Source of the DNA: a virus | IMG/VR virus record: IMGVR_UViG_3300047323_000675 | Length of the DNA: 64,000 bases | Direction: 5' to 3' (one strand) | Position numbers and translations under genes: made by a program | The notes under the pieces: generated by a model | Databases searched by the model: none | What the model was told of the DNA's origin: nothing | What the model saw: the letters and a program-made list of their open reading frames with translations, nothing else | Shown here: positions 1 to 64,000 of the stretch, piece by piece | Position numbering within the stretch: the first letter of the stretch is position 1 | Layout: each line of letters begins with the position of its first letter

Positions 1-35
1 ATTATGCAAGAACATTATCCTGAATTGATAAAATA

Positions 36-60
36 AAAAAAGCTCCTATTGGAGCTTTTT
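36..60. terminator. Intrinsic terminator, bidirectional-type
   Basis: AAAAAGCTCC-TATT-GGAGCTTTTT just past the stop of 65..1288(-). Confidence 0.8.
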
Positions 61-64
61 TAAA

Positions 65-1288
65 TTAAACTTTAGGTCTTTTAGGTTTTACCTCGTTTGA
101 ATCTAATGTGTCATTAAGATTATGATACATATAATATTGATGAACAAATTTGGCATCCATATTAGTGCTTAATTCATCTTCACCATGATATGATTCTGAC
201 CAGGTTAATCTAATTTTTTCTGATACTTCTAAAACACCTTTTAAAGCTGTTAACAATATTTTTTCAGCTTTTTCTAAATTTTCATAAGTATCTGTGGAAA
301 AATATAAGATAACATTAGACTGATGTTCTTTGTTTTCAATATTAGTAATTGTTATATCCTCACCTATAAGCTGCATAAATTCAGAACTAGCAACTACTGT
401 TAAACAATGAGTAGCTATATTTGATAAATGCCTTCCATCCTTATGTGTTAAGCCATATTGTTCAATCAATAGAAATAGATTTATGTCTATACATCCTTGA
501 CATAATCGTTTAGTAGAGAAAATCTTTGATTCTAATAAATTTGGATAATACTTAAAATTTTCTTCTAGATGATTTGGAAAATTCTGTTTCATATATGAAT
601 GAATTTTTTTCTGTGAATCATAATTTAAAAATTTACAATAATTAACTAATTTACGAGTTTCTTCATCTTTGATGGTGCAAAAGAAATCTAAAGTATTTAA
701 AAACCATTCATGTGTAATTTTATCATTTGGAGTAACTTCTAATAATTTAAAAAAGTTAGCCACTTCTTCATCAACTGATTGATGGCTAAATCTTTTATAT
801 TCAGCTAATATTTCAATAAATTTGTTATTTATTTTATCTATAATTTTTTCATTTCTATTATTTAAATAATCTAAGTAAATACTAAAAAAATCTCTTATAT
901 GCCAATCGTTGTAATCTTTTGGTTCATAATTTAAATTATCTAATAAAATTTTAGTTATATCTATGTTATCTTTTTTAAGGAGGTCTAATAATTCAACTGA
1001 CAAATAAGATGACGACTGAATATTTGGAGTATCATTATATTGAAAATCACCATGCTCTGATCGATAAAAACTTGCAATATTTTTTAATAATCCACCGATT
1101 TTCTCACCATTTGAAATCATTTTCTCCCACTCTGGAAACTTGTCTTCTCTCTTAAACCATGAGTAGTACCTATGGTGCACATCAAACCTCGCTAATATTT
1201 TTTCTTTCCAGAATTTGCGAGTTTCATCAGAAAATTTTATATTTTTAAGTGGTGTATGTAATTCAATTTTCATATAGTTATTATTCAA
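65..1288 (-). CDS. Hypothetical protein with shared C-terminal tail
   Basis: 407-aa ORF; ends YHNLNDTLDSNEVKPKRPKV; upstream TTGACT-16-TATAAT. Confidence 0.85.
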   Translation of the reverse strand: MNNNYMKIELHTPLKNIKFSDETRKFWKEKILARFDVHHRYYSWFKREDKFPEWEKMISNGEKIGGLLKNIASFYRSEHGDFQYNDTPNIQSSSYLSVELLDLLKKDNIDITKILLDNLNYEPKDYNDWHIRDFFSIYLDYLNNRNEKIIDKINNKFIEILAEYKRFSHQSVDEEVANFFKLLEVTPNDKITHEWFLNTLDFFCTIKDEETRKLVNYCKFLNYDSQKKIHSYMKQNFPNHLEENFKYYPNLLESKIFSTKRLCQGCIDINLFLLIEQYGLTHKDGRHLSNIATHCLTVVASSEFMQLIGEDITITNIENKEHQSNVILYFSTDTYENLEKAEKILLTALKGVLEVSEKIRLTWSESYHGEDELSTNMDAKFVHQYYMYHNLNDTLDSNEVKPKRPKV

Positions 1289-1390
1289 TTTATTACTTAT
1301 AATTATAAAAGAGTGGAAATTTAAGTCAATTAAAACTTCACATTACAATATAATTAAGTATAATATTATTAATAAAGAAAAGGATAAATA

Positions 1391-1954
1391 ATGAAAGTTA
1401 AAGTTATCAAAGACCCTGGATATTATCGTCTTGTTTGTAATGACCAAGCTATCAACGAAAAATATAATCGTTCAGAAGGTAGTCCTATTGAATTAGCTAC
1501 AATGAGTACATGGGAAATGTCTAAGTGTTGGAAGCTAAGAGATATTCGTTTAGAAAATATGTTTTATCCTAGAGGTCATTTAGAAGGAAATAACTTACAA
1601 AAATATACTCCTGTTGATGAAGAAGATGCAAAGAATCTTAAATCACAACTTAGATATTATAAAGAAACCCCTGAAGGTGAAATTAGATGGGGAACTTTTG
1701 TTGGTATCGTAGGTATGGGAGATAGAACTGATCACCCTGATAATCCTAGTTGGATTGCACAATCAGTAGAAGGATGTTGGAGTTTTAATGCTGCAAGAGA
1801 AAAGTTTAAAGAAATCAAAGAGTTTTGGAAGAACTTCCAAGGTGATGATTTGGAAAGCGCAATGATGGAAAATCCAAATAAACAAATAAGTGAATTTGAT
1901 TATAGATTCCAAAAAGGTGAATATAGTAGCACTCCAAAAAAAAATAAAATGTAA
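1391..1954 (+). CDS. Hypothetical protein
   Basis: 187 aa, AGGA SD, ends PKKNKM. Confidence 0.85.
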   Translation: MKVKVIKDPGYYRLVCNDQAINEKYNRSEGSPIELATMSTWEMSKCWKLRDIRLENMFYPRGHLEGNNLQKYTPVDEEDAKNLKSQLRYYKETPEGEIRWGTFVGIVGMGDRTDHPDNPSWIAQSVEGCWSFNAAREKFKEIKEFWKNFQGDDLESAMMENPNKQISEFDYRFQKGEYSSTPKKNKM

Positions 1955-1968
1955 TATTAAGGATAATT

Positions 1969-2499
1969 ATGGTTCAATTTGATTTAAAAAAAACAAATAT
2001 TTTCATTCGTTTTGCTCCTAATTTACAAGAAGAATTAGAAGAGTATATGTTTGTCTATTCTGATATAAATGGTTTAGCTCATTTAGAAAAAAAACTAAAA
2101 GAAGATAATCTATTTTCTGATTTATTAAACCCGCCTGAAATTCTTGAAAAAATGGTAAATAAAATTTCTGCTAAATTTTCTTCTAATGAATTTCCAGGTA
2201 TTGATTCTGGAGCATGGATTGGAAGATTTATAGGTGCATTTCCAAAAAAAGGTCAAAATTTGGATGAGCATCTTATACCTTGGATGATTAAGCTAGAAAA
2301 TTTATTGGGGAAAGAAAATATTTTTAAAGTAGTTATTCCATTAAAAGAGTTTGATGATTATACGAAATCAATTAGAAATAAAGAAAAAGATGAACGCAAC
2401 CAATTAGTATTGCGTTATATTGAAAGCTATAGACTGAAATTAGAACTAGAAAATGATTTAAAAGATAGTAAAAATTATAAAACTAAAATTAAATTATAA
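1969..2499 (+). CDS. Hypothetical protein, paralog of 2530..3069
   Basis: Shares QFDL.K.NIF, YSD.NG, W.G.F..AF, LGKENIF.V.IP, YRL.LEL.NDL with next ORF; AAGGA SD. Confidence 0.85.
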   Translation: MVQFDLKKTNIFIRFAPNLQEELEEYMFVYSDINGLAHLEKKLKEDNLFSDLLNPPEILEKMVNKISAKFSSNEFPGIDSGAWIGRFIGAFPKKGQNLDEHLIPWMIKLENLLGKENIFKVVIPLKEFDDYTKSIRNKEKDERNQLVLRYIESYRLKLELENDLKDSKNYKTKIKL

Positions 2500-2520
2500 A
2501 ACTAAAATTAAATTATAAAA
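2472..2520 (+). repeat. 19-bp tandem repeat, about 2.6 copies
   Basis: AAATTATAAAACTAAAATT at 2472-2490 and 2491-2509, partial copy 2510-2520. Confidence 0.85.
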
Positions 2521-2529
2521 GAAGAATAT

Positions 2530-3069
2530 ATGAAACAATTTGACTTAGATAAACCGAATATTTTCATGAAATTAATGTTTGTTGATGAAGAAACTAATAA
2601 TAAAGAATTAACATTCCTTTATTCCGATTCCAATGGAATGAAACATTTAGAGACAGTATTAGAACAAAATCCTTTATTCTCAAATTTATTGTCTCCAACA
2701 GAAGTGCTAACGAAAATGTCTTATGAAATAGCAGGATTATTTGCTTCTAATCAATTTACAGGAGTTGAATCCTGTGGTTGGATAGGTAAATTTGTAAAAG
2801 CATTTTCTAATGAAGAGCCGTATTTTAATACAGAATTTAATAAATGGAAGAACCAATTAGAGGCATTTCTTGGTAAAGAAAATATTTTTGAGGTTAAAAT
2901 TCCGGCTAATGAATTTGATACATACTACGAATCAATAATTAATTCAGGTATTCATAGACATGAACAAAGTATTCATATTTTTAAATTTGTTGAAACTTAT
3001 AGATTAAATTTAGAATTAAGAAATGATTTGAATATAAACGACAATCCTAATCGTAAGCATAAATTATGA
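2530..3069 (+). CDS. Hypothetical protein, paralog of 1969..2499
   Basis: 179 aa; ends LELRNDLNINDNPNRKHKL. Confidence 0.85.
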   Translation: MKQFDLDKPNIFMKLMFVDEETNNKELTFLYSDSNGMKHLETVLEQNPLFSNLLSPTEVLTKMSYEIAGLFASNQFTGVESCGWIGKFVKAFSNEEPYFNTEFNKWKNQLEAFLGKENIFEVKIPANEFDTYYESIINSGIHRHEQSIHIFKFVETYRLNLELRNDLNINDNPNRKHKL

Positions 3070-3674
3070 AAAAAAATAAATTCTTAAAAATATCTGAATC
3101 CATAAAAATTTACTTTTATGGTATTAAGAATAAATTTAAAGATGATACTCAAAAAGGTAGAGACTTTTATGAATTATCGGTTTGTTTACAAGTAGGTAAT
3201 ATAAAAAAATTTGACGAATTTTTTCTTAAAAGATATAATCCGATTTCATTTATCTCATTAATTGCTCCAGCAATTGGGAATGGTAAATTAGAAACTTTTT
3301 TAGCACTCGAAGAAAAAGCTATTAAAACGAATAAAATTGAACAATTTTATGAAACTGCTCTTGATTTAGTAACGAGTTTAAATAACTTAGATGTATTAAA
3401 ATATTTGATTAACAATAAACTTATTGATAAAGAAAAAATTGATTATGCATATATAATTAATGCTTATGAATCGGATTCAAAAGATGTATTGAACTATCTA
3501 TTATATGAGTTTAGAGTTCCTACAAATAATGATTTAAATATTAGTTTAAAATCAAATCCGATTGGAAAGTCATATCCTGAAATAATTGAATTAATAGAAA
3601 AACGAGATTTAATGTTTCAGTTAAAAAAAGATTTAAATCAAGAAGAAAAGAAACCAAAACCGAAAAAAATTTAA
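3066..3674 (+). CDS. Degenerate ankyrin-like protein, paralog of 7596..8252
   Basis: GNIKKF, NNLDVLKYLI, LIEKRDLMFQL motifs; ATGA overlap; K-rich tail. Confidence 0.7.
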   Translation: MKKNKFLKISESIKIYFYGIKNKFKDDTQKGRDFYELSVCLQVGNIKKFDEFFLKRYNPISFISLIAPAIGNGKLETFLALEEKAIKTNKIEQFYETALDLVTSLNNLDVLKYLINNKLIDKEKIDYAYIINAYESDSKDVLNYLLYEFRVPTNNDLNISLKSNPIGKSYPEIIELIEKRDLMFQLKKDLNQEEKKPKPKKI

Positions 3675-3685
3675 GAAAGAAAAAT

Positions 3686-4513
3686 ATGAAAACAACTTGG
3701 ATTATGCAAACAAATATGGGTGAAAACAGCGATATTCAAGAGTATGTTCAAGCTGTAAGAGATAGTGGAGCAGATGTAATAGAGGTGGAATATAAAGCAT
3801 TTTCTGATGATTATCCGAATATAGATATTGCTGGACCTGTAGTAGTTTATGGTGCAGTTAATTGGGTAAAAAATATTCAAAAAGCAGGCTTATACCCTTT
3901 AGGTATATTTGGAACTCCTGAAACTTTTACTTATAAGTCTTGGGCAGAGCATTATGGCTCAATGTTACTTAATTCTCCTGATAGCACTCAACTTACAACA
4001 ATTGGTGATTTTTGCTCAGATAAAAGAGATCCTAATGAAGATATTTTCGTTAGACCACAACATGACACCAAAACATTAGTTGGTAGAGTTTGGACTACTA
4101 GTGAATTTAAAAAATGGTGTTTAGAAGCAGCTACAGGCAAACATGCTGAAGTAGATGCAAATACACCAATTGTTGTTGCAACTCCATATGGTATTGAAGC
4201 AGAATGGCGTTTATTTGTAGTGGATAACAAAGTAGTAGGTGCCTCCCAATATCATAAAAAAGGAAGATTGTTTAAATCACCTGGTGCTCCTCAAGATATT
4301 TTAGATTTTGCAGAGAAAGTTATTGCTAAATGGATGCCTGCTCCTGCATATACTTTAGATTTATGCCGTTCAGCAGGTAATTGCTATATTGTTGAAGCAC
4401 AAGGCTTTAATAGTGCAGGACAGTATGCTTGTGATGTTAAAAAAGTTGCAGATGCAGTAAATGAAGTTGCAGTTAAATTATGGAAACAGCATACTAAAAA
4501 AGCTAAGCCTTAA
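3686..4513 (+). CDS. ATP-grasp domain protein (DUF4343/R2K-like)
   Basis: FVRP..DTK.L.G, EWRLFVVDNKVVGASQY, YTLDL..S...CYIVEAQGFNSAG motifs. Confidence 0.75.
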   Translation: MKTTWIMQTNMGENSDIQEYVQAVRDSGADVIEVEYKAFSDDYPNIDIAGPVVVYGAVNWVKNIQKAGLYPLGIFGTPETFTYKSWAEHYGSMLLNSPDSTQLTTIGDFCSDKRDPNEDIFVRPQHDTKTLVGRVWTTSEFKKWCLEAATGKHAEVDANTPIVVATPYGIEAEWRLFVVDNKVVGASQYHKKGRLFKSPGAPQDILDFAEKVIAKWMPAPAYTLDLCRSAGNCYIVEAQGFNSAGQYACDVKKVADAVNEVAVKLWKQHTKKAKP

Positions 4514-4516
4514 AAT

Positions 4517-4539
4517 AAAGCCCTTGGCGGGGCTTTTTT
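4517..4539. terminator. Intrinsic terminator between convergent genes
   Basis: AAAGCCC-TTGGCG-GGGCTTTTTT. Confidence 0.8.
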
Positions 4540-4547
4540 ATTTCACA

Positions 4548-4994
4548 TTAATCAACTAACTCCCATTTAATTTCAGGTTCTACATAATTTTGAGTATCAT
4601 ACATCGTTTTTGCTAAGAACATTTTTTCAGGATTTTCTTTAATAATTTTATTGATAATATTTTGATACTTTTTTTGTTCATATAAATTCTCTTCAATATC
4701 TATACAAGCTGCAAATATTAGCCAAAATTTAGCTGCTAAAATTAATGTTAAAGGAAAGAAAAGTAGAATAATTTTAGCATTGTCTTTTATAGATAATAAT
4801 TCGTAATGAAATATTAAAAAACCGAATACAAAAATTAATCCAATACTGAAAAAAAGCTGAAGGATATTTTTTTTGATATTTAATAGGTGAACAGATTGTG
4901 AATCTCCTAACCTATTATTCTCATTATCTTTAAGGTAATAACCTTTTTTATCGTAACACATTTGATAGTCCTTCATTTGAAACAACTTCTCCAT
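4548..4994 (-). CDS. Membrane protein (2 TM)
   Basis: 148 aa with two hydrophobic stretches. Confidence 0.75.
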   Translation of the reverse strand: MEKLFQMKDYQMCYDKKGYYLKDNENNRLGDSQSVHLLNIKKNILQLFFSIGLIFVFGFLIFHYELLSIKDNAKIILLFFPLTLILAAKFWLIFAACIDIEENLYEQKKYQNIINKIIKENPEKMFLAKTMYDTQNYVEPEIKWELVD

Positions 4995-5039
4995 AAAAAG
5001 ACCATCTTATACGATAACCTTATTTTTTCAAGTATGAAA

Positions 5040-5498
5040 TTAATTAATCTTAAAATTTATTTTATTTCTTTTAGATGGATGATTGGCTTTTTCTAATGCA
5101 AGTTCATAAAAATAAGTCATATAATTTACAAAATCTTCTTCAGAAGATTGCATAGTTAAGTTTTTACCATGCTCATCATATTTTAATAAATCTACTAATT
5201 GATTTTTAAATGCTAGAGGATAAACTACTCCAGGAACATTAGCTCTGAAGGTTTCGGTATTGTGATCTTCAAATACATAATAGGTTTTTCCATTAGATTC
5301 AAAAAGAGCTATATCATCACTAAATGGATCGCACAAGACAGCTTCAGCTTCGCTTTTATCATCAAGAACTAAAGAACCATCTTTTTTCACATATGCATGG
5401 AAGTTTTGCATTGAACCTTCCAAGTAAAACAAGCCTTCAATCAAAAAATCATTTTCTGAAATTGCAGCTTTTTTACTGTCCTTATATGCTTTATCCAT
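5040..5498 (-). CDS. Hypothetical protein
   Basis: 152 aa, GGGAG SD. Confidence 0.8.
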   Translation of the reverse strand: MDKAYKDSKKAAISENDFLIEGLFYLEGSMQNFHAYVKKDGSLVLDDKSEAEAVLCDPFSDDIALFESNGKTYYVFEDHNTETFRANVPGVVYPLAFKNQLVDLLKYDEHGKNLTMQSSEEDFVNYMTYFYELALEKANHPSKRNKINFKIN

Positions 5499-5635
5499 AT
5501 TAATCTCCCAATTTAATAGTTATCAAATTATACCAAATTACCATCAAAAATGATAATAATTTACATTTAAATTAAATAAATATTGATTTCTTTAAATCAT
5601 TCCTTAGTCTATATTTAACATTTAAAGGATATGAT

Positions 5636-6214
5636 ATGGATAATTATACACATATAGGATTTATAAATAAAAATTTATCTATTAATGAAGCTATAATTCT
5701 TAATAGAATATCTAGTTATACTAGAACCAATATAGAAAATTATGTTTTAAATGAAATAAAGTTTCAACTTGCAGATTTAGAGTTTGTTTTAGACAATCGT
5801 AATGATGCACTGATGTTTTTTATTAGTAAAAGTGGAGAGATTTATTACCATAAAGTATTGGGAACTATTCAGAAAACTCTTTATAGGGAAGATACAGGAG
5901 CAGTTGTTACATTAAAAGTAATAACACAAAGTACTGCTCCAAATCGTGCAAGCAATAATATTACTAGTCTTGCTCTACCAGCTTATACTTTTGAAATTAT
6001 AGGGAAAAGGATGAGTCATTGGGATTTTATTAACAAAATGCATTTAGATAATCCTGAAGATAAAGTTTCAGCAGAGGATACACATACAAAAGGCATTCCC
6101 CTCCTTCAGCAAGATTATAAATTTAAATTATTTAATATTTTGCCTGATTTAAATATTAATTTTCCTATAACACAAATCAGGTTTAAAAAAGGTAGTTCAC
6201 CATATAAAATTTAA
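5636..6214 (+). CDS. Hypothetical protein
   Basis: 192 aa, AAGGA SD, followed by terminator. Confidence 0.8.
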   Translation: MDNYTHIGFINKNLSINEAIILNRISSYTRTNIENYVLNEIKFQLADLEFVLDNRNDALMFFISKSGEIYYHKVLGTIQKTLYREDTGAVVTLKVITQSTAPNRASNNITSLALPAYTFEIIGKRMSHWDFINKMHLDNPEDKVSAEDTHTKGIPLLQQDYKFKLFNILPDLNINFPITQIRFKKGSSPYKI

Positions 6215-6217
6215 AAG

Positions 6218-6245
6218 AAAGCCTACTTATGTAGGCTTATTTTTA
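6218..6245 (+). terminator. Intrinsic terminator
   Basis: AAGCCTAC-TTAT-GTAGGCTT then T-rich tract. Confidence 0.75.
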
Positions 6246-6258
6246 TTCATAATTAATT

Positions 6259-6288
6259 TTGACAATATTCTATTTTTAAATATATACT
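6259..6288 (+). promoter_or_regulatory. Sigma70-like promoter
   Basis: TTGACA-18-TATACT upstream of 6313. Confidence 0.55.
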
Positions 6289-6312
6289 CATTTAAATTAT
6301 TTTAATAATATT

Positions 6313-6699
6313 ATGAAAAAAGCAAAGCCATTCACATATAAACCAATTACTCCAATCATTCCTCAGTCATCTAAAAATCTGAAATATGATAATGGATTAG
6401 ATATTAAGCCTATTGTTAATCCTGCTCATCAATCAATGTATTTAAAAGAAGAAAATAAATTTCAACAATTTATTTATTTAAGTGATAAAGATATTGAAAA
6501 ATTGGGCAATTTCTATGTAGAAGATTTTTTTGTTGATGTTAAAAAGAAAAGAGGAGAAATTTGGTTATTTATAAATGATATTTATCTTGTCTTAAGTGAT
6601 TTAAATATTAAAATCATTGAGGAATTACAGAAGAAAAAATTAGATTTTTGTTTCTTTAAAGAAGATAAGACTTTTATTACTGCATTCAGATTGGCATAA
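6313..6699 (+). CDS. Hypothetical protein
   Basis: 128-aa ORF between promoter and terminator. Confidence 0.75.
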   Translation: MKKAKPFTYKPITPIIPQSSKNLKYDNGLDIKPIVNPAHQSMYLKEENKFQQFIYLSDKDIEKLGNFYVEDFFVDVKKKRGEIWLFINDIYLVLSDLNIKIIEELQKKKLDFCFFKEDKTFITAFRLA

Positions 6700-6701
6700 A
6701 T

Positions 6702-6722
6702 AAAGCTCCTTTAAAGAGCTTT
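6702..6722. terminator. Intrinsic terminator between convergent genes
   Basis: AAAGCTC-CTTTAAA-GAGCTTT. Confidence 0.65.
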
Positions 6723-6730
6723 ATGAATAT

Positions 6731-7243
6731 TTATTTACCGACTTCATTTAATTTACCTTTTGAATATAAAACTTTGACAATAACTTTTTTATTTGGAAAG
6801 TTTGGTGCATCATTTTCGCCCACTTCTAAAGCATCAAAAGAAATATTCATATCACCATTTTTATTTTCAATAGCTTTAGCTTTAAGTCCCTGCACACCTC
6901 GCCAACCTTTTCCACCAATAGGGATATTATCTACATAGGTATAATAAGGCACATTATTTTCATTAAAGTTTTCTTCAAATATTGCTAAGAATTGAGTATG
7001 ATTATTTCCACCACCAAATCCTTCCATTGTAAACACAGTAAGAACCAGTTTAGATGAACCTTTTCTATTTATGAAATCCACATAAGTAGCAGGAGTATAA
7101 GAGACAGCATAACCATCACTTAATAATTCACCTAATTTTTGCACTTGAATTGTAAGTTCTTTAGGGATTTGTTTTTCTTTAGTTGCTGCATGAGAAAGTA
7201 AACAAATTGAAGATAATAATAGTGATATTACGATTTTTTTCAT
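6731..7243 (-). CDS. Secreted/periplasmic protein
   Basis: Sec signal MKKIVISLLLSSICLLSHA. Confidence 0.8.
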   Translation of the reverse strand: MKKIVISLLLSSICLLSHAATKEKQIPKELTIQVQKLGELLSDGYAVSYTPATYVDFINRKGSSKLVLTVFTMEGFGGGNNHTQFLAIFEENFNENNVPYYTYVDNIPIGGKGWRGVQGLKAKAIENKNGDMNISFDALEVGENDAPNFPNKKVIVKVLYSKGKLNEVGK

Positions 7244-7245
7244 AA

Positions 7246-7530
7246 TTATTCTTGCTCCTTTATTAAATTTTTAGTTGTTTGATATTTTTTAATTCTAATA
7301 ATTACTACTTTTAAAAATAATAAAGGACCTAGTATATATGACATCCATAAGATAATCTCTGTTATTGCTTTAGTATGTGGAGGCCCAAAACAATGACCAT
7401 TAACAACATCTCCAATACCTGCTGCTTTTGCAGAAAAAGATATGAGCAAAAACATGAATATAAATATTTTTTTCATTATAAATCCATAATAATTAATAAT
7501 GGTTATATAGAATAAATTCATTATTATCAA
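7246..7530 (-). CDS. Small membrane protein (true start probably MKKIFIF)
   Basis: Signal-like N-terminus plus one TM helix. Confidence 0.65.
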   Translation of the reverse strand: MIIMNLFYITIINYYGFIMKKIFIFMFLLISFSAKAAGIGDVVNGHCFGPPHTKAITEIILWMSYILGPLLFLKVVIIRIKKYQTTKNLIKEQE

Positions 7531-7595
7531 TAGTAGTCTTATTTGTTAATCGTTTTAATATTGATATAATAGGTATTATATAGAATGTCATTAAT

Positions 7596-8252
7596 ATGAA
7601 AAATAATATTTTTTTAAATATTTCCAATTCAATCAGTTGGATAAAAGATTTGTTCAGAAATAACGATTTTTGGTATAATCAAGATTTTTATACTGAAAAA
7701 GCTGTTAAAGAAGGTAATATAAAAAAATTTGAGCAAATATGTAATGGTAGAAATCCACATACTGATTTTAGTTATTTATCAAGTTATGCAATTTTACAAG
7801 ATAACTTAGAATTATTTTTTAAAATAGAGCAAAAAGCTATTCAAGCTAGAAAAAATAGAGCTAGTAGTAGAAATTTTGAAAAAAAATATAAAACTAAGCA
7901 TTTAAAATATTTATTTTATAACGAAGTTATAGATGCTGCTATTACAAGAGATAACATTGAATTAGTAAAATATTTAATTGAAAATAAAAAAATAGACAAA
8001 AAAGAAGCATTTGATGGACATTCAGTATTGCAAATGGCTAGATATGATGCATATAAAGTTTTGAAATATGTCTTATTTGAGTTAAATATACCGCTTAGTG
8101 ATATATTAATGCAAAAGTTAGAGTATGATGACAATGGAAATAAACATACTAAAACATTAGATTTAATTGAAAAAAGAAATATGTATTTCCAATTAAATAG
8201 TAGTTTAGAAAAGTCTAACCAAATTAATAAAAATAAGTCATTAAAAATATAA
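7596..8252 (+). CDS. Degenerate ankyrin-like protein, paralog of 3066..3674
   Basis: EGNIKKF, DNIELVKYLI, LIEKRNMYFQL; ends KNKSLKI. Confidence 0.7.
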   Translation: MKNNIFLNISNSISWIKDLFRNNDFWYNQDFYTEKAVKEGNIKKFEQICNGRNPHTDFSYLSSYAILQDNLELFFKIEQKAIQARKNRASSRNFEKKYKTKHLKYLFYNEVIDAAITRDNIELVKYLIENKKIDKKEAFDGHSVLQMARYDAYKVLKYVLFELNIPLSDILMQKLEYDDNGNKHTKTLDLIEKRNMYFQLNSSLEKSNQINKNKSLKI

Positions 8253-8275
8253 AAGCCCACAAAAAGGCTTTTTTT
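8251..8275 (+). terminator. Intrinsic terminator
   Basis: AAAAGCC-CACAAAAA-GGCTTTTTTT. Confidence 0.7.
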
Positions 8276-8350
8276 CTTCTTCAACATTTATTATGATAGA
8301 AAGTAGAACAGTAGTTTGAAATAACTATTTTTTCAATATGTCTGAACGAT

Positions 8351-8743
8351 TTGGTGTTTTACTGTCCCATTACTAGTATGGCAAACAACGAAAGGACAGT
8401 TATGAAATTTCCTAATATTAAGGTTGGTGATGTAGTTGGGCTAAAAAGCGATAACCCGAATTCACTTCGTTATTACAAATATGAACGAGCTAAAGTGTTG
8501 GAGATAAATGATGATCAATTTAGATTGGAACGAGGATGGTTTTCAAAAGAATATGGTCGTAAAGGATTTAATATTGTCATTTCTCTTGAGGAACTAGAGG
8601 AAAATAATTCAATTTTTTACAGAGAGCGTACTGCAAATCGCTTATTAGAGAATATAAACAAAAAATTAAGCAATCTTGGAACTTCTCCAACTGATGTAGC
8701 ACTATTAGAGAATATAAATAACATTCTTAGTAGCTATACTTAA
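8351..8743 (+). CDS. Hypothetical protein (start likely ATG 8378 or 8402)
   Basis: ORF track start is TTG; downstream ATGs are in frame. Confidence 0.65.
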   Translation: MVFYCPITSMANNERTVMKFPNIKVGDVVGLKSDNPNSLRYYKYERAKVLEINDDQFRLERGWFSKEYGRKGFNIVISLEELEENNSIFYRERTANRLLENINKKLSNLGTSPTDVALLENINNILSSYT

Positions 8744-8896
8744 GAATTTTATAAAATATTTGTTTGAATGTATGGGAAGCCAATTCAAGAAAGCTCTGAT
8801 ATGAACCGTTTTTCAGAGGATTATTTAAATATTTTTAATGATAGTTATAAATGATATTGAACATTAATTTATTCTTGGTATCATTAATATAAATAC

Positions 8897-10654
8897 ATGG
8901 GAATATTTATGCTCAATTTTAGTAATCAAGAAATATTGAATAGCACTTTATTGTCAAGTATGGCATATATTGAAGATAGAGATATTCGTGGTGGAGAATT
9001 GTATCTTCAACAATTAGTGCCTAAATCTCAAACTCAAGATTTCCTTAACAGAAATAATATTACTACAGAAACTATAAAATCAATAGAAGACTTTGATAAA
9101 TATGTAAACTTTTATTTAGAAGAGGTAAGAAACCTTCCACTATTTAAAAGAGTAATGGGACAAAAAGCTAGATTTTATCAAAGATTTAAAGATGAATTTT
9201 ATATTCAATATAATTCCTCTGATTATAAAGCTGAAGATGATGAGGATACCCAGTTTAAATTCTTTTATAACTTAGCAAAGCAAGATGCTATTATTGAAAC
9301 TAAAAGAATTATTACAGAACAAATGATGAAAGAATTAAAACTTTCTGGAGTTATGTTTGAAACTTATAAAACAAAAATTGATAACGATATAATAACAAGA
9401 ATAGATTATAAAGACTCAAATAATATTAAGAGAAAAATATTAAATAGAGATGCTAGTGCTTTATGGCAAAAATTTACACCTATATCATTTTCAAAAGAAT
9501 TAAAAGATAAATATAAACTTTACGATCCAAAAAATAATAACAATATAAAAGCTACTTTCAGCATTTTAGGTTATATAGATGTAGCTAAAGTAAATAACCC
9601 AGGCCATAGAGAAAAACTTACAAAAGATGCCTCTGTATTAGTTGGATATGTAAAAGAAAATGATGAAGATGTTTTATATATATCTTTTCGTGGAACAGAA
9701 CAAAAAGTAAAGTCTGCTTTAAAATATTTCTTGGAAAATTACCCTAATATGGAAAGGCAATATAATTATTTTGAACCTATCCTAAAAGATATAATAGAAG
9801 TAGAAAGTAAAAAATATAAAGAATTACATCCTGATAAAAAACTTAAAGTTATTTTTACAGGACATAGCTTGGGAGCAGCTTTGGCCGAGAAAGCCCTAGA
9901 TAAATTTCAAGATAATGAAAATATTTCCTATAAAGGTATATTTGTTTCAAATCCTGGTTCATTTCACTACTTACAAAATGTAGTTAATAAATTAGATAAA
10001 TTTGAATACGATATAGATAGAATTAAAAATAGCCAAATTAATACTAATAAAGCTAAATTCTTAGCATTAGGTGCAGAAGTTATGGAAGTTGGCATTAAAT
10101 CCGTAAAAGCAACTTTACTTTTAGGTGTTGCTTTTACTAGCTATTTAAGTGGCTCCATAAATATAAAAATGCATCTTAGAGAAGATGAAATATCTAATTA
10201 TCCTAATGGATTTTCATTATATTCGGATAATTTTTTACAAAATTTAGAAAATTCAATTATTAAATTGTTTTCTAGAGGAATAACAGGAACAATTAAAAAA
10301 CTAGCTACTCCTATTATTGATAAAAAAAATGCTGATCCAAGAGCATGCACTATTAATCATGAACAAGATAATATACCCAAAATTGGTAGAGCTTTATTTC
10401 AAAATAATAATCCTCAACAAGTAATTTTAAAAGATTTACTTCCCATTGATGAAAGTCCTAACTTTTTAGGAAAAGTATTCCAAATTGATTATCATGGTAG
10501 AGATGCTTATTATTCGGAACTTAAAAAATTATCTATGCTTGGCGATATTTATCAACCTCAAGTTAGTGAAGATAAAGAGCCAGTTATTCAAAGGATTAAG
10601 AATTTAAGAAATAATTTTAATAATACAGAAACACAAAAGTATAAAATTAGATAA
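8897..10654 (+). CDS. Lipase class 3-like alpha/beta hydrolase
   Basis: YISFRGTE, IFTGHSLGAALA nucleophile elbow, candidate Asp (HEQDNIP) and His (DYHG). Confidence 0.8.
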   Translation: MGIFMLNFSNQEILNSTLLSSMAYIEDRDIRGGELYLQQLVPKSQTQDFLNRNNITTETIKSIEDFDKYVNFYLEEVRNLPLFKRVMGQKARFYQRFKDEFYIQYNSSDYKAEDDEDTQFKFFYNLAKQDAIIETKRIITEQMMKELKLSGVMFETYKTKIDNDIITRIDYKDSNNIKRKILNRDASALWQKFTPISFSKELKDKYKLYDPKNNNNIKATFSILGYIDVAKVNNPGHREKLTKDASVLVGYVKENDEDVLYISFRGTEQKVKSALKYFLENYPNMERQYNYFEPILKDIIEVESKKYKELHPDKKLKVIFTGHSLGAALAEKALDKFQDNENISYKGIFVSNPGSFHYLQNVVNKLDKFEYDIDRIKNSQINTNKAKFLALGAEVMEVGIKSVKATLLLGVAFTSYLSGSINIKMHLREDEISNYPNGFSLYSDNFLQNLENSIIKLFSRGITGTIKKLATPIIDKKNADPRACTINHEQDNIPKIGRALFQNNNPQQVILKDLLPIDESPNFLGKVFQIDYHGRDAYYSELKKLSMLGDIYQPQVSEDKEPVIQRIKNLRNNFNNTETQKYKIR

Positions 10655-10658
10655 TAAA

Positions 10659-10678
10659 AAAGCCTCATAAGAGGCTTT
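10659..10678. terminator. Intrinsic terminator between convergent genes
   Basis: AAAGCCTC-ATAA-GAGGCTTT. Confidence 0.8.
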
Positions 10679-10690
10679 ATATATTAGGAG

Positions 10691-11431
10691 TTATACTTTA
10701 ATTTTTTTGTTTGTTTTTTCATTGCCAATTAAATCGTTTTCTAGTTCTATTTTTAGTAACTTCTTTTCATGATAATTATTAATAGCTATGACTCTTTGAT
10801 TCTTATCTCTATAGTTAGTCCAATAAGGTTCTTTGGCAGAGCAATTGATGAAAATACTTTCTACTTCTTCTAAATTAAAGGGCTTCCAATTAGATAAATC
10901 TTTATCAAAATTACTTCCGTAAAACATAATTTCCATACGATTTACTTTTGAAACATCCCAATTGCAGATATCGCCATTAAAATTAGAGTTGTTAAACATT
11001 CCTCGCATATCTTTTACATTAGATACATCCCATTTTGAAAGATCACCAATAAAACTGGAATTATAAAACATTTGCCTCATATTGTTTACTTTGGAAGTAT
11101 TCCATTTAGATATATCACCGTTAAATTTAGAATATTGAAACATACAATTCATATTCTTAACATTAGCGGTATTCCATTTTGATATATCCCCATTAAACAT
11201 AGAACCATAGAATAAATGACTCATATTAATAACATTAGAGGTGTCCCATTGAGAAATATCTCCATTAAAACATGAAGATACAGCTAAATAATCTGAAAAT
11301 AATTCGCTTAAGTCTCTAATATTACTTATGTCTATATGATTTAGATCACACTCTTTTCCATTAATTCTAATTTCATCTTGGATTAAGTTTACTAAATGTC
11401 TTTTATTTTGTGCAATTATTTTAGATTTCAT
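10691..11431 (-). CDS. DUF285/BspA-like repeat protein
   Basis: 24-aa FNGDISxWxxSxVxxMxxMF repeats; CDLNHID N-cap; tail NKKIKV. Confidence 0.9.
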   Translation of the reverse strand: MKSKIIAQNKRHLVNLIQDEIRINGKECDLNHIDISNIRDLSELFSDYLAVSSCFNGDISQWDTSNVINMSHLFYGSMFNGDISKWNTANVKNMNCMFQYSKFNGDISKWNTSKVNNMRQMFYNSSFIGDLSKWDVSNVKDMRGMFNNSNFNGDICNWDVSKVNRMEIMFYGSNFDKDLSNWKPFNLEEVESIFINCSAKEPYWTNYRDKNQRVIAINNYHEKKLLKIELENDLIGNEKTNKKIKV

Positions 11432-12150
11432 ATTTTTAATTTTTTTATTTCACTTTTATTATTATTCAAATCATGAATTAATTCATTTTTTAAACAATAT
11501 TTTTCAATAGCTAATTTTCGTTCTTCCGCAGTTTCAAAAACACTCCAATAAGGAAAATATGTAGACTTGTCGTGATACATAGCAAAACTATTTTCTAAAT
11601 TAATCGGTTTCCAACTAGATAAATTTTTATTAAATGGAGCTTCATAAAACATATATTCCATTTCTGTTACATTGGAAACATCCCATTGACTAATATCTTT
11701 ATTAAAAAAAGAACGCATAAACATTCTATTCATATTTTGAACATTTGATGTATTCCATTTAGAAATATCACCATTAAATTCAGAATCCATAAACATTCTA
11801 TTCATATTTTGAACATTTGATGTATTCCATTTGGAAATATCACCTTTAAATTTAGAATGAGCAAAAACAGAATACATGTTTGTTACTTTAGAAGTATCCC
11901 AATTACTTATGTCGCCATTAAAAATAGATGAACAAAATAAATTTTCCATATTCGTAACTTGAGAAGTGTCCCAATCAGATATATTTCCGTTAAAGTATTT
12001 GAATAAAATTTTACTAAATAAACCACTTATATTAGTAACTTCTTTTATATCAATATGATTTAAATCACATTCAAACCCATTAATGGTTATTGATTCCTGA
12101 ATTAAACGAATTAAATCATCTCTATCTTGAGCTATTACTTTTGGTTTCAT
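11428..12150 (-). CDS. DUF285/BspA-like repeat protein
   Basis: Same repeats; near-exact internal 72-bp duplication starting at 11716 and 11788; tail IKKLKI. Confidence 0.9.
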   Translation of the reverse strand: MKPKVIAQDRDDLIRLIQESITINGFECDLNHIDIKEVTNISGLFSKILFKYFNGNISDWDTSQVTNMENLFCSSIFNGDISNWDTSKVTNMYSVFAHSKFKGDISKWNTSNVQNMNRMFMDSEFNGDISKWNTSNVQNMNRMFMRSFFNKDISQWDVSNVTEMEYMFYEAPFNKNLSSWKPINLENSFAMYHDKSTYFPYWSVFETAEERKLAIEKYCLKNELIHDLNNNKSEIKKLKI

Positions 12151-12788
12151 ATCTTTAATTTTTTCTTTTCAACTTCGTTATTGATTAAATCTTTCTGTAA
12201 CTCTTTTTCTAACCAATATGAATCAATAGCTTTTCTTCTTTCTTCTTTATCTACAATTTTCGCCCAGTAAACATCAAAATCTAGCGGAAATGAAGGATCT
12301 ATATATAAATTATATGGCTTCCATTTAGATAAATCAAAATTTATATTTTTCTTTTCAAACATATTGTCCATATCACTAACTTTAGATACATCCCAATTAG
12401 AAATATCGCCATTAAATTTTGAATTATAAAACATAAGATACATATCTCTTACATTAGAAACATCCCAATTACTTATATCACCATTAAACTGAGAATTTTG
12501 AAACATTCTTTTCATACTTACTACTTTTGAAGTATTCCATTTTGAAATATCACCATTAAATCTAGAGGAAGTAAACATTTGATACATACTTTCTACATTT
12601 GATACATCCCATTCTGAAATATTACCATTAAATTTTTCAGTCCCAAGGGTGGCAAACAAATTTTCCATATCTGTAATATTGCTTACATCTATATGATTTA
12701 AATCACAATTATTACCACTTTGGTAAATTTCTTCAGCAATCAAATTATGTAAGTCTCTTTGATTTTCAGCTATAACTTTAGGTTTCAT
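12147..12788 (-). CDS. DUF285/BspA-like repeat protein
   Basis: Same repeats; tail EKKKLKI. Confidence 0.9.
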
Positions 12789-13705
12789 AATTTTAATTTT
12801 TTAATACTATTATTTTGTTTAATATTTAATTCTTTATCTAACCAATAATTATTAATAGAAATAACTATTTCTTTATTTGTTTTATAATTAGCCCAATACG
12901 GAACATTTGACACATTGTTTTCAAAAGCTCTATCACTTCTTTTCAAACTATAAGGCTTCCAATTATTTAAATTTCCATTAAACTGTGCATCTGAAAAAAT
13001 ATTATCCATATATTCAACATTAGAAACATCCCAATTTGATATATCTTTGTTAAATTGAGATTCCTGAAACATATAGCTCATGTCTGTCACATTAGATACA
13101 TCCCACTTTGATATATCTCCGTTAAAAACAGAGCCGTAAAAAATAGCATTCATACTCTTAACATTAGAAACATTCCAATTACTAATGTCACCTGTGAATT
13201 GAGAACCTGAAAACATAATACTCATACTTTCAACATTAGAAACATCCCATTTACTAATGTCACCATTAAATTTTGATTTACCAAACATTATTCCCATTCT
13301 TTTAACACGAGAGACATCCCAATTAGAAATGTCTCCATTAAATTCAGAATTACTAAACATACTACTCATATCATCAACTTTAGAAACATTCCATTTTGAT
13401 AAATCACCATTAAATTTACTAGCACGGAACATATCTGACATAATTTTTACATTTGAAACATCCCAATTACTAATATCACCATTAAATTCAGAGCCAAGAA
13501 ATAAGTTTTTCATAGTATTTACATTTTTTGTATTCCACTTTGAAATATCACCATTAAAATTTGATTGATAAAATAAATCGCTTAAATCTGTAATATTAGA
13601 AATATCAATATGATTTAAATCGCATTCAAGACCATTTAAACTAATTTCATTTTGAATTAAGTCTATTAAACTTCTTTTATCTTTAGCTACTATAGTTGGT
13701 TTCAT
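12785..13705 (-). CDS. DUF285/BspA-like repeat protein
   Basis: About 9 repeats; tail SIKKLKL. Confidence 0.9.
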
Positions 13706-14415
13706 ATCTTTAATTTTTTCTGTTTGATTTCACTATCATTTAAATCTTCATCCAATTCTTTTTTCATCCAATAAGCATTAATAGCTTTACTTCGTTCATC
13801 TTTATCTTCTATTTCAGCCCAATAGGGAATAGGTGCGGAGCATTCAAAAAAAGCAAAATCTAAATACTGTAAATCATACGGTTCCCAGTTAGATAAATCA
13901 CCATTAAATTTAGAATTTGAGAAAGCAGACTTCATATTAATAACATTAGACACATCCCAATTACTAATATCGCCATTAAAGTCACTTTCTTCAAACATTT
14001 CATATATATGCTTAACACTAGATGTATTCCATTTAGATAAGTCCCCGTTAAATGTTGTATCTGCAAACATTCTATTCATTGCAATAACATTTTCTACATT
14101 CCAATTACTAATATCACGATTAAATGGTGAACCTTTAAACATATTTCTCATATCAACTACTTTTGATACATTCCATTTAGAGATATCACCATTAAAATCA
14201 GAAAATTCAAACATGTAACCCATATGGTCAACATTACTAACATTCCATTCAGAAATATCTCCATTAAATTCTGAACAAGTAAATAAATAGCTCATATTTG
14301 TAATATTACTTACATCAATATGATTCAAAGAACACTCATTACCATTTAATTCAATCTCTTTTTGGATTAACTCTTTTAGATGCTCTTTATTTTTAGCAGT
14401 AATAGTCGTTTTCAT
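13702..14415 (-). CDS. DUF285/BspA-like repeat protein
   Basis: Same repeats; tail KQKKLKI. Confidence 0.9.
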
Positions 14416-15125
14416 ATTTTAGGCTTTTTATTTTTAATATCATTATTAATTAATTCACTATCCAACTGTTTTTGTAATGAATAAGCATCAATAGCTTTTT
14501 TTCTTTTATCTTTATTCTTAATTTTAGCCCAATATGGGATTGGAGATTCACACATATCAAAAATACCATTTATATTTCCTAAATTATATGGTCGCCATTC
14601 TGATACATCTTTTGTGAATAATGACTTATAAAAGATCATTTTCATATCTTCAACTTTAGATACATCCCAATTAGATATATCGCCATTAAATTTAGCTCTA
14701 CAAAACATACTATATAAACTTGTTACTTCTGATACATTCCATTTAGAAATGTCACCATTAAAATTAGAATCACTAAACATACTAGACATTTTTTGTACAT
14801 TACTAACATCCCAATTGCTTATCTCTTTATTAAACTGTGAACAAGCAAACATGTTATCCATCTTTTTTACATTGGACACATTCCATTTACTGATATCTCC
14901 ATCAAATTTTGAATTTGCAAACATCCCATTCATATCCATTACTTTTGATACATCCCATTGAGATATGTCTCCATTGAATTCAGAGCCAAAAAATAATCCT
15001 TTCATATCTATAATATTAGAAACATCAATATGATTTAAATTACATTTATTTCCATTTAATGATATTCCCTGTTCAATCAGTTCTGTTAAATGTTCTTTAT
15101 TTTGAGCGATTATGGTTGGTTTCAT
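14412..15125 (-). CDS. DUF285/BspA-like repeat protein
   Basis: Same repeats; tail KNKKPKI. Confidence 0.9.
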
Positions 15126-15145
15126 ATTTTTAATTTATATTTTCT

Positions 15146-16294
15146 TCACATTTTTAATTTTTTTGGTTTAATTACATCATTATTATTTAATTCTTTGTGC
15201 AATTCCTTTTGTAATAAATAAGCTCCGATAGCTCTTTTTCTAGCTCCAACATCGTTAAATTTAGACCAATAAGGAATTGGTGCTTCAGATAGTTCAAATA
15301 TGTTAGTTATATCTATTGCACGATATGGTTTCCAATTAGTTAAATTTTTATTAAATTTTGATTTCTCAAACATACAACTCATATTGTTAACATTTGATAT
15401 TTTCCATTTCGATAAATCTCCGTTAAACTCAGAATGAGAAAACATCTTTTTCATATTTCTAACTTTTGATACATTCCAATTTGAAATATCACCATTAAAT
15501 TTTGACTGCTCAAACATATGGCTCATATCTGTCACCTTTGATACATTCCAATTACTAATATCTCCATTAAATTCTGAACAATTAAATGTACATGCCATAC
15601 TTATAACATTAGACACATCCCAGTTACTTATATCACCATTAAATTCTGTTTTTTCAAACATGCTTGCTATATTTACAACATTAGACACATTCCATTTACT
15701 TAAATCTTTATTAAATTTAGATTCTTTAAACATTTCATACATAGAAATGACATGAGAAGTATCCCATTTAGAAATATCACCATTAAATTCTGATTTACTA
15801 AACATACCAATTAAATGTGTTGCTTTAGAAAGAACCCAATTGGAAATATCGCCATTAAATTTAGAATTAGAGAACATTTCATTTACAGTAAAAGCATTGG
15901 CAAGATTCCATTTAGATATATCTCCATTAAATATAGAATTTGAAAAAATTCTATCTAGATTAATTACATTAGAAACATTCCATTTTGATATATCACCATT
16001 AAATTGAGAATTCATAAACATTTCAATCATACCTTTTACATTAGACACATCCCATTCTGATATGTCACCGTTAAATTGAGAATTACAGAACATTCCACTC
16101 ATATCCTCTACATTGGAAACATTCCATTTACTAATATCACCATTGAATTGTGTTCCTCTAAATAGATGCCTCATTTGAGTAATATTGGATACATCAATAT
16201 GATTCAAAGAACATTCATTACCATTTATTGCAATTTCATTTTCAATTAAATTATGTAAATGCTTATTATCTTTAGCTATAATTATATTTTTCAT
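15146..16294 (-). CDS. DUF285/BspA-like repeat protein
   Basis: About 12 repeats; tail KPKKLKM. Confidence 0.9.
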
Positions 16295-16421
16295 ATTTTT
16301 AATTTTTTCTTATTATTACTATTATTTTAGTTTTCATCTTCTTATTAAATTATAAAATATTAAATTGAGTTTACAAAATAATTATGATAAAGTAATCACA
16401 ATATAATAAAGAAAGGAACAA

Positions 16422-16625
16422 ATGACTAAATTTTATATGGATATAAGCCACAACTATGCATCATTTAAATTAAACGATAAAACCATATTTATAGATAGTT
16501 TTGATAACTTAAATTTTGAAGTAAGAGTAGGAACGATAGAAAAGCCAGAATATCTAGTTAATATTGAAGCTAAGTCTACTGAAGAACTAAATAAAAAGTT
16601 ATCTGAATTAGCTGAACAAATTTGA
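16422..16625 (+). CDS. Small hypothetical protein
   Basis: 67 aa, AAGGA SD, terminator downstream. Confidence 0.75.
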   Translation: MTKFYMDISHNYASFKLNDKTIFIDSFDNLNFEVRVGTIEKPEYLVNIEAKSTEELNKKLSELAEQI

Positions 16626-16636
16626 GATAGAAAAAT

Positions 16637-16660
16637 AAAAGCCCATGAAGGGCTTTTTTT
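16637..16660. terminator. Intrinsic terminator between convergent genes
   Basis: AAAAGCCC-ATGAA-GGGCTTTTTTT. Confidence 0.8.
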
Positions 16661-16708
16661 GTTTAATTGTTTATAATTTTACCTTTTCTGCTTTTTTCAT
16701 ACTAAGTA

Positions 16709-17083
16709 TTATTTTTTAAAAGATTCACGAACCTTTTGGTCAGCTTTAACTAAATCATCTAAAAATTTATCACATCGTTCTTTTTTAGCCTCACAAAGAA
16801 GATCCCTTTTAATTGAAACTAGTCCATCATTTCCAATATTTTCTGAAACTGTCATTTTTACTACTGAGGGATATATTGGAGATTCTTTAGGAACAAAAGC
16901 CCATATTATATGATTAGTATCATCCGTAGCCATAATTTGACCATTAATATTTCTCATTTCAATTCTCTTATTAGCTTTAAGTACAGAAAAAGCTTCCGAA
17001 ACAGATTTATATTCAATTTTAGGTTGAGCATGAACAGATGAATATAAACATAATAATAAAGCTAATAATTTAATTTTTTTCAT
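16709..17083 (-). CDS. Secreted/periplasmic protein
   Basis: Sec signal ending VHA; C-terminal LCEAKKERC Cys pair. Confidence 0.8.
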   Translation of the reverse strand: MKKIKLLALLLCLYSSVHAQPKIEYKSVSEAFSVLKANKRIEMRNINGQIMATDDTNHIIWAFVPKESPIYPSVVKMTVSENIGNDGLVSIKRDLLCEAKKERCDKFLDDLVKADQKVRESFKK

Positions 17084-17132
17084 AATTTATCTTTAGAAAA
17101 TTAAATAATAATTAACAAAATAATATAAATAA

Positions 17133-17921
17133 TCAAATCTTTACATTTTTTCTACTCATCTCACTTATAGCAAGATCTTTATTCAATTCTTTATATAAAT
17201 TGAAAGAGTCAATCGCTTGTATTCTTTTCTCTTGTTCTTCAATCTCTGCCCAATAAGGAATATTTTTATAATTATTATCAAATATATTTTCAATAGAATT
17301 TAATGCATATGGTTTCCAATCAGATAAATCAGTATTAATTTTTGATTCAAAAAACATATATCTCATAATTTTTACTTTGGATACATTCCATTTAGAAATA
17401 TCACAATTCATTTGTGATTTACTGAACATTCCATCCATATTTTGGACATTAGAGACATCCCATTGACTTAAATTTGTAGAAAAATTAGTGCAAAAAAACA
17501 TACTACTCATATTTATTACATTAGATGTATTCCATTTAGAAAGGTCTTGGTTAAACTCACTATTCCAAAAAAACATACAATTCATACATTCAACATTTGA
17601 AACATTCCATTGAGAAATATTTCCATTAAATTTAGAACTCCAAAACATTTGACTCATTGTTTTAACTTTAGAAACATCCCAATTACTGATATCTCCATTA
17701 AATTTAGAATTGATGAACATTTCATTCATATTCTCAACATTTGAAACATCCCATTTAGAAATGTCACCATTAAATTTTGTGTTTGCAAATAACTCACTCA
17801 TATCTGTAATATTAGAAACATCGATATGATTTAAATCACAATTACCACCAAATTTTCTTCGTGCTTTTTTAATCAATTGTTTTAAGTGTTCTTTATCTTT
17901 AGCGATAATGGTAATGTTCAT
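17133..17921 (-). CDS. DUF285/BspA-like repeat protein
   Basis: Same repeats; tail SRKNVKI. Confidence 0.9.
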
Positions 17922-17985
17922 ATATTATGATTAGCAAATTTTATGAAATTATAACAAATTTACTTTAAATAAGAAACTAAAAAAT

Positions 17986-18014
17986 TTGACAATATTTTTC
18001 TTAATATATATGAT
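17986..18014 (+). promoter_or_regulatory. Sigma70-like promoter
   Basis: TTGACA-17-TATGAT upstream of 18038. Confidence 0.65.
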
Positions 18015-18037
18015 TTAATAAAACTACAGGACTTAAA

Positions 18038-18331
18038 ATGAATAAGCAAGAACAATTAGCATGGGCTAAAAAAGAATTGAAAGCAATAATGGATGATTCT
18101 AATAAAACCCGTTATAAAGCACTTGTATCTACACCTAATGATTTATTGTCCCTTGAAGAAGCTTTTCTTTTTATAGCCAATTCAAAAGCACAAGCATATA
18201 AATCATCTATGCTAGGCAACTATCAACAATCTTTTAATTGGGTTAATGAAAATTCCGATATGGCCAAAAGTATTCTTCTACTACAGCAAAATATAATTGC
18301 TATTAATGATGTTGCCATGCTTCCTGATTAA
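18038..18331 (+). CDS. Hypothetical protein
   Basis: 97 aa, AGGA SD, own promoter and terminator. Confidence 0.8.
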   Translation: MNKQEQLAWAKKELKAIMDDSNKTRYKALVSTPNDLLSLEEAFLFIANSKAQAYKSSMLGNYQQSFNWVNENSDMAKSILLLQQNIIAINDVAMLPD

Positions 18332-18341
18332 TATATAAAAG

Positions 18342-18366
18342 AAAAGCCCCTAGATGGGGCTTTTTT
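18342..18366. terminator. Intrinsic terminator between convergent genes
   Basis: AAAAGCCCC-TAGAT-GGGGCTTTTTT. Confidence 0.85.
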
Positions 18367-18368
18367 CA

Positions 18369-18503
18369 TCAAATCTTACGCTGAACATCTTTTGCTAATT
18401 CTTGCACTTTTTCACCACCCTTTTGAACATCCTGACCAATACCACTAATAGTATTGCAACCAGTTAATCCTACTAACAATAATATCGCAAATATTTTTTT
18501 CAT
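18369..18503 (-). CDS. Entericidin A/B family lipoprotein (not in ORF track)
   Basis: Hand translation MKKIFAILLLVGLTGCNTISGIGQDVQKGGEKVQELAKDVQRKI; lipobox LTG-C, CNT..G.GQD motif; AAGGAG SD. Confidence 0.85.
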   Translation of the reverse strand: MKKIFAILLLVGLTGCNTISGIGQDVQKGGEKVQELAKDVQRKI

Positions 18504-18615
18504 CAAAGACTCCTTAGTTATAATGAAAATATAAAATATTTTTATAGAAATGCAATTATTGTAATCATATTCTTTTTTGGTAAAATATTATAAATAATAT
18601 ATTTAGAGGAAAAAA

Positions 18616-19305
18616 ATGGCAAAGAAAATAAAGCATCCATATATTTTAGATACAACTTATCAAGTCTATGAAAATGGTCAGTTTGATGAATTAGAAAATG
18701 TTATAGTTAAAATTTATGAATACACAGATAAAGCTGAGGAAGAACAATTAGATCTTGACGAAAGAAAAGATTACTTGGAAATTAGAATGAAAAGAATTAT
18801 CCCAAGCAGAGAAATAAACGATGTATTAGACATTGCAGATAGTGACAGTGCTGAACTTTTACATGCAATAGCTCCAATTTTAAAAGAAGGTCATGAAGAA
18901 TTCATTGCTAGTGCTTTAAAAATTGATGACTATATATTATTAGATAAATATATTTATATTGATACTATTGAAAAACATGGTGATTTCTTAGAACAATCTA
19001 TTCCTGCTGCAATCTCTAGAGCGTTAACTGTAATAACAAAAGGTTTAGAACCTGAAGATTGGGTTGCAGTTATGTATGAGGCTCACACAATATCTGAACA
19101 AAATAATGAAGTTGATATGAAGAGGAATAAAGTTGGTTCTATACTTAAAAACTTAGGATTCCTTGCTTTACCTGAGGTAGTATCTAATGTAGAAAAAGAG
19201 CATAATGTTCTTAATATTGTAGGTGGAAATACCTTAAATAAAAATTTAGAGTATTCTCCTGAATTGCTAGAAGAAAAGAAAAAAGATAAAAAAATTAAGC
19301 CTTAA
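18616..19305 (+). CDS. Acidic hypothetical protein
   Basis: 229 aa, GAGGA SD; ends KKKDKKIKP. Confidence 0.8.
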   Translation: MAKKIKHPYILDTTYQVYENGQFDELENVIVKIYEYTDKAEEEQLDLDERKDYLEIRMKRIIPSREINDVLDIADSDSAELLHAIAPILKEGHEEFIASALKIDDYILLDKYIYIDTIEKHGDFLEQSIPAAISRALTVITKGLEPEDWVAVMYEAHTISEQNNEVDMKRNKVGSILKNLGFLALPEVVSNVEKEHNVLNIVGGNTLNKNLEYSPELLEEKKKDKKIKP

Positions 19306-19307
19306 AT

Positions 19308-19328
19308 AAAGCCCCTTAATGGGGCTTT
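19308..19328. terminator. Intrinsic terminator between convergent genes
   Basis: AAAGCCCC-TTAAT-GGGGCTTT. Confidence 0.8.
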
Positions 19329-19329
19329 A

Positions 19330-20121
19330 TTATATTTTTATTTTTTTAAGTTGAATATCATTTTTAATCAAATCATTATCCAACTCCTTATTTAACCAAT
19401 ATTTATCAATAGCTTTTTTTCTATCTTCGTTATCATCATAATTAGCCCAATAAGGAATTGGAGCAATAGACTCTTCAAATATTGTTAATGCAGCTTCAAA
19501 CATTAATAAATATGGTTTCCAATTAGACAAGTCTCCATTAAATTCTGATCTAGAAAATAATCCTGGAGCATTTTGTAAGCTAAAAACATTCCAATTACTT
19601 AAATTGCCATTAAATTTAGAATCAGAAAACATAGAATTCATATTTTTAACTTTTGACACATCCCATTGACTTATATCACCATTGAATTTTGAAGCCCAAA
19701 ACATGGCTATCATATCTTTTACACTAGATGTATTCCATTTAGAAATATCACCATTAAATTCAGAATGAGAAAACATATGTCCCATATGATGCACTTGTGA
19801 TACATCCCATTTAGATATCTCTCTATTAAATTCAGAGTTGTTAAACATTCCTATCATACTCTGAACATTAATCACATTCCATTGGCTTATATCACCATTG
19901 AATTTAGAACTATCAAACATGCAATTCATGTTAATAACATTAGAGACATCCCATTGGCTTATGTCACCATTAAATTTTGAATCATAAAATAACCTTTCCA
20001 TATCCTCTATCTTTGAAACATCAATATGATTCAACTCACATTGATTTCCATTAAGTGCAATCTCATTATTAATTAATTGTTCTAAATGTTCTTTATTTAT
20101 TGCGATAACTTTAGGTTTCAT
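19330..20121 (-). CDS. DUF285/BspA-like repeat protein
   Basis: Same repeats; tail QLKKIKI. Confidence 0.9.
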
Positions 20122-20705
20122 ATCTTCATTCTTTTACTATTATTTCCTTCATTACTTAAACTATCATAAAGTTCTTGTGCTTGAACAAATTTTTCATAAC
20201 GGTTTAATATTCCAGGAACAAATTGCTTAGATCTATCTTGCATAAGATAATAGTCTTTTTTAATCCTTTCAATATAAGGACGAATATCCATTTTATAATC
20301 AAAAACTAAATACTCAAGCATATGTTTTGGAGCTAGGTTGAAACAATACATACAATCTAAACGAGCATAATCTTTTGTTTTAGCATCAGTTAACAAGAAT
20401 TTAGCAGATTCTACTGCACCTTCCTGAACAGCACATCTTAATGCTTCATTACATTTTTGCGGTAAGTTAATCTCCTTTGGAAATTCGTCAATAAAATATT
20501 TAATAATATCTAAGTGACCATCACCAGCAGCCAATATAAAAGCCTGTTCTTTTTTATATTCTTGAATCCTACTAAAATATTCAAACTCAGTGTTCATCAA
20601 ATATTTTACAGCTTCTAAATCATTTCTTCTAGCAGCAAAAATAAGCTCATTTCCATTATCAATGCTTGGCATATGAAATAATTTCTTTTGTTCTTCAGTA
20701 ATCAT
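20118..20705 (-). CDS. Ankyrin-repeat protein
   Basis: [39 protein letters not shown]; tail NSKRMKI. Confidence 0.85.
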
Positions 20706-20748
20706 AGTAAATATAAGTTTTTAATTAATTCTAGCAGAAAATAGATGT

Positions 20749-20771
20749 AAAAAAAGCCCTTGGAAGGGCTT
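20749..20771 (-). terminator. Intrinsic terminator after endonuclease gene
   Basis: AAGCCCT-TGGA-AGGGCTT with A-tract on + strand (U-tract on -). Confidence 0.75.
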
Positions 20772-20778
20772 GTGGTTT

Positions 20779-21759
20779 TTAGAATTGTGATTGTTCTTGG
20801 ATATAGCTTTTAACTATTTCTTTATAAGGTTCTCTTGTTAATAAAGTTCCTCTAGAAAATGGCTTGTTTTGTATCTCTGACACTTCCTTAGCTAATATAA
20901 TAGCTAATTCATTTGAACTTTTAAACTTTATATAATTATTCCTATAAGATTCAATTATTTTTTTAACGATATCTAATCTTTCATGCATTTTCTCAGATTT
21001 ATATTCGTGAACAGAAGAATATTTTTTAGGAGATGGAGGAATATCATTATTCTCATGAATCCAATCATATCTTTTTCTTTGTTTTATAAACCAAATTGTG
21101 CTTTTATGAACATTAAATTCTTTTGAGAGTTCAGTTAATGTTTTATTTTCGGCATAAAAAATATATAAAGCTTGTTCTTTTGTTAGTTTTCTCTGAATAG
21201 TATTATTTTCTAAATGACCAAATTGGCCACTATTAGGCTTTCTTAAAATATTAATATTTTCTTTTAATCGCTTTTTACCAGCACATGATTTACTGCAAAA
21301 AGCCTCTTTACAAGTTCTTTTTAGTTTATTGTCTCTAGAAAATTCTTTAGTGCAGAAGCCACATACATAAGTATATTTAGGCTTGTAGTCATCATAAAGG
21401 CTCTGAAAATTTTTAGTGTTATATTTCTGTGAAACATAATCAAATGCATACTTTAAATCTTCTTTCCTCATTACTCTAACTTTATAGCCTAATGATTCAG
21501 CTAGAGCAGTTTTTTTGTTAACACTATCTTCTTTTTCATAGCCCTTAGGCTCAATAATTGTTATTCCATCAGCTAATAAAAAATCTGGACAATAAACTAA
21601 TTTATCTTTTTTAAGTTGACCAGGAAAACGAGTAAATTTAATACCATGATCTAAAGCATGGATTGCCCAACATAATTCATAGGTTGAACCACAATATAAA
21701 CCTTTGTAATGTCCTTGCTTACTTCTTCCTGACTTTACTCTATAACCTCCACCTGGCAT
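20779..21759 (-). CDS. Free-standing PD-(D/E)xK (TnsA-N-like) endonuclease with Zn-finger and HTH, homing-endonuclease-like
   Basis: STYE...YCPDF...IIEPKGY; CGFC..CSKSC; LTELSKEFNVHKSTIWFI HTH. Confidence 0.65.
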   Translation of the reverse strand: MPGGGYRVKSGRSKQGHYKGLYCGSTYELCWAIHALDHGIKFTRFPGQLKKDKLVYCPDFLLADGITIIEPKGYEKEDSVNKKTALAESLGYKVRVMRKEDLKYAFDYVSQKYNTKNFQSLYDDYKPKYTYVCGFCTKEFSRDNKLKRTCKEAFCSKSCAGKKRLKENINILRKPNSGQFGHLENNTIQRKLTKEQALYIFYAENKTLTELSKEFNVHKSTIWFIKQRKRYDWIHENNDIPPSPKKYSSVHEYKSEKMHERLDIVKKIIESYRNNYIKFKSSNELAIILAKEVSEIQNKPFSRGTLLTREPYKEIVKSYIQEQSQF

Positions 21760-21902
21760 ATTATTAGACTTTTAAAATGTCTAATAATATTATAAAAATA
21801 GTTGATTAAAGTCAATATTTTAAGATTAAAATAAGTGGTAAAAATTTACAGTATTTTAAAATTATATATTATGAAAAAATAGGTTTTTAAAAGGAGATTT
21901 AA

Positions 21903-22067
21903 ATGAAATTTGAAATATATAAAGATAAAAATGGAGAATGGCGTTGGAGAATTAAAGCAGCTAATGGAAAAATAATAGCTGATTCATCAGAGGGATATAA
22001 AAATAAACAAGATGCAATAAATATGATAAATGCTATTGTTGCAATTAAAGAATATAATGAAATATAA
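21903..22067 (+). CDS. YegP/DUF1508 family protein (not in ORF track)
   Basis: Hand translation MKFEIYKDKNGEWRWRIKAANGKIIADSSEGYKNKQDAINMINAIVAIKEYNEI; AAGGAG SD. Confidence 0.85.
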   Translation: MKFEIYKDKNGEWRWRIKAANGKIIADSSEGYKNKQDAINMINAIVAIKEYNEI

Positions 22068-22086
22068 TTTTTAAGCTCGAAAAAGA

Positions 22087-22110
22087 AAAGCCTACATTTC
22101 TGTAGGCTTT
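22087..22110. terminator. Intrinsic terminator between convergent genes
   Basis: AAAGCCTACA-TTTC-TGTAGGCTTT. Confidence 0.8.
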
Positions 22111-22118
22111 GTCATCGT

Positions 22119-22346
22119 TTAAACCATTTGTTCTGCTTTAGCAGTATTAATATTGTCAACATGTTTTTTTATCCATCTCATGAAAAGAATTGCTTTGTCA
22201 TCTGCTCCGAAAGAAGCATCCCCTGTGTCTGATATTGGAACTGGAAACTCAAATCCGCACTCAGTTTTGTACCATAATTCACTTTGTTGATAGCGAATAA
22301 ATTGAACTCTTTTCCCGTTGTTGACCATCTCTTTTATGCTGCTCAT
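22119..22346 (-). CDS. Small conserved-looking phage-type hypothetical protein
   Basis: 75 aa, AAGGAG SD; FEFPVPISDTGDASF..DDKAILFMRWIKK. Confidence 0.75.
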   Translation of the reverse strand: MSSIKEMVNNGKRVQFIRYQQSELWYKTECGFEFPVPISDTGDASFGADDKAILFMRWIKKHVDNINTAKAEQMV

Positions 22347-22420
22347 TATATTTCTCCTTTTATTTATAATAATGATTAATTGGTGGTAAATTAATTATAA
22401 GAAGCCACCACTTCTTATTC

Positions 22421-22495
22421 TGGCATCGCGTACGAGAATCGAACTCGTATCATTTGGTTGAAGGCCAAATATTCTCACCATTAAACTAACGCGAT
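22421..22495 (-). tRNA. tRNA-Glu(UUC), atypical C33
   Basis: Acceptor ATCGCGT/ACGCGAT, G73, CCA; anticodon arm TTTGG-CC TTC AA-CCAAA. Confidence 0.8.
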
Positions 22496-22507
22496 ATTAA
22501 ATCTATT

Positions 22508-22601
22508 AAGAGTTTGCGGAGTCGAACCGCTTCTCTGCCTGCAAGCAGCGCATGAAGCCGACTAGTGATTGCAGTCACCAATACGCACATGCTGAACTCT
22601 T
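22508..22601 (-). ncRNA. tRNA-like RNA with expanded D-loop and shrunken anticodon arm, no CCA
   Basis: AAGAGTT/AACTCTT acceptor, GCATG/CATGC D-stem enclosing an extra hairpin, CTGC-TTGCAG-GCAG, GCGG-TTCGACT-CCGC T-arm. Confidence 0.55.
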
Positions 22602-22606
22602 TAACT

Positions 22607-22682
22607 TGGTGTCTCTAGAGGGATTTGAACCCTACATCTCCGGTGGGATTACGCGGCGATTTAACCATTAATCTATAGAGAC
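22607..22682 (-). tRNA. tRNA with degenerate anticodon arm (undetermined/pseudo)
   Basis: GTCTCTA/TAGAGAC acceptor, intact D and T arms, CCA; anticodon arm CCGCG-TAATCCC-ACCGG has only 3 bp. Confidence 0.7.
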
Positions 22683-22688
22683 AAAACT

Positions 22689-22772
22689 TGGTGGATGAGG
22701 TTGGATTTGAACCAACGAACCCGAAGGAAATGATTTACAGTCATCGCGCTTTAGCCACTTGCATACTCATCC
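22689..22772 (-). tRNA. tRNA-Tyr(GUA)
   Basis: GGATGAG/CTCATCC, A73, CCA; GATGA-CT GTA AA-TCATT; variable arm. Confidence 0.95.
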
Positions 22773-22798
22773 ATTAAAACTATTTACTGATTAAATCT

Positions 22799-22876
22799 TG
22801 GTATCCAGTATGGGGGTTGAACCCATTTTCTCGGATTGAGAATCCGATTTCCTAACCTACCGTAGAAGAACTGGAT
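22799..22876 (-). tRNA. tRNA-Glu(CUC)
   Basis: ATCCAGT/ACTGGAT, CCA; TCGGA-TT CTC AA-TCCGA. Confidence 0.85.
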
Positions 22877-22900
22877 ATAGAACTATTTACTGCATAATTT

Positions 22901-22985
22901 TGGTGGATCAGGTAGGATTCGAACCTACTCATCCGAAGAAACGGGGTTACAGCCCATCACACCTCTCCAACTGTGTCGCTGATCC
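22901..22985 (-). tRNA. tRNA-Tyr(GUA)
   Basis: GGATCAG/CTGATCC, A73, CCA; ATGGG-CT GTA AC-CCCGT; variable arm. Confidence 0.9.
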
Positions 22986-23020
22986 AAATTTAAAAATTCT
23001 TTCAAAAAAATACTTAAATT

Positions 23021-23102
23021 TGGTGGATGAGGTAGGGATCGAACCTACTTGCCGAAGCCACGGAGTTACAGTCCGCTGCCCTACCATTAGAGCATCTCAT
23101 CC
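23021..23102 (-). tRNA. tRNA-Tyr(GUA)
   Basis: GGATGAG/CTCATCC, CCA; GCGGA-CT GTA AC-TCCGT; variable arm GC-TTCG-GC. Confidence 0.95.
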
Positions 23103-23107
23103 AAAAA

Positions 23108-23216
23108 TTAAGTGTATTTGCGTAGACGGAAAATCCGTTCTTCGGGATGGGTTAAGGCTCGTAGCCCCGATTCTGCAAATCCCCATTTACTAGCCAGGAG
23201 ATAAACTCACACTTAA
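23108..23216 (-). ncRNA. Unidentified structured RNA within the tRNA array
   Basis: GC-rich 109 nt closed by TTAAGTGT/ACACTTAA with several internal helices; preceded by the same leader motif as the tRNAs. Confidence 0.5.
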
Positions 23217-23235
23217 AAACTTTACTACTACAATT

Positions 23236-23310
23236 TGGTATCGTGTATGGGATTCGAACCCATGTCCAAGGAGTGAAAGTCCAAGTATCCTTCCAGTAGA
23301 TGAACACGAT
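23236..23310 (-). tRNA. tRNA-Glu(UUC), weak anticodon stem
   Basis: ATCGTGT/ACACGAT, CCA; TTGGA-CT TTC AC-TCCTT (two U-U mismatches). Confidence 0.75.
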
Positions 23311-23336
23311 ATAAAACTATTTTTATTACTTAAAAT

Positions 23337-23414
23337 TGGTGTCCCCAACGGGATTTGAACCCGTGTTTTCGGATTGAAAGTCCGACGATCTCGACCAAAC
23401 TAATCTATGAGGAC
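23337..23414 (-). tRNA. tRNA-Glu(UUC)
   Basis: GTCCTCA/TGGGGAC, CCA; TCGGA-CT TTC AA-TCCGA. Confidence 0.9.
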
Positions 23415-23440
23415 GATGAAACTTTTTACTACTTTTAAAC

Positions 23441-23525
23441 TGGTGGAGATGGATGGATTTGAACCACCGCGCCTTTTGGAAACTGATTTACAGTCAGTCG
23501 CATTCGACCCCTCTGCCACATCTCC
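23441..23525 (-). tRNA. tRNA-Tyr(GUA)
   Basis: GGAGATG/CATCTCC, CCA; ACTGA-CT GTA AA-TCAGT; variable arm. Confidence 0.95.
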
Positions 23526-23548
23526 ATTAAAACTTTTACTACTTAATT

Positions 23549-23625
23549 TGGCACACCCAACGAGGATTGAACTCGTATTTTCGGATTGAAAGTCCGATGT
23601 TCTCGACCAATTAAACTATGGGTGT
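23549..23625 (-). tRNA. tRNA-Glu(UUC)
   Basis: ACACCCA/TGGGTGT, G73, CCA; TCGGA-CT TTC AA-TCCGA. Confidence 0.9.
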
Positions 23626-23647
23626 AAAACTTTTTACTACATTATAT

Positions 23648-23723
23648 TGGAGCACCTAACGGGGATCGAACCCGTATTTTCAGATTGAAAGTCTGACTAT
23701 CTAACCAATTAATATATAGGTGC
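23648..23723 (-). tRNA. tRNA-Glu(UUC)
   Basis: GCACCTA/TAGGTGC, U73, CCA; TCAGA-CT TTC AA-TCTGA. Confidence 0.9.
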
Positions 23724-23729
23724 TTTGTT

Positions 23730-23805
23730 TGGTATGGGTAACGGGATTTGAACCCGTGTCTGCGGATTGAAAGTCCGCTGATCTATCCAACTAATCTATA
23801 CCCAT
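23730..23805 (-). tRNA. tRNA-Glu(UUC)
   Basis: ATGGGTA/TACCCAT, CCA; GCGGA-CT TTC AA-TCCGC. Confidence 0.9.
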
Positions 23806-23853
23806 GTAAATATTTACAAATTTAAAAACTCTTTATTTAAAAGTGTTTAAATT

Positions 23854-23937
23854 TGGCGTTCCGTGGGGGATTCGAACCCCAGTCTTTCGACATCACCTTG
23901 AAAGGGTGAGGACGGTTGCCGGCCGTCAACACGGAAC
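23854..23937 (-). tRNA. Non-canonical 8/4 tRNA with UUC anticodon and long variable arm (allo-tRNA-like)
   Basis: GTTCCGTG/CACGGAAC 8-bp acceptor, GGGG/CCCC 4-bp T-stem, 5-bp D-stem, TCACC-CT TTC AA-GGTGA, GTC-GAAA-GAC V-arm, G73, CCA. Confidence 0.85.
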
Positions 23938-23942
23938 ATATT

Positions 23943-24026
23943 TGGTGGATGAGGTTGGATTTGAACCAACGAACCCGAAGGAAATGATTTACAGTCATCG
24001 CGCTTTAGCCACTTGCATACTCATCC
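23943..24026 (-). tRNA. tRNA-Tyr(GUA), identical to 22689..22772
   Basis: 84/84 nt identical by direct comparison. Confidence 0.95.
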
Positions 24027-24053
24027 ATATTCACAACATTTACTACTTTAATT

Positions 24054-24139
24054 TGGTGGGGCAGGTAGGAATCGAACCTACAAGCCGTAAGGCGACCGCT
24101 TTACAGGCGGCTGATTTCACCACACTTACCATCTACCCC
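24054..24139 (-). tRNA. tRNA-Tyr(GUA), first gene of the array
   Basis: GGGGTAG/CTGCCCC, A73, CCA; GCCGC-CT GTA AA-GCGGT; variable arm. Confidence 0.9.
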
Positions 24140-24166
24140 AAATTTGCTACTTTTACTACGCTCAAT

Positions 24167-24207
24167 TTTTAAAGAACAATACTACTCATGTTGTCGTTTT
24201 GACAACA
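24167..24207 (-). promoter_or_regulatory. boxB-like hairpin plus boxA-like antitermination site
   Basis: TGTTGTC-AAAAC-GACAACA then TGTTCTTTAAAA (E. coli rrn boxA is TGCTCTTTAACA). Confidence 0.55.
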
Positions 24208-24210
24208 CTA

Positions 24211-24246
24211 CAAAAACAAAAAAGGCACCAATTTCTCGGTGCCTTT
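24211..24246 (-). terminator. Attenuator terminator (3:4 hairpin)
   Basis: AAAGGCACC-GAGAAATT-GGTGCCTTT followed by TTTGTTTTTG, between leader ORF and tRNA array. Confidence 0.85.
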
Positions 24247-24278
24247 GATTTACTTCTTACTTACTTGTCAGAGTGAAC

Positions 24279-24413
24279 TCAGTTAATATAAACTTGGGTT
24301 TCCTTGTTTACATTAACCTTTGCATCAACACTATCTGAACGAGCAAAAGTAAATGCGACACCGTTGGTGTTCATTTCCTCTCGTTCATAATAATAAGTGT
24401 TCATGCGGTTCAT
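24279..24413 (-). CDS. Leader peptide with Tyr/Glu codon run (not in ORF track)
   Basis: MNRMNTYYYEREEMNTNGVAFTFARSDSVDAKVNVNKETQVYIN; codons TAT TAT TAT GAA CGA GAG GAA; GAGAG SD 7 nt upstream. Confidence 0.8.
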   Translation of the reverse strand: MNRMNTYYYEREEMNTNGVAFTFARSDSVDAKVNVNKETQVYIN

Positions 24414-24460
24414 GTTATTTCTCTCAAATAAATAAGTTTGTCTAAATCTTCAATGTAATC

Positions 24461-24489
24461 ATTATGCCTCAGTTGCAATTCCGTGTCAA
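24461..24489 (-). promoter_or_regulatory. Near-consensus sigma70 promoter of the leader/tRNA operon
   Basis: TTGACA-17 nt-CATAAT, AT-rich UP-like region upstream. Confidence 0.85.
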
Positions 24490-24605
24490 TAGGTTTCTTC
24501 AAAATATTTTTATTGTTTCAAAAAAACAACACATGACACTTGTTGCTCAACTGCATTCAATGAAGTGAATTATATATTAAATTTCAATTAGGTGTCAAAC
24601 AATAT

Positions 24606-24854
24606 TTATAATTTACTATGTTTGGAATATACATGATGAGAAAAGCCAGCAAACATAAAAAATGAGATAACAGCCAAGCAAACACATATAAGAATTACTA
24701 CTGCTTGAAAAAAAGAATAATTCCATGTTTTCATCATTATTACTAAAACCATTAAAATTGATATAGCACAATATCCCATAACCATAAGCATAATTCCAAT
24801 TGGACATAAAGCGAATAATTTTAATTCATACCAAAAATTTTTTAGTTTATTCAT
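24606..24854 (-). CDS. Small membrane protein (2 TM)
   Basis: 82 aa, hydrophobic. Confidence 0.65.
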   Translation of the reverse strand: MNKLKNFWYELKLFALCPIGIMLMVMGYCAISILMVLVIMMKTWNYSFFQAVVILICVCLAVISFFMFAGFSHHVYSKHSKL

Positions 24855-24937
24855 AATATACCTATTCTATTGAGTTTAGATATTAGAGGTAAGTTCAAAA
24901 TAGTCAATAGTATGCTTAGTCTTAAAAATATGCCATA

Positions 24938-24966
24938 TTGTATTGATAAGAAGATAAGAGTATAAT
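24938..24966 (+). promoter_or_regulatory. Sigma70-like promoter of radical SAM gene
   Basis: TTGTAT-17-TATAAT. Confidence 0.5.
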
Positions 24967-24994
24967 TATTAGAATAATATATGAAGGAATCATT

Positions 24995-25879
24995 ATGAAA
25001 ATCAAAGAAATATTAACCTCAGCAGAAGATAAGTCTGTGAACTTTATCTATGACAATTGGATAGAGGCTAGATTTGTAAGAAGAGAAGCTGATTACTTCA
25101 TTATTTATCTTTCATCGCATGATGGTTGTAATAAGGCATGTCGTTTCTGCCATTTAACTCAAACAAAACAAACTTCTTTCAATCGGGTAACAATAGAAGA
25201 ATATCTAATGCAAGCTGAAGATGTCTTGAATTACTACGACTCAATTAAAAATAACCAAGGTGCTGCAAAAAGGGTTAACTTTAATTTTATGGCTAGAGGA
25301 GAAGCCCTAGCTAACCAAGTTATTTTGGAGAATGCTAAAGAATTATTTTCTAGTTTGGAAAATTTAGCATTAAAAAGAGGTTTAAGTGCAAGATTTAATA
25401 TTTCAACAATTATGCCAATGGAAATAGAATCAAAAGATTTGGCTGATATTTTCAAGGATGTTACTCAAGATTATGGGATTTATTATTCACTATATAGTGT
25501 CGATGATAAATTTAGGAAGCGCTGGCTACCGAAAGCTTTAAATTATGAAGTAGCACTAAAAAAATTAGAAGAATTACAGCTAAAAAGAGGAGCAGATATT
25601 GCCTTCCATTGGGCATTTATTGAAGGTGAAAATGATAGTAAAGAAGATTTAGATGAATTAAAGAATGTCTTGTCTAATTACAACATTAAGGCCAAGTATA
25701 ATTTAGTAAGATATAATCCCTATAGTTCCAATCAAGGGAAAGAACCAACAGAGGATGTTTTGCAGTATAATTTTAATGAATTAAATGAATTTTTTAAAAG
25801 TCCTGCATCTAGAATTGTTCCTCGTGTTGGATTTGATGTTAAAGCCTCATGTGGGATGTTTGTAATCAATAATAATTGA
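24995..25879 (+). CDS. RlmN/Cfr-like radical SAM protein
   Basis: GCNKACRFC cluster motif, FMARGEALAN (RlmN MGMGEPL.N), NLVRYNP, C-terminal DVKASCGMF (RlmN DIDAACGQL). Confidence 0.85.
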   Translation: MKIKEILTSAEDKSVNFIYDNWIEARFVRREADYFIIYLSSHDGCNKACRFCHLTQTKQTSFNRVTIEEYLMQAEDVLNYYDSIKNNQGAAKRVNFNFMARGEALANQVILENAKELFSSLENLALKRGLSARFNISTIMPMEIESKDLADIFKDVTQDYGIYYSLYSVDDKFRKRWLPKALNYEVALKKLEELQLKRGADIAFHWAFIEGENDSKEDLDELKNVLSNYNIKAKYNLVRYNPYSSNQGKEPTEDVLQYNFNELNEFFKSPASRIVPRVGFDVKASCGMFVINNN

Positions 25880-25882
25880 TTT

Positions 25883-26338
25883 TTATTTTCTTGGCTTAGG
25901 TCTACTTATTTGCTTATCAATGAAATTTTCACGCAAAGATAATATTGGTTTTATTCCATCATTCTCAGATAAGTTTTTTAATCTCTTTAATTCCGATTTT
26001 ATATATTCTTTTTCATTTGGATTCATGGCATCATAACTATCTTGCATAATTTTTTCATTATCGGGTATAATATTACGATTTTTGCCGTTACGAATTAAAA
26101 TTGTTGCTAATATAACAGGCCCTATTACTGTTGCAGCATATCCCATCATCCATATAGATAAATTTGATTGACTTAAATTAGGCGATTGAGAAGTAAGTGC
26201 AATACCTAATGAAGTCGCACCTAATGCTATAAAATTAATATTTTTAACAATTTTTCTAAATGATTTTTCGCTGACAACTTCTAATTCTGCTTCTTGAAAT
26301 GATTTTGTAGTAGAACTATTGATTAATTTTTTTGCCAT
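25883..26338 (-). CDS. Membrane protein (2 TM)
   Basis: 151 aa, AAGGA SD. Confidence 0.75.
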   Translation of the reverse strand: MAKKLINSSTTKSFQEAELEVVSEKSFRKIVKNINFIALGATSLGIALTSQSPNLSQSNLSIWMMGYAATVIGPVILATILIRNGKNRNIIPDNEKIMQDSYDAMNPNEKEYIKSELKRLKNLSENDGIKPILSLRENFIDKQISRPKPRK

Positions 26339-26385
26339 AATTTATCCTTTTATTTTATATTAAAAAAACTTTAATCAAATTATCA

Positions 26386-26790
26386 TTAAAGTTTTTTTTT
26401 AATCTTACTTTTTTTGCTTGCTAAAGTCTCTTTGAAGCTATCTTTTAATTCCCCATAATTATCAAAAACTTCTTTAATAGACTTATAATCGTTTATAACT
26501 TTAGCAAGGTCTTCAGAACATTTTAAATTCATATGTGCAATATGTTTAATAGGATGATTGCTTTCATCTTTAAAGCTTTTTTGGAGTTTCTTTAGTTCTT
26601 TAAAACTAATTTCCTTATCTGTCTTATCAAAGCCTTCTTCTCTAGAATAAATAATTTTAATATCTAATGCTGTTTCATCAAAATAAAGTGAATAAATATG
26701 TGTACTTCTATTGAATAACACAAATCCATATTTACTAAATAATTGATAATTTTTGGTTCTTGGTTGCATGATATTAATCTTTAAATTCAT
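26386..26790 (-). CDS. Hypothetical protein, intact paralog of 26797..27180
   Basis: LDIKII..EEGF and FDNYG.LKDSFK shared; ends KSKIKKKL. Confidence 0.8.
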   Translation of the reverse strand: MNLKINIMQPRTKNYQLFSKYGFVLFNRSTHIYSLYFDETALDIKIIYSREEGFDKTDKEISFKELKKLQKSFKDESNHPIKHIAHMNLKCSEDLAKVINDYKSIKEVFDNYGELKDSFKETLASKKSKIKKKL

Positions 26791-26796
26791 TAATAA

Positions 26797-27180
26797 TTAA
26801 ATTTTATTTTTAACTTTGTTTTTCTTGCTTGCCACAATATCTTTAAAACTATCTTTTAAATCCCCGTAATTATCAAATATTGTTTTTATATCACTATAAT
26901 GTGTAATAGCTTTTTCTAATGTATCAGAAAACATTTTCTCCATATTAGAATGATTGCCATTCTGGCTACTGATAGAATTTTGAAATCTTCTATTAAATTC
27001 ATTTAACTCTTCAATGCTCATTTCCTTTGTTTGTTTTTTTTATACTGAGAAACCCTCTTCTTTTGTATGAATTATCTTAATATCTAAATCGGGTTCATTG
27101 TAATAAATTGAAAAGATATATTTAATTCCAAAAAAAGAAGCTTCATTTTGACTATATAATTGGTAATTTTCTAAGTTCAT
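26797..27180 (-). pseudogene. Paralog of 26386..26790 with in-frame TAA at 27040-27042
   Basis: MNLENYQLYS...LDIKIIHTKEEGFSV*KKQTKEMSIEE... in one frame; the ORF track has only the 3' part. Confidence 0.8.
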
Positions 27181-27698
27181 AATTTAGGCTTATCTTGTTT
27201 TACAGTATTTTCACTATTTAACTCATTATTTAACTCATTATTTACACTTCTTATTTTAAATAATTTTTCTACATATTCTGCCATATCATGATGAGGTGTA
27301 TTTTTAGATTCATTAAGAAAATTGTCTATATCTTTAGTGCGATTGATTTTGCAATCAAATATAAGGAACTCTAATATATCATTATAATTTCCTGCATTAT
27401 AATTTCTTAAAAAAGTTACTATAAAAGCTGAATCATTACCAACATGTATATCTGCATGTTCTGTTAGTTCATCTGATGTTAATAAATACTTAGCCAATGC
27501 TAAATCTTTGTCAATTAATGCATTTCTTAATGGAAGCCCTTTTTCACCATGAGCTTGTGTATTAATATCAGCATGTTTTGATAATTCTGGACTAGTTAAT
27601 AAATATTTAACCAATGCCATATCTTTTGATTTGCATGCTTTAATTAAGCATTCATCTAAATCATATTGATCTAAATTTTGATATTTTTCTTTGTTCAT
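27177..27698 (-). CDS. 35-aa ankyrin-repeat family protein
   Basis: ACKSKDMALVKYLLTSPELSKHADI; tail KQDKPKL; close paralog of 30110. Confidence 0.85.
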   Translation of the reverse strand: MNKEKYQNLDQYDLDECLIKACKSKDMALVKYLLTSPELSKHADINTQAHGEKGLPLRNALIDKDLALAKYLLTSDELTEHADIHVGNDSAFIVTFLRNYNAGNYNDILEFLIFDCKINRTKDIDNFLNESKNTPHHDMAEYVEKLFKIRSVNNELNNELNSENTVKQDKPKL

Positions 27699-27718
27699 AT
27701 ATTTAATCCTTATATTTT

Positions 27719-28234
27719 TTATAATTTATGTTTTCGTTGTTGTTCTTTTATATCTAAAGAATCACTTAATTCTTTATTTAAGTCTCGCAAATCAAACCAA
27801 TGTTTTATTTTTTTTATTAATACATCATAGTCACTACCATGCTTATGATGATTTTTATAATTTTCAATCCAATCAATTTTGTTTATTTTTAAATCAAATA
27901 TAAAATATTTTATTATATTTTCAGAAAAATTATTATATGCATAACCAAAAAAATTATTGCGTCCACTAAATGCATCAAATGGTTTTTCTATATCAGCTTG
28001 TATATTAATTTCTTTATTTAAGTTTAATAGTAATTTAAGGGCATCTACCTGATCAAATATGCAAGTGAAATCAATTAAATTATTTGTAATACTAGGATGA
28101 TAAATTAACTGTGGTGAAGTTAATAAGTATTTTATAGTATCAATTTCACCATGTTTACATGCATCAATAATTACATCATCTAATTTTTGATTAGACATAT
28201 CTTTAAATTTCAGATGTAATTTTACATTTTCCAT
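27719..28234 (-). CDS. 35-aa ankyrin-repeat family protein
   Basis: ACKHGEIDTIKYLLTSPQL; tail QRKHKL. Confidence 0.85.
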   Translation of the reverse strand: MENVKLHLKFKDMSNQKLDDVIIDACKHGEIDTIKYLLTSPQLIYHPSITNNLIDFTCIFDQVDALKLLLNLNKEINIQADIEKPFDAFSGRNNFFGYAYNNFSENIIKYFIFDLKINKIDWIENYKNHHKHGSDYDVLIKKIKHWFDLRDLNKELSDSLDIKEQQRKHKL

Positions 28235-28252
28235 ATTGTTAAAATTTAATTT

Positions 28253-28858
28253 TTATAATTTAGGCTTTTTTTGTGATTCATTAATATCTAAGGATTCATT
28301 TAATTCCTTATTTAAGTCTCGTAAATTAAACCATGAAGTGATTTTTTCATCAGGGTGGTTTGTTAAAAATTCATTAATATTATTTGTTTTTTCAATATTG
28401 AGATCAAAAATCAAACAATTAACTATGTCGTATACTTTATATTGAGTGCAATAAATAAATGTTTCATCATTGTTGATATGAATATCAGGCTTGTTAATTA
28501 CTTCAGGAGAACCTAATAAATATTTAATTATTTCAACTCTATTGTTATCGTATGCTGAATATATGAATATATTATCAGGGTGTTGAGGGCAAGCATGTTC
28601 TTTTATTTCTGGAGAAGCTACTAAATATTTTACAATATCTAAATGGCCAAATTTACATGCATTTCGTAAAGGCTCATCCTCATCTGCATGAATGTCAGCA
28701 TGAAGTTTAAGTTCGGGAGAAGTCAAGCAAAATTTAACCACATCTAATTCATTATTAATACAAGCTAGAATTAGAGCATGGTTAATAGAATGTTGGTTAT
28801 TAAAGTTAATGCCTCTTTTCTTTAACTTTTGTATTAGTAAATCTGATTCATCGGACAT
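28253..28858 (-). CDS. 35-aa ankyrin-repeat family protein
   Basis: ACKFGHLDIVKYLVASPEIKEH; tail QKKPKL. Confidence 0.85.
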   Translation of the reverse strand: MSDESDLLIQKLKKRGINFNNQHSINHALILACINNELDVVKFCLTSPELKLHADIHADEDEPLRNACKFGHLDIVKYLVASPEIKEHACPQHPDNIFIYSAYDNNRVEIIKYLLGSPEVINKPDIHINNDETFIYCTQYKVYDIVNCLIFDLNIEKTNNINEFLTNHPDEKITSWFNLRDLNKELNESLDINESQKKPKL

Positions 28859-28916
28859 AATTATCTCTTAGGAATAGTTATAATTATAATACAAAAAGAT
28901 GGTTAATCAATTTTAA

Positions 28917-29399
28917 TTATAATTTAGGTTTTTTTTGTTGACTATTATTGGTATCTAAATTTTGGATTAATTCTTGATTCAAGTCTCTCAATTCAAACCA
29001 GGAAATAGGTAGTTTATCAGGGTGATTTTTAAAGTAATTATTTACAATTTCAGTTCTTTCAATCTTTAAATCAAAAATAAGAAATTTCAATATCTCCATA
29101 TTCCCATTTGTTATGATGTCACTAAATATATGATTAATATTAGAGTTAATATCAGGATTTTCTTTTAATTCAGATGAAGTAAGCAAAAATTTCATAACAT
29201 TTAAGTGGCCACGACTAGATGCAACTCTTAATGCATAATGTAGATTATTAAGACTATTTAAATGTTTTGACAGTTCATCATTTGTTAATAGATATTTAAC
29301 TAAATCAAAATTACCATTTCTACAAGCAATATCTAAAGACTTTTTAAGATCTTTAGGATTATCATAATGATGTGTTCTGTATATTTCATTAATGGGCAT
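28917..29399 (-). CDS. 35-aa ankyrin-repeat family protein
   Basis: ACRNGNFDLVKYLL; tail QQKKPKL. Confidence 0.85.
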   Translation of the reverse strand: MPINEIYRTHHYDNPKDLKKSLDIACRNGNFDLVKYLLTNDELSKHLNSLNNLHYALRVASSRGHLNVMKFLLTSSELKENPDINSNINHIFSDIITNGNMEILKFLIFDLKIERTEIVNNYFKNHPDKLPISWFELRDLNQELIQNLDTNNSQQKKPKL

Positions 29400-29402
29400 A
29401 TT

Positions 29403-30113
29403 TTAAATTTTTATTTTATTCTGAGGTTGTTTTTGGTTATTTAGATTTAGATCATTATTTAAATTTTGAGCTAAATCGGTTCTGAGTTCTCTAGTTTTAA
29501 ACATAGATTGTACTTGCTGATTATTTGATTCTTTTAAATATTTATCAATCTGTTCAGTTTTTTTTATGAAACAATCAAATATTAAGTAATGAAGCATTTC
29601 ATTTTGTTCATGTACGCAAGCTTGGCGAAATGCGGCATCATCAGCCATATGAATATCAATTTTTTCTTTTAGTTCTTTTGAGTGAAGAAAGAAATCAACA
29701 ATATCTATATGTCCTCCTGAACAAGCAAAGGATAGTGCATTAATTTTATTATCAACTATTTTTGCATGATTTTGTATTTCATTTGATGTCATTAAGTATT
29801 TAACAATATCTAGGTATCCATGAAAAGCTGCAAATAGTATAGGTTCATCATTGTTAGCATGAATGTCCGCATATTGTTTTAAATCAGGAGATGATAGAAG
29901 ATATTTAACTATATCTAAATGTCCTTTTTGGCATGCAACTCTTAATGCTACACTTTTATTATGATTAATTTCTGCATTAACTTTTAATCTAGGTGATGTA
30001 AGTAAAAACTTAACAACATATAATTTTCCAATTTCACAAGCATTGGATAATGAATAATTTAAGTCATCAAGTGGAAAATCTTTAAATCCCTCGTATAATT
30101 CATCTTCGGTCAT
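29403..30113 (-). CDS. 35-aa ankyrin-repeat family protein
   Basis: ACQKGHLDIVKYLLSSPDLKQYADI; tail QNKIKI. Confidence 0.85.
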   Translation of the reverse strand: MTEDELYEGFKDFPLDDLNYSLSNACEIGKLYVVKFLLTSPRLKVNAEINHNKSVALRVACQKGHLDIVKYLLSSPDLKQYADIHANNDEPILFAAFHGYLDIVKYLMTSNEIQNHAKIVDNKINALSFACSGGHIDIVDFFLHSKELKEKIDIHMADDAAFRQACVHEQNEMLHYLIFDCFIKKTEQIDKYLKESNNQQVQSMFKTRELRTDLAQNLNNDLNLNNQKQPQNKIKI

Positions 30114-30637
30114 ATTTTTCTTTCTTTATGCTTATTCTCAGAAATAGTCATTTTTTTATCTAATTCATTATTTAATTCTTTATTTAATTCTTTATTTAAA
30201 CTTCTAGTCGTGAACATTTTCTCAACAAGTTTTTTCATCTCTATGTGATTGTGATTATTAGAAGGACTCAAAATAAAGTCTATATTTTTTGTTCGTTTTA
30301 TGTCGTAATCAAAAATAAGACATGTTAAAACATCAATTTGTTTTCTATAAAAAGCTGATCTAAAAATATCATCTGAAGCAACATGGATATCAGCATGTTC
30401 TTTTAACTCAGGCGAAGTTAATAAATAATTCGCTAATTCAAAATTTTTATAACAAAATGCTGTTCTTAACGGTTGTCCATTTTCACCATGACATAAGGTA
30501 TTAATATCAGCATGAATAGATAACTCGTTGCTAGTCAATAGGTATTTAACTAATTCAAAATCAGAATCTATACATGCATCAATTAAGTATTGGTCTAAAT
30601 CATATTGCAGTAAATTATTGTATTTTTCTTTATTCAT
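30110..30637 (-). CDS. 35-aa ankyrin-repeat family protein
   Basis: YLLTSPELKEHADIH; tail HKERKI. Confidence 0.85.
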   Translation of the reverse strand: MNKEKYNNLLQYDLDQYLIDACIDSDFELVKYLLTSNELSIHADINTLCHGENGQPLRTAFCYKNFELANYLLTSPELKEHADIHVASDDIFRSAFYRKQIDVLTCLIFDYDIKRTKNIDFILSPSNNHNHIEMKKLVEKMFTTRSLNKELNKELNNELDKKMTISENKHKERKI

Positions 30638-30648
30638 GTAGTTAATTT

Positions 30649-31359
30649 TTATAATTTAGGTTTCTTTGTGATTTCATTGTTATCAGGTAAAGAATTGTTT
30701 AGCTGCTTATTTAATTCTCTAAGTTCAAACATATTTTTAGCTTCATTTACTAAGTTTCCGTTAGGATCTTCTAAGTATTTATTAATATCATCAGTTCTAT
30801 CAATGTTAAGGTCATAAATTAAATATTGAAGCGTTTTCATATCGCCAAATTCACATGCTTTTATAAAAATAGAATCTTCATGAATATGTATATTTACGGG
30901 TTCTTTTAAATCTGGTGAATTAAGTAAATAATCAACAATATCTATATTCCCCATTTGAATTGCATATTCCAATGAATGTCTTTTGATATTAGAATGTTCT
31001 TTTAAATCAGGAGAGGTTAATAAATATCTTACAATTTCAAAGTGACCTTCATTACAAGCAATGTTTAGAGTCCAATCATTTTTTGAATGGATATCAGAAT
31101 GTTCTTTTAATTCAGGCGATGAAAGAAGATATTGAATTATGTGTAATTGATTATGTTCACAAGCTTGGTGAAGTGGTTTGTCTTCTTTATAGTGTATGTC
31201 AGCATTATGTCTTAACTCAGGTGATGTCAATAAAAATTTAACTTTATCCAAGTCACCATCTATACATGCATCGAGAAGTGATTCATTTATTTGTTTTTTG
31301 GTAAATTTATGGATTTTAGAGTAAAAGTCTGAATTTTTATGGTTCATATATATTCTCAA
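30649..31359 (-). CDS. 35-aa ankyrin-repeat family protein
   Basis: ACNEGHFEIVRYLLTSPDLKEH; tail TKKPKL. Confidence 0.85.
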   Translation of the reverse strand: MRIYMNHKNSDFYSKIHKFTKKQINESLLDACIDGDLDKVKFLLTSPELRHNADIHYKEDKPLHQACEHNQLHIIQYLLSSPELKEHSDIHSKNDWTLNIACNEGHFEIVRYLLTSPDLKEHSNIKRHSLEYAIQMGNIDIVDYLLNSPDLKEPVNIHIHEDSIFIKACEFGDMKTLQYLIYDLNIDRTDDINKYLEDPNGNLVNEAKNMFELRELNKQLNNSLPDNNEITKKPKL

Positions 31360-31372
31360 ATATTTTATAAGT

Positions 31373-31984
31373 TTATATTTTAACTTGTTTTTTACTTTTT
31401 TGGTTAGAAACTAAATTATTATCAAGATCTTTTTTTAATTCTACTTTATTAAAACAATTCTCTAAATCTTTAGAAGAGTATTGTGGATAATTAGATAATA
31501 GATGTGAGATATGATCATTTTTCCGTAGTTCAAACTCAGTAATTAAATATTTAAGTGACTTATGAGCACGAGCAAAAAATGCAGAGTGGAAAATATCTTG
31601 GAATTCTTTTTTTAAATTAATTTTACCTTTAAGTTTTGGATGGGTTAAGAGGAACTGAACAACATCTAGACTTTCTGTTGTGCATGCAGTTTGAATAGGA
31701 GTCCCATAGCTTGTATGTTTTGCATTAATATTAGCATGTTCTTGGAGTTTTGGCGATGTTGATAAAAATTTTACTGCGGTTAAATCGCCTTCACTGCATG
31801 CATTAAAAAGAGCAATATCTTTTTTAGTATGTATATCGGCTTTATAATGAAGTTTTTCAGAAGTTAATAAATATTCCATTAGTTCATAATCCCTATGAGC
31901 AAAGGCTTCTAAAAACTCTTTATTGATTTCTTTTTTATTTAAATACTCTAAATATTCAAATCTATTATATGGTCGTCTTGTCAT
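31373..31984 (-). CDS. 35-aa ankyrin-repeat family protein
   Basis: ACSEGDLTAVKFLSTSPKLQEHANI; tail KKQVKI. Confidence 0.85.
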   Translation of the reverse strand: MTRRPYNRFEYLEYLNKKEINKEFLEAFAHRDYELMEYLLTSEKLHYKADIHTKKDIALFNACSEGDLTAVKFLSTSPKLQEHANINAKHTSYGTPIQTACTTESLDVVQFLLTHPKLKGKINLKKEFQDIFHSAFFARAHKSLKYLITEFELRKNDHISHLLSNYPQYSSKDLENCFNKVELKKDLDNNLVSNQKSKKQVKI

Positions 31985-32001
31985 TTTTTACTTTTTTTTA
32001 T

Positions 32002-32859
32002 TTAAATTTTTAATCGTTTAGCACTTATCTTATCATCTTGAATAAGTAAATTATTAATTAACTGTTCAGCTAAATAGACTTGACTCAAAATTGGTTCTTT
32101 AGCTATTTTTTCTTCAACTTCAGGATAATTATATATCTTAAAATTGTGAATTAAATGTTTAGCTAATTTAAAAAGTGATTCCTTTTCGTCAGGAAGGCTT
32201 AGTGAACTAGTTTTAAATAAATCAAGAATATCAAATTCTTCATTAAGAGCTTTAACTAATAGTTTATCAAATAAATCTAACTTATCTAACATAAATACTG
32301 TGATTAAATCTTCAAATTTAGTTTTTGGATGATTTTTTAATTCGTGAGATAGAAAAAGATATTCTATTAAATCCATGTTAGGTTCAAAATTATATAATGC
32401 ATTTGTTAGTCCTGATTCTAGAACATCATGGGTTATGACAGCTTTGCCAAATTGTTTAGAAAGTATTCGATGATTGATGCCATTATCCTCACCTATAATA
32501 TGTTGATATTTTTTATCAAATTCAACTAAATACTTCACTACTTCTATATGGTTATATGTACAAGCTTTAATGAATCCTGAAGCCGTAGCAATGCCACGAA
32601 GATAGTTGTTTTCATGATTAAAACTAGATTTTTTTAAAGCACTTTTTACAAAATTAAAATTTCCTACTTGGCATATTTTAGTAAATATTGAGCTATAGTT
32701 TTTATATTGTATATGTGTAGGATGATAATGGTCATAAAAAAGGTAAAATGGTGTTAATTCATTATTTAACAGTTTATCAAATTCAGCAATATTATTGTAA
32801 CTCAATAATTCTATAACTTTATCTTTTAAATTCTCAAGTTTTTTATCATCTATATCCAT
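32002..32859 (-). CDS. Divergent ankyrin-like protein
   Basis: ACTYNHIEVVKYLV; tail SAKRLKI. Confidence 0.7.
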   Translation of the reverse strand: MDIDDKKLENLKDKVIELLSYNNIAEFDKLLNNELTPFYLFYDHYHPTHIQYKNYSSIFTKICQVGNFNFVKSALKKSSFNHENNYLRGIATASGFIKACTYNHIEVVKYLVEFDKKYQHIIGEDNGINHRILSKQFGKAVITHDVLESGLTNALYNFEPNMDLIEYLFLSHELKNHPKTKFEDLITVFMLDKLDLFDKLLVKALNEEFDILDLFKTSSLSLPDEKESLFKLAKHLIHNFKIYNYPEVEEKIAKEPILSQVYLAEQLINNLLIQDDKISAKRLKI

Positions 32860-32876
32860 ATTTATATCTGTTCTTT

Positions 32877-33050
32877 TTATTTAGTTTTTTTATGTAAAAG
32901 ATTGGGTGAAAGTTTCTCACTTATTTTAGGTGATACCATGCCCTTCACAGCATCTAAATTGCCAGCCATACATTGTGAAATAAATTTGTTGCTTAGAGAC
33001 TCACTAATACTATTGGCATTTATATTCTTACCTTTTATTTTAATTATACT
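32877..33050 (-). pseudogene. Truncated ankyrin-family relic
   Basis: Open frame without ATG: ...LSNKFISQCMAGNLDAVKGMVSPKISEKLSPNLLHKKTK*, resembling the family N-terminal repeat. Confidence 0.45.
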
Positions 33051-33073
33051 AGAAATATTTATTTAATAACAGT

Positions 33074-33706
33074 TTATAGCTTTATTCTTTTAGTATCATT
33101 TTTATTCATAATTGGCTGACTATCAATTTCAGCCTTCAATCGCCTATATTCAAATAGTGTTTTTATATCTTTATCCCTTAAGATAATTCTTCTAATTTCT
33201 CTAGTAGGTTTAATTTTTACATTTAAGATAAGGTATTCGACCATATTTTTTTGATTATTTTCATAAGCTGCAAAAAATGCATTTTCTTGTGAGTTAAAAA
33301 AATCAATAGGCTTTTCTAATTCAGGAGATGCTAAAAAATATTTAACGATATCTATATGACCATTTTTACAGGCTACTAAAAACCCTGCTTTAATGGTTTT
33401 ACTCAACTGAATTGATTCAGGAGATGTTAATAAATATTGAACAATACCAAGATATCCTTTATTACAGGCATATATTAAATCTATGTGGGCATGATTTACC
33501 AATTCAGGAGATTTAGTTAAATATTTAATCATTATTGGATCATGCTGTGAAGCTATAAGTCCCTTATTTAAAAATTTATCATTATGTTTATGGTATTTAT
33601 TGACCATATATTTAATTGTAGAGAAATCACTATTTTTACAAGCTTCCAAGAATTTTTCTAATACTTTATCTGTATAATTGGCGAATATTTCGTTTAGTTT
33701 ATCCAT
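33074..33706 (-). CDS. 35-aa ankyrin-repeat family protein
   Basis: ACKNGHIDIVKYFLASPEL; tail TKRIKL. Confidence 0.85.
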   Translation of the reverse strand: MDKLNEIFANYTDKVLEKFLEACKNSDFSTIKYMVNKYHKHNDKFLNKGLIASQHDPIMIKYLTKSPELVNHAHIDLIYACNKGYLGIVQYLLTSPESIQLSKTIKAGFLVACKNGHIDIVKYFLASPELEKPIDFFNSQENAFFAAYENNQKNMVEYLILNVKIKPTREIRRIILRDKDIKTLFEYRRLKAEIDSQPIMNKNDTKRIKL

Positions 33707-33711
33707 ATTTA

Positions 33712-34566
33712 TTATAACTTCATTCTTTTAGGTGTTTTGGCAATTGAATTATCTTGATTACCATCTTTTAAATGTTCTCTTAAATCTCGCACATCAAAAA
33801 TTTTTTTAATAATATTTTTATATGCAATTTCATCTTTAGTGCTTAAATATTTTTGATTGGAATTATTTAAAAAATTTTCAATGATGGTAGTTTTAGGAAT
33901 ATTTAAATCTAAAATAAAATATTCAATAATTCCTTGAATCATATTTAAGTCAGAATATGGCTTTGTAGCTGCTAGTCCTAATTTAAATATCATTGATATT
34001 GTAAGATGATTGGGATCTCTATCTCTAACACTAAGTGCATTCATATAATCATTACAAACAGATAAAAATGCTTCATCACTTTCTAAATATAATTTAGTAT
34101 GTTTTTTAAGTTCAAGAGCAGATGTGCAAAACTTGATTAGATCAAAATTAAGAGTATTACATGCTAATATAAATACTTTATTTACAAATATATCTGCATG
34201 ATTTTCTAATTTAGGTGATGAAAGTAAAAATTTAATTATATTATTTTTTCTATTGATACATGTATCTCTAACCCAAAAATCACTTTCAATATGTATATTG
34301 TGGAAGGATTTCTTTGTATTAGGTGATGTTAATAAATATTCGACAATATTTAAATGACCTTTTTCGCAGGCATTTTCAAAAGCTAATTTTAAAACAGGTT
34401 TAATTAAAGATGTAATTTTTATTCTTTTAACATTTAATAAGTTATCTAAAGCTTTTAAATTACCTCGTTTACAAATTTCAGTTAAACTATTGAGATCATC
34501 TTCATTAAATTTTGGTTTTAAAAATCCTTTAAATATTTGTTTAAATTTTTCCATATCCATAATCAT
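33712..34566 (-). CDS. 35-aa ankyrin-repeat family protein, close paralog of 40543
   Basis: MEKFKQIFK N-terminus; ACEKGHLNIVEYLLTSP; tail PKRMKL. Confidence 0.85.
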   Translation of the reverse strand: MIMDMEKFKQIFKGFLKPKFNEDDLNSLTEICKRGNLKALDNLLNVKRIKITSLIKPVLKLAFENACEKGHLNIVEYLLTSPNTKKSFHNIHIESDFWVRDTCINRKNNIIKFLLSSPKLENHADIFVNKVFILACNTLNFDLIKFCTSALELKKHTKLYLESDEAFLSVCNDYMNALSVRDRDPNHLTISMIFKLGLAATKPYSDLNMIQGIIEYFILDLNIPKTTIIENFLNNSNQKYLSTKDEIAYKNIIKKIFDVRDLREHLKDGNQDNSIAKTPKRMKL

Positions 34567-34853
34567 AATTTAGGTTTTTTATTTTGCTTATCAACTTCGA
34601 AATTATTTAATTTATTATTTAATTCCGCATTCAAATCTCGCATTTCAAACAATTTTTCTATTGCAGGATTAGGGTAGGTTTTTAATAATTTTTCAATGTT
34701 TTTATTTTTTTCTATTTTAGCTTCAAGAATATAATATTTAATAACATCAAATTTTTTAGCATCTAATAAGTAATGAAATATGAGATTATTGTCTTCATGA
34801 AAATCAGGATGTTTATCCTGATCAATATAAATAGGTATTATGTTTTTTTTCAT
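34563..34853 (-). CDS. Ankyrin-family C-cap plus tail only
   Basis: VIKYYILEAKIEK..IEKLFEMRDLNAEL..NKKPKL. Confidence 0.7.
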   Translation of the reverse strand: MKKNIIPIYIDQDKHPDFHEDNNLIFHYLLDAKKFDVIKYYILEAKIEKNKNIEKLLKTYPNPAIEKLFEMRDLNAELNNKLNNFEVDKQNKKPKL

Positions 34854-34912
34854 ATGATTAATTTGTTCTTACTATTTATTTTATCAGATAGTAATTATTG
34901 TTTCAAATTTAA

Positions 34913-35629
34913 TCATATTTTAGTTTTCTTATTGTTTGGTGCATTAGTAAGTAATTCTTGATGTAATTTTTTATTTAACGCTTGTTTTTCAAAAATACTA
35001 TTTACAGTTTGTATTTGTACAGAAATATCAGGATTAGTGGATGTAGAACTTTGTTCTTCTAGGAATTTAGAAATATGTTCATTTTTAGGTATTTCTCTAT
35101 AGGTAACTAAGAATTCTATAAAACTCACATGTTGATGAATAAATAAATTAAAAAAAATATCATTTTCATAATTAAAAAGAAACATATTAGGTAAGTTTTC
35201 TTGAAAGTAATCTACAAGATAAGTAAATATTTCTAATTCATCAGACTCTGCTGCTATAATTATCATTTGCAAGCTATTTTCATAATCAATTTGTTTTAAT
35301 GAAGGATGATTTAAGAAATATTTTAATATATCTAAATATCCATATCTAATCGAATTAACAATTGCTTCATAATCATTATTTTCAATAATAGCATGTTGCT
35401 TCAATTTGGGACTATCTAACATAAATTTTATGACCTCTAAATTACCAAAGCCAGCAGCTAATTCTAAACCAACACCATTGCAAGTATTAATATCAACATT
35501 CTCTTTTAAATTATTACTAGTAAGAAGATATTCAATATCTTCTATACTTTCAGTTTGGCAAATATCAATGAAAATATTTTCTAAATTATCCAAAGTTTGT
35601 TGGTTATAGTATTCAGGTGAATGTATCAT
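34913..35629 (-). CDS. 35-aa ankyrin-repeat family protein
   Basis: AAGFGNLEVIKFMLDSPKLKQH; tail NKKTKI. Confidence 0.85.
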   Translation of the reverse strand: MIHSPEYYNQQTLDNLENIFIDICQTESIEDIEYLLTSNNLKENVDINTCNGVGLELAAGFGNLEVIKFMLDSPKLKQHAIIENNDYEAIVNSIRYGYLDILKYFLNHPSLKQIDYENSLQMIIIAAESDELEIFTYLVDYFQENLPNMFLFNYENDIFFNLFIHQHVSFIEFLVTYREIPKNEHISKFLEEQSSTSTNPDISVQIQTVNSIFEKQALNKKLHQELLTNAPNNKKTKI

Positions 35630-35636
35630 TATTATA

Positions 35637-36449
35637 TTAAACTTTATTTCTTCTATTAGGATTATTATTAATCATTAAATTTTGGTTTAGTTCATTATTA
35701 ACATCACTAAGCTCAAACCATTGTTCAATTTGAGGATTTGGATCATTAGCTAATATACTTTCAATATTTTTATTTTTAATTAATCCTTTTTCAAAAATTA
35801 AATATTTGATAATATCTAAAGTATTATTTGAACTAAATGCAGCAAAAAATATCATTTCATCATCCGAATAAATTGGAAGATTAGGAAATTTAGAATAAAA
35901 TTTTTCAATAACTTCAATATTGCCTATTCTTAGTGCATTAATAAATGCAGTTTCAGGATTTGAATGAGTCTTTAACTCCAAAGAATATAAAAGATAATCA
36001 ATTAATTCTTTATAATCATTTTTAACAGCATTATATAATGTTTTATCAGCTTGGGCATTGATATCAGCATGTTGTTTTAATTCAGGTGAAGTTAATAAAT
36101 ACTTTACAATTTCTATATTTCCTTTTGATGCGGCAAAAATCAAAGCATCATTATCATGAACGCTAACGGGAACATTCGTGGTTAAGCTAGAATCAGTTAA
36201 TAGATATCTAACAATATTTAGATGGTTAGATATACATGCATTGATTAGACCAGTTGTTAAGTGTGGATGAATTAAATGTTTATGATGAGTAGATTGAGTT
36301 AAATATCTAACTGTATCCATATCATTTTCACTACAAGCTAAAGCAAAAATAGAAAATAATTGAAATTTATCTTGTATATTTCCGAATTTTTTTTCCAAAT
36401 CATCCATTTTCTCTTTTATTCTATAATATTGTTCTTTTACATTATTCAT
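35637..36449 (-). CDS. 35-aa ankyrin-repeat family protein
   Basis: AASKGNIEIVKYLLTSPELKQHADI; tail NRRNKV. Confidence 0.85.
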   Translation of the reverse strand: MNNVKEQYYRIKEKMDDLEKKFGNIQDKFQLFSIFALACSENDMDTVRYLTQSTHHKHLIHPHLTTGLINACISNHLNIVRYLLTDSSLTTNVPVSVHDNDALIFAASKGNIEIVKYLLTSPELKQHADINAQADKTLYNAVKNDYKELIDYLLYSLELKTHSNPETAFINALRIGNIEVIEKFYSKFPNLPIYSDDEMIFFAAFSSNNTLDIIKYLIFEKGLIKNKNIESILANDPNPQIEQWFELSDVNNELNQNLMINNNPNRRNKV

Positions 36450-37357
36450 ATCTTAATTTTCTTTGCATTTAATTCATTAATAGATAAATCTTGATGAAGG
36501 TTGTGATTGAGATCTCTTAACTTAAACATATTTTCAACTACTTCGCGCTTATAAGTTAATCTGAATTCTTTTATAGCTTCAGTTTCATCAATATTTAAAT
36601 CAAAAATAAAATATTGGAGCATGTCTAAAGGTTTATCTTTTCTTGCTTGTATTATCAAAGTGCGAAAAATTTCATCACGATCATTATGAATATCAACATG
36701 TTTGGCAAGATTGGGTGAGTTAAATATATATTTAATCTGTTCTATATTATTTGAATAACAGCAACTATATATTACTCCTTCTAGCATAGCACTAATTACT
36801 GTATTAGAATATTTTGTTCCTAATTCGATAAAAGATTTAAAAAAATCAAAATCATTAGAAGAACTTGCGGCTCCTGCTGCTTTAGAAACATGATTTAAAA
36901 AACGATCATCTTTATCTTTAGAAACAGAAATTAAATACTCAAATAATTCTAGATTTTTACTTTGAACAGATAAAACTACTGGATTGTTATTTGCGGTATT
37001 AACAAATGGTATTTGAGGATGTTTTTCTAATTCAGGAGATTCAAATAGATATTTAACAATATGTAGATGTCCAGCTTCACAGGCAGAAGATAAGACAGAA
37101 TCGTAATCATCATTAATATCAAAATGATTCTTAGTTTCATGTGAAGTTAAAAGATACTTTACAAGTTCAATATTTCCACTAAAGCAAGCTGAAACTAATA
37201 CTCCATTGGTTCCGATAAAGTTAATATTATCTTGTATTTGTGGTTGAGCAAATAAAATTTTAACCTTTTCTAAGTCACCTTTACTTGCACACTCATATAG
37301 AATATCAGTTAATTCATAATTATCTTTTGCTGCTAGAGAGTCTATAAATTCTTTCAT
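36446..37357 (-). CDS. 35-aa ankyrin-repeat family protein
   Basis: ACEAGHLHIVKYLFESPEL; tail AKKIKI. Confidence 0.85.
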   Translation of the reverse strand: MKEFIDSLAAKDNYELTDILYECASKGDLEKVKILFAQPQIQDNINFIGTNGVLVSACFSGNIELVKYLLTSHETKNHFDINDDYDSVLSSACEAGHLHIVKYLFESPELEKHPQIPFVNTANNNPVVLSVQSKNLELFEYLISVSKDKDDRFLNHVSKAAGAASSSNDFDFFKSFIELGTKYSNTVISAMLEGVIYSCCYSNNIEQIKYIFNSPNLAKHVDIHNDRDEIFRTLIIQARKDKPLDMLQYFIFDLNIDETEAIKEFRLTYKREVVENMFKLRDLNHNLHQDLSINELNAKKIKI

Positions 37358-37845
37358 ATTTTAGTCTTTTTATTTATTGTTTTATTTTTATCAGATAAGT
37401 CATCTTTTAACAAATTATGTAATGTTCTTGTGTTAAAGAGTTGAGCAACAGTATTACGGTAATCTGTATTACTGTAATTTAAAAAATCTTCCATAAATTT
37501 AGTTTTTTCAATATTTAATTCTAGAATTAAGTATTGAATCATTGGTATATCCTCATTAATTCTTATTGCATCTAAAACAAATTTATTTTGAATATATGAG
37601 AGAGCATTTTCTCCTAAGTAATTATTTTCTACTAAATACTTAACAACATTTATATGACGGTTTTGAACTGCCTCAAGAATTGCACCAAATTTATTAAAAT
37701 CAGTAGCATTATATTTTAACTCAGTTGAGTTAAGTAAATAATCCAAAATTTCAATATCACCTTTAGCACAGTTATCTAAAAAAGCATCATTGATCTTTTC
37801 TTTACTTAAATTCTTAAATTGTTGATATAGTTTTGGATTAATCAT
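37354..37845 (-). CDS. 35-aa ankyrin-repeat family protein
   Basis: CAKGDIEILDYLLNSTEL; tail NKKTKI. Confidence 0.8.
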   Translation of the reverse strand: MINPKLYQQFKNLSKEKINDAFLDNCAKGDIEILDYLLNSTELKYNATDFNKFGAILEAVQNRHINVVKYLVENNYLGENALSYIQNKFVLDAIRINEDIPMIQYLILELNIEKTKFMEDFLNYSNTDYRNTVAQLFNTRTLHNLLKDDLSDKNKTINKKTKI

Positions 37846-38333
37846 AATTTTGAACTTTTTGATTTAGCATTATTAGTAACAAGCTTTTCTTTTAAGTCCA
37901 TCATAATATCTCGTGTTTCAAATAATTTTGATGCAATTTCATAATAATCTGAGTTAATATGCTTAAAATCATCAATATTTAAAAAAATTTTATCCATATT
38001 CATTTCAAATATAAAAAACTTTAGAATTTCTATATTTTGAGTTTGTATAATAGTTTCAAGTATAATATTATTGTCATGATATATATGAGCATGCTCTTTT
38101 AACTTGGAAGAAGTGCATAAGAATCTTACAATATCCAAATTTTGAGAACACAAAGCAGTTCGTAATGCATTATCTTCATCCATGTGGATATTTAGATGAT
38201 TTGATATATCATCATTAGTTAGAAAGTATTTAACTAAATCTAAATTTCCCCATCGACATGCACCAATTAAAGATTTTTGAAGTTCTTCCTTTGTATAATA
38301 GTGATACCTAGTATATATCTCATTTGTAATCAT
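37842..38333 (-). CDS. 35-aa ankyrin-repeat family protein
   Basis: ACRWGNLDLVKYFL; tail KSKSSKL. Confidence 0.85.
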   Translation of the reverse strand: MITNEIYTRYHYYTKEELQKSLIGACRWGNLDLVKYFLTNDDISNHLNIHMDEDNALRTALCSQNLDIVRFLCTSSKLKEHAHIYHDNNIILETIIQTQNIEILKFFIFEMNMDKIFLNIDDFKHINSDYYEIASKLFETRDIMMDLKEKLVTNNAKSKSSKL

Positions 38334-38404
38334 ATTTTTATACTAATTCTTTAACAATAGATTGATTAATCAATTTAGCTTATTAAATTTGAATTTTGGA
38401 TTAA

Positions 38405-38788
38405 TCATAATTTAAATATTTTATCAATTTGATTAACTGAAAGCAATTCTTTGTTTAGTTCTCTAATTTGAAACATGCTATTAGCTAATTTGGAATGCTT
38501 ATTATTAATTTTATATATTATTTTTTCAATTTCCTCTGTTTTTTGAATATTCAAATTAAATATTAGATGTTTTAATATTTCATCATCTTCACTACTTAAT
38601 GCAAATATGAATGGACCATTTGATGTAGAATATATATCTGCACGAAAAGGTAATTCAGGGCTATTTAAAAGAAAGTCTGTAAGAGGCCAATCTTTATTTC
38701 CGATTGCAAAAAGAAAGGATAAATTTATCTGCTCTTGATTAAAATCTTGATAATATTTTAATCCATATGGTGGAATATAATTTGTCAT
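38405..38788 (-). CDS. Short ankyrin-family protein
   Basis: FLLNSPELPFRADI; tail DKIFKL. Confidence 0.75.
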   Translation of the reverse strand: MTNYIPPYGLKYYQDFNQEQINLSFLFAIGNKDWPLTDFLLNSPELPFRADIYSTSNGPFIFALSSEDDEILKHLIFNLNIQKTEEIEKIIYKINNKHSKLANSMFQIRELNKELLSVNQIDKIFKL

Positions 38789-38801
38789 AATAGCTTTCTA
38801 G

Positions 38802-39707
38802 TTAAATCTTAGTAATTTTTTCTTTATTATCAGGATTGTGAGCTAATTCATTATTTAGATTTTCATTTAATTCAAGCATTCTAAAAAAGCTATCCATATC
38901 ATCAGACATATATTTTGGAGTGGGATTAGCAATAATTTTTTTAATATATTCTGTTTTTTTAATTTTAGCTTGGAATATAAGATACTTTAATATATGAACA
39001 TGACCGTTACGAAAAGCTTCATAAAATGCTGAATCAATAGATTTTTCTATGTTGATATTTTCTTTAAGCTCTTTGGAGAATAATAAATAATCAACAATAT
39101 CTAAATTCCCACTCTCACATGCCTCTGAGAGTGCATTTTCCATAGTAACTTTATCTTCAAAGTTAATATCTGCATGTACTTTCAATTCAGGATTGGTGAG
39201 AATATACTTCACCTCTTCTAATTCTCCTTTTCTACAAGCAGATAAAAGTTCATAATTCATACTACTTTTAGATTTTTTACGATATTTTATGAAAAATTTA
39301 TTGTGAGATTGAATTTTTTGCTCAAGATATTTAAAAGATACTCTTCTAACAGTTTTTGATTTTAATGTATAAAATAAAGCCTTAAAAAAATTTACATTTC
39401 TTCTTTTTCTAAAAAGTGAAAATGCTTCAATTGTGTCTGACAATAAGACAAAAATTTCGCAAGCTCCAATATATGCACAAAATAGCCCTGCAATAATAGT
39501 GAAGAAAGCAGGAATAACAATAAAAGGAGAAAACACTAATGTTACCGCCTGAAGTAGAGAAAAATTAATAACATTATTAGTTTTGAAAATTATAATTGTT
39601 ACCCCAATACTAATTGAGCAAACAAACATAAAAAAACCTAGAAAATTAAATAATATTTTCTCTATGATTTTAAGAATGTCTTTAATTTTTATGTAAATGT
39701 TTTTCAT
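38802..39707 (-). CDS. Ankyrin-family protein with N-terminal TM helices
   Basis: Two hydrophobic helices, then ACRKGELEEVKYILTNPEL; tail EKITKI. Confidence 0.8.
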   Translation of the reverse strand: MKNIYIKIKDILKIIEKILFNFLGFFMFVCSISIGVTIIIFKTNNVINFSLLQAVTLVFSPFIVIPAFFTIIAGLFCAYIGACEIFVLLSDTIEAFSLFRKRRNVNFFKALFYTLKSKTVRRVSFKYLEQKIQSHNKFFIKYRKKSKSSMNYELLSACRKGELEEVKYILTNPELKVHADINFEDKVTMENALSEACESGNLDIVDYLLFSKELKENINIEKSIDSAFYEAFRNGHVHILKYLIFQAKIKKTEYIKKIIANPTPKYMSDDMDSFFRMLELNENLNNELAHNPDNKEKITKI

Positions 39708-39709
39708 GA

Positions 39710-40450
39710 TTATTTCTGCTTTAAATAACGGTTTACTTTTTCATAAGTATATAACTGCCAGCTAACATTATACCCTTGATTTTTCATTTTTTTAACAGAA
39801 TCAATAAAAAGATTATCCATAATTAGTTTATAGAAATAGATCGAATCATCTAAAGTTGGGCTATTTTTATTAACACTCATATAATCAGCTTTACTATTAA
39901 TTGCAGTAAAGGTTGATTCAATACTTTCAAAATATTCAAGATCTGAGCCATCAACAGCTTTAAGATATGGTAAAATATTGTAGGCAATAATATCGAAAAA
40001 ATAATAATCATTATAAGCAGCACCAGCAAAAATATAGCAATCAGATAGATTACTGATTTCATTTATATATTGGCGGATAGTTCCGTAATCCTTTGTATAG
40101 TCTGCGGCATTGTCATTAATAACATCTTCATTATAAATGATAATGGAATAGGGTGTGTTTTCAAATGAAAATTGAAGATAGTAAAAGATATCTTCAGGCT
40201 CATCATTGGCAATATCTTCAGATTGAAGCATTACCATTTTATTAAGGATATCTTTAACTTGTGCTAGTTTATAATGATGCACAAAATGGATATTAGCTGT
40301 ACAACAAGATGAGCCAATCAGATTATCAATTCCACCATTAAACTTAGTAAATTTTTGAAGAGAATCTAGAATAAAATTTTCTGTATTTTCTAAACAATGA
40401 ATAAAAGCATCTTTACCTGCAATTTTAGTCTGCACAGTAATCATTTTCAT
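39710..40450 (-). CDS. Hypothetical protein (not ankyrin, no tail)
   Basis: 246 aa, GGAG SD. Confidence 0.75.
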   Translation of the reverse strand: MKMITVQTKIAGKDAFIHCLENTENFILDSLQKFTKFNGGIDNLIGSSCCTANIHFVHHYKLAQVKDILNKMVMLQSEDIANDEPEDIFYYLQFSFENTPYSIIIYNEDVINDNAADYTKDYGTIRQYINEISNLSDCYIFAGAAYNDYYFFDIIAYNILPYLKAVDGSDLEYFESIESTFTAINSKADYMSVNKNSPTLDDSIYFYKLIMDNLFIDSVKKMKNQGYNVSWQLYTYEKVNRYLKQK

Positions 40451-40542
40451 ATGAATTCTCCATTATAGTATTGAGGAATTATATCATATTTCTAATAAAT
40501 ATAATGGGTATTCTTTGACAAAAATTATGATTTTTTAGTTAT

Positions 40543-41355
40543 TTATAGCTTTATTTTTTTATAAGGTTTGATGTGATTTAATGGAGAAATATTGTGATTT
40601 AAAGATTCAGTTAAATCACGATAATCAAACATTGTATTAATCTCTTTTGCTGTATTGTTTTGTTCTTTTAATTTTTTTTGTAAGAAGTTTTCAATTGCTT
40701 CAGATTTAGGTATTTTTAATTCCAGAATAAAATAATCAATTATATCTTTAATTATTTTGGGTTCAGAGTAAGCATTTATTTTATGAATATTTGAACCTAA
40801 AGCGATCCTTACAAAATCTATATTGTCAATACTCATGGCCTTAATATAATCCTCACAAATAGAAATAAAACTAGAATCATTTTTTGTACGGATATTTGCA
40901 TGTTTTTTTAATTTTGGAGAAGAAGTAAAATATTTAATTAAATCAAAATTAAGTCCGTCACAAGCTGCAATAAATGCCTGATCATTACCCTTATGTATAT
41001 CAACATGATATTTTAAATCAGAGGAAGTAAACAAATATTCTATAACATCAAATTGTCCATTTTTACATGAAGGATTTATCCAGTAAGTGCTGTTAATATG
41101 CATGTCATGAAATGAACTTTTTGTATTATGTGAAGTTAATAAATATTTAACTATATCTATATTCCCGGCTTCACAAGCATATGAAAAAATCATTTCTAAA
41201 GAAGCACCATGTAAATATCCAATTTTTTTGATTGCAAATAGCTCACTAACAGCTTTAAGATCGTTTTTTTTACATGCAGTAGCAAGCTGAGAAAAATCAT
41301 CTTTAGTGAAATTAGTTTTAAATAGATTTTTAAAAATTTGTTTAAATTTTTCCAT
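40543..41355 (-). CDS. 35-aa ankyrin-repeat family protein, close paralog of 33712
   Basis: ACEAGNIDIVKYLLTS; tail YKKIKL. Confidence 0.85.
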   Translation of the reverse strand: MEKFKQIFKNLFKTNFTKDDFSQLATACKKNDLKAVSELFAIKKIGYLHGASLEMIFSYACEAGNIDIVKYLLTSHNTKSSFHDMHINSTYWINPSCKNGQFDVIEYLFTSSDLKYHVDIHKGNDQAFIAACDGLNFDLIKYFTSSPKLKKHANIRTKNDSSFISICEDYIKAMSIDNIDFVRIALGSNIHKINAYSEPKIIKDIIDYFILELKIPKSEAIENFLQKKLKEQNNTAKEINTMFDYRDLTESLNHNISPLNHIKPYKKIKL

Positions 41356-41358
41356 ATT

Positions 41359-42030
41359 TTATATCTTTAATTTTTTATTATTTTTATTTTCTATATTAAG
41401 TTCTTTTTTTAACTCTCTAGACATAAAAATAGATTCAATTTGAGAATTAGGAAGTTTTTTTAAATGTCTTTCAATATGTTCTGTTTTTTCTATATTACAA
41501 TTAAAAACTAAATAGTTAATTAATTCGAATCGTTTATTGTAACAAGCAGATATGAAAGCAGCATCATGATGCATATGTATATCAATTTTTTCTTTCATAT
41601 CAGGTGAATGAAGAAAATAATCAACAACATTTATACGGCCACCGGAGCAAGCCATGACAAGAGCATTACAATTATTATCTGCAATAAAAGCATGTTCTTT
41701 CAATTCTGATGAAGTCATTAAATATTTCACTATTTCTAAGTGTCCATAACATGCAGCCCACTGTAATGCCTCATTATCTTTAGAAAATATATTAGCATGT
41801 TTTTTTAATTCTGGAGATGTAAGAAGATATTTGATAACTTCAAAGTTTCCATGAATGCATGCTCCTCTTAGACAAACATCTGAATCATAATCTACTTCAG
41901 CATTAATGTTCAATTCATTTGTTGTTAATAAATATCTAACAGTATCTAAATCATTATTTTCACATGCTTGTGCTAAACAATAATTTAAATTATCTAAATT
42001 TAAATCTTTAAAGTCTGAATAATAACTCAT
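41359..42030 (-). CDS. 35-aa ankyrin-repeat family protein
   Basis: ACIHGNFEVIKYLLTSPELKKHANI; tail NKKLKI. Confidence 0.85.
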   Translation of the reverse strand: MSYYSDFKDLNLDNLNYCLAQACENNDLDTVRYLLTTNELNINAEVDYDSDVCLRGACIHGNFEVIKYLLTSPELKKHANIFSKDNEALQWAACYGHLEIVKYLMTSSELKEHAFIADNNCNALVMACSGGRINVVDYFLHSPDMKEKIDIHMHHDAAFISACYNKRFELINYLVFNCNIEKTEHIERHLKKLPNSQIESIFMSRELKKELNIENKNNKKLKI

Positions 42031-42512
42031 AATTTAAGTTTTTTTTTCAATGAACCATTAGAATTTAATTCTTTATGTAATTTTTTTGCTGTTTCTCTTT
42101 TTTCAAACATTAATTTAGCTTCTATACAGGCATCTTTAACTTCTTGTCTTACACTAGTATCTGAAATATTTGTGTTTAAATAATATTCTATTTCTTTAGC
42201 TAATGGTATATCTAATTCAAATATTAAATATTGGATGGCAGATAATTGAGTATTAATACATAATGCTTTAAACGGTTGATAATTTTCTGCATGAAGATGA
42301 GCATGTTCTGTTAATTCAGGTGATGTTAAAAGATATTGAATGATCTCTATATTACCTTTTTCACAAGCTAAGATTAAACATGCCTCATCAAAAGCATGAA
42401 TGTTAGCCTTTATTTCAAGAGTGGGACTTGTTAATAGTCGCTTTATTTCTGGCAAATTACCAAACATAGCCTTACTAAATAATTCATTATCAATTTCGCG
42501 TTGAGTAGTCAT
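42027..42512 (-). CDS. 35-aa ankyrin-repeat family protein
   Basis: ACEKGNIEIIQYLLTSPELTEH; tail KKKLKL. Confidence 0.85.
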   Translation of the reverse strand: MTTQREIDNELFSKAMFGNLPEIKRLLTSPTLEIKANIHAFDEACLILACEKGNIEIIQYLLTSPELTEHAHLHAENYQPFKALCINTQLSAIQYLIFELDIPLAKEIEYYLNTNISDTSVRQEVKDACIEAKLMFEKRETAKKLHKELNSNGSLKKKLKL

Positions 42513-42540
42513 ATTTTTATTATATTAATCAATCACTAAT

Positions 42541-43107
42541 TTACAATTTTAATTTTTTATTTGAATTATATTTATTAGATATTAAATCTTTATTTAAATC
42601 GTTATTTATTTTTCTTAATTCAAATATTTGTTCAATTTTTGGATTAGGGTAATTATTTAAATACTGATTAATATGTTCAGTTCTAGGAATATTAATTTCT
42701 AAGATAAAATAGCTTAAAACATGTAATTGTTTAAGCTGAGCAGCAAATGCAAAAGGTAAATCATTATCTATATGAATATCTGCATGTTCCATTAATTCAG
42801 GTGAAGTTAATAAATACTTGACAATATCTAAATGTCCATATGCAGATGCACATATTAGCGGCTTACCATTTTTATAATTTATATCAATATATTCTACTAA
42901 TTCAGATTTATTTAATAAAAATTTAACTAAATCCAAAAATCCTTTCTCACAAGCTTGTTTTAAGGTATTACCTAGAATATGTGGAAACTCTTCAAAATTA
43001 TCTAAATCAGGTTTAAGCAACAAATTTTTTATTTTAGGAATATCGCCTATTTGGAAAGCATTATCTAAACTTTCTTCAATTTCATAAATTAATGATGACA
43101 ATCTCAT
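42541..43107 (-). CDS. 35-aa ankyrin-repeat family protein
   Basis: ASAYGHLDIVKYLLTSPELMEHADI; tail NKKLKL. Confidence 0.85.
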   Translation of the reverse strand: MRLSSLIYEIEESLDNAFQIGDIPKIKNLLLKPDLDNFEEFPHILGNTLKQACEKGFLDLVKFLLNKSELVEYIDINYKNGKPLICASAYGHLDIVKYLLTSPELMEHADIHIDNDLPFAFAAQLKQLHVLSYFILEINIPRTEHINQYLNNYPNPKIEQIFELRKINNDLNKDLISNKYNSNKKLKL

Positions 43108-43808
43108 ATTTTAACTTTTTTTTCTTTATTATTTTGCATATTTACTAAATCATTTTTAAGATCATTTTTTAAATCTCTTACCTCAAACATTTTTTGTAGT
43201 TCATGAGCAAATGGTTTTTTAAGTGTTTCTTCAATATAGCTAGTTTTTTCTATATTTAAATCAAAAATTAGATAATGAGCTAACTCAAGTTTATTATCCT
43301 GATTTGAACTTGCTACACTTCTAAAAAAAGAATCTTTATCGTAATGAATATCTATATGTTTTTTTAAATCAAAAGAATGTAATAAATAATCAACAATTTC
43401 CATATGATTATTATGAAGGGCCATCTTGAAGGCATGACAATTGTATGCATAAATATCTGCATGTAGTTTTAACTCAGTAGATGATAGAAGATATTTCACT
43501 ACTTCAAAATGACCATTTTCACAAGCCGTAGTTAATGGATCACCATGATCAGCATTAATGTTTGCATGTTGTTTTAACTCAGGAGATGTTAAAAGGTATT
43601 TAACTATTTCCATGTGGCCTTTATTACATGCTAAGCGTAAAGCTAAATCATCGCCACTATGAATAGATGGGTTTTGTTTTAACTCTTTACTTGTTAATAA
43701 ATACTGCACATGGTCAATTTGGTCGTTCTCACAAGCATTATATAATGCGGTAACAAGATTAAATGGTGGTAAATCTTTATATAACTCATATAATTGTGAA
43801 TTATTCAT
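43104..43808 (-). CDS. 35-aa ankyrin-repeat family protein
   Basis: ACNKGHMEIVKYLLTSPELKQHANI; tail EKKVKI. Confidence 0.85.
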   Translation of the reverse strand: MNNSQLYELYKDLPPFNLVTALYNACENDQIDHVQYLLTSKELKQNPSIHSGDDLALRLACNKGHMEIVKYLLTSPELKQHANINADHGDPLTTACENGHFEVVKYLLSSTELKLHADIYAYNCHAFKMALHNNHMEIVDYLLHSFDLKKHIDIHYDKDSFFRSVASSNQDNKLELAHYLIFDLNIEKTSYIEETLKKPFAHELQKMFEVRDLKNDLKNDLVNMQNNKEKKVKI

Positions 43809-44440
43809 ATTTTAATCCTTTTATGCATCACTTCAACTTTAGAAACTTCTTTATTTAATTCTTCTTTTATTTCTTTATGTAATCCAATTATTTCATCCCT
43901 TATTTTAAACATATGCTCTATATTTTGTTTAATACTTTTGTTATCAAAGTTTATTATTTTAGTAATACTTTCCGTTTTAGGAATTTTGTAATCGAGAATT
44001 AAATATTCTAAAACCTCCATTCTTTCACAAATATATGCCATCATAAATGGTCTGTCTTTTGCATAATAAGAAACATTGCCTTTAGCATGAATATCGGAAT
44101 GTTCTTTTAAAGTTGGTGAAGTAAGAAGATATCTTACCATTTCCGTATCACCATTTTCACATGCTTGTATTATTGCAAAATCATGTTGAGTGTGGATGCT
44201 TAGGTTTTCTTTTAATTCTGGAGAGTTAAGTAAATAATCTATTATATGGTAATGAAGATTATTTACTGCACAAATTAATGCATCTCCTTCATGACGAAAA
44301 ATATTAGCATTATAAGGAAGTTCAGGAGAAGTTAAGAGATATCTTACTTTATCTAATTCACCACTTTTACAAGCCTCATAAAATTTCTCTTGTAAGGCAT
44401 TAAGAGAAAGATCTTTATATTCTTTAAATAAAGCATTCAT
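43805..44440 (-). CDS. 35-aa ankyrin-repeat family protein
   Basis: ACKSGELDKVRYLLTSPEL; tail HKRIKI. Confidence 0.85.
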   Translation of the reverse strand: MNALFKEYKDLSLNALQEKFYEACKSGELDKVRYLLTSPELPYNANIFRHEGDALICAVNNLHYHIIDYLLNSPELKENLSIHTQHDFAIIQACENGDTEMVRYLLTSPTLKEHSDIHAKGNVSYYAKDRPFMMAYICERMEVLEYLILDYKIPKTESITKIINFDNKSIKQNIEHMFKIRDEIIGLHKEIKEELNKEVSKVEVMHKRIKI

Positions 44441-45222
44441 AATTTTTGCTTTCTATTAGCTAGGTTTTTGGATGAATTACAGTTAAGTTCAATATTGAGA
44501 ATATTATTTAATTCTCTTGCATTAAATAAATTTTTCACCTCAATATCGTCAGTAAAGTTCAAAATAACTTCTATATCGTAAGTTTTCTCAATATTATATT
44601 CAAAGATAAAATAAATAATGACATCTTTTTGCTTTTTTCTACAAGCTGAAATAAAAGCTTGGTTGATATCATAATTAGTGATATCATTTTTTAGGTATGG
44701 TGAATTTAATAAGTAATTAACCATATTTACTTTGTTAGTTGTACATGCTAAATTTAATAGAGAACTTGGCTTTATTTCAAAATCATAAATTTCTTTAATC
44801 TCAGGAAGGCTATAGATGTAGTTTATAATATCTATATTACCTTTTAAGCAAGAAACATAAAGTGCAGCCTCATTACTTATAGCTAATTGTGGGATAAATT
44901 CTGGATGAGTAAGAATATATTTAACAATGTTTAAATGATTATTTTCAGATGCAGATATTAAAGCAGACTCATTATTGATATTTGCTATTAATTCAAAAGC
45001 ATTAAAACTTAACAAGGATTTAGCAAGTTCAAGATTACCAAATTTGCAAGCCATTACAAAAGTTCTATCCATATGATGTTGAATCTTATCTTCTTTTTTA
45101 ATATGTGGGTGCTGTAAAAGATATTTTACTTTAGTATTATCATTAGCTTTTATTGCTTCAGATATTTCATTTTCTAATTCTGAGTAAGGTATATTTTTAA
45201 GCGATGGTAAATTAAATGGCAT
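44437..45222 (-). CDS. Ankyrin-repeat family protein
   Basis: ACKFGNLELAKSLL, ASENNHLNIVKYIL; tail NRKQKL. Confidence 0.85.
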   Translation of the reverse strand: MPFNLPSLKNIPYSELENEISEAIKANDNTKVKYLLQHPHIKKEDKIQHHMDRTFVMACKFGNLELAKSLLSFNAFELIANINNESALISASENNHLNIVKYILTHPEFIPQLAISNEAALYVSCLKGNIDIINYIYSLPEIKEIYDFEIKPSSLLNLACTTNKVNMVNYLLNSPYLKNDITNYDINQAFISACRKKQKDVIIYFIFEYNIEKTYDIEVILNFTDDIEVKNLFNARELNNILNIELNCNSSKNLANRKQKL

Positions 45223-45233
45223 ATATTATTAAT

Positions 45234-45563
45234 TTATGCAAAAATTAAATGAGTAAATAATTTAGAAAGAACCATGATTATTATTCCCAAAAAAAGACAA
45301 AATGAAGCCCATAAAACAGCAAGTTTACGATTTTTTGCCAAAATTGCGAGAGGAAATAAACCAAAAATAATAATTCCAATCCCAATTACAATAGACTCCC
45401 TTCCTTCTATTAAAATTTCCACATTATATCTAGAAGAATAAGCATAATAGCGATTATTAATAATACTTAATAAGCCTGGTAATGCAAAAGCAATACTCAT
45501 AAGAATTGTAAGGAATTTCACCAACGGGTTTACTGTGTTTTTTTTAACATTTGAATCATCCAT
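45234..45563 (-). CDS. Membrane protein (3 TM)
   Basis: 109 aa hydrophobic, AAGGAG SD. Confidence 0.8.
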   Translation of the reverse strand: MDDSNVKKNTVNPLVKFLTILMSIAFALPGLLSIINNRYYAYSSRYNVEILIEGRESIVIGIGIIIFGLFPLAILAKNRKLAVLWASFCLFLGIIIMVLSKLFTHLIFA

Positions 45564-45605
45564 AGCATAATCTCCTTTTAATTATTGTATTAATAAATTA
45601 TGTAA

Positions 45606-46502
45606 TTACAACTTATTTTTTTTACTATGGTTATTATTTTTATTTAATTCTTGGTTTAGTTCTTTATTAATATCTCGCAATTTAAACCAATTTTCTACTT
45701 GTATTAATTTTGGTTCATTAATTGGTCTATTAAATAAATAATTATTTATTGATTCTGTTTTATCCATATTTAAATCAAAAATAAAGTATTGAATTAAGTC
45801 TAAATAATCAAAAGAATAAGCCCATTTAAATGCATCATCATTAAATGCATGAACATTTGGTTTCTTCTTAATTCTTTGACATGTGCAGAAATATTTAATT
45901 AATTCCAAATTATTATTATGTACAACAGTCCTAAATGCTTGCTCATCATTAGCATTCAAATCTGTATTTTCTTTTAGTTCATTAGATGTTAATAGATAAT
46001 CTACGATATCTAGATGATTATATTTACAAGCTTCAATAAGAGCATTATTATCTTGTGCATGGATATTGGCATGTATTTTTAAATCAGGTGATGTAAGCAA
46101 ATACTTTACAACTTCTAATTGACCACTTTCACAGGCGCGAACTAATCCCTCATCATTTTTAGTATTAATATCAATATGTTCTTCTAATTCAGGCGATGTA
46201 AGCAAATATTTTACAACCTCTAAATGACCATTTTGGCATGCATCTATAAAACCTTCATCTGTCCAAGCATGTATATTTACATTGCCAACAGTTGAAGCTA
46301 ACTCAGGTGAAGTTAAAAGGTATCGAACAACATTCAATTTACCTGCTGCACATGCTGAGATAAAACAATAGTAATCATCAGACTTAATATCTGCATGAAC
46401 TTCTAATTCATTTGAAAATAAAAGATATCTAACAAAATCTAAATCACCATTCTGACAAGCAATTTGAAGTTGTTCATTTATTTCATCATATTGATCAGTC
46501 AT
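45606..46502 (-). CDS. 35-aa ankyrin-repeat family protein
   Basis: About 7 repeats, e.g. ACQNGHLEVVKYLLTSPELEEHIDINTKNDEGLVR; tail SKKNKL. Confidence 0.9.
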   Translation of the reverse strand: MTDQYDEINEQLQIACQNGDLDFVRYLLFSNELEVHADIKSDDYYCFISACAAGKLNVVRYLLTSPELASTVGNVNIHAWTDEGFIDACQNGHLEVVKYLLTSPELEEHIDINTKNDEGLVRACESGQLEVVKYLLTSPDLKIHANIHAQDNNALIEACKYNHLDIVDYLLTSNELKENTDLNANDEQAFRTVVHNNNLELIKYFCTCQRIKKKPNVHAFNDDAFKWAYSFDYLDLIQYFIFDLNMDKTESINNYLFNRPINEPKLIQVENWFKLRDINKELNQELNKNNNHSKKNKL

Positions 46503-47290
46503 ATTTTATTTCTCTTTTGTATGTTATTATCATTATCATTGTCAAGTTCAAATGTTAATAAATGAGCTAAATCTCTTTTATTAAATAATTCTAAAACACT
46601 ATTATTGAATTCAATATTATCCCGTTCTTCATCTAGTAAATATTCCATAATGTCAGAACTTTTAGGGACACTAAGAGAGAAAATAAAATATTTTACAGCC
46701 TCTAATTCTTCAACTTCACAACAAGTTATAAATGGCAAATCATTATCAAAACTGATATCAAAATTATCTTTCCATTGTGAATGGAGTAGATAATCAATAA
46801 GTTCTACATTACCACTTCTACAAGCATAAACAAATAGATTATTATCTTTTTTTATTTGCTCACCCCATTTTGGTGAATTAAGAAAATATTTAACAATATT
46901 AATGTTCCCAGTATTACAACACTCCTCCATAACTATAGATAATGCTGTAGGAGCATGATTAATTGCAATAGGTAAAAATTCCTCAATAGAATCTATATCA
47001 TCTTGTTTCGCTGCTATTTCCGTAAGTCGAATTGCATATGGTGAAATATTAATAGGTTTTTTAATTTCTTTTGGGTTAGCTAGAAATTTTATAATCTCTA
47101 AATGATCACGGCTAAATGCCATTTTAAATGCTAAATCATCTTCGTAATGAGGATTTGCATTAAATCTTAATTCAGATGAATTTACGAGATACCTTACACG
47201 ATCTAAATCATCATTAAGGCAAAATTGGAGAAATGCTTCATTGATTTCTTTTTTGGATAAATCTTTAAATTCTTCGTAATAACTATTCAT
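46499..47290 (-). CDS. 35-aa ankyrin-repeat family protein
   Basis: Subfamily with 47287 and 52889; tail QKRNKI. Confidence 0.85.
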   Translation of the reverse strand: MNSYYEEFKDLSKKEINEAFLQFCLNDDLDRVRYLVNSSELRFNANPHYEDDLAFKMAFSRDHLEIIKFLANPKEIKKPINISPYAIRLTEIAAKQDDIDSIEEFLPIAINHAPTALSIVMEECCNTGNINIVKYFLNSPKWGEQIKKDNNLFVYACRSGNVELIDYLLHSQWKDNFDISFDNDLPFITCCEVEELEAVKYFIFSLSVPKSSDIMEYLLDEERDNIEFNNSVLELFNKRDLAHLLTFELDNDNDNNIQKRNKI

Positions 47291-48051
47291 AATTTAATTC
47301 TCTTTTTTTCTTGTTTAAAATCTGATTTTAAAGATTGATTTAATTCTTTACTAAGAAATAAAGTATTAATATATCGGTTAAACTCACAATCATTTTCTTT
47401 TAAATACTCATCAATAGGGAAGCTTTTTTCTATGTTTAATTCAAGAATGAAATATTCAGAAATAGCTATACTTTTACTTTCACAACAGGTTATAAATGGT
47501 AAATCATAATCATCATGAACATCAAACTTATCTTTCCATTTAGAATTAAGTAAATATTCAATAAGCTCAACATTATCACCTCTACAAGCACTATTAAACA
47601 ATCCATTATCAATTATGAACTGCTTAGACCAATGAGATGATTCAAGCAAATATTTAACTATATCAAGATTTCCAAATTCACAACATTTATGTATAAATAG
47701 AAATACTGAGTATTTACTATGTTCAATTGCAATAGGTAGTAAATCCTCTATCCAATTATAATCTTTTGTTTGACAAGCTACCTCTAGAAGTTTGATTGAA
47801 TATGGCCGTATATCAATATAGTTTTTAAGTTCTTTAGAATCGGATAAATATTTAATAATATCTGCACTGTTATTTTCTATTGCAGTTCTGAAGGCCATAT
47901 TACCGTTATACTGAGAATTTGCATTAAACTTTAATTCAGGAGAACTAATAAGATATTTAACTCTACCTAAATCGTGATTATAGCAAGCAGAAACCAAAGC
48001 TTCATTTAGTTCTTCCTGATTTAAGTTTTTATATTCATTGTAATATTTCAT
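47287..48051 (-). CDS. 35-aa ankyrin-repeat family protein
   Basis: ACYNHDLGRVKYLISSPEL; tail KKRIKL. Confidence 0.85.
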   Translation of the reverse strand: MKYYNEYKNLNQEELNEALVSACYNHDLGRVKYLISSPELKFNANSQYNGNMAFRTAIENNSADIIKYLSDSKELKNYIDIRPYSIKLLEVACQTKDYNWIEDLLPIAIEHSKYSVFLFIHKCCEFGNLDIVKYLLESSHWSKQFIIDNGLFNSACRGDNVELIEYLLNSKWKDKFDVHDDYDLPFITCCESKSIAISEYFILELNIEKSFPIDEYLKENDCEFNRYINTLFLSKELNQSLKSDFKQEKKRIKL

Positions 48052-48740
48052 TAGACTTTATTTTTCTTCATTTTGAATTCGTTTGAATATAAATCTTTAT
48101 TAAGTTCTTTATTTAAATCTCTTAAATCAAACATATGTTCTACTCTTTCATTTGGTAACTCTTTAAGGTGCTGAACAATATATGCACTTTTAGGAATATT
48201 TAATTCAAAAATAAAATATCTTATGATATCCAAATGATTATTTTTACAAGCCCAACGAAATGCTTCATCTTCATTTTTATGAAGATCTGCATGCTTATTT
48301 AACTCAGGTGAGGTTAATAAAAATTTCACAATTTCTAAATGATTATTTACACATGCCCAAGACAATGGACTACCAGCACACTCTAAATTTATATTTGAAT
48401 TTTCTTTAAGTTCTTTAGAAGTTAATAAATACTTTACAACATCAAAATGACCATTTTCACATGCAGTCCAAAGAGCACCTTCATTTTGAGCATGAATATC
48501 AGCATGTTCATTTAATTCAGGAGAAGTTAAAAGATATTTTGCAATGTGTAAATGCCCTTTATAACAAGAGTTTCTAAATGCATAATCTTCACCATAATGT
48601 ATTTCTGCATTATACTTAATTTCTTTGGATAATAATAAATATTTAACTTCTTCAAGATTGCCAATTGAACAGGCATCTACAAAACATTGATTAATACCAA
48701 ATTGATTAATATATTTATAATCATCATAATAGCTTTTCAT
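48051..48740 (-). CDS. 35-aa ankyrin-repeat family protein
   Basis: ACENGHFDVVKYLLTSKELKEN; tail MKKNKV. Confidence 0.85.
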   Translation of the reverse strand: MKSYYDDYKYINQFGINQCFVDACSIGNLEEVKYLLLSKEIKYNAEIHYGEDYAFRNSCYKGHLHIAKYLLTSPELNEHADIHAQNEGALWTACENGHFDVVKYLLTSKELKENSNINLECAGSPLSWACVNNHLEIVKFLLTSPELNKHADLHKNEDEAFRWACKNNHLDIIRYFIFELNIPKSAYIVQHLKELPNERVEHMFDLRDLNKELNKDLYSNEFKMKKNKV

Positions 48741-49441
48741 AATTTATTTTTCTTTTTTTTAGGATTTTGAAGTATTAATTCACTATTAAGTTCTGTATTT
48801 AGTTCCCTCTGTTCAAACATTTTATTTATTTCATTAGTTAAATCATTAAAATCTTTTGAACTATTTTTTAATACATTTTTAATTATTGGAGTTTTTTCTA
48901 TATTTAAATCAAAAATTAAACAATGTATTACATCTAATCGTTGTCTACTAAATGCTGCAATAAATGGTGCATCTTTTTTTGCATGAATATCAGTATGTAT
49001 TGCTAGATCAGGAGAAGATGCTAAATATTTCATAACTTCAATATTTCCATTACTGCATGCATAAATAAAAGGTAAATGATTAGATACACTAATGTCACAA
49101 TGTTCTTTTAATTCAGGAGAAGCGGATAAATATTTAACTATTTCAAGTTGGTTATATTTAGCAGCAAGAATTAAAGCAAAATCATTATTTGTATGAATAC
49201 TTACTAGTTTTTTTAAACTTGGATTAGTTAATAAATATTTCACAACATGCAAGTGTCCATTTCGACAAGCACCAAACAAACCAGTTTCTTCATCAAAGTC
49301 AAAATCAATTTTCTTTAAAAGAACATCGTTTTCACAAACAAACTTAACTTTTTCTAGATCACCATTTGCGCATGCTTTTTGCACAACAGCATTTAGATGA
49401 TGATTTTTCAATGAGAACAAGCTTTGGTATTTATCAGTCAT
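48737..49441 (-). CDS. 35-aa ankyrin-repeat family protein (ATG start at 49441)
   Basis: Track start 49462 is TTG; ACRNGHLHVVKYLL; tail KKKNKL. Confidence 0.85.
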   Translation of the reverse strand: MTDKYQSLFSLKNHHLNAVVQKACANGDLEKVKFVCENDVLLKKIDFDFDEETGLFGACRNGHLHVVKYLLTNPSLKKLVSIHTNNDFALILAAKYNQLEIVKYLSASPELKEHCDISVSNHLPFIYACSNGNIEVMKYLASSPDLAIHTDIHAKKDAPFIAAFSRQRLDVIHCLIFDLNIEKTPIIKNVLKNSSKDFNDLTNEINKMFEQRELNTELNSELILQNPKKKKNKL

Positions 49442-49764
49442 AATAAGATAATTTTGTTTCAATACTAATTATATCAAAAACAAATTAGTTTTCTAGTTTT
49501 TAGTAGTTGTGTACATAGAATAAGAATTAGTATATGATATAGTTTATGTTATTTCCATAGAATAAATTGATAGGATGAATTTATGAATGAAACAGACAAC
49601 CATATTATTAGAGTAATGACTTCTCAAGAAGTTAAGGAGATTCGTTCAAAATTACAATTAAGCCAAAAAGATTTTTGCCATCGTTATGGCTTACCTATTG
49701 GAACATTTAGGAATTGGGTCTGAAACAGTTAGCATAAAATCTATTCATAATTGTTCAATAAATA

Positions 49765-49793
49765 TTGACTTATTTCATTATTTAAAGTATTCT
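49765..49793 (+). promoter_or_regulatory. Sigma70-like promoter for tnpB in IS left end
   Basis: TTGACT-17-TATTCT. Confidence 0.5.
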
Positions 49794-49816
49794 AAGCTCA
49801 TGTTTTTTATTTAATA

Positions 49817-51601
49817 ATGCAAACTACTTTAACTGCTTCTCTAATTGATGATTCTCATGCTGATTTTATTAATCAGAAATTAGATCAATTTAATACTTTA
49901 TTTAATAAAACTAAAAGAAATCTTTATAAAGATATTATTAAATTCTATAGTCAAAATAATACCAATAAGCTTTCTACCTCAAAGATTAATCAATTAAAGT
50001 CTTCTTATCAAACTATTTTTTGTATTAATTCTAGACATTACAATTCTATTTTTAATGACCTTTTGGGCAATATTAATTCTATTCTTGAACTTAATAAAGA
50101 CTATATTGTTGACACTAAAGATAATATTACATCTTTGTCTAAATCATTAAAATCTAAACAATCTATTTTAGATAGTCTTGTTAAGAAAATGTCTGCAAAA
50201 AATTATATTGAGAATAATATTGATAAAACCAATAAGGATAAGTTAGTTAATAAAATTTTCTATCTTAAAAAAAGATTAAATAAAGCTAATAATAAACTAG
50301 TTAAATTATTAGATATTGAAAAATCGGGTAATCCCCATTTATGTTTTGGTTCTAAAAAGTTATTTAATCAACAATTCATGATTAATACTAAAAATAATTT
50401 AACTTCATTTAAATTCCAGGAGGATTGGAAGAAAGCTTGGATTGAATCTAGAAATAGAAATTTTATTTTTATTGGCAGTAAAGATGAAACAGCAGGTAAT
50501 TCTAACTGTCAAATAAAACATATTGAAAATGATATTTATCAGGTAACTGTTAATGTTGATCCTAAAGCTACAAAACATAAAGATAAATATATTACTTTTA
50601 ATATCAAAGTCTATAATGATAAAAATAATTATCTTTTAAATTCTATCAATAACAATTCAGAGAAAGATAAATCTAAACATCAAGCTTTAACTTATAGATT
50701 TTATAAATATAATGGTAAATATCAGGTATTTATTAGTTTAGATAAAGATAATCAACAGCCCAAGATTATTAGTCATAGATTATCTGGAGCTATTGGTATA
50801 GATATCAATTCAGATCATTTATCTGTTTCTGAAATTGATAGATTTGGTAATTTAAAGAAGACTTGGAATATTCAACTTAATCTTAAAGATAAAACTACTG
50901 AACAATCTTTAGATAATATTGCTTGTGCTGTGAAAGAAATTACAGATTATGTTGTTAAAGTAGGTAAACCAATAGTAATAGAAAAACTTAACTTTAATCA
51001 AAAGAAATCTGAATTAAAGTCAGGATTTAATAAAAAATATAATGTAATGTTATCAAGCTTCGCCTATCGTAAGATAATAGAGTTAATTAAAAGTAGATCA
51101 TTTGACAAAGGTATTGAGATTATTGAGGTTAATCCAGCTTACACTAGTAAAATAGGCAAATTTAAATATCAAAACCAATATAAATTAACAACCCATCAAG
51201 CAGCTAGCTTTGTCATAGCAAGAAGAGGTTTATTGTCTTATGAAAAATATAAAAATATCAGAACAACTAAAATAAATAAAGAAACAAAAATAAAAGCAGA
51301 AATTATAGAAAGAAAGCCTGTAACAGTAGTACATAAAGAAAAACCAATTTCTAACCGTAGGAGTAAATATTATCCTTTTGGTTTACCTGTAAGGAATAGT
51401 CAAAAACAAGATGGTATTTATTGGAAAGAAATTGAGCAGAATTATCTCAAAGCGAAAAAGCATAGAATCGTACTGAAAAGGAAGAAACTTATCCTTGGCA
51501 ATAATGGCAGTAAATTATTATCAAGAGAAACAACTGTAGTAGCTGATAACTCTGAGGTAGACCGTGACCTATCCACAAATCTATTATTTCAACCTTTTTA
51601 G
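49817..51601 (+). CDS. tnpB: TnpB-related RNA-guided nuclease family protein
   Basis: FGSKKLF, IGSKDETAGN, RuvC-I IGIDIN, RuvC-II IVIEKL, VNPAYTS, HQAAS.VIARR. Confidence 0.85.
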   Translation: MQTTLTASLIDDSHADFINQKLDQFNTLFNKTKRNLYKDIIKFYSQNNTNKLSTSKINQLKSSYQTIFCINSRHYNSIFNDLLGNINSILELNKDYIVDTKDNITSLSKSLKSKQSILDSLVKKMSAKNYIENNIDKTNKDKLVNKIFYLKKRLNKANNKLVKLLDIEKSGNPHLCFGSKKLFNQQFMINTKNNLTSFKFQEDWKKAWIESRNRNFIFIGSKDETAGNSNCQIKHIENDIYQVTVNVDPKATKHKDKYITFNIKVYNDKNNYLLNSINNNSEKDKSKHQALTYRFYKYNGKYQVFISLDKDNQQPKIISHRLSGAIGIDINSDHLSVSEIDRFGNLKKTWNIQLNLKDKTTEQSLDNIACAVKEITDYVVKVGKPIVIEKLNFNQKKSELKSGFNKKYNVMLSSFAYRKIIELIKSRSFDKGIEIIEVNPAYTSKIGKFKYQNQYKLTTHQAASFVIARRGLLSYEKYKNIRTTKINKETKIKAEIIERKPVTVVHKEKPISNRRSKYYPFGLPVRNSQKQDGIYWKEIEQNYLKAKKHRIVLKRKKLILGNNGSKLLSRETTVVADNSEVDRDLSTNLLFQPF

Positions 51602-51656
51602 GTTTTGAATAGATTTGACTTTGGTTTTAAGAACGGAGCAGGGTAGAGTTTCTCCT
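51540..51656 (+). ncRNA. Predicted omegaRNA region (boundaries uncertain)
   Basis: Hairpin 51577-51616 at the IS right end; by analogy with known TnpB systems the guide would be the flank after 51636. Confidence 0.4.
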
Positions 51657-51747
51657 GATATTGCTACTAGTTTATATTTATTTAAAATATATAAATCACC
51701 CATAGCAACAGCAAAAATGTTAAGGCTTGGATTAAAGTTTGTAATAA

Positions 51748-52224
51748 TTAAATCTTAGGACTTTTAGTTTTATTAGTGCCAATACTTAGATTATTTTCCA
51801 AATCTTTGATCAATGCTTGTTTTTCAAATAATTCATTTACAAAAGGATGGTGGTATCTATTTAAATAATCTGTAATATCTTGATTTTTTTCCATCCTATA
51901 ATCCAATATGAGATATTCTAAAATATCATTGTTTGAATACATGCATGCTGCTTTAAATGGTGTTGACTGATTCTGGTAAATATTAGAATGTTCATTTAAT
52001 TCAGGTGAAGTTAATAGATATTTAACTATATTTAAATGATTTTTCTTCAGCGCTAAAGTTAATCCATTATCACTTTCAGTATGAATGTTAGCATGCATAC
52101 TTAAGTCAGGTGAAATTAATAAATATTTTATTTTTTGAAATTCACCATGTAAGCATGCCCATACAAAGAAATCATCTAATGTATCTTGAGGCTCATCCTT
52201 AAATTCATCATAAAAATTATTCAT
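51748..52224 (-). CDS. 35-aa ankyrin-repeat family protein
   Basis: NHLNIVKYLLTSPELNEH; tail TKSPKI. Confidence 0.85.
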   Translation of the reverse strand: MNNFYDEFKDEPQDTLDDFFVWACLHGEFQKIKYLLISPDLSMHANIHTESDNGLTLALKKNHLNIVKYLLTSPELNEHSNIYQNQSTPFKAACMYSNNDILEYLILDYRMEKNQDITDYLNRYHHPFVNELFEKQALIKDLENNLSIGTNKTKSPKI

Positions 52225-52892
52225 AATTTAGCTTTCTTTTGGGAAGATTCTTGAATGTTAAGTTCGTTATTTAATGATTGTGTTAACTCTTTAGTTTCTA
52301 ACATTTTCTTTACTTCTTCAGGAATTCTATCAGAGAAGACCTCTCTAATAATAGGACATAAGTCTCTTGATTCATTAAAAATAAAACATTTAATTATTTT
52401 CAAAAAATGTTGTCCAAAATTCAGACTATTAAGTGTATCACGAATACTATCTGAATTTAATGCTTCTGATTTTAATAAATATTCAATAACTTCTAATTTT
52501 TCACCGTCACAAGCATTTTTTAATGGACAATCATAAGTATTCCTAGCATTTATATCAGCATGTTCTTTAAGTTTAGGAGATGTCAAAAGATATTCGACAA
52601 CATCTAATTGTCCCTGATAGCAAGCAAAGATAAGAGGTTGATTTTCTCTAAAATGTATATCGGCTTTTTCTTTTAATTCAGTAGAGGTTAATAAATAATC
52701 TATAATCTCCAAATGGCCATACCAGCAAGCTTCAGTTAATGCAGTATTATTGTCATTGCTATAATTAATAGAGGCATGTGTCTCAAGTTCAGGTGAAGTC
52801 AATAAATACTTAACTTGTGTTAAATCACCTTTTTTACATGCACTCATTAATTTGTAATGTAATTCATCTTCTTCGCTATTTAAGTAATTCAT
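52221..52892 (-). CDS. 35-aa ankyrin-repeat family protein
   Basis: ACKKGDLTQVKYLLTSPELETHASI; tail QKKAKL. Confidence 0.85.
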   Translation of the reverse strand: MNYLNSEEDELHYKLMSACKKGDLTQVKYLLTSPELETHASINYSNDNNTALTEACWYGHLEIIDYLLTSTELKEKADIHFRENQPLIFACYQGQLDVVEYLLTSPKLKEHADINARNTYDCPLKNACDGEKLEVIEYLLKSEALNSDSIRDTLNSLNFGQHFLKIIKCFIFNESRDLCPIIREVFSDRIPEEVKKMLETKELTQSLNNELNIQESSQKKAKL

Positions 52893-53677
52893 AGTTTATT
52901 CTTCTTTATTATATTTAATTTTTCAGTTTTTAATTCAGCAGTTAAATCACAATTTAACTCTCTAATTTCGAACATTTTTTGAACTTTAATTTTGTTTTCA
53001 AGACAAAGTGTGTCTTCCTCTAAATATTCCTTAATGCTTGAACTATACGGTATATTTAAATCAAATATAAAATATTGCATTACAGTTAAATCTTCTGACT
53101 CATATCCTAAGCTAGCATAACAATTTAAAAAAGCTCTATCATCAGTTATATCAATATTATTTTTAAAATTTTTTCTTAAAAAGTCTATAATATCAACATT
53201 ACAACCAAAACAAGCATCATGATATAAATCATTATCAACTTTTATCTTATCTTTCCATTTAGAATTAATTAAATAATTGAAGGTATCATAATCACCTTCA
53301 CGACAAGAAAAACCTATTAAATTTTTCAAATGTTGATTTTCATCATTAACAATGATTGGTAAAAGAAATTCTAACCATTCCCAATCTTTATTATTTTTTG
53401 CAAAATTTAAAATTCCATAAGAATAAGGCTTAACATCTATATGTTCTTTGAGATCTGGAGAACAAGAGAGATATTTAATAATATCAACATGTCCGTTATG
53501 GAAGGCTAATTTAAAGCAAGCAGTATCATCATAATATATATTCGCATTGTATGGCAGTGATGATGAATTTAAAAGATACTGAACTTTAGCAAAATCACCA
53601 TCAGCACATGCAGAAACAAAAGTTTCATTTATATCATGCTCAGAATATGAATTGAATTCTTCATAGGAAATATTCAT
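52889..53677 (-). CDS. 35-aa ankyrin-repeat family protein
   Basis: ACADGDFAKVQYLL; tail IKKNKL. Confidence 0.85.
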   Translation of the reverse strand: MNISYEEFNSYSEHDINETFVSACADGDFAKVQYLLNSSSLPYNANIYYDDTACFKLAFHNGHVDIIKYLSCSPDLKEHIDVKPYSYGILNFAKNNKDWEWLEFLLPIIVNDENQHLKNLIGFSCREGDYDTFNYLINSKWKDKIKVDNDLYHDACFGCNVDIIDFLRKNFKNNIDITDDRAFLNCYASLGYESEDLTVMQYFIFDLNIPYSSSIKEYLEEDTLCLENKIKVQKMFEIRELNCDLTAELKTEKLNIIKKNKL

Positions 53678-54168
53678 AATTTATTTTTTCTTTCTTTGCA
53701 TGTATTAACAGATGATAAATCATGAGTAAGTTCCTCATTTAAATCTCTTATTGAAAACATTTTTGAAATTTCTTTATAGAAAGGATTGTAATAGTTTTGA
53801 TGAAGATATAAATCCATTGAATTATTTTTGGGTATTTTCACTTCATAAATTAAAAAATTAATTATACTATTATCTCTATAAAAATATGCTTTGTTAATAG
53901 CTATTTCAGCAGTAATATTTTCTTTAATATCTTCTGATGATAATAAATAATTAACCAACTCTTTATCTTTTATTTTACATGCAAAATAAATACCTAAATC
54001 ATTGCTAGTATGGATATTGGCATGATTTTTAAGTTCAGGAGAAGCCAAAAGAAACTTAACAACATTCAAATCTCCTCTTGAACAAGCCTCAGTGAAATAA
54101 TGATCTAGAGCATTCTGATCTGCTTGAATAAGTTTTTCATAAAGATAATCATCAATACCATGTTTCAT
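53674..54168 (-). CDS. 35-aa ankyrin-repeat family protein
   Basis: ACSRGDLNVVKFLLASPELKNHANI; tail ERKNKL. Confidence 0.85.
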   Translation of the reverse strand: MKHGIDDYLYEKLIQADQNALDHYFTEACSRGDLNVVKFLLASPELKNHANIHTSNDLGIYFACKIKDKELVNYLLSSEDIKENITAEIAINKAYFYRDNSIINFLIYEVKIPKNNSMDLYLHQNYYNPFYKEISKMFSIRDLNEELTHDLSSVNTCKERKNKL

Positions 54169-54863
54169 ATTTTATTTTTTTTAGTAATGTTTTTATTAAT
54201 TTTTAATTTTTTATTTAAATCCTTATTTAATTTTTGAATTTTAAATAGTTGATTAACTTCTTTAATTATAGGATTATTTTTTCTTTGTTTCAATTCTTCT
54301 TTTATATAAGAGCTTTTTTCAACATTTAAATCAAAAATCAAGTATTTAATCATATCTAAATGTTCATGTTGAAATGCTAGTCTAAAAGCAAAATCCTCTT
54401 GAGCATGAATATTAGGATGCTCTTTTAATTCAGGTGAATGCATTAGATATTGAACTACATCAATATGTCCATGACAACATGCAAGAATAAAACCATAATC
54501 ATTTTGTGCATGAATGTTAGCATGTTTTTTTAATTTTTTAGATGTTAAAAAATATTCAACTAAATTTAAACGACCACTATTGCATACATCAACAAATGCT
54601 TGATCATCTTTTGCATGTATATCTATATGCTCTTTTAATTCAGGTGAAGTTGATAGGTATTCTATAATAGTTAAGTTTCCATTATGGCATGCTGCACGAA
54701 GAGCATATCCTTCTCTAGTATTAATATTTGCATGTATGTTTAGCTCAGAAGAAGTTAATAAATATCTTATTTCATCTAAATTACTACATTGGCAAGCTTC
54801 AATAAAGCTAGTATTAATTTCTTTTTGTGATAAATCTTTAAATTTTTCGTATAAGGAATGCAT
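54165..54863 (-). CDS. 35-aa ankyrin-repeat family protein
   Basis: ACHNGNLTIIEYLSTSPELKEH; tail TKKNKI. Confidence 0.85.
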   Translation of the reverse strand: MHSLYEKFKDLSQKEINTSFIEACQCSNLDEIRYLLTSSELNIHANINTREGYALRAACHNGNLTIIEYLSTSPELKEHIDIHAKDDQAFVDVCNSGRLNLVEYFLTSKKLKKHANIHAQNDYGFILACCHGHIDVVQYLMHSPELKEHPNIHAQEDFAFRLAFQHEHLDMIKYLIFDLNVEKSSYIKEELKQRKNNPIIKEVNQLFKIQKLNKDLNKKLKINKNITKKNKI

Positions 54864-54869
54864 TACGGT

Positions 54870-55589
54870 TTATAGTTTACATTGTTTTTTATTAGAAGGT
54901 GTTAAGATTAACTCCTTGTTTAACTCTCTATTTAAATCTCTCATATCGAAGAATTTATTTATTTGAATTGCCAAATCATCTTTTACATCTAAGTATTGAG
55001 TGATCAATTTAGTTTTTTCTAAATTTAATTCAAATATTAGATAATTTAAAATTTCCATACTTCCAGGCTCATTAGTATATGCATTTTGTAGAGCTAATCT
55101 AAAACCTAAATCATGCTTTGAATGAGGATTAATATGTTTATTCAACTCTGGTGAAGCTGTTAAATATTTAACTAATTCTAAATTTCCCTTATTGCAAGCA
55201 ATAATAAAACCTTGCCCATCATCAACATTAATATCAGCATGCCTTGTTAACTCTTTTGAAGTTAATAAATATTTTACTAATTCTAATCCTTTTTTACCTG
55301 GTATCATACAAGCACCAAGAAATCCTTCATCAATATTGTTATTGATTACTATATGTTCTTTTAATTCAGGTGAGTTAATTAAATACTTAACTATATTTAA
55401 ATCCCCACCTTCACAAGCAAGTTGTAATGCATGGCCATTTTCAGTGTTTATTTCTGCATTAGTTTTTAGTTCTTTGGAAGTTAATAAATAACGAACAACT
55501 TCCATATGTCTATATTGGCAAGCATTAAGAAATTTTTGATTTAACCCTGAGAGCCATAAATCCTTAAAGTCATTGTAAAAAGGGTGCAT
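54870..55589 (-). CDS. 35-aa ankyrin-repeat family protein
   Basis: ACNKGNLELVKYLTASPELNKH; tail KKQCKL. Confidence 0.85.
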   Translation of the reverse strand: MHPFYNDFKDLWLSGLNQKFLNACQYRHMEVVRYLLTSKELKTNAEINTENGHALQLACEGGDLNIVKYLINSPELKEHIVINNNIDEGFLGACMIPGKKGLELVKYLLTSKELTRHADINVDDGQGFIIACNKGNLELVKYLTASPELNKHINPHSKHDLGFRLALQNAYTNEPGSMEILNYLIFELNLEKTKLITQYLDVKDDLAIQINKFFDMRDLNRELNKELILTPSNKKQCKL

Positions 55590-55603
55590 AATTATTTTCG
55601 TTA

Positions 55604-56167
55604 TTATATTTTATTTTTTGGTTTATCTATAGAATTAATAGGTAATTCTTTTTTAAGAGAATTATTTAATAGGTAACTTTGAAGTTTTTTATAATATTGC
55701 TGATAATCTTCCAATAAATAAACTGCGTTTCCATTATTACTCATATTTATTTCATTTATGACTTCTTTTATATTATCTTGTAATTGATAATCTCTGAATT
55801 CAAAAATCTTTTTATTTTTATAAAGAATATCAAGCCCAATATTCATTAAATCATTAAATACCTTTTCTTTTTCTTGAATAATACTAAGATTATAAACATG
55901 ATATATTGTGTTTTGAAAGAAGCGTTCGCTAAATCCATTAGCAATGTTAAAAAACTTAAGATATCCTTCTCCATTGTTTTCAATAGTTTGATCTATCAAA
56001 GATGCTGCAACTAAATAACTAAGATAATCTTTACTATTACTACCTAATGATGTATTAAATTCTGTAAATTTTTTATTAATACATTGATATATAAATATAC
56101 TTTCAACTTTTTTAAAATCATCTTTGGTAAGATAATCTTGAAATTCAAATAGTTCAAATGCTTTCAT
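55604..56167 (-). CDS. Hypothetical protein with shared tail
   Basis: No ankyrin motif; ends LNNSLKKELPINSIDKPKNKI. Confidence 0.8.
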   Translation of the reverse strand: MKAFELFEFQDYLTKDDFKKVESIFIYQCINKKFTEFNTSLGSNSKDYLSYLVAASLIDQTIENNGEGYLKFFNIANGFSERFFQNTIYHVYNLSIIQEKEKVFNDLMNIGLDILYKNKKIFEFRDYQLQDNIKEVINEINMSNNGNAVYLLEDYQQYYKKLQSYLLNNSLKKELPINSIDKPKNKI

Positions 56168-57651
56168 ATTTTTAACCTTTTTGTATTGTTAGATGTATTA
56201 TGTCCTAAATCATTATTTAATTCGGCATATTCTAATGCTTTCTCCATTTTTAAAACACTTTGTTGTTGCTCTGGACTTAAGTAATTATTATATATAGAAT
56301 CAGTTTTTATTAATTTAATAAGTATTTCACCTGGCATAATTTTTTTATTATTTGGACTAATTAGCACTTCAATATCATTATTAACTAAGAATTGAGCAAT
56401 ATTAAACATTGCCTTACCATTACTACTATTATTTTGTGTTTTAATAATTTTTTCAAAGAAATTTGCTAAATAATGTGCGAAATTATTTCCTTCTTCGTCT
56501 TTAATTTGCCAATCAATATATTTTTTTTCTGACAGCTTTATTATTGTACTTTCTATTTCAGTTGTTTTACCTAAGCAAAATAAAGAGCAAACTGAAGAAT
56601 ATATTTTCAGATTATTTAACTCCTTATTTGTTTGATACCATTGATTAAGTATTGATGTATTATAATGAAATTTTTTTATAGCATTATTTTCTAAAAAAAC
56701 TTCAGAATTAGTTGAGTTTTTCATATCTCTATATACTTCATCTTTAATCTCTGAAACACTCCAAGAGTCACGAGCAGTCATAACAATATTCTGTTCTGTG
56801 ATTGGTTTAGCATTATAGTAAAGCTCAAAATCCTTCCAATTATTATTATGAAGGCAATAAGCCATCATTAATTCTTGAAAATTTTTGGAAATGGAATCAT
56901 TTTGAATATTTCTAACTAAAAAATCATTTAAAGTGCTATGTAATAAAGTGTCTGTTCCAAGTTCTTTACTAAATCTATCAAAAAAATTTAAATTTTTATT
57001 ATCATTAATTTTTAGATTAACTCTAGAAAAAAATGATAATAAGAAATTTTTAACTAATTTTTTTTCTTCTATTTTTTCTAGATATATTTTAGCAAACTCG
57101 TTAGATTTATTTGAATATATGGAATCAAAAATTGGCATATTATTTACCATATATAACGGATTATCTAATTTATCTAACAGTTTTTTTGCCAAATTTACTC
57201 TGCCTTTAATTCCAAAACGAGCAGCACAATGTTCTATTTGTTCTTTATCATTCAATAAATCCGTAGTTGTTTTTCCTGGGAAAAATTTTGCACATATCTC
57301 ATTCATTGTATTCAATATTTGATTATTTTTTATGTAATAAAACGCACACTGTACACCCATAGATGGTATTTCTGGTTTTATAAATAACCTTTCAAAATAA
57401 TAACTTGCTGAACGAGTGTTATCAAAAAATTCCTTAAAGCAAGCGGAAGCACCATATTCTATACAAGCTTTTAATGTGCAATCTAATTGAATATGAGGAT
57501 ATCTATCTAAATAAGCTTTAAAGGCATCTGGTTTATCATAAAAGAAAATTAAATCTAATGACTTAGGTATATAGGATAAATATTTATGTTCAGATGGAAC
57601 TGTTAATCCCAATTTTTGAGTGAATTGTTTTTCTTCAAAAGACATGTACAT
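56164..57651 (-). CDS. Helical hypothetical protein with shared tail
   Basis: 495 aa; one ankyrin-like WQIKDEEGNNFAHYLA; ends TKRLKI. Confidence 0.8.
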   Translation of the reverse strand: MYMSFEEKQFTQKLGLTVPSEHKYLSYIPKSLDLIFFYDKPDAFKAYLDRYPHIQLDCTLKACIEYGASACFKEFFDNTRSASYYFERLFIKPEIPSMGVQCAFYYIKNNQILNTMNEICAKFFPGKTTTDLLNDKEQIEHCAARFGIKGRVNLAKKLLDKLDNPLYMVNNMPIFDSIYSNKSNEFAKIYLEKIEEKKLVKNFLLSFFSRVNLKINDNKNLNFFDRFSKELGTDTLLHSTLNDFLVRNIQNDSISKNFQELMMAYCLHNNNWKDFELYYNAKPITEQNIVMTARDSWSVSEIKDEVYRDMKNSTNSEVFLENNAIKKFHYNTSILNQWYQTNKELNNLKIYSSVCSLFCLGKTTEIESTIIKLSEKKYIDWQIKDEEGNNFAHYLANFFEKIIKTQNNSSNGKAMFNIAQFLVNNDIEVLISPNNKKIMPGEILIKLIKTDSIYNNYLSPEQQQSVLKMEKALEYAELNNDLGHNTSNNTKRLKI

Positions 57652-57718
57652 ATTAAATCTACCTATTAATTTATAATTAAATTATAGTAGATTATTTCAA
57701 AGAATCAAAACTAGAAAA

Positions 57719-58384
57719 TTAAATTTTAAGTTTATTATTTTTATTTATAGAATGATTTTTTATTAGTTCGTTATTAAGATCACGAGTAATAAATATATTT
57801 GATATTGATGATAATCCATTTTCATCAAGAAAGTTAGTTATTTTCTTGTTCTTTTTAATACTTAATTCAAAAATCATATATTCTACTATATCAAAATTTT
57901 TGTATTTGCAGGCATCCATAAATGCTTGTGTTAGTTTATTTTGTTTTTTGATATCATCAGATGAAAGGAAAAACATTATAATCTCTTTATGATTATATTC
58001 ACAAGCAGCTTCAAAACACGAATTTAATCCAACACTAATAAAAGCATGTTCTTTTAAATCAGGAGAAGTTAATAAGTACTTCACAACATCAACATATCCC
58101 ATTTTAGAAGCCCAATATAACCCACAATCCATTCTTGCATGAATATCCGCATGCTCTTTTAAATCAGGAGAAGTTAATAAATAACTAATAATTTTTAGGT
58201 TCCCATTTCCGCATGCATTGATAAATCCAGCATAATCATTATATGAAATATTAGCATGTTCTGTTAATTCAGGAGAAGTTAATAGATATTTAATTTTTTC
58301 AAAGTCATCTACACGAGTTGCGTTTACAAACGCATGGTTTACATCTATTTTTAATATTTCTAAATTAGGCCAATATGATGTCAT
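57719..58384 (-). CDS. 35-aa ankyrin-repeat family protein
   Basis: ACGNGNLKIISYLLTSPDLKEHADI; tail NNKLKI. Confidence 0.85.
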   Translation of the reverse strand: MTSYWPNLEILKIDVNHAFVNATRVDDFEKIKYLLTSPELTEHANISYNDYAGFINACGNGNLKIISYLLTSPDLKEHADIHARMDCGLYWASKMGYVDVVKYLLTSPDLKEHAFISVGLNSCFEAACEYNHKEIIMFFLSSDDIKKQNKLTQAFMDACKYKNFDIVEYMIFELSIKKNKKITNFLDENGLSSISNIFITRDLNNELIKNHSINKNNKLKI

Positions 58385-58387
58385 AAA

Positions 58388-59938
58388 TTAAATCTTTATT
58401 TTTGCTTTTTTATTAAATTCATTATCGGTAGAAAAACTATATTCTACTAAATTATGTAATGTTTGCTTATATAAAATTTTCTGACTACGAGTTAACTTAG
58501 GGAAAAATATTCCATATGTTTTATTTTTTAATGTAGTTGCTCTATTAATACTTTGGACATGTCTAGCAAGTATTTCAGGAGTTTCAGTCCAATATCCCAG
58601 ATTAATATTTTTTTCATTAGCATGTTTAATTATTGTTTTCATATAAGGCGAAGTTCCAAAAAAGCCTCTACTTCCTTTAAATGGATTATTTAAATTACAG
58701 AAATTATTTTCTTCCAACCATTCTTTTAAAATTTTGCTAATTTTTTCTTTTGCTAAATTTTTATTATTTTGTATAGACTGAAGTTGTTCCTCATTTAACT
58801 TTAATGAAGAAATAAGACTCTTGAGTATATTGCTTGTTGGGGAAAAAAATGATTCCATATTAGCATTGATCATAGTAATGCCAGTTAACGCATAATATTT
58901 AAAATGATCTTTGATACTAGATACTAATTTTTCTTTTTTTTCAGAATCAAGATTATCTAGTTTAGATTTCAAATCACCTAATAATGAGGATAAAATTATC
59001 TCAGTAGAAGAATCAAAAAATAAAGATGATTTAGCTTCATAATTTTGAGAGATTTCTATTATTGACTCATCACTAACCATTTTAACTATAGTTTCTTGAA
59101 AATTATTTAAAAATTTATTGTTAAGTTTATTAATGTTAATATTATCTTTAAATAAATCCATTAATACAAAGCTAGATAAATAACCGTTTTCAAATGCTAA
59201 ATTTCTTTCTTTTGATGGCACAGAATACAATTTATTAAATGCAAGATGATCAAAAATATGTGTATATTCATGAATGAGTGACTCTAAAAACCAATATGGC
59301 TTATTAGGCTTTACTGTAAGAGTAAAATAACCATCATCATTATCTAGGCATGCTCCTTGTGACTCATTTGGAGTAAGCAAAGATGTACAATGTAGAGTCA
59401 ACTTACCATTTAAATTAATTTTTTCTTTTGATAGATTGAAATCTTTCATAAATTTAGTTAAAGATTTTCTTGTAAGTTTCGCCCAATAACTTACCTTATC
59501 CCAATTATCTGTTTTATGGATAATTATTGTTTGAAGATTAAAATCGTTTTTTAATTTATCAACTAAATTTATTGCGATATTTTTATCGCCTTTTAAAGAA
59601 ATAGGCTCATAATTTTTTATAGGGTTTTTCAATATTTTTTCTATTTCTATTTTAAGTACATTCATAATATTATTGTTTATAATATCCAATGTTCTTAAGT
59701 TATCAGAGACTTTCTGATTTTCTTCCTGAATATATATTTTTACATTTTTTCTAGTTTTTGATATACTCTTTTTAATTATCTTTAGATCCTCAATATTTTC
59801 TAAATTATCTAAGTTTGATTTCCATAAAGAAATTATTTCTTTGAAAAATAAATTGCAATTTGGAGAGCCAGAAATATAAATATCAAAAAAATCATCAATG
59901 AATGATTTTAAATAATTAATTTTTTCTTGAGTTATCAT
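58388..59938 (-). CDS. Zincin-like HExxH protein, LPD1-like
   Basis: LIHEYTHIFDH plus distal YWTETPEILAR; ends KKAKIKI. Confidence 0.6.
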   Translation of the reverse strand: MITQEKINYLKSFIDDFFDIYISGSPNCNLFFKEIISLWKSNLDNLENIEDLKIIKKSISKTRKNVKIYIQEENQKVSDNLRTLDIINNNIMNVLKIEIEKILKNPIKNYEPISLKGDKNIAINLVDKLKNDFNLQTIIIHKTDNWDKVSYWAKLTRKSLTKFMKDFNLSKEKINLNGKLTLHCTSLLTPNESQGACLDNDDGYFTLTVKPNKPYWFLESLIHEYTHIFDHLAFNKLYSVPSKERNLAFENGYLSSFVLMDLFKDNININKLNNKFLNNFQETIVKMVSDESIIEISQNYEAKSSLFFDSSTEIILSSLLGDLKSKLDNLDSEKKEKLVSSIKDHFKYYALTGITMINANMESFFSPTSNILKSLISSLKLNEEQLQSIQNNKNLAKEKISKILKEWLEENNFCNLNNPFKGSRGFFGTSPYMKTIIKHANEKNINLGYWTETPEILARHVQSINRATTLKNKTYGIFFPKLTRSQKILYKQTLHNLVEYSFSTDNEFNKKAKIKI

Positions 59939-60534
59939 AATTTAATTTTAGAAGGCTTATTAATTATCTTATCACAAATTAATTCTTTTTCTAGAGATTT
60001 TTTTATTTCTCTCTTATCAAACAATCCTTCAATATAATTTTTAAAATCATTATTAGAATACTGCTTTAAATATTCTGTAATATATCCGCTTCTTTCAATA
60101 TTCAATTCAAAAATTAGATATTCTAGAACAGAATTTTGTTTATTAGCTAAAGCATTACTAAATCCATACTCTATGGCTTCATTTAAACTAACATTATTTC
60201 TATATTTTTGATTAGATAATAAATATTTTGCAATTTGTAATTGTCCTTGATGGCAAGCATAACAAAATGCAGCCCCATTATTAGTTTTTATATCAATATC
60301 AGGATCTTCTAGTAAATATTTAACAACATCCAAATGCCCTTCTTTAGCAGCAAATATTAACGGATATGAATAGGTATTCATGTATTTAACATTGATATCT
60401 GCATGAAGAAATATTTCAGGTGATGTAAGTAAATATTTTACTTTATCTAAATGACCATATTTACAAGCAAGTAAAAAACTTTTATCTATTTCTTCTTGTT
60501 CTAATTCTTTATATTCTTCGTATAATGCATTCAT
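59935..60534 (-). CDS. 35-aa ankyrin-repeat family protein
   Basis: ACKYGHLDKVKYLLTSPEI; tail PSKIKL. Confidence 0.85.
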   Translation of the reverse strand: MNALYEEYKELEQEEIDKSFLLACKYGHLDKVKYLLTSPEIFLHADINVKYMNTYSYPLIFAAKEGHLDVVKYLLEDPDIDIKTNNGAAFCYACHQGQLQIAKYLLSNQKYRNNVSLNEAIEYGFSNALANKQNSVLEYLIFELNIERSGYITEYLKQYSNNDFKNYIEGLFDKREIKKSLEKELICDKIINKPSKIKL

Positions 60535-60536
60535 AA

Positions 60537-60959
60537 TTACAATTTATGCTTTTTTCCTATATTTAAATTTTCTTTAAGTTCCAAACTTATTTCTTTTTTT
60601 AATTCTCGTTGTTGGAAAAAATATTCAGCTTTTTCAATAAACTCAACACAATCGAAACTTTTAGCCTCTTTATATGCCTTTTTATACCATGATAAATGTT
60701 CAGTAATTTTTTCTGTTTGTTGAATATTTAAATCAAAAATTAAATAAGTTAAAACTGATATATCTCGCCAAATACATAATATTCTAAAGGCTTCATCTTT
60801 ATGACTATGAATATCTGCATGATCTTTTAAATCTGAAGAGGATAAAATAAATTTAATTTTGTCAAAATCATTCTCATTCATTGCATCTATAAATGCTTCA
60901 TTTAACTCATCTTTAGTTAAATATTGACAGTGCTCACAATAATTATCAAATTCACTCAT
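60537..60959 (-). CDS. Short ankyrin-family protein (start MSEFDNY at 60959)
   Basis: Paralog of 60961; tail IGKKHKL; the track extends 21 codons into the upstream gene. Confidence 0.8.
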   Translation of the reverse strand: MSEFDNYCEHCQYLTKDELNEAFIDAMNENDFDKIKFILSSSDLKDHADIHSHKDEAFRILCIWRDISVLTYLIFDLNIQQTEKITEHLSWYKKAYKEAKSFDCVEFIEKAEYFFQQRELKKEISLELKENLNIGKKHKL

Positions 60960-60960
60960 T

Positions 60961-61392
60961 TTATAGTTTTGCTTTCTTAATTTTACTTTTATCTTCCGTA
61001 GAAAGAGTGATTCCAAGTTCATCTTTTAATAATCTTTTTTCTAATGCTTGATTAACTTGATCAATAAAGAAGACCTTTTTTTCTTCGCCATAATGTTTGT
61101 ACCAACCTCTAGCAGTTTCTAGATGCTCAACAATAAATTCAGTTCTTTCTATATTCATATCAAATATAAAGAAATTTAAAATCTCCATATTTCTTTTCCT
61201 GCATAAGATTCTAAAAGCTTCATCTTCATCATAATGAATATCAACATAATCCTGTAAGTATGGCGAAGTTAAAAGTAATTTTACATCCTCAATTCTTTCT
61301 TCTTCTACAGCTTTAAGAAATTCTCTATTTAATTGCTCAGGAGTTAATCCCTTACAATAACTTTTGAATAATTTCGGCATTTGTTTAACCAT
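60961..61392 (-). CDS. Short ankyrin-family protein
   Basis: VKLLLTSPYL..DIH..DEAFRILC; tail IKKAKL. Confidence 0.8.
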   Translation of the reverse strand: MVKQMPKLFKSYCKGLTPEQLNREFLKAVEEERIEDVKLLLTSPYLQDYVDIHYDEDEAFRILCRKRNMEILNFFIFDMNIERTEFIVEHLETARGWYKHYGEEKKVFFIDQVNQALEKRLLKDELGITLSTEDKSKIKKAKL

Positions 61393-62294
61393 TATAATTT
61401 CACCTTAACTTTATCTAATCTGTTATCATGTAATTCAGTTTCTAATTCTTTATTTAAATCTCTCATTTGAAAAATTGAGTTCACTTTTGCACAAAAACTA
61501 GCTGTTTCATGAATAAAATAATCGCTAGAAAGATATTCTTCTATGTGTTTACTTTTTTCTATATTTAATTCACAAATCATATACTCTACTATGTTAAGTT
61601 TATGATATCCACAAGCTTGAATAAAAGCTCTATCTCCCATTGAGTGTAGATTTGCATGTTTTCTTAGTTCTTTAGAGTGTAATAAATACTTTACTATATC
61701 TAAATGACCATTTTGGCATGCAGATATAAACCCCCTATCATTTTGCATATTAACATCTAAATTCTCTTTTAGTTCAGAAGATGTTAACAAATACTTTACT
61801 ATATCTAAATGACCATTTTGGCATGCATAAATAAATATATTATCATCCGCTTTTGCATGTTCTTTTAATTTAGGAGATGTTAAAAGAAATCTTATAATAT
61901 TTAAATGCCCATATTCACAAGCTTTAGTTACTAATTTATCAGTTAAAATAGCATGGTTAGTTAATTCTGAAGATGTTAATAAATATTCAAGAATATCTAA
62001 ATGACCAAGTTTACAGCACTGAATTAAAGGTATGTCAGAACAACTATTTATAGCTATATGGGTTTTTAATTTCGGTGAAGTAAGCAAATATTTTACTAAT
62101 TCAAGATTACCACTAATACAAGCTTTAACAAGAATCCAACCTTTATCAGTTTCAATATGAGGATTAAATTTTAAATCAGGGGATGTTAACAAATAATGCA
62201 CTTTCTCAATATCACCTTGCTCAGCAAAAGATAAAAGAAGCATTCCTAATTCATTAAAGTTTTTATTTTTTATATCTTCTTGAAACATTTTCAT
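61392..62294 (-). CDS. 35-aa ankyrin-repeat family protein
   Basis: About 7 repeats, ACQNGHLDIVKYLL twice; tail DKVKVKL. Confidence 0.9.
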   Translation of the reverse strand: MKMFQEDIKNKNFNELGMLLLSFAEQGDIEKVHYLLTSPDLKFNPHIETDKGWILVKACISGNLELVKYLLTSPKLKTHIAINSCSDIPLIQCCKLGHLDILEYLLTSSELTNHAILTDKLVTKACEYGHLNIIRFLLTSPKLKEHAKADDNIFIYACQNGHLDIVKYLLTSSELKENLDVNMQNDRGFISACQNGHLDIVKYLLHSKELRKHANLHSMGDRAFIQACGYHKLNIVEYMICELNIEKSKHIEEYLSSDYFIHETASFCAKVNSIFQMRDLNKELETELHDNRLDKVKVKL

Positions 62295-63097
62295 ATTTTT
62301 GTTTTTTTATTATTTTTATTACTAGGATTAAGCTGTTCATTAAGTTCTTTATTTAATTCTCTTGCAGTAAACATGCCTTCTAAATTTCTAGCGAATGGCT
62401 CCTGATATTGCCACAACAAATCCATTGTATCTTTATTTCTAGGTATATTAAAATCAATAATAAGATATTGTGCTATTTCTAAACTTTCGTTCCAGCGTGA
62501 TGAAAACAAAGCTGCATTGAGATCTGCTATTTCTTTAAAATTAGTATTTGTTAAAAGAAAGCGAACAATTTCTAAATGACCGTTCTCACATGCAAGATTT
62601 AAAATATCTTTACTATTTTCATTAATATCATATTCTTTTAAATATTCTGAATTAAATAAATACTTTATAACATCAATACTTCCATTCTCACAAGCTAGAG
62701 ATATTCCCCAGTAATCATTCTCGCTAATAGAAGCATGTTCTTTCAAATCAGGTGATGTAAGTAAGTATTCTACAATATTGGCGTGTCCATATTTACAAGC
62801 AATCTGTAAACCTGTATCATCTCCTCTATTTCTAGAGTAAATACTTTGGTGGTATTTTAATTCGGGAGATGTTAATAAATACTTTACAAGATCTAGCCAA
62901 CCATACTTACATGCATATAAATAACCATTATAATCAGATTCACTATCAGTAACATCAATATTTGCATGATCTGACAACTCAGGAGAAGTTAAAAGATATC
63001 TTACTTTTTCCAAATCACCATCAATACATGCTTTTAAAAATGCATTATTTTTTTGATAATGGGTTGTATCTTTAAATTCTTCGTAAAAACTATTCAT
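62291..63097 (-). CDS. 35-aa ankyrin-repeat family protein
   Basis: ACKYGHANIVEYLLTSPDLKEH; tail NKKTKI. Confidence 0.85.
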   Translation of the reverse strand: MNSFYEEFKDTTHYQKNNAFLKACIDGDLEKVRYLLTSPELSDHANIDVTDSESDYNGYLYACKYGWLDLVKYLLTSPELKYHQSIYSRNRGDDTGLQIACKYGHANIVEYLLTSPDLKEHASISENDYWGISLACENGSIDVIKYLFNSEYLKEYDINENSKDILNLACENGHLEIVRFLLTNTNFKEIADLNAALFSSRWNESLEIAQYLIIDFNIPRNKDTMDLLWQYQEPFARNLEGMFTARELNKELNEQLNPSNKNNKKTKI

Positions 63098-63165
63098 GAG
63101 GAAATATTTTAATTATACTTAATTATATTAAATTATTATTATCTTTCCAAACTATTAGAGTATTT

Positions 63166-63783
63166 TCATAATTTTATTTTATTATTTATTTTTGTTGGGT
63201 TGTGCTTTAATTCTTTTTCAAGCTCATTTTGTATTTTTTTATTTTCAAACCAATTATTTATTTCTTCAACTGAAAAATCTAAATGATATTCTTGGAGATA
63301 TTTTTCAATCTCACTAGTTTTTTGCATATTTAATTCAAAAATAAAATATTTAATCATATCAAGATAACCTCTTTTACAACATATTTTGAATACTTCATCA
63401 TCTTGAGAATGAATATCAGCATGTTCTTTTAAATTAGGTGAAGATAATAAATATTTAACAATATCCATATGCTCATTTTCACATGCCCATCGAAAAGCAT
63501 ATCCATCACGAGCATTAGGGCTAATATGATCTTTTAAAAATGGAGATGTTAAGAGAAACTCGACTAATTTAAAATCTCCATTTGTGCAAGCCCAAACTAA
63601 TGCATAATCATTACAATGATGTATATCTGCATTAAGTTTTAATTCGGGCGAAGTTAAAAGATATATAACTTTTTCAAATCCTGTTTTGTATTGAAAAGAA
63701 GCAAAAATGAATTCATCATTAATTTCTTTTTGATTTAAATCTTTAAATCTATCGTATAAAGATATCTCTGTATTATTTTCCAT
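63166..63783 (-). CDS. 35-aa ankyrin-repeat family protein
   Basis: ACENEHMDIVKYLLSSPNLKEHADI; tail NNKIKL. Confidence 0.85.
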   Translation of the reverse strand: MENNTEISLYDRFKDLNQKEINDEFIFASFQYKTGFEKVIYLLTSPELKLNADIHHCNDYALVWACTNGDFKLVEFLLTSPFLKDHISPNARDGYAFRWACENEHMDIVKYLLSSPNLKEHADIHSQDDEVFKICCKRGYLDMIKYFIFELNMQKTSEIEKYLQEYHLDFSVEEINNWFENKKIQNELEKELKHNPTKINNKIKL

Positions 63784-63788
63784 ATTAT

Positions 63789-64000
63789 TTAGATTTTAGG
63801 TTTCTTTTCCATAGAGTTATTAATTGGTAAATCCTTATTTAACGATTTATTTAATTCCCTTTGCTCAAATAATTGTTTTACAATATTAAGCTGTTCATCA
63901 GAACAAAATGCAAAATAAGCTTCAGTAGCTTTATTATATTCGTAATTCTCTTCAAAGATCATCTTTTTAATAGTATCTAAATCATTTGCTTGACAAGCAG
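63789..64000 (-). CDS. Partial ankyrin-family gene (3' end, runs off window)
   Basis: Hand translation ...ACQANDLDTIKKMIF...LFEQRELNKSLNKDLPINNSMEKKPKI*. Confidence 0.8.
   Translation of the reverse strand, partial: ACQANDLDTIKKMIFEENYEYNKATEAYFAFCSDEQLNIVKQLFEQRELNKSLNKDLPINNSMEKKPKI

Follow-up and report, generated by a model that had tools for sequence, protein, structure and literature searches.

A conserved C-terminal tail shared by 65 proteins of unrelated families in a bacterial genome fragment, a candidate Sec-independent export signal

Analysis of a 64,000-nucleotide stretch of DNA (IMG/VR record IMGVR_UViG_3300047323_000675, hereafter the window) revealed that 65 proteins end in one and the same tail of ∼40 residues, which is built from a helix, a spacer of fixed length, and a tip rich in Lys. 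This module exists on unrelated proteins, is portable between them, is strictly terminal, is kept by purifying selection at the protein level, and excludes Sec signals. The 65 tagged proteins most likely represent a very large host-directed effector-like set, and we infer for the tail, with roughly even confidence, the role of a bipartite, uncleaved C-terminal signal for Sec-independent export, type IV secretion being the most likely machine.

Among the 90 non-nested open reading frames (ORFs) of at least 60 amino acids (aa) in the window, 67 ended in K-[ILVM], close to the ∼66 of ∼90 counted by hand in the original prediction, while ∼2 would be expected. The narrower ends [KR]xK[ILVM] and [KR][KR]xK[ILVM] were found on 55 and 44 of the 90, respectively. 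Null rates for K-[ILVM] were 2.6% from composition and 2.0% from internal dipeptides (binomial P = 2.6e-86 for 67/90). AT-rich ORF ends, considered at the outset as a trivial source, did not reproduce the pattern: only 5 of 200 out-of-frame "junk" ORFs of the same DNA ended in this way, as did 2.5% of 1,412 ORFs from 66 giant-virus-like contigs (24 to 38% GC), none of which matched the tail profile. The enrichment was thus ∼30-fold against every null. Two ORFs (5636 and 24606) have a K-[IL] end without the upstream module, probably by chance, hence 65 of 67.

The full module on these 65 proteins reads F-x-x-R-[DE]-L-N-x-E-L-x-x-x-L, ∼12 polar residues, and [KR][KR]-x-K-[ILV]-COOH; it spans the last ∼28 to 43 residues and runs up to the stop codon in every case. 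The helix pattern first written for it, [RY]xLxx[ED]Lxx[ED]L, fits seven proteins only, the true register being L-x-x-E-L-x-x-x-L, with the last Leu lying 12 to 14 residues before the C-terminus in 39 of the 43 strict-motif proteins. A Leu stripe and an acidic one (D/E at i, i+4, and i+8) lie side by side on the helix, and positions −25 to −11 hold on average 3.1 D/E versus 1.8 in untagged proteins, while three or more D/E within any 8-mer occur in only 36 of 65 tails. Lys is found at positions −2, −4, and −5 and is invariant at −2; position −3 is unconstrained (I, L, N, and P are commonest), and every one of the 65 tails ends in L, I, V, or M. The tails carry a net charge of +2.2 in their last 20 residues and of +2.7 in the final 5, and the basic residues comprise 203 K versus 17 R. 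In an AlphaFold2 model of the ankyrin protein 48051..48740, a long helix is predicted at residues 198 to 221 (pLDDT >90 to about residue 210 and lower beyond), with the last 7 residues disordered (pLDDT <50).

The tagged bodies comprised 43 ankyrin-like proteins, nine DUF285 proteins, and about nine other groups without detectable similarity, making at least ten groups unlinked by BLAST, and the tag was present on all 43 ankyrin and all nine DUF285 paralogues of the window. The tagged genes are as follows.

65..1288, minus strand: orphan, 407 aa, weak helix motif, end KRPKV.
1391..3674, plus strand: orphan 1391, paralogous pair 1969/2530, and weak ankyrin 3066.
7596..8252, plus strand: weak ankyrin, paralogue of 3066, with a 98-nt spacer downstream.
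10691..16294, minus strand: seven tandem DUF285 genes (Pfam DUF285, E down to 1e-92), ends PYWA..ER.KAI..Y.L.KEL...L..N....KK.K[ILVM].
17133..20705, minus strand: DUF285 genes 17133 and 19330 and ankyrin gene 20118.
26386..27021, minus strand: two small proteins, 134 and 74 aa, variant helix.
27177..38788, minus strand: ankyrin-like array block 1, all genes tagged, including weak ankyrin 32002 and the 96-aa fragment 34563.
38802..39707, minus strand: membrane anchor, ankyrin repeats, then the tag; the sole tagged protein with hydrophobic N-terminal segments (hydropathy scan).
40543..49462, minus strand: ankyrin-like array block 2, all genes tagged.
48054..48188, minus strand: reference tail copy (helix, spacer, basic tip), the last 45 residues of ankyrin 48051..48740 and first row of the tail alignments.
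51748..55589, minus strand: ankyrin-like array block 3.
55604..57651, minus strand: two orphans, 187 and 495 aa, without a Pfam or NCBIfam family.
57719..58384, minus strand: ankyrin gene between orphans.
58388..59938, minus strand: HExxH orphan, 516 aa.
59935..63783, minus strand: six further ankyrin-like genes.

All the tagged families named in the original prediction are found here (ankyrins, DUF285, the 1969/2530 pair, HExxH protein 58388, and orphans 65, 55604, and 56164), and the proteins it had listed as untagged (Sec-signal proteins 6731 and 16709, the RlmN-like 24995, and the TnpB-like 49817) indeed lack the tail. Profiles made from the tails of one family recovered those of other families; for instance, a profile of ankyrin tails only matched DUF285 tails at the C-terminus, and protein 2530 was matched by both ankyrin-tail and DUF285-tail profiles. 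The HExxH orphan 58388 had no homologue among 5.8 billion proteins. Further untagged genes include an R2K ATP-grasp protein (3686) and a lipase (8897); the coordinates of the other untagged genes named here are the following.

6731..7530, minus strand: two proteins (6731 and 7246) with Sec-type N-termini, used as controls.
16709..17083, minus strand: protein with a Sec-type N-terminus within the DUF285 region, used as a control.
24995..25879, plus strand: RlmN/Cfr-like radical SAM enzyme.
49817..51601, plus strand: TnpB-like protein, interrupting the ankyrin array.

A hydrophobic N-terminus was absent in 64 of the 65 tagged proteins, and Sec-type signals occurred on three untagged ones (6731, 7246, and 16709). 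Tag and Sec signal peptide are mutually exclusive in the window.

The constraint on the tail acts on the protein, not on the DNA, and is purifying, as indicated by three observations. First, in nine orthologue pairs dN/dS was lowest in the tip (0.12), compared with 0.21 in the body, 0.23 in the helix, and 0.55 in the spacer, and the tip combined the lowest dN with synonymous divergence as high as elsewhere. Second, synonymous codon use in the tail equaled the background (AAG made up 20% of Lys codons in the tip versus 13% in bodies), and the synonymous sites, at which a DNA-level signal had been anticipated as a possible refutation, gave none. Third, 19 tagged genes are followed by a spacer of >25 nt, a convergent neighbor, or the window edge; gene 19330, with a convergent neighbor, retains its KKIKI end, and gene 51748, the last of its operon and facing a convergent gene, keeps the tag. 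We therefore give almost no credence to the idea that the tail is a by-product of DNA constraint, namely an A-rich initiation region for the overlapping next gene in a Shine-Dalgarno-poor genome. It is true that an ATGA overlap with the following start occurs in 28 of 65 tagged genes and that another 18 come within 25 nt of that start, that a Shine-Dalgarno-like site was seen for only 15 of 86 genes, and that the last codon of tagged genes is skewed to ATA and TTA, as the ATGA overlap demands. However, those 19 genes have no near downstream start, the Lys codons show no AAA bias, Arg substitutes for Lys at −4 and −5, the tip's synonymous divergence is undiminished while its dN is lowest, and the helix is kept as amino acids. 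A DNA-level effect is a secondary benefit at most, and this reading is largely refuted.

Beyond the window, the tail profile matched 119 clusters among 1.84 billion representative proteins, all at the extreme C-terminus, and all 119 matches reached the last or second-last residue, in K-[ILV]. A related 180-kb record alone held 101 copies, and more than 200 copies were found in all, each with K-[ILV] at the C-terminal end. One more distant relative retained only the basic-K-[ILV]-COOH tip, as expected if a machine reads the tip. The 233 DUF285 homologues (52 to 60% identity) on giant-virus-like contigs of equal AT-richness and the ankyrin homologues at 72 metagenome loci lacked the tail, and the ankyrin arrays of other lineages carried their own, different constant C-terminal modules. 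The tag is restricted to one bacterial clade.

Considering that the related 180-kb record encodes argS, nadE, pncB, GGDEF, photolyase, and tmRNA genes, that its PncB was found on a 2.23-Mb contig, and that relatives' contigs are ∼2.0 to 2.3 Mb, this record is a bacterial chromosome and not a virus. The bearer of the tag is an uncultured low-GC bacterium of the Pseudomonadota, from a probably protist-associated clade. It might be supposed that the tail marks proteins for packaging into the virions of a giant phage or virus, given that IMG/VR classes the related record as a provirus, that the window has a tRNA array but no core genes, and that DUF285 and ankyrin bodies have giant-virus homologues. 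This is accordingly very improbable: the related record has chromosomal genes and a tmRNA, the scanned ORFs included no capsid, terminase, or portal family, and the viral homologues of the bodies lack the tail. Of the sorting signal that had been proposed for an effector-like repertoire, the portable, Sec-exclusive, C-terminal character and the conservation in relatives held up, whereas virion packaging was not supported, given the chromosomal genes.

The tail most closely invites comparison with type IV signals. Dot/Icm signals occupy the final ∼30 residues of their proteins, where acidic residues begin 11 to 25 residues from the end and can occupy one helix face, the E block of three to six acidic residues within 6 to 10 starting 11 to 18 residues from the end (PMC3096851), and their computed consensus ends ...SSLKL, with transport abolished when the last Leu is changed to Glu (PMC5802825). 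Like the signals of Legionella and Coxiella, the tail is uncleaved, occupies the C-terminal ∼30 residues up to the stop codon, has an acidic helix face followed by a polar stretch (S/N-rich in Dot/Icm), and has a hydrophobic last residue (essential in Dot/Icm), the consensus being L-K-L-COOH there and K-[ILV]-COOH here. However, the Legionella signal is an unalignable compositional bias, whereas the tail aligns over hundreds of proteins, keeps its spacing fixed, and has a tip rich in Lys; its acidic residues form a thinner block, with Leu, Asn, and Lys in between. VirB/D4 signals carry a net positive charge over their final ∼20 residues, usually with Arg residues spaced along them, and are read by the coupling protein; BID (Bartonella) and XVIPCD (Xanthomonas) are conserved, alignable C-terminal type IV signal domains of >100 aa on unrelated effectors. 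The VirB/D4 signals, reportedly described by Vergunst et al. 2005 as positively charged C-termini, share with the tail a net positive extreme C-terminus, with Lys here and Arg there. Compared with BID and XVIPCD, neither of which was matched in Pfam scans, the tail is far shorter and has no sequence similarity to either.

Under the export reading, the tail would send cytoplasmic, Sec-independent proteins into a dedicated translocation machine, the coupling protein or an adaptor of a type IV system reading it. The primary determinant would be the K-[ILV]-COOH tip after two basic residues, for which a free carboxyl end would be needed, and the amphipathic helix ∼12 residues upstream may provide a further docking site; carried as cargo, the variable bodies (ankyrin, DUF285, DUF4116, and orphans) would act as effectors directed at the host. 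Counting against type IV are the thin acidic block and the Lys in place of the Arg typical of VirB/D4; the known type IV signals are, to our knowledge, degenerate, none being a 40-residue module this conserved. Neither the window, nor most of the 180-kb record, nor six further ∼21-kb loci from four relatives showed any type IV or other secretion gene, VirB4, VirD4, and Dot/Icm genes included; TrwB/VirD4, the one coupling-protein family searched, was absent from the 180-kb record. Since all this DNA amounts to less than a tenth of a ∼2.2-Mb genome, such absence is weak evidence either way. Moreover, the tmRNA of the relative is of the beta type, which speaks against Legionellales, whose members as a rule have Dot/Icm.

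Export by another machine, be it an ABC exporter of type I, a system yet to be described, or a route that loads vesicles or a contractile-injection apparatus, is clearly less probable than type IV secretion. Type I signals, too, sit at the C-terminus, are not cleaved, and are frequently helical; intracellular bacteria send ankyrin proteins by this route, those of Orientia and Ehrlichia being type I substrates; in addition, the degree of tail conservation is unlike known type IV signals, and one related contig has an ABC exporter gene pair inside a run of tagged genes. However, this pair falls below every curated cutoff, resembles a generic CydDC/MsbA-type heterodimer, and has no membrane-fusion or TolC gene adjoining it. 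Type I signals are reported to be Lys-poor, whereas the tip is Lys-rich, and the tail proteins lack RTX repeats: the Pfam scan turned up no RTX family, and no ABC-MFP-TolC operon was seen adjoining the arrays. The known contractile-injection cargo signals are N-terminal.

Somewhat less probable again is that the tail is a constant host-cell adaptor or localization module, in which a hub-binding helix would be joined to a basic NLS-like or membrane-binding tip. The combination of variable ankyrin binders in large, fast-evolving arrays with a constant, helical C-terminal module of ∼40 residues is the architecture of the PRANC/F-box proteins of poxviruses and Orientia, and constant C-terminal modules of their own on the ankyrin arrays of other lineages fit this role. 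The classical monopartite NLS [KR][KR]xK, invoked in the original prediction, is matched by 44 of the 65 tips, although the pattern is unspecific and an NLS leaves both the obligatory terminal position and the invariant K-hydrophobic-COOH end unexplained. With E-value limits of 0.001 for the 86 whole proteins and 0.01 for the 65 isolated tails, no F-box or PRANC match was obtained, no family covered the 65 tails searched alone, and the tails had no match in PDB; unlike PRANC/F-box, the tail also occurs on non-ankyrin folds and needs a free K-[ILV] end. An NLS or lipid patch need not be terminal, whereas >200 copies end in K-[ILV]-COOH with the tip most constrained, and an export signal would still be required, no other being visible. 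The host-adaptor and export roles are not mutually exclusive, and the helix might just as well serve a function on the host side. Among other terminal signals, peroxisomal PTS1 ([SAC]-[KRH]-[LM]-COOH) matched 4 of 65 tails and KKXX/KXKXX ER retrieval (Lys at −3 plus Lys at −4 or −5) matched 2 of 65.

The free C-terminus with its basic cluster and terminal aliphatic residue is also reminiscent of MuA, whose ClpX "C-motif 2" has the end ...RRKKAI-COOH, and by this analogy the tail might be a bacterial proteostasis tag by which an AAA+ unfoldase lowers effector levels or takes proteins over for unfolding, as stable ankyrin stacks would require prior to export. We consider this very improbable, since constitutive degradation of hundreds of proteins from about a tenth of a genome would be uneconomic and a conserved helix with a fixed spacer is found in no known degron.

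A more far-reaching version of the export reading, which we put forward only tentatively, is that the tag is the address label of an undescribed delivery route or a highly derived type IV system serving one of the largest known single-genome effector sets, to judge by the 101 tail copies in the related 180-kb record. The helix would then have a second use as an unchanging grip by which diversifying ankyrin and DUF285 binders are all connected to a single hub in the host. Should the tail prove to be an export signal, it would surpass in explicitness those known for Sec-independent effector routes, being alignable, findable by profile, and of fixed two-part geometry, and the whole effector repertoire of an uncultured, probably protist-associated clade would be readable from sequence alone. 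Moreover, a short, defined peptide could then serve as bait for its receptor (coupling protein or adaptor), making the long-standing question of substrate recognition by type IV-like machines directly testable. Giant viruses share the DUF285 and ankyrin bodies but not the tail, suggesting gene exchange followed by re-addressing, in which the bacterium would put its own label onto acquired eukaryote-targeting domains.

Within the window (GC, 24 to 33%), 90 non-nested open reading frames (ORFs) of at least 60 amino acids (aa) were recovered, most of them on the minus strand as tight tandem arrays with a 4-nt overlap at many junctions. At least 39 window proteins contain ankyrin repeats and nine contain DUF285 (Pfam); the others include an R2K ATP-grasp protein, a class-3 lipase, an RlmN-like radical SAM protein, a TnpB-like protein, and orphans. 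The original prediction that most of these ORFs end in lysine followed by a hydrophobic residue was borne out, with K-[ILVM] at the C terminus of 67 of the 90, [KR]xK[ILVM] of 55, and [KR][KR]xK[ILVM] of 44. Such K-[ILVM] ends are expected at 2.6% from amino acid composition and at 2.0% from internal dipeptides, and the binomial probability of the excess is 2.6e-86. AT-rich ORF ends alone do not yield the tag: K-[ILVM] terminated 5 of 200 non-coding-frame ORFs in the same DNA and 2.5% of 1412 ORFs from an AT-rich outside control (66 giant-virus-like contigs), and a profile of the tail found no match among those 1412 control ORFs.

The ends belong to a longer C-terminal module, or tail, of about 40 residues on 65 window proteins (named here by gene start), with the following composition, counted back from the C terminus.

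Position -1: L in 30 proteins, I in 29, V in 4, M in 2
Position -2: K in 65 of 65
Position -3: free
Position -4: K in 45, R in 10
Position -5: K in 49, R in 5
About -6 to -12: Asn/Ser-rich
Upstream part: helix, F-x-x-R-[DE]-L-N-x-E-L-x-x-x-L

The final helix leucine lies 12 to 14 residues from the C terminus in 39 of the 43 proteins with the strict motif. The tail pattern as first written had the wrong register and fits seven proteins, while its looser description held. Proteins 5636 and 24606 end in K-[IL] and lack the module, and their ends probably arose by chance. Two untagged proteins have near misses of the tag, which may be decayed or variant tips.

18616-19305, plus strand: untagged protein ending ...KKDKKIKP
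25883-26338, minus strand: untagged protein ending ...SRPKPRK

When the last 40 residues were cut off and the remaining bodies were grouped by all-against-all BLAST, 43 ankyrin-like and 9 DUF285 proteins formed groups in which every member is tagged; the tag is also carried by two pairs (1969/2530 and 3066/7596) and by the singletons 65, 1391, 26386, 26797, 32002, 34563, 55604, 56164, and 58388. Several of the pair and singleton bodies have no Pfam or NCBIfam family, and no homologue of the HExxH orphan 58388 was found among 5.8 billion proteins. Moreover, a profile made from ankyrin tails only matched the C termini of DUF285 proteins (E values of 7e-6 to 0.04) and of 2530 and 55604, and one made from DUF285 tails only recovered the 1969/2530 pair as well as ankyrin tails. 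Neither a Pfam family covering the tail nor a similar PDB chain was found. On these groupings and profiles, unrelated bodies carry one portable module, the tail.

The AlphaFold2 model of protein 48051, built with 17 paralogues, reached a mean pLDDT of 93 and predicts an ankyrin stack followed by a single long helix (residues 198 to 221) that contains the motif, with the final seven residues predicted to be disordered (pLDDT <50). Along the tail helix, leucines form one stripe and D/E residues at i, i+4, and i+8 the neighbouring one; its net charge is slightly negative, and that of the tip is +2.7. A hydrophobic N terminus is absent from 64 of the 65 tagged proteins, the exception being 38802, which has a membrane anchor, and the three window proteins with Sec-type signals are all untagged.

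DNA-level constraint, the main objection raised along with the original prediction, fails on codon usage, on gene neighbourhood, and on substitution rates. Synonymous usage is at background level in the helix, spacer, and tip, and there is no pull toward A-runs, since the share of AAG among lysine codons is 20% in the tip versus 13% in the bodies. The sole synonymous shift concerns the last codon of tagged genes, which moves to ATA/TTA because the ATGA overlap with the next start, present in 28 tagged genes, requires such codons. The tag persists in 19 tagged genes whose downstream side is a spacer longer than 25 nt, a neighbour in convergent orientation, or the end of the window. Across nine orthologue pairs between loci L083 and L090, which represent two related bacteria with high synonymous divergence along whole genes, dN/dS rose from 0.12 in the last five residues through 0.21 in the bodies and 0.23 in the helix to 0.55 in the spacer, and smaller comparisons between the window and metagenome loci gave the same trend. 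By these measures, the constraint on the tail is on protein and not on DNA, and the DNA-level reading is minor and largely refuted. Shine-Dalgarno-like sites are scarce (15 of 86 window genes), so the A-rich tip may also help the downstream start, although this is excluded as the primary cause; within the arrays, translation is probably sustained by coupling and by A-rich leaders that the lysine-rich tip of the upstream gene provides.

To follow the tail beyond the window, as had been proposed, 1.84 billion representative proteins were searched with the profile from the 65 window tails (E values up to 1e-3). All 119 matches proved to be C-terminal, every alignment reaching the final or penultimate residue of a protein with a K-[ILV] end. 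The same arrays occur on metagenome contigs: L002 has DNA 79% identical to, and syntenic with, window positions 35028-37092, and K-[ILVM] ends occur on 22 of 22 ORFs in L004 and 11 of 11 in L005. The related record IMGVR_UViG_3300047323_000673 (G001; loci L083-L087 and L092-L095), labelled in IMG/VR as a provirus (180,807 bp; 28% completeness), holds 101 tail matches, and there the tail also sits on DUF4116 proteins and further families. Besides an SrmL ligase gene, it contains pncB, argS, nadE, and genes for a GGDEF cyclase, a photolyase, and tmRNA, and G001 is, by gene content, bacterial chromosome DNA; its viral label is probably a false call due to the repeat-gene arrays. Virion packaging, also raised originally as a role for the tail, is a minor reading and largely refuted. 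The exact PncB of G001 is recorded on a 2.23-Mb contig, and in a relative with a 76% identical PncB (2.0- to 2.2-Mb JGI contigs), pncB is followed by a tagged ankyrin array. The nearest named PncB, from a "Gammaproteobacteria bacterium" MAG, shares 62% identity, the ESM Atlas places PncB in Pseudomonadota, and the tmRNA of G001 matches the beta-proteobacterial model, with the tag peptide ANDTNYSLAA. This tmRNA, at L086 15952-16380, scores above threshold for the beta-proteobacterial and permuted-tmRNA models alike.

A more distant relative (PncB identity, 67%; GC, 35%) shows no clear helix, and about 40% of its ORFs around pncB end in basic-x-K-[ILV] (e.g., SKFKI, AFKV, and TNKI), from which the tip looks like the older, core part of the tail. 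Among 185,579 GTDB species genomes, a scan with the ankyrin alignment gave no confirmed relative, and one with the tail alignment, a degenerate pattern and hence weak evidence of absence, gave none confirmed among the matches listed; plasmid and phage collections yielded no match. None of the GTDB species genomes searched appears to represent the tag-bearing lineage. Two candidate sources were dropped, namely, Chromulinavorax (Dependentiae), whose ankyrins mostly have Sec signal peptides, and Comchoanobacter, with a genome GC of 39 to 42%.

The same kinds of bodies occur elsewhere without the tail. Giant-virus-like IMG/VR records carry 233 DUF285 homologues, at 52 to 60% identity to those of the window; none matched the tail profile, and they end inside or just past the repeats. 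This identity suggests that giant viruses and this bacterial clade exchanged DUF285 genes recently, presumably in a shared protist host. These giant-virus-like relatives lie at loci L098-L169, and their window counterparts lie at 10691-20121. The tail is likewise missing from ankyrin homologues at 72 other metagenome loci, and some ankyrins of other lineages have constant C-terminal modules of their own, e.g., ...INSQTTELF[VLI] or ...GPGFFQAIEQI. The tail is therefore a label specific to one clade, placed on bodies whose origins are diverse. On three metagenome contigs (L006, L008, and L011; GC, 28 to 33%), close ankyrin homologues (42 to 43% identity) share a conserved C-terminal module different from the tail, ...EQYC.EH..(D/N)F..W..EM(V/I)KED...INS(H/Q)TTELF(V/L/I)-COOH, which runs in the order acidic, polar, hydrophobic and resembles a C-terminal label belonging to a different lineage. 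In giant-virus-like ankyrins, the ending is ...YYRPSGPGFFQAIEQI.

A Sec-independent export signal best fits the free C terminus, the invariant K-hydrophobic end, and the spaced helix, as well as the absence of the tail from Sec-signal and housekeeping proteins and its occurrence across hundreds of repeat proteins of the host-interaction type. The strongest constraint falls on the K-hydrophobic end, with the helix as a second element at a fixed distance, and a receptor binding the carboxyl end would read the tail as such a signal. Readings as PTS1, KKXX, F-box, or RTX were rejected on explicit counts, and a degron is a minor reading. A host-side adaptor in the PRANC/F-box manner seems quite improbable for the tail as a whole, and an adaptor role could hold for the helix alongside the export signal.

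The type IV family offers the closest precedent for the tail, and its VirB/D4 substrates have positively charged C termini. Legionella Dot/Icm signals lie within the last ∼30 residues, with acidic residues starting 11 to 18 from the end; in SidM, a helix presents these residues as a patch (PMC3096851). The computed Dot/Icm consensus signal, FSSDDVLLEEEEEEEESSLLSSLKL (as quoted in PMC5802825), shares the K-L-COOH ending, there too with an acidic block and a polar stretch ahead of it, and transport is lost when its last Leu is replaced by Glu (PMC5802825). We put the chance that the tail is a type IV-like translocation signal at about even, and regard an export signal for another or an unknown machine as unlikely. 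Four points oppose equating the tail with type IV signals. No known type IV signal approaches the window module in conservation, the acidic block of the module is thin, and its charges are Lys, not Arg; moreover, no type IV genes were seen in the DNA read (related loci and window), which is less than one-tenth of such a genome. On the export reading, the module would be a new, unusually explicit C-terminal secretion signal, no description having been found in Pfam, PDB, or the searchable literature, where searches for ankyrin or DUF285 C-terminal tags yielded nothing describing it; C-terminal secretion signals themselves are an already known kind of feature.

Two further features of the window were noted.

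22421-24139, minus strand: array of 14 tRNAs (ARAGORN; Rfam detects 13 and contributes another at 22610-22682)
49817-51601, plus strand: TnpB-like protein, 594 aa, score below the curated cut-off

The TnpB-like gene splits an ankyrin array from the opposite strand. The tRNA array codes only for tRNA-Glu (TTC, one CTC) and tRNA-Tyr (GTA), and neither Glu nor Tyr is among the tag-enriched residues. On the related contig L009, 13 tRNAs with mixed anticodons directly follow a run of tagged genes, and two adjoining ABC exporter genes (3493-6934; 580 and 584 aa), CydDC/MsbA-like and below all curated cut-offs, lie inside a run of tagged genes.

Follow-up and report, generated by a model that had tools for sequence, protein, structure and literature searches.

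A jumbo-phage-type tRNA array in a bacterial replicon carries only tyrosine and glutamate anticodons and lies behind a Tyr/Glu-rich leader gene

The window analyzed here, the whole 64-kb stretch of DNA, contains 14 tRNA genes, which are all located on the minus strand at 22421-24139. According to ARAGORN, run on the whole window, they comprise six Tyr-GUA, six ordinary Glu-UUC and one Glu-CUC gene and one odd 84-nt tRNA with the anticodon UUC, and the window holds no others. The first-pass annotation, made from the letters of the sequence, had arrived at the same count and the same two specificities. Relaxed ARAGORN searches reported two further tRNA-like elements (22607-22682 and 22507-22601) without a credible anticodon, and in total 16 units are packed into 1.72 kb of a single strand. 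The Rfam tRNA model places 12 of the 14 genes above its gathering score (29 bits) and also one of these two elements (22610-22682). The Glu-CUC copy, E12, lies just below this cut-off with 25.6 bits, and the odd UUC copy, X3, has no match to the model. By our own arithmetic, if 14 tRNAs were picked with equal chance from 20 specificities, the probability of hitting only two would be ~2e-12, and each of the comparison phage arrays with at least eight tRNAs has at least six specificities. Codon supply does not account for the restriction to Tyr and Glu, as had already been pointed out in the first-pass annotation. From 5' to 3' on the minus strand, the array consists of the following units:

24054..24139, minus: tRNA-Tyr(GUA) Y1, 86 nt (ARAGORN, Rfam)
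23943..24026, minus: tRNA-Tyr(GUA) Y2, identical to Y13 (ARAGORN)
23854..23937, minus: X3, allo-tRNA-like 8/4 tRNA with long variable arm, anticodon UUC and G73 (ARAGORN, fold, covariance model R1)
23730..23805, minus: tRNA-Glu(UUC) E4 (ARAGORN; Rfam 72 bits)
23648..23723, minus: tRNA-Glu(UUC) E5, U73 (ARAGORN, Rfam)
23549..23625, minus: tRNA-Glu(UUC) E6, G73 (ARAGORN, Rfam)
23441..23525, minus: tRNA-Tyr(GUA) Y7 (ARAGORN, Rfam)
23337..23414, minus: tRNA-Glu(UUC) E8, acceptor start GUCC, the most conventional copy (ARAGORN, Rfam)
23236..23310, minus: tRNA-Glu(UUC) E9, anticodon stem with two U-U mismatches, C38 at the end of the loop (ARAGORN)
23108..23216, minus: G+C-rich non-tRNA filler of ~109 nt in a tRNA-sized slot
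23021..23102, minus: tRNA-Tyr(GUA) Y10, lowest Rfam score, 31 bits (ARAGORN, Rfam)
22901..22985, minus: tRNA-Tyr(GUA) Y11 (ARAGORN, Rfam)
22799..22876, minus: tRNA-Glu(CUC) E12 (ARAGORN; Rfam 25.6 bits)
22689..22772, minus: tRNA-Tyr(GUA) Y13, identical to Y2 (ARAGORN)
22607..22682, minus: P14, Glu-like body with CCA and a broken anticodon arm (Rfam 46 bits; relaxed ARAGORN)
22507..22601, minus: P15, tRNA-like RNA of 95 nt without CCA (relaxed ARAGORN; fold z = -2.2)
22421..22495, minus: tRNA-Glu(UUC) E16, C33 in the anticodon loop, G73 (ARAGORN; Rfam 65.6 bits)

Apart from the identical pair Y2 and Y13, pairwise identity within one specificity is 58-78%. The oddities listed in the first-pass annotation, which include acceptor stems that begin with either A or G, variation at N73, unusual loops and U-U mismatches, could each be located in the array. 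Diverged as they are, all 13 canonical copies possess a 7-bp acceptor stem, a 5-bp T stem and an encoded CCA, and all except E9 have a 5-bp anticodon stem; across these copies a single stem position holds up to five different pair types. The Tyr copies uniformly (6/6) combine the anticodon GUA with a 7/5 cloverleaf, a class II variable arm of 11-13 nt, G1-C72, G2-C71 and A73. G1-C72 together with A73 is the identity set of bacterial TyrRS. Their anticodon loop is CUGUAAA in four cases, as in E. coli tRNA-Tyr, and otherwise CUGUAAC. All seven class I Glu copies contain U13-G22, A46, a 4-nt variable loop with A in third place, A37 and the anticodon UUC or CUC. According to Sekine et al., E. coli GluRS reportedly recognizes an augmented D helix, which is characterized by U13-G22, A46 and a missing residue 47. 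At other positions the Glu copies are less uniform: N73 is A, U or G, and of three further pairs expected in bacterial tRNA-Glu, G1-C72 occurs in two of the seven (A1-U72 in five), U2-A71 in five and U11-A24 in four, and the rules of the host GluRS may differ. Most Glu anticodon loops read CUUUCAA; the copy at 22421 has CCUUCAA, with the only C33 in this group, and the copy at 23236 has CUUUCAC, and U32 is found in one copy. Judged by their sequences, the canonical copies are maintained genes and not decay products, and the Tyr and Glu copies look chargeable by the TyrRS and GluRS of the host. The first-pass annotation's view of real, diverged Tyr/Glu tRNAs is borne out, and the full cloverleaf, CCA and the synthetase identity features are present in every canonical copy. 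The remaining units are different in nature. In the predicted fold of P15, an acceptor-like stem of 7 bp is combined with a long central arm, a small hairpin and a T arm of 4 bp whose loop reads UUCGACU. For the filler at 23108..23216 no significant fold (z = -0.03), no Rfam match and no relative among the fetched loci was found.

The odd copy X3 belongs to a small tRNA family of phages. Its minimum free energy (MFE) fold has stems of 8/5/5/3/4 bp (ensemble frequency 0.55), the same fold is found with compensatory changes in three phage homologues, and the covariance model R1 scores X3 at 103 bits. In 8/4 allo-tRNAs, a 12-bp acceptor branch is divided 8/4 and both the variable arm and the D stem are long. 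Like the allo-tRNAs of the 8/4 and 9/3 types (Mukai et al., 2017; PMC5389517), X3 has acceptor, T and D stems of 8, 4 and 5 bp, a long variable arm, G73 and an anticodon that does not read serine codons. In contrast to allo-tRNAs, however, its D loop has 7 nt and no tetraloop, N73 varies across the 8/4 tRNA(UUC) family, and the setting is a phage-type array. The four family members share one anticodon loop, reside in phage-type tRNA arrays and, in three of four cases, on IMG/VR viral contigs. With respect to serine identity, for which SerRS would read the variable arm together with G73 or U73, X3 carries G73, but N73 of the others is A twice and U once, and the variable-arm stem is 3-4 bp long. 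In the array of the phage locus L141, which otherwise is without only Ala and Asn, the 8/4 tRNA(UUC) is the only decoder of Glu codons. This pattern suggests that charging by GluRS fits better than charging by SerRS.

The array is part of a single operon that consists of two promoters, a leader, a terminator, the tRNAs, a small protein gene (orf75) and a closing terminator. These elements and the adjacent genes are:

24995..25879, plus: short RlmN/Cfr-like radical-SAM protein, phrog_27142, divergent neighbour
24606..24854, minus: hydrophobic ORF of 82 aa, 5' of the promoters
24569..24598, minus: promoter P1, TTGACA / 18-nt spacer / TATAAT, 12/12
24461..24489, minus: promoter P2, TTGACA / 17-nt spacer / CATAAT, 11/12, kept in the relative L006
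24279..24413, minus: leader ORF of 44 codons
24221..24246, minus: intrinsic terminator, 11-bp stem and U run, between leader and first tRNA
24140..24220, minus: post-terminator leader
22119..22346, minus: orf75, protein of 75 aa, phrog_20427
22087..22110, minus: intrinsic terminator that closes the operon
21903..22067, plus: YegP/DUF1508-like protein of 54 aa, matching NCBIfam HVO_2922 and several PHROGs
20779..21759, minus: protein of 326 aa

The leader ORF is preceded by a Shine-Dalgarno-like GAGAGA box, and its codons 7-13 encode Tyr-Tyr-Tyr-Glu-Arg-Glu-Glu (YYYEREE; three TAT codons followed by GAA-CGA-GAG-GAA). The leader-proximal terminator (11 bp and U run) has a fold z-score of -4.75. 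In the post-terminator leader, the spacer motif GTAGTAAAAG, which recurs in nine spacers of the array, appears for the first time, and a weak promoter-like site (9/12) lies 3' of the terminator and could bypass the switch. Inside the array, no promoter-like site was found on the array strand. The orf75 gene starts 74 nt past the last tRNA and probably is co-transcribed with the array, and the 82-aa hydrophobic ORF probably lies outside the unit. In a leader-peptide attenuator, an intrinsic terminator follows a short ORF that has its own ribosome-binding site and several regulatory codons in a row, and a stalled ribosome favours an antiterminator that excludes the terminator. The first-pass annotation had proposed an attenuator upstream of the array, and the strong promoters, the Tyr/Glu-rich leader ORF and the strong terminator agree with this proposal. 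In a simple MFE folding test, in which nt 1-39 or 1-51 were masked to mimic a ribosome stalled on the leader, the terminator survived and no antiterminator outcompeted it.

A close relative, L006, was available for comparison, and its contig holds only the first two tRNAs. It keeps the arrangement of promoter, leader and terminator: 133 of 135 nt of the leader ORF are the same, the terminator stem is retained through changed base pairs, and the post-terminator leader is nearly invariant. Y10 shares 80 of 82 nt (97.6%) with a tRNA of L006, while the flanks are ~85% identical. Y1 and its L006 orthologue have the acceptor and T arms in common, whereas the D arm, anticodon stem and V arm have been swapped. 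In place of the 82-aa hydrophobic ORF, L006 has three ankyrin genes. The radical-SAM gene is conserved across the lineage and adjoins pilT in relatives; next to this gene, a more distant relative has no array. The replicon is bacterial; Pseudomonadota-like relatives have pilT and pilin genes. The carrier is an uncultured, very AT-rich bacterium. The array sits within a very large island of effector-like genes, and the window contains no ribosomal, replication or aminoacyl-tRNA synthetase gene.

The closest counterparts of the array are found in jumbo phages and megaphages (Rak2-like phages, XacN1, Lak, and the loci L141/L152, L143 and L153). Shared features are orf75 directly 3' of a tRNA, the N-terminal domain of the 326-aa protein, the GTAGTAAA spacer motif, the 8/4 tRNA(UUC) and encoded CCA ends. 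Homologues of orf75 lie between tRNA genes in nine of ten IMG/VR loci and in L153. The N-terminal ~170 aa of the 326-aa protein, possibly encoded by a homing-endonuclease-like gene, recur within the arrays of L141 (46%), L143 (52%) and a Lak megaphage, and the L141 array also has the spacer motif and the 8/4 tRNA(UUC). In the L141/L152 phage, a leader ORF and a terminator likewise precede the array; this leader, however, has 52 codons that include all 20 amino acids, and is followed by 23 tRNAs of 18 specificities, whereas the leader described here is centred on Tyr and Glu codons. In phage arrays of this kind, most amino acids are represented, each by one or two genes, in contrast to the six to eight copies of each of two specificities in the present array, which furthermore is located in a bacterial replicon. 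On the strength of these resemblances, the island is of jumbo-phage type.

A Tyr/Glu-rich leader gene ahead of a Tyr/Glu-only array looks like an on-demand reserve of these two kinds of tRNA. We propose, and give the proposal an even chance, that a jumbo-phage-type tRNA island (~20.8-24.6 kb) was co-opted by the bacterium as an inducible Tyr/Glu reserve. Within the bacterial replicon, the decoding repertoire of the phage-type island would have shrunk to two specificities. A unit of spacer motif and tRNA was probably duplicated in place until the array had its present size, and recombination between copies probably reshuffles it. By default, the first terminator would stop most transcripts. Ribosomes that move slowly at the Tyr/Glu codons of the leader would cause more read-through, and the result would be a burst of tRNA-Tyr and tRNA-Glu isodecoders that are still charged by the host TyrRS and GluRS. 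Candidate agents that might deplete tRNA-Tyr and tRNA-Glu are tRNA-cutting toxins of competitors, phages or the eukaryotic host. Additional tRNA would be useless if the amino acid rather than the tRNA were in short supply, a point against a reserve.

Several known systems share parts of this design. The trn operon of Anabaena PCC 7120 (Santamaria-Gomez et al., 2021; PMC8421152) is also a dense, same-strand, foreign and phage-like tRNA operon with a homing-endonuclease-type neighbour (here a candidate), plausibly supernumerary to the housekeeping set. Horizontally acquired L-arrays with such neighbours are silent until translational stress (PMC8421152), and for the present array silence until translation is impaired is a proposal. 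Like L-arrays, our locus is a long, same-strand, horizontal array, and its flanking genes have homologues in phage arrays. L-arrays, however, are seldom periodic and combine many isoacceptor specificities, with 23 functional tRNAs in Anabaena (PMC8421152), whereas the present array has two specificities and repeats a spacer motif. Control differs as well: in the Anabaena operon, a presumed repressor binds to repeats in the promoter (PMC8421152), and the candidate control here is the leader ORF and terminator. A tRNA array unit has been defined as at least 20 tRNA genes at a density of at least two per kb (PMC4758250); the density of the present array is ~8 per kb and its gene number 14, or 16 with the tRNA-like units. 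The leader-peptide attenuators trpL, hisL, thrL and ilv have a short ORF with regulatory codons before an intrinsic terminator, matched to the product of the operon. They control biosynthetic enzymes, however, instead of tRNAs, and the attenuator described here is putative. A literature search found no published case of leader-peptide attenuation of tRNA genes.

It is possible, though doubtful, that diversity itself was selected and lets some Tyr/Glu isodecoders survive toxins that cut or modify tRNAs, in line with the nuclease-resistant library suggested in the first-pass annotation. The 8/4 body would then be charged through its anticodon, and the operon would be a codon-specific response to tRNA damage. 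The invariance of the identity features, set against stems, acceptor sequences and N73 of the Glu copies that vary widely, is consistent with this scenario, as are the swapped arms of Y1 beside its conserved acceptor and T arms and the pairing, in L153, of ordinary with long-arm tRNAs for Glu, Lys, Asp, Asn and Ile. Extra tRNA would also be of use only where the shortage concerns the tRNA and not the amino acid. Phage tRNAs are known to counter PtuAB, PrrC and PARIS (PMC11555353, PMC10264068, PMC11464382); the examples include T5 tRNA-Tyr, which acts against the PtuAB of retron-Eco7 as published (PMC11555353) and as cited in the first-pass annotation, T5 tRNA-Lys, which acts against PARIS (PMC11464382), and phage tRNAs with anticodon-loop variants (PMC10264068). 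As in these systems, extra phage-type tRNA genes, Tyr among them, could restore decoding. Anti-immunity tRNAs are, however, phage-borne and expressed during infection, whereas the carrier here is a bacterium, and they achieve resistance through the anticodon loop or by sheer supply. Because the Tyr and Glu loops of the array are mostly ordinary, escape changes such as those reported (PMC10264068) are not evident. Moreover, the window has no tRNA nuclease gene, a literature search found no published nuclease or other toxin that targets both Tyr and Glu tRNAs, two copies are identical, and old duplicates under structural constraint reach similar identities without an arms race. Somewhat speculatively, and with rather little confidence, this scenario may be merged with co-option: a domesticated, leader-gated array would serve as a codon-specific tRNA-damage response, with diversified isodecoders that escape toxins and an 8/4 tRNA that GluRS charges via the anticodon.

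The co-opted, inducible reserve also has to be weighed against three further readings. If the captured array had become the sole source of tRNA-Tyr and tRNA-Glu after loss of the native genes, the leader would be an ordinary homeostatic feedback device and the several copies would provide dosage. Purifying selection, identity features, the matched leader and conservation in L006 would be explained equally well. Such a replacement is nonetheless unlikely: the array is situated among accessory effector genes in a window without core genes, the flanking genes are of phage type, the copies form a heterogeneous set with an 8/4 tRNA and degraded members among them, and a strong terminator before essential genes would be unusual. 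The degraded or non-canonical P14 and P15, the unstructured filler in one slot, the Glu copy with a weakened anticodon stem and the Glu-CUC copy below the Rfam cut-off would rather suit an old phage tRNA insertion, kept by chance, partly dead and without adaptive role. We regard this as very unlikely, as 13 of the 16 units are intact, end in CCA and show no variation in the identity features, Y10 is far better conserved than its flanks, and the leader, terminator and post-terminator leader are nearly invariant; random loss from a broad array would not leave two multi-copy specificities either. Highly improbable, finally, is a function outside the ribosome, be it in an aminoacyl-tRNA-dependent pathway (Glu-tRNA-dependent peptide dehydration, cyclodipeptide synthesis or C5 tetrapyrrole synthesis) or as a source of tRNA-derived small RNAs sent to a eukaryotic host along with effectors. 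The location inside a huge effector-like island, the diverse bodies, which would yield diverse fragments, and the tRNA-like non-decoding members would be compatible with such a role. However, Pfam, NCBIfam and PHROG scans revealed no LanB-, CDPS-, PEARL- or GluTR-type family among the proteins scanned within ~20 kb, the leader with its Tyr/Glu codons points to translation, and every copy has conserved the synthetase identity features. The supply of C5 tetrapyrrole synthesis, a secondary suggestion of the first-pass annotation, loses ground further, since neither hemA nor hemL is nearby and the Tyr copies would be left unexplained.

On-demand control of single tRNA species is barely documented in bacteria, the main published case being the transcriptionally controlled Anabaena L-array. 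If the switch works, the locus would extend trp-style attenuation to tRNA genes, and reserve tRNAs would be kept by bacteria and not by phages alone. Sensor (Tyr/Glu codons) and output (Tyr/Glu tRNAs) match in one compact, testable locus, for which the L141/L152 phage with its all-20-amino-acid leader and broad array offers a control. Long-arm 8/4 tRNAs with Glu anticodons would be useful for studies of tRNA identity and for orthogonal tRNA engineering, and would represent a new natural class of glutamate tRNA if the domesticated array indeed responds to tRNA damage and GluRS charges its 8/4 tRNA. A further yield of the locus is the 75-aa protein, which lacks a known fold and is consistently found inside phage tRNA arrays.

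ARAGORN places 14 tRNA genes in a single minus-strand block at 22421-24139 and reports no others in the 64-kb window. Their anticodons are GUA (Tyr, six copies), UUC (seven copies) and CUC (one copy). The array details listed in the first-pass annotation were all recovered. Twelve of the 14 genes, together with a tRNA-like element at 22610-22682, passed the gathering score of the Rfam tRNA model; the Glu(CUC) copy fell slightly below the cut-off (25.6 bits), and the odd 84-nt UUC copy, X3, did not match this model. At a relaxed threshold, ARAGORN reported two further tRNA-like units in the array, P14 and P15, and another tRNA-sized slot is occupied by filler. The elements of the region are as follows:

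24279-24413, minus strand: leader ORF
22421-24139, minus strand: tRNA array, Tyr and Glu specificities only
23854-23937, minus strand: X3, odd UUC tRNA, 84 nt
about 23108-23216: G+C-rich filler in a tRNA-sized slot, 109 nt, fold z-score -0.03, no Rfam match
22607-22682, minus strand: P14, Glu-like body whose anticodon arm is broken (relaxed ARAGORN)
22507-22601, minus strand: P15, 95 nt, without CCA (relaxed ARAGORN)
22119-22346, minus strand: orf75, 75-aa gene

P15 combines a 7-bp acceptor-like stem and a 4-bp T arm with a small hairpin and a long central arm, which is bulged and carries the 7-nt loop CUGCAAU; no relative of it was found among the fetched loci. The filler was rejected as a structured RNA on its fold z-score and for want of an Rfam match or a relative; it faintly resembles the sequence after the leader in L152, a locus on a jumbo-phage-type contig, but not convincingly. 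A spacer motif, approximately (A/T)GTAGTAAAAGTTTTA, separates most units and precedes nine of them, including the first. On the same phage contig (locus L141) this motif stands before tRNA-Trp, and a related form follows the terminator.

Copies of the same specificity are 58-78% identical, apart from one identical Tyr pair. Each copy was split into cloverleaf segments and the base pairs were tallied. The acceptor stem is fully paired over 7 bp in 13 of 13 canonical copies, each of which also has a T stem of 5 bp, and the anticodon stem has 5 bp in all of these except the copy at 23236, which contains two U-U mismatches. Across the copies, one stem position can be filled by as many as five kinds of Watson-Crick or G-U pair, and the anticodon loops are mostly canonical. 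All six Tyr copies retain G1-C72, G2-C71, A73, the long variable arm and GUA. All seven Glu copies retain U13-G22, A46, a 4-nt variable loop without residue 47, A37 and UUC or CUC, and vary at N73 and the first acceptor pair. The invariant features of both groups presumably correspond to the bacterial synthetase identity sets. As these features are invariant while other positions vary, the pattern appears to be that of genes kept chargeable, with all else drifting or being exchanged. Comparison with L006, a close relative on a metagenome contig (GC 29%, radical-SAM protein 88% identical to that of the window), points in the same direction: the lowest-scoring Tyr copy (23021-23102) is identical at 80 of 82 positions, and the flanking DNA at about 85%. 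The first Tyr gene is a mosaic between the two organisms: its acceptor and T arms are kept, whereas other sequence has taken the place of its D arm, anticodon stem and variable arm. Thus, the array copies appear to recombine.

Upstream of the array, two near-consensus sigma-70 promoters (12/12 and 11/12 matches) are followed by a 44-codon ORF whose codons 7-13 read TAT TAT TAT GAA CGA GAG GAA. The stretch from this leader ORF to the first tRNA contains a terminator with an 11-bp stem and a U run, and the region has a fold z-score of -4.75. No promoter-like site was found inside the array on the array's strand; orf75 starts 74 nt past the last tRNA, and the next strong terminator after it lies at 22110-22087. 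In L006 the leader ORF is identical at 133 of 135 nt, GAA to GAG being one of the two changes, and the terminator stem persists with some of its pairs changed. The 80 nt from the terminator to the first tRNA are near-invariant between the two, and the promoter-distal DNA is variable. Because promoters, leader and terminator are in place and kept in L006, the architecture of a leader-controlled operon is both present and conserved. This part of the attenuator that the first-pass annotation had proposed upstream of the array stands. Its switching step did not emerge from the folds: when the first 39 or 51 nt were masked to mimic a stalled ribosome, the refolded MFE structure still contained the terminator, and an antiterminator is therefore something we can only infer. 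The leader pattern was absent from IMG/VR.

In phage locus L152 (L152:8649-8868, IMGVR_UViG_3300036715_000569), a 23-tRNA array comes after a 52-codon ORF in which each of the 20 amino acids is represented and an intrinsic terminator (z = -4.36) that follows this ORF. Several promoter-like sites lie before this array, with a cluster of strong ones upstream of the ORF. The phage thus combines an all-amino-acid leader with a broad array, whereas the bacterium of the window combines a Tyr/Glu-centred leader with a Tyr/Glu-only array. This pairing makes the strongest case that the tRNAs would act in decoding and that the leader would report tRNA supply.

The choice of Tyr and Glu is not explained by codon supply, as the first-pass annotation had also held. 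When the load is counted for single tRNA species, Glu is in third or fourth place, with Lys, Asn and Leu(UAA) level with it or above, and Tyr is in about eighth place. The Glu/Tyr share of the effector arrays (7.7/4.9%) is in only slight excess over that of housekeeping-like proteins of a relative (6.5/3.9%), and codon supply was rejected on both grounds. A second option, that tRNA-Glu feeds C5-pathway tetrapyrrole synthesis, was abandoned along with other aminoacyl-tRNA-dependent enzymes, as family scans returned none of them and no tetrapyrrole gene among the nearby proteins covered. The preferred proposal of the first-pass annotation, a library of nuclease-resistant Tyr and Glu tRNAs, has a precedent that the literature confirms: tRNAs of phages overcome systems that target tRNA, one example being tRNA-Tyr against retron-Eco7 PtuAB (PMC11555353, PMC10264068). 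Escape from a nuclease would be a coherent reading, because a surplus of tRNA is of use only if the tRNA itself has been lost; a published toxin aimed at both Tyr and Glu was not found in the literature. The closest published system is the L-array of Anabaena, which is horizontally acquired, silent until translation is impaired and neighboured by a homing endonuclease (PMC8421152). That array covers many specificities and is under a repressed promoter, whereas the array in the window covers two, has a periodic spacer and has a leader ORF and terminator as its candidate control. Published leader-peptide control of tRNA genes was not found in the literature.

The odd UUC tRNA X3 folds into a clean 8/4 cloverleaf (MFE, ensemble frequency 0.55) with an acceptor stem of 8 bp, D stem of 5 bp, anticodon stem of 5 bp, variable arm of 3 bp, T stem of 4 bp and G73. 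This architecture is the same as that of the allo-tRNA of Mukai et al. (PMC5389517). Homologues with the same fold and a UUC anticodon occur in L141 (one copy, 85 nt) and in the jumbo-phage-type contig L153 (two copies), and wider IMG/VR pattern scans for further 8/4 UUC members returned only these two contigs. Three of the four members have the same anticodon-loop context, and pairs in the acceptor stem, the anticodon stem and the variable arm have changed in a compensatory way. With a covariance model trained on the four, they score 95-106 bits, against 44 bits for the best of all other hits in 2 Mb of loci. X3 lacks U13-G22. We lean towards an unusually built glutamate tRNA over a serine missense tRNA, because N73 varies within the family (G, A, U, A) as it does among the class I Glu copies, and because the L141 homologue supplies the sole UUC anticodon of a 23-tRNA array from which, apart from this, just Ala and Asn are missing. 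In L153 (L153:4696-6934, IMGVR_UViG_3300031420_000495), long-variable-arm tRNAs for Lys, Asp, Asn, Ile and Glu (two copies) lie beside ordinary copies with the same anticodons. They look like a second, systematic class-II-like set for amino acids with anticodon-reading synthetases.

The last gene of the unit, orf75, matches phrog_20427 (E = 6e-32), whose GenBank phage homologues belong almost entirely to jumbo phages of at least 340 kb. Members of this 75-aa family almost always lie within jumbo-phage tRNA arrays and include, besides orf75 itself, L141:5989-6240, L143:5989-6225 (a further jumbo-phage-type contig), L153:5484-5702 and others. A homologue is located between tRNA genes in nine of ten IMG/VR loci and in L153, and usually starts within 120 nt past a tRNA on the same strand, as in the window. 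The motifs ELWYKTECGF, FPVP and LFMRYIRK are conserved. The predicted structure (pLDDT 75) consists of three strands and a long helix; it had no match in the PDB at E <= 0.001, and Atlas returned unnamed clusters only. The N-terminal 170 residues of a 326-aa protein (20779-21759) also recur within the arrays of a Lak megaphage, L141 and L143. The genes closely flanking the array are thus of jumbo-phage type.

The window has a GC content of 25%, and most of it is taken up by ankyrin and DUF285 paralogue arrays, which raised the suspicion of a giant virus of a eukaryote. This origin was rejected: the Tyr tRNAs, whose CCA is encoded, are of the bacterial class II type, both promoters and terminators are of bacterial kind, and AAAATTGA is not enriched upstream of genes. 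In addition, in the more distant relative L007/L036 (GC 27%) the same radical-SAM gene adjoins pilT, a type IV pilin gene and an RNase R-like gene, and the PilT is closest to proteins of Pseudomonadota. From the Tyr tRNA type, the expression signals and these neighbours, we conclude that the replicon is bacterial. Radical-SAM homologues 70-88% identical exist beyond the window. One close contig, L006, came from a single metagenome scan and ends after two tRNAs, and the search through genome contigs found nothing closer than 55%.

The radical-SAM gene (phrog_27142) was left out of the operon, because only about a quarter of its phage loci have three or more tRNAs within 10 kb and because it is chromosomal, next to pilT, in this lineage. 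It encodes a short RlmN/Cfr-like protein without the N-terminal domain (24995-25879, plus strand) and occurs in jumbo phages and many bacteria. Seven residues ahead of the first cluster cysteine the protein has a Tyr, which does not vary among 36 homologues; RlmN has Cys118 at this position.

Two very large tandem paralogue arrays, with about 10 DUF285 and about 45 ankyrin-repeat genes, occupy 10691-20121 and 27177-63783 on the minus strand. In L006, an insertion of three ankyrin genes separates the radical-SAM gene from the tRNA leader, which shows that these genes move within the lineage. The ankyrin array is broken by a 594-aa TnpB-like gene of the RNA-guided endonuclease family on the opposite strand (49817-51601, plus strand). 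Another phage-type gene in the bacterial island, at 3686-4513 on the plus strand, encodes an R2K-clade ATP-grasp protein that matches phrog_7313 over its full length.

Follow-up and report, generated by a model that had tools for sequence, protein, structure and literature searches.

The stretch of viral DNA analysed here, called the window below, is 64,000 nucleotides long (IMG/VR record IMGVR_UViG_3300047323_000675) at 25% GC, is filled with arrays of ankyrin and DUF285 paralogues, and has bacterial-type signals together with genes typical of jumbo phages, namely a radical-SAM gene (family phrog_27142), a member of phrog_20427 and an R2K ATP-grasp protein. On its minus strand two sigma-70-type promoters precede a short leader ORF, an intrinsic terminator, a hairpin with a boxA-like stretch, an array of tRNA genes, a gene for a 75-aa protein and a closing terminator (Table 1). 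A first-pass annotation of the same DNA had read this arrangement as an attenuator that senses the decoding of tyrosine and glutamate codons; its promoter (P2 in Table 1), its leader ORF with a YYYEREE codon run and its terminator, with stem and U-run, were all recovered as it had described them.

Table 1. Features of the leader and tRNA operon, in the order of transcription; positions are those of the window.
Feature	Position	Strand	Remarks
Promoter P1, TTGACA-18-TATAAT	24598-24569	minus	12/12 consensus; kept in 5/7 homologues
Promoter P2, TTGACA-17-CATAAT	24489-24461	minus	11/12 consensus; both hexamers invariant in 7/7 homologues
5' UTR strands of the outer helices	24448-24421	minus	pair with 24273-24247 in the minimum-energy fold; GAGAG buried
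Leader ORF, 44 codons, MNRMNTYYYEREEMNTNG...	24413-24279	minus	open in all homologues
Segment 1, 5' arm of the long hairpin	24406-24366	minus	holds the Tyr/Glu codons; from the helix list of the best fold
Regulatory codons 7-13, TAT TAT TAT GAA CGA GAG GAA (YYYEREE)	24395-24375	minus	invariant except GAA/GAG at codon 13
Segment 2, 3' arm of the long hairpin, with CGGUGUC and AUUUACUUUU	24362-24322	minus	can pair with segment 3
13-bp hairpin in the 3' part of the ORF	24318-24281	minus	places segments 2 and 3 side by side; C-G to U-A exchange as its one compensatory pair
Segment 3, AAGAAGUAAAU plus terminator 5' arm GGCACCG	24259-24236	minus	complementary to segment 2
Intrinsic terminator (helix 3:4)	24246-24211	minus	11-bp stem (24246-24221) and U6-G-U5; kept in all homologues
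Hairpin GUUGUC-AAAAC-GACAAC, then TGTTCTTTAAAAA	24206-24166	minus	conserved in the alignment
Array of 14 diverged tRNA genes, all with encoded CCA	24139-22421	minus	called by ARAGORN
75-aa ORF closing the operon	22346-22119	minus	family phrog_20427, E 6e-32
Operon-end terminator	22110-22087	minus	closes the operon

Related loci were reached through the neighbouring radical-SAM gene, the leader peptide and one pattern scan, and they yielded seven distinct versions of the leader on metagenomic contigs: that of the window, L001 (identical in L004), L005 (identical in L006), L007, L008, L009 and L010. These seven homologues are mutually related and therefore do not amount to seven independent trials. 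All of them have the P2 hexamers, the ATG, the YYYEREE run and the terminator, and wherever a contig reaches far enough the leader is followed by 5-15 tRNAs that are exclusively Tyr and Glu; the earlier expectation that homologous arrays would carry a conserved leader with cognate codons is thus borne out by seven distinct versions, all of them before Tyr/Glu-only arrays. The surroundings vary among the relatives (ankyrin genes, an IF-3 gene or the radical-SAM gene), and the unit that travels together consists of the leader, the tRNAs and the 75-aa gene. The metagenome pattern scan contributed nothing beyond one copy identical to L001. Leader patterns had no match in the viral contig collection or in the genome contig collection, the neighbouring radical-SAM protein led to no related loci in the viral contig collection, the 44-aa leader peptide had no match among phage records, and those phage records have only single tRNAs in common with the region.

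The array comprises six Tyr(GTA), seven Glu(TTC) and one Glu(CTC) gene, with no other anticodon called by ARAGORN, in agreement with the earlier statement that its readable anticodons are all Tyr or Glu and that the UUC and CUC tRNAs for glutamate are both present; most of the 14 calls were confirmed by Rfam. On the minus strand between 24176 and 22400 we detected no promoter-like site of at least 9/12. A candidate for a separate tRNA promoter at 24205-24176 (TTGTCA-18-TATTGT, 9/12) was rejected, its -10 hexamer being lost in L005, L008 and L009, and the overlapping hairpin and boxA-like TGTTCTTTAAAAA are kept where that hexamer is lost. As no conserved promoter lies between the terminator and the array and none lies inside the array, the tRNAs seem, on sequence grounds, to depend on read-through of the terminator. 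The hairpin with TGTTCTTTAAAAA we take to resemble the boxB/boxA of rrn operons, the boxA likeness being to TGCTCTTTAACAA; rrn boxA elements stand downstream of promoters and are bound by NusB/NusE. In L005, TGTTCTTTAAAAA is replaced by CGCTCTTTAAAAA, again 3' of the conserved hairpin. The 133-nt spacer at 23103-23235 folds no better than its shuffles (z -0.03). The 75-aa ORF also lies 3' of the array in L001, L005, L006 and L007, and homologues of its family occur in Rak2-like jumbo phages, in one of which, GAP32, the gene sits directly 3' of a tRNA gene; the tRNA region of this cultured jumbo phage, which includes the homologue, showed no codon-matched leaders.

In all seven homologues the leader frame runs for 40-44 codons without a stop, while each of the other two frames has 3-6 stops there; an open run of 44 codons would have a probability of ~0.02 in this DNA, and the ATG is invariant in 7/7. 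The candidate Shine-Dalgarno sequence is just GAGAG, ~9 nt 5' of the ATG, which pairs with the anti-Shine-Dalgarno at -2.9 kcal/mol, stronger than the median of -0.9 for the long genes of the window, most of which have A-rich leaders. The GAGAG/AGGA stretch thus matches or surpasses its counterpart in most genes here and is typical of the genome, but weak in absolute terms, and in the best fold it sits inside a helix, which counts against an attenuator; the ribosome-binding site claimed in the first-pass annotation holds up by the standards of this genome and not as a strong or exposed one. Judged from these sequence features, the leader ORF is probably translated. Promoter P1 does not appear in the earlier list of elements.

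Three tyrosine and three glutamate codons make up all but one of the seven codons of the regulatory run, and the array behind it consists of Tyr and Glu tRNAs only. Among 73,254 positions in the six frames of the window, the only seven-residue stretch with at least three Tyr and at least three Glu is the leader run; the analytic chance of such a run is ~2e-4 per 44-aa ORF, given genome frequencies of 4.6% for Tyr and 7.2% for Glu. The invariance of the codon run at the nucleotide level does not separate selection on codons from selection on the RNA.

The leader RNA has a strong predicted structure (-79.3 kcal/mol, z -7.75), and no shuffle folds as well. All helix strings quoted in the first-pass annotation lie at the coordinates given for them. 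Helix 1:2 forms the core of a 34-bp hairpin in the minimum-energy fold, with -29.2 kcal/mol and z -4.8 when folded alone, and a 4-nt bulge within the Tyr codons is unpaired in the predicted fold. Two outer helices and the 13-bp hairpin, none of them part of the earlier account, are further elements of this structure, the 13-bp hairpin being deleted in L010. The complementarity between the 5' UTR and the post-stop region has p<=0.07 in six of the seven homologues and 0.15 in L007, and exchanges read from the alignment in the outer helices include G-C to A-U and GAGAG/CUCU to AGGAA/UUUCU. In the RNAalifold consensus the terminator and both hairpins, the long one and the 13-bp one, reappear, and a single compensatory pair supports each of them; the terminator covaries from GGCACC/GGUGCC to GACACC/GGUGUC in L009.

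For the alternative pairing 2:3, segment 3 was taken as the terminator 5' arm plus the preceding 14 nt. The duplex that it can form with segment 2 has -20.0 kcal/mol in the window, a value reached by 0/1000 shuffles; across the seven homologues the duplex ranges from -15.8 to -21.9 kcal/mol versus -11.8 to -16.6 for the terminator, and in each of them at most 0.8% of segment-3 shuffles match it. Helix 2:3, as proposed in the first-pass annotation, is therefore a significant duplex in 7/7 homologues despite the differing segment 3, whose lineage variants are AAGAAGUAAAU..GGCACCG, AGUAAUAGUAAAU..GGCGCCG, AAGUAAACGC..GGCACCG and AAGUAGAU..GACACC. Segment 2 never varies, so the variation in helix 2:3 is one-sided and comprises no double compensatory change; of the covarying helices that had been anticipated, the terminator has its compensatory pair and helix 2:3 does not. 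A longer antiterminator that reaches into the post-stop region has marginal support (p 0.04-0.23).

We modelled the switch by folding RNA that ended just before the terminator 3' arm, with a ribosome mask placed on codons 7-13 or left off. Unmasked, the terminator 5' arm is free in 7/7 homologues; masked, it pairs with CGGUGUC in 6/7, with the antiterminator as the best fold. In the window the antiterminated fold falls short of the best one by 0.8-1.3 kcal/mol; here helix 2:3 has a competitor in the outer 5' UTR helix, and the antiterminator takes first place when the start region, too, is covered by a second ribosome. The predicted antiterminator occupies 7 of the 11 nt of the terminator 5' arm, including the loop-proximal nucleation part. 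As 10-31% of shuffled leaders also offer this arm an upstream partner, arm pairing alone is weak evidence, and it was replaced by the duplex-shuffle test given above. Folding of the full RNA at equilibrium gave a different outcome: the terminator persists in all homologues even with segment 1 masked. The prediction of the first-pass annotation that masking segment 1 lets the antiterminator win thus stands for the shortened folds, in six homologues and to within 1.3 kcal/mol in the window, and failed for the masked full-length fold. Because the terminator wins at equilibrium, the switch would have to be kinetic; the choice made by the trp attenuator is likewise kinetic.

Conservation within the leader is uneven. 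At the nucleotide level, identity to the window is 93-100% over codons 1-29, 48-93% in the 5' UTR and 54-80% in the leader's 3' part, and contigs of three further metagenomes have 0 differences at 24314-24418 and 9-19 differences elsewhere. In the conserved block replacements (A20T, R25H, S26L, D30H/T) are about as frequent as silent changes, and the C-terminus of the leader peptide is variable, two versions having in-frame deletions and one an early stop; both observations argue against a functional microprotein and suggest no selection on the peptide as such. The pattern fits a stretch that would serve at once as code and as alternative RNA structure.

No Rfam family covers the leader in a search of 22000-24700, even at E<=5, and T-box (RF00230) has no match there at the same cutoff. 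The best leader-type match was Phe_leader (RF01859), which scored 22.4 bits where the family's gathering threshold is 55 (E 1.2), and this and the matches to RgsA and STnc40 were rejected as far below threshold. The leader peptide has no protein family match.

Considering sequence, conservation and predicted folds, we regard it as fairly likely that the locus encodes a ribosome-mediated (leader-peptide) transcription attenuator gating a Tyr/Glu-only tRNA operon, and the attenuator interpretation of the first-pass annotation is supported by the sequence evidence, the comparisons it had listed as able to refute it having all gone its way. Such an attenuator would, with reasonable though far from complete confidence, set the share of transcription from the two strong promoters that continues into the tRNA operon, and the Tyr and Glu tRNAs would probably be made only upon slow reading of Tyr/Glu codons, in the manner of the trp operon.

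As RNA polymerase transcribes the leader, a ribosome would start on the 44-codon ORF. With decoding of the Tyr/Glu codons at its usual pace, or with no translation at all, segment 1 would re-pair with segment 2 in the 34-bp hairpin, the 5' UTR would pair with the post-stop region, terminator 3:4 would form and transcription would end at ~24211; a ribosome at the stop codon would also cover the stretch just upstream of segment 3. When working Tyr- or Glu-tRNA is scarce, which we infer to be the physiological trigger, the ribosome would stall at codons 7-13 and cover segment 1. The freed segment 2 (CGGUGUC...AUUUACUUUU) could then pair with segment 3, around the 13-bp hairpin, before the terminator 3' arm has been made, and the polymerase would read through, past the boxB/boxA-like element, into the 14 tRNAs and the 75-aa gene. 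The output would replenish exactly those tRNAs whose shortage had caused the stall, which would constitute negative feedback on decoding capacity, arranged for two amino acids as an OR gate.

Several other explanations have to be weighed against the attenuator, the best surviving of which, in our view unlikely, is a stable, self-contained structured small RNA with its own terminator, in which ORF and codon run would be there by accident and the tRNAs are made by constitutive leak or with boxA-like help. The very strong and closed fold (z -7.75), in which 5' UTR and 3' end are joined and the ribosome-binding stretch is buried, the nucleotide-level conservation, in which silent changes are not over-represented, and the victory of the terminator at equilibrium are all as such an RNA would have them. 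It leaves unexplained, however, why the sole YYYEREE-type run in 64 kb precedes a Tyr/Glu-only array, why the ATG is invariant and the frame stays open through in-frame deletions, and why segment 2 and the terminator 5' arm keep a significant complementarity that tracks the lineages.

A slightly smaller chance, still a low one, goes to a ribosome-dependent attenuator that senses general translation stress (antibiotics or a global slow-down) by means of a stalling peptide rather than through Tyr/Glu decoding. Leaders of the erm or cat type respond through stalling peptides. The architecture would be identical to that of the attenuator we favour, the peptide hardly varies over its first 29 residues, and a stress-induced tRNA array is known in Anabaena (PMC8421152, PMC10272220). 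Under this explanation the match of the codon run to two tRNA identities would be a ~1e-3 coincidence, and the replacements A20T, R25H, S26L and D30H/T are tolerated in the peptide.

A ribosome-free switch, in which the long hairpin binds a protein or, T-box-like, tRNAs whose anticodons read UAU/GAA and so decides between terminator and antiterminator, appears improbable: the hairpin is invariant beyond the needs of pairing and has an unpaired 4-nt bulge in the Tyr codons, but neither a T-box nor any other Rfam match was obtained even at E<=5, a conserved T-box-like antiterminator bulge was not seen, and the open frame and start codon would go unexplained. Least credible, and in our judgement highly improbable, is that the ORF, between a promoter and a terminator of its own, simply codes for a functional microprotein of 44 aa that plays no part in tRNA control. 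Several assemblies do list the ORF as a gene, and the N-terminal 30 residues of its product are conserved, but silent changes are not in excess over replacements, the C-terminus is variable and shortened, the family search was negative, and the tRNAs would be without a conserved promoter.

The attenuator thus preferred can be set beside known ones. Leader-peptide attenuation is textbook for amino-acid operons, and to our knowledge all described leader-peptide attenuators regulate genes for amino-acid biosynthesis, transport or aminoacyl-tRNA synthetases. The first-pass annotation had named no precedent for an attenuator that drives its cognate tRNA array, and our full-text literature searches likewise found no published attenuator whose regulated genes are the cognate tRNAs. 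As the regulated output would be tRNAs and an ORF, which are not classical attenuator targets, we class the predicted element as a variant among leader-peptide attenuators.

Among the enterobacterial attenuators, which include trpL, hisL and pheL, the thr leader (Thr and Ile) and that of ilvGMEDA (Ile, Leu and Val) are multivalent. The element described here has in common with them a short ORF with a run of regulatory codons placed in segment 1 (its translation being predicted here), three mutually exclusive helices 1:2, 2:3 and 3:4 (also predicted), and an intrinsic terminator before the regulated genes; the multivalent ones, too, sense two amino acids in one leader. Enterobacterial attenuators regulate biosynthetic enzymes, whereas here the targets would be the cognate tRNAs themselves and the 75-aa ORF. 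The present leader is also longer, with 44 codons and ~240 nt, and its ribosome-binding stretch is buried in additional outer helices; neither by sequence nor through Rfam was it found to be related to the enterobacterial leaders. A further comparison is with the pheST (pheM) attenuator of the E. coli phenylalanyl-tRNA synthetase, whose output serves the decoding of the sensed codon. Both would exert feedback on the supply of charged tRNA, but the output there is a synthetase and here an array of tRNA genes.

The trn operon of Anabaena sp. PCC 7120 is a long array of supernumerary tRNA genes, normally silent and induced upon impairment of translation (PMC8421152, PMC10272220). It covers many amino acids and is controlled by the repressor TrcR, in contrast to the Tyr/Glu-only array described here with its predicted cis-acting leader-peptide switch. 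Among phages, tRNA-Tyr is a documented target of PtuAB/Septu, from which phages escape by over-expressing or amplifying tRNA-Tyr (PMC11555353, PMC13096335), and altered anticodon loops have been proposed as a means of evading tRNA-cleaving immunity (PMC10264068). Extra or amplified tRNA-Tyr copies and altered anticodon loops restore translation in those phages once the tRNA-Tyr of the host has been destroyed, and the present array likewise holds 6 Tyr copies, with diverse Tyr anticodon stem-loops across the loci compared; the phage counter-defence tRNAs are made from strong promoters or by amplification, and no demand-sensing attenuator has been described for them (PMC11555353, PMC13096335, PMC10264068).

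If the attenuator is real, decoding capacity for single codons would be measurable and correctable in cis, the silence of supernumerary tRNA arrays until they are needed would be explained, and a compact, portable sensor of tRNA depletion would be at hand. The element takes up only ~400 nt with sigma-70 promoters and an intrinsic terminator and is therefore directly testable in E. coli or in a reconstituted system. It also ties in with current work on tRNA-cleaving phage defences and phage tRNA counter-measures (PMC11555353, PMC13096335).

More tentatively, the attenuator could act as a sensor of tRNA integrity, a proposal of the first-pass annotation to which we give a modest chance: a host nuclease would destroy tRNA-Tyr and tRNA-Glu, ribosomes would stall on YYYEREE and diversified replacement tRNAs would be released, which would make the operon an inducible counter-defence. 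The nuclease might conceivably be of the Septu/PtuAB type for tRNA-Tyr and some other one for tRNA-Glu, with the ribosome itself as the sensor; in the literature on tRNA-cleaving phage immunity, covered to a limited extent, we found no defence that targets tRNA-Glu. Across five loci, the anticodon stem-loops of 60 genes comprise 15 distinct Tyr versions (25 genes) and 21 distinct Glu versions, and such diversified Tyr/Glu arrays, together with the documented targeting of tRNA-Tyr, make a counter-defence reading plausible. A plain supply of TAT and GAA decoding for a replicon of 25% GC is an equally open rationale. The counter-defence scenario pictures the replicon as possibly very large, phage-like and AT-rich; the protein index places the leader peptide on contigs of 2.23 and 2.22 Mb.

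Besides the terminator of the predicted Tyr/Glu leader-peptide attenuator, several further elements lie in and around the 14-gene tRNA array. Immediately past that terminator lies a conserved hairpin followed by TGTTCTTTAAAAA; in the related contig L005, CGCTCTTTAAAAA stands in place of TGTTCTTTAAAAA behind the same hairpin. We take this arrangement to resemble the boxB/boxA antitermination signals of rrn operons. Upstream, the two promoters that precede the leader ORF are separated by a short hairpin and T-run and share CATTGAA as the initial motif downstream of each, and the region may represent a duplicated promoter unit. Within the array, the motif (A)GTAGTAAA(A)GT recurs in the spacers that separate the tRNA genes and resembles the AAGTAAAT of segment 3 (the terminator 5′ arm and the stretch before it); the motif could serve in processing or be left over from unit duplication.

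Features in and around the leader and tRNA operon
Feature	Position	Strand	Match or basis
RlmN/Cfr-like radical-SAM gene, divergent to leader	24995-25879	+	phrog_27142, E 4e-105
Short hairpin then T-run (CAACA..TGTTG TTTTTTT), between the promoters	24490-24568	-	
Hairpin GUUGUC-AAAAC-GACAAC, then TGTTCTTTAAAAA	24166-24206	-	conserved
Spacer motif, example sites	24141-24160, 24027-24045, 23626-23640	-	
84-nt tRNA, anticodon UUC	23854-23937	-	ARAGORN
tRNA-like gene	22610-22682	-	Rfam, 46 bits
75-aa ORF, last gene of tRNA operon	22119-22346	-	phrog_20427, E 6e-32
326-aa ORF, directly downstream of operon	20779-21759	-	weak PHROG matches

In the ARAGORN model, the 84-nt tRNA combines an 8-bp acceptor stem with a 4-bp T stem and carries a long variable arm; it falls below the Rfam tRNA threshold. 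The tRNA-like gene is matched by Rfam without an ARAGORN call, and the array may therefore possess a fifteenth, non-canonical member.

The 75-aa ORF has homologs in Rak2-like jumbo phages (53-60% identity). In GAP32, a tRNA-Arg gene immediately precedes the homolog, whose record states similarity to an Acidithiobacillus ferrooxidans protein. The ORF product may be a small protein that accompanies tRNA arrays. For the 326-aa ORF, which has counterparts in L005 and a second relative, L006, the PHROG search matched endonucleases, HNH types among them, too weakly for assignment (E 0.002-0.008). SegB has been described as driving tRNA-Tyr amplification (PMC13096335), and a putative homing endonuclease beside an expanded tRNA-Tyr array would be analogous. 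On the opposite flank, the RlmN/Cfr-like gene shares 44-49% identity with genes of CcrColossus, 201phi2-1, and Brevundimonas jumbo phages, and among the relatives it adjoins the leader in L001 only, as in the window.

The window itself has a GC content of 25%, carries sigma-70 promoters together with phage-type genes, and encodes ankyrin and DUF285 paralogs in long same-strand runs with 4-nt overlaps; the protein index places the leader peptide on contigs of 2.23 and 2.22 Mb.
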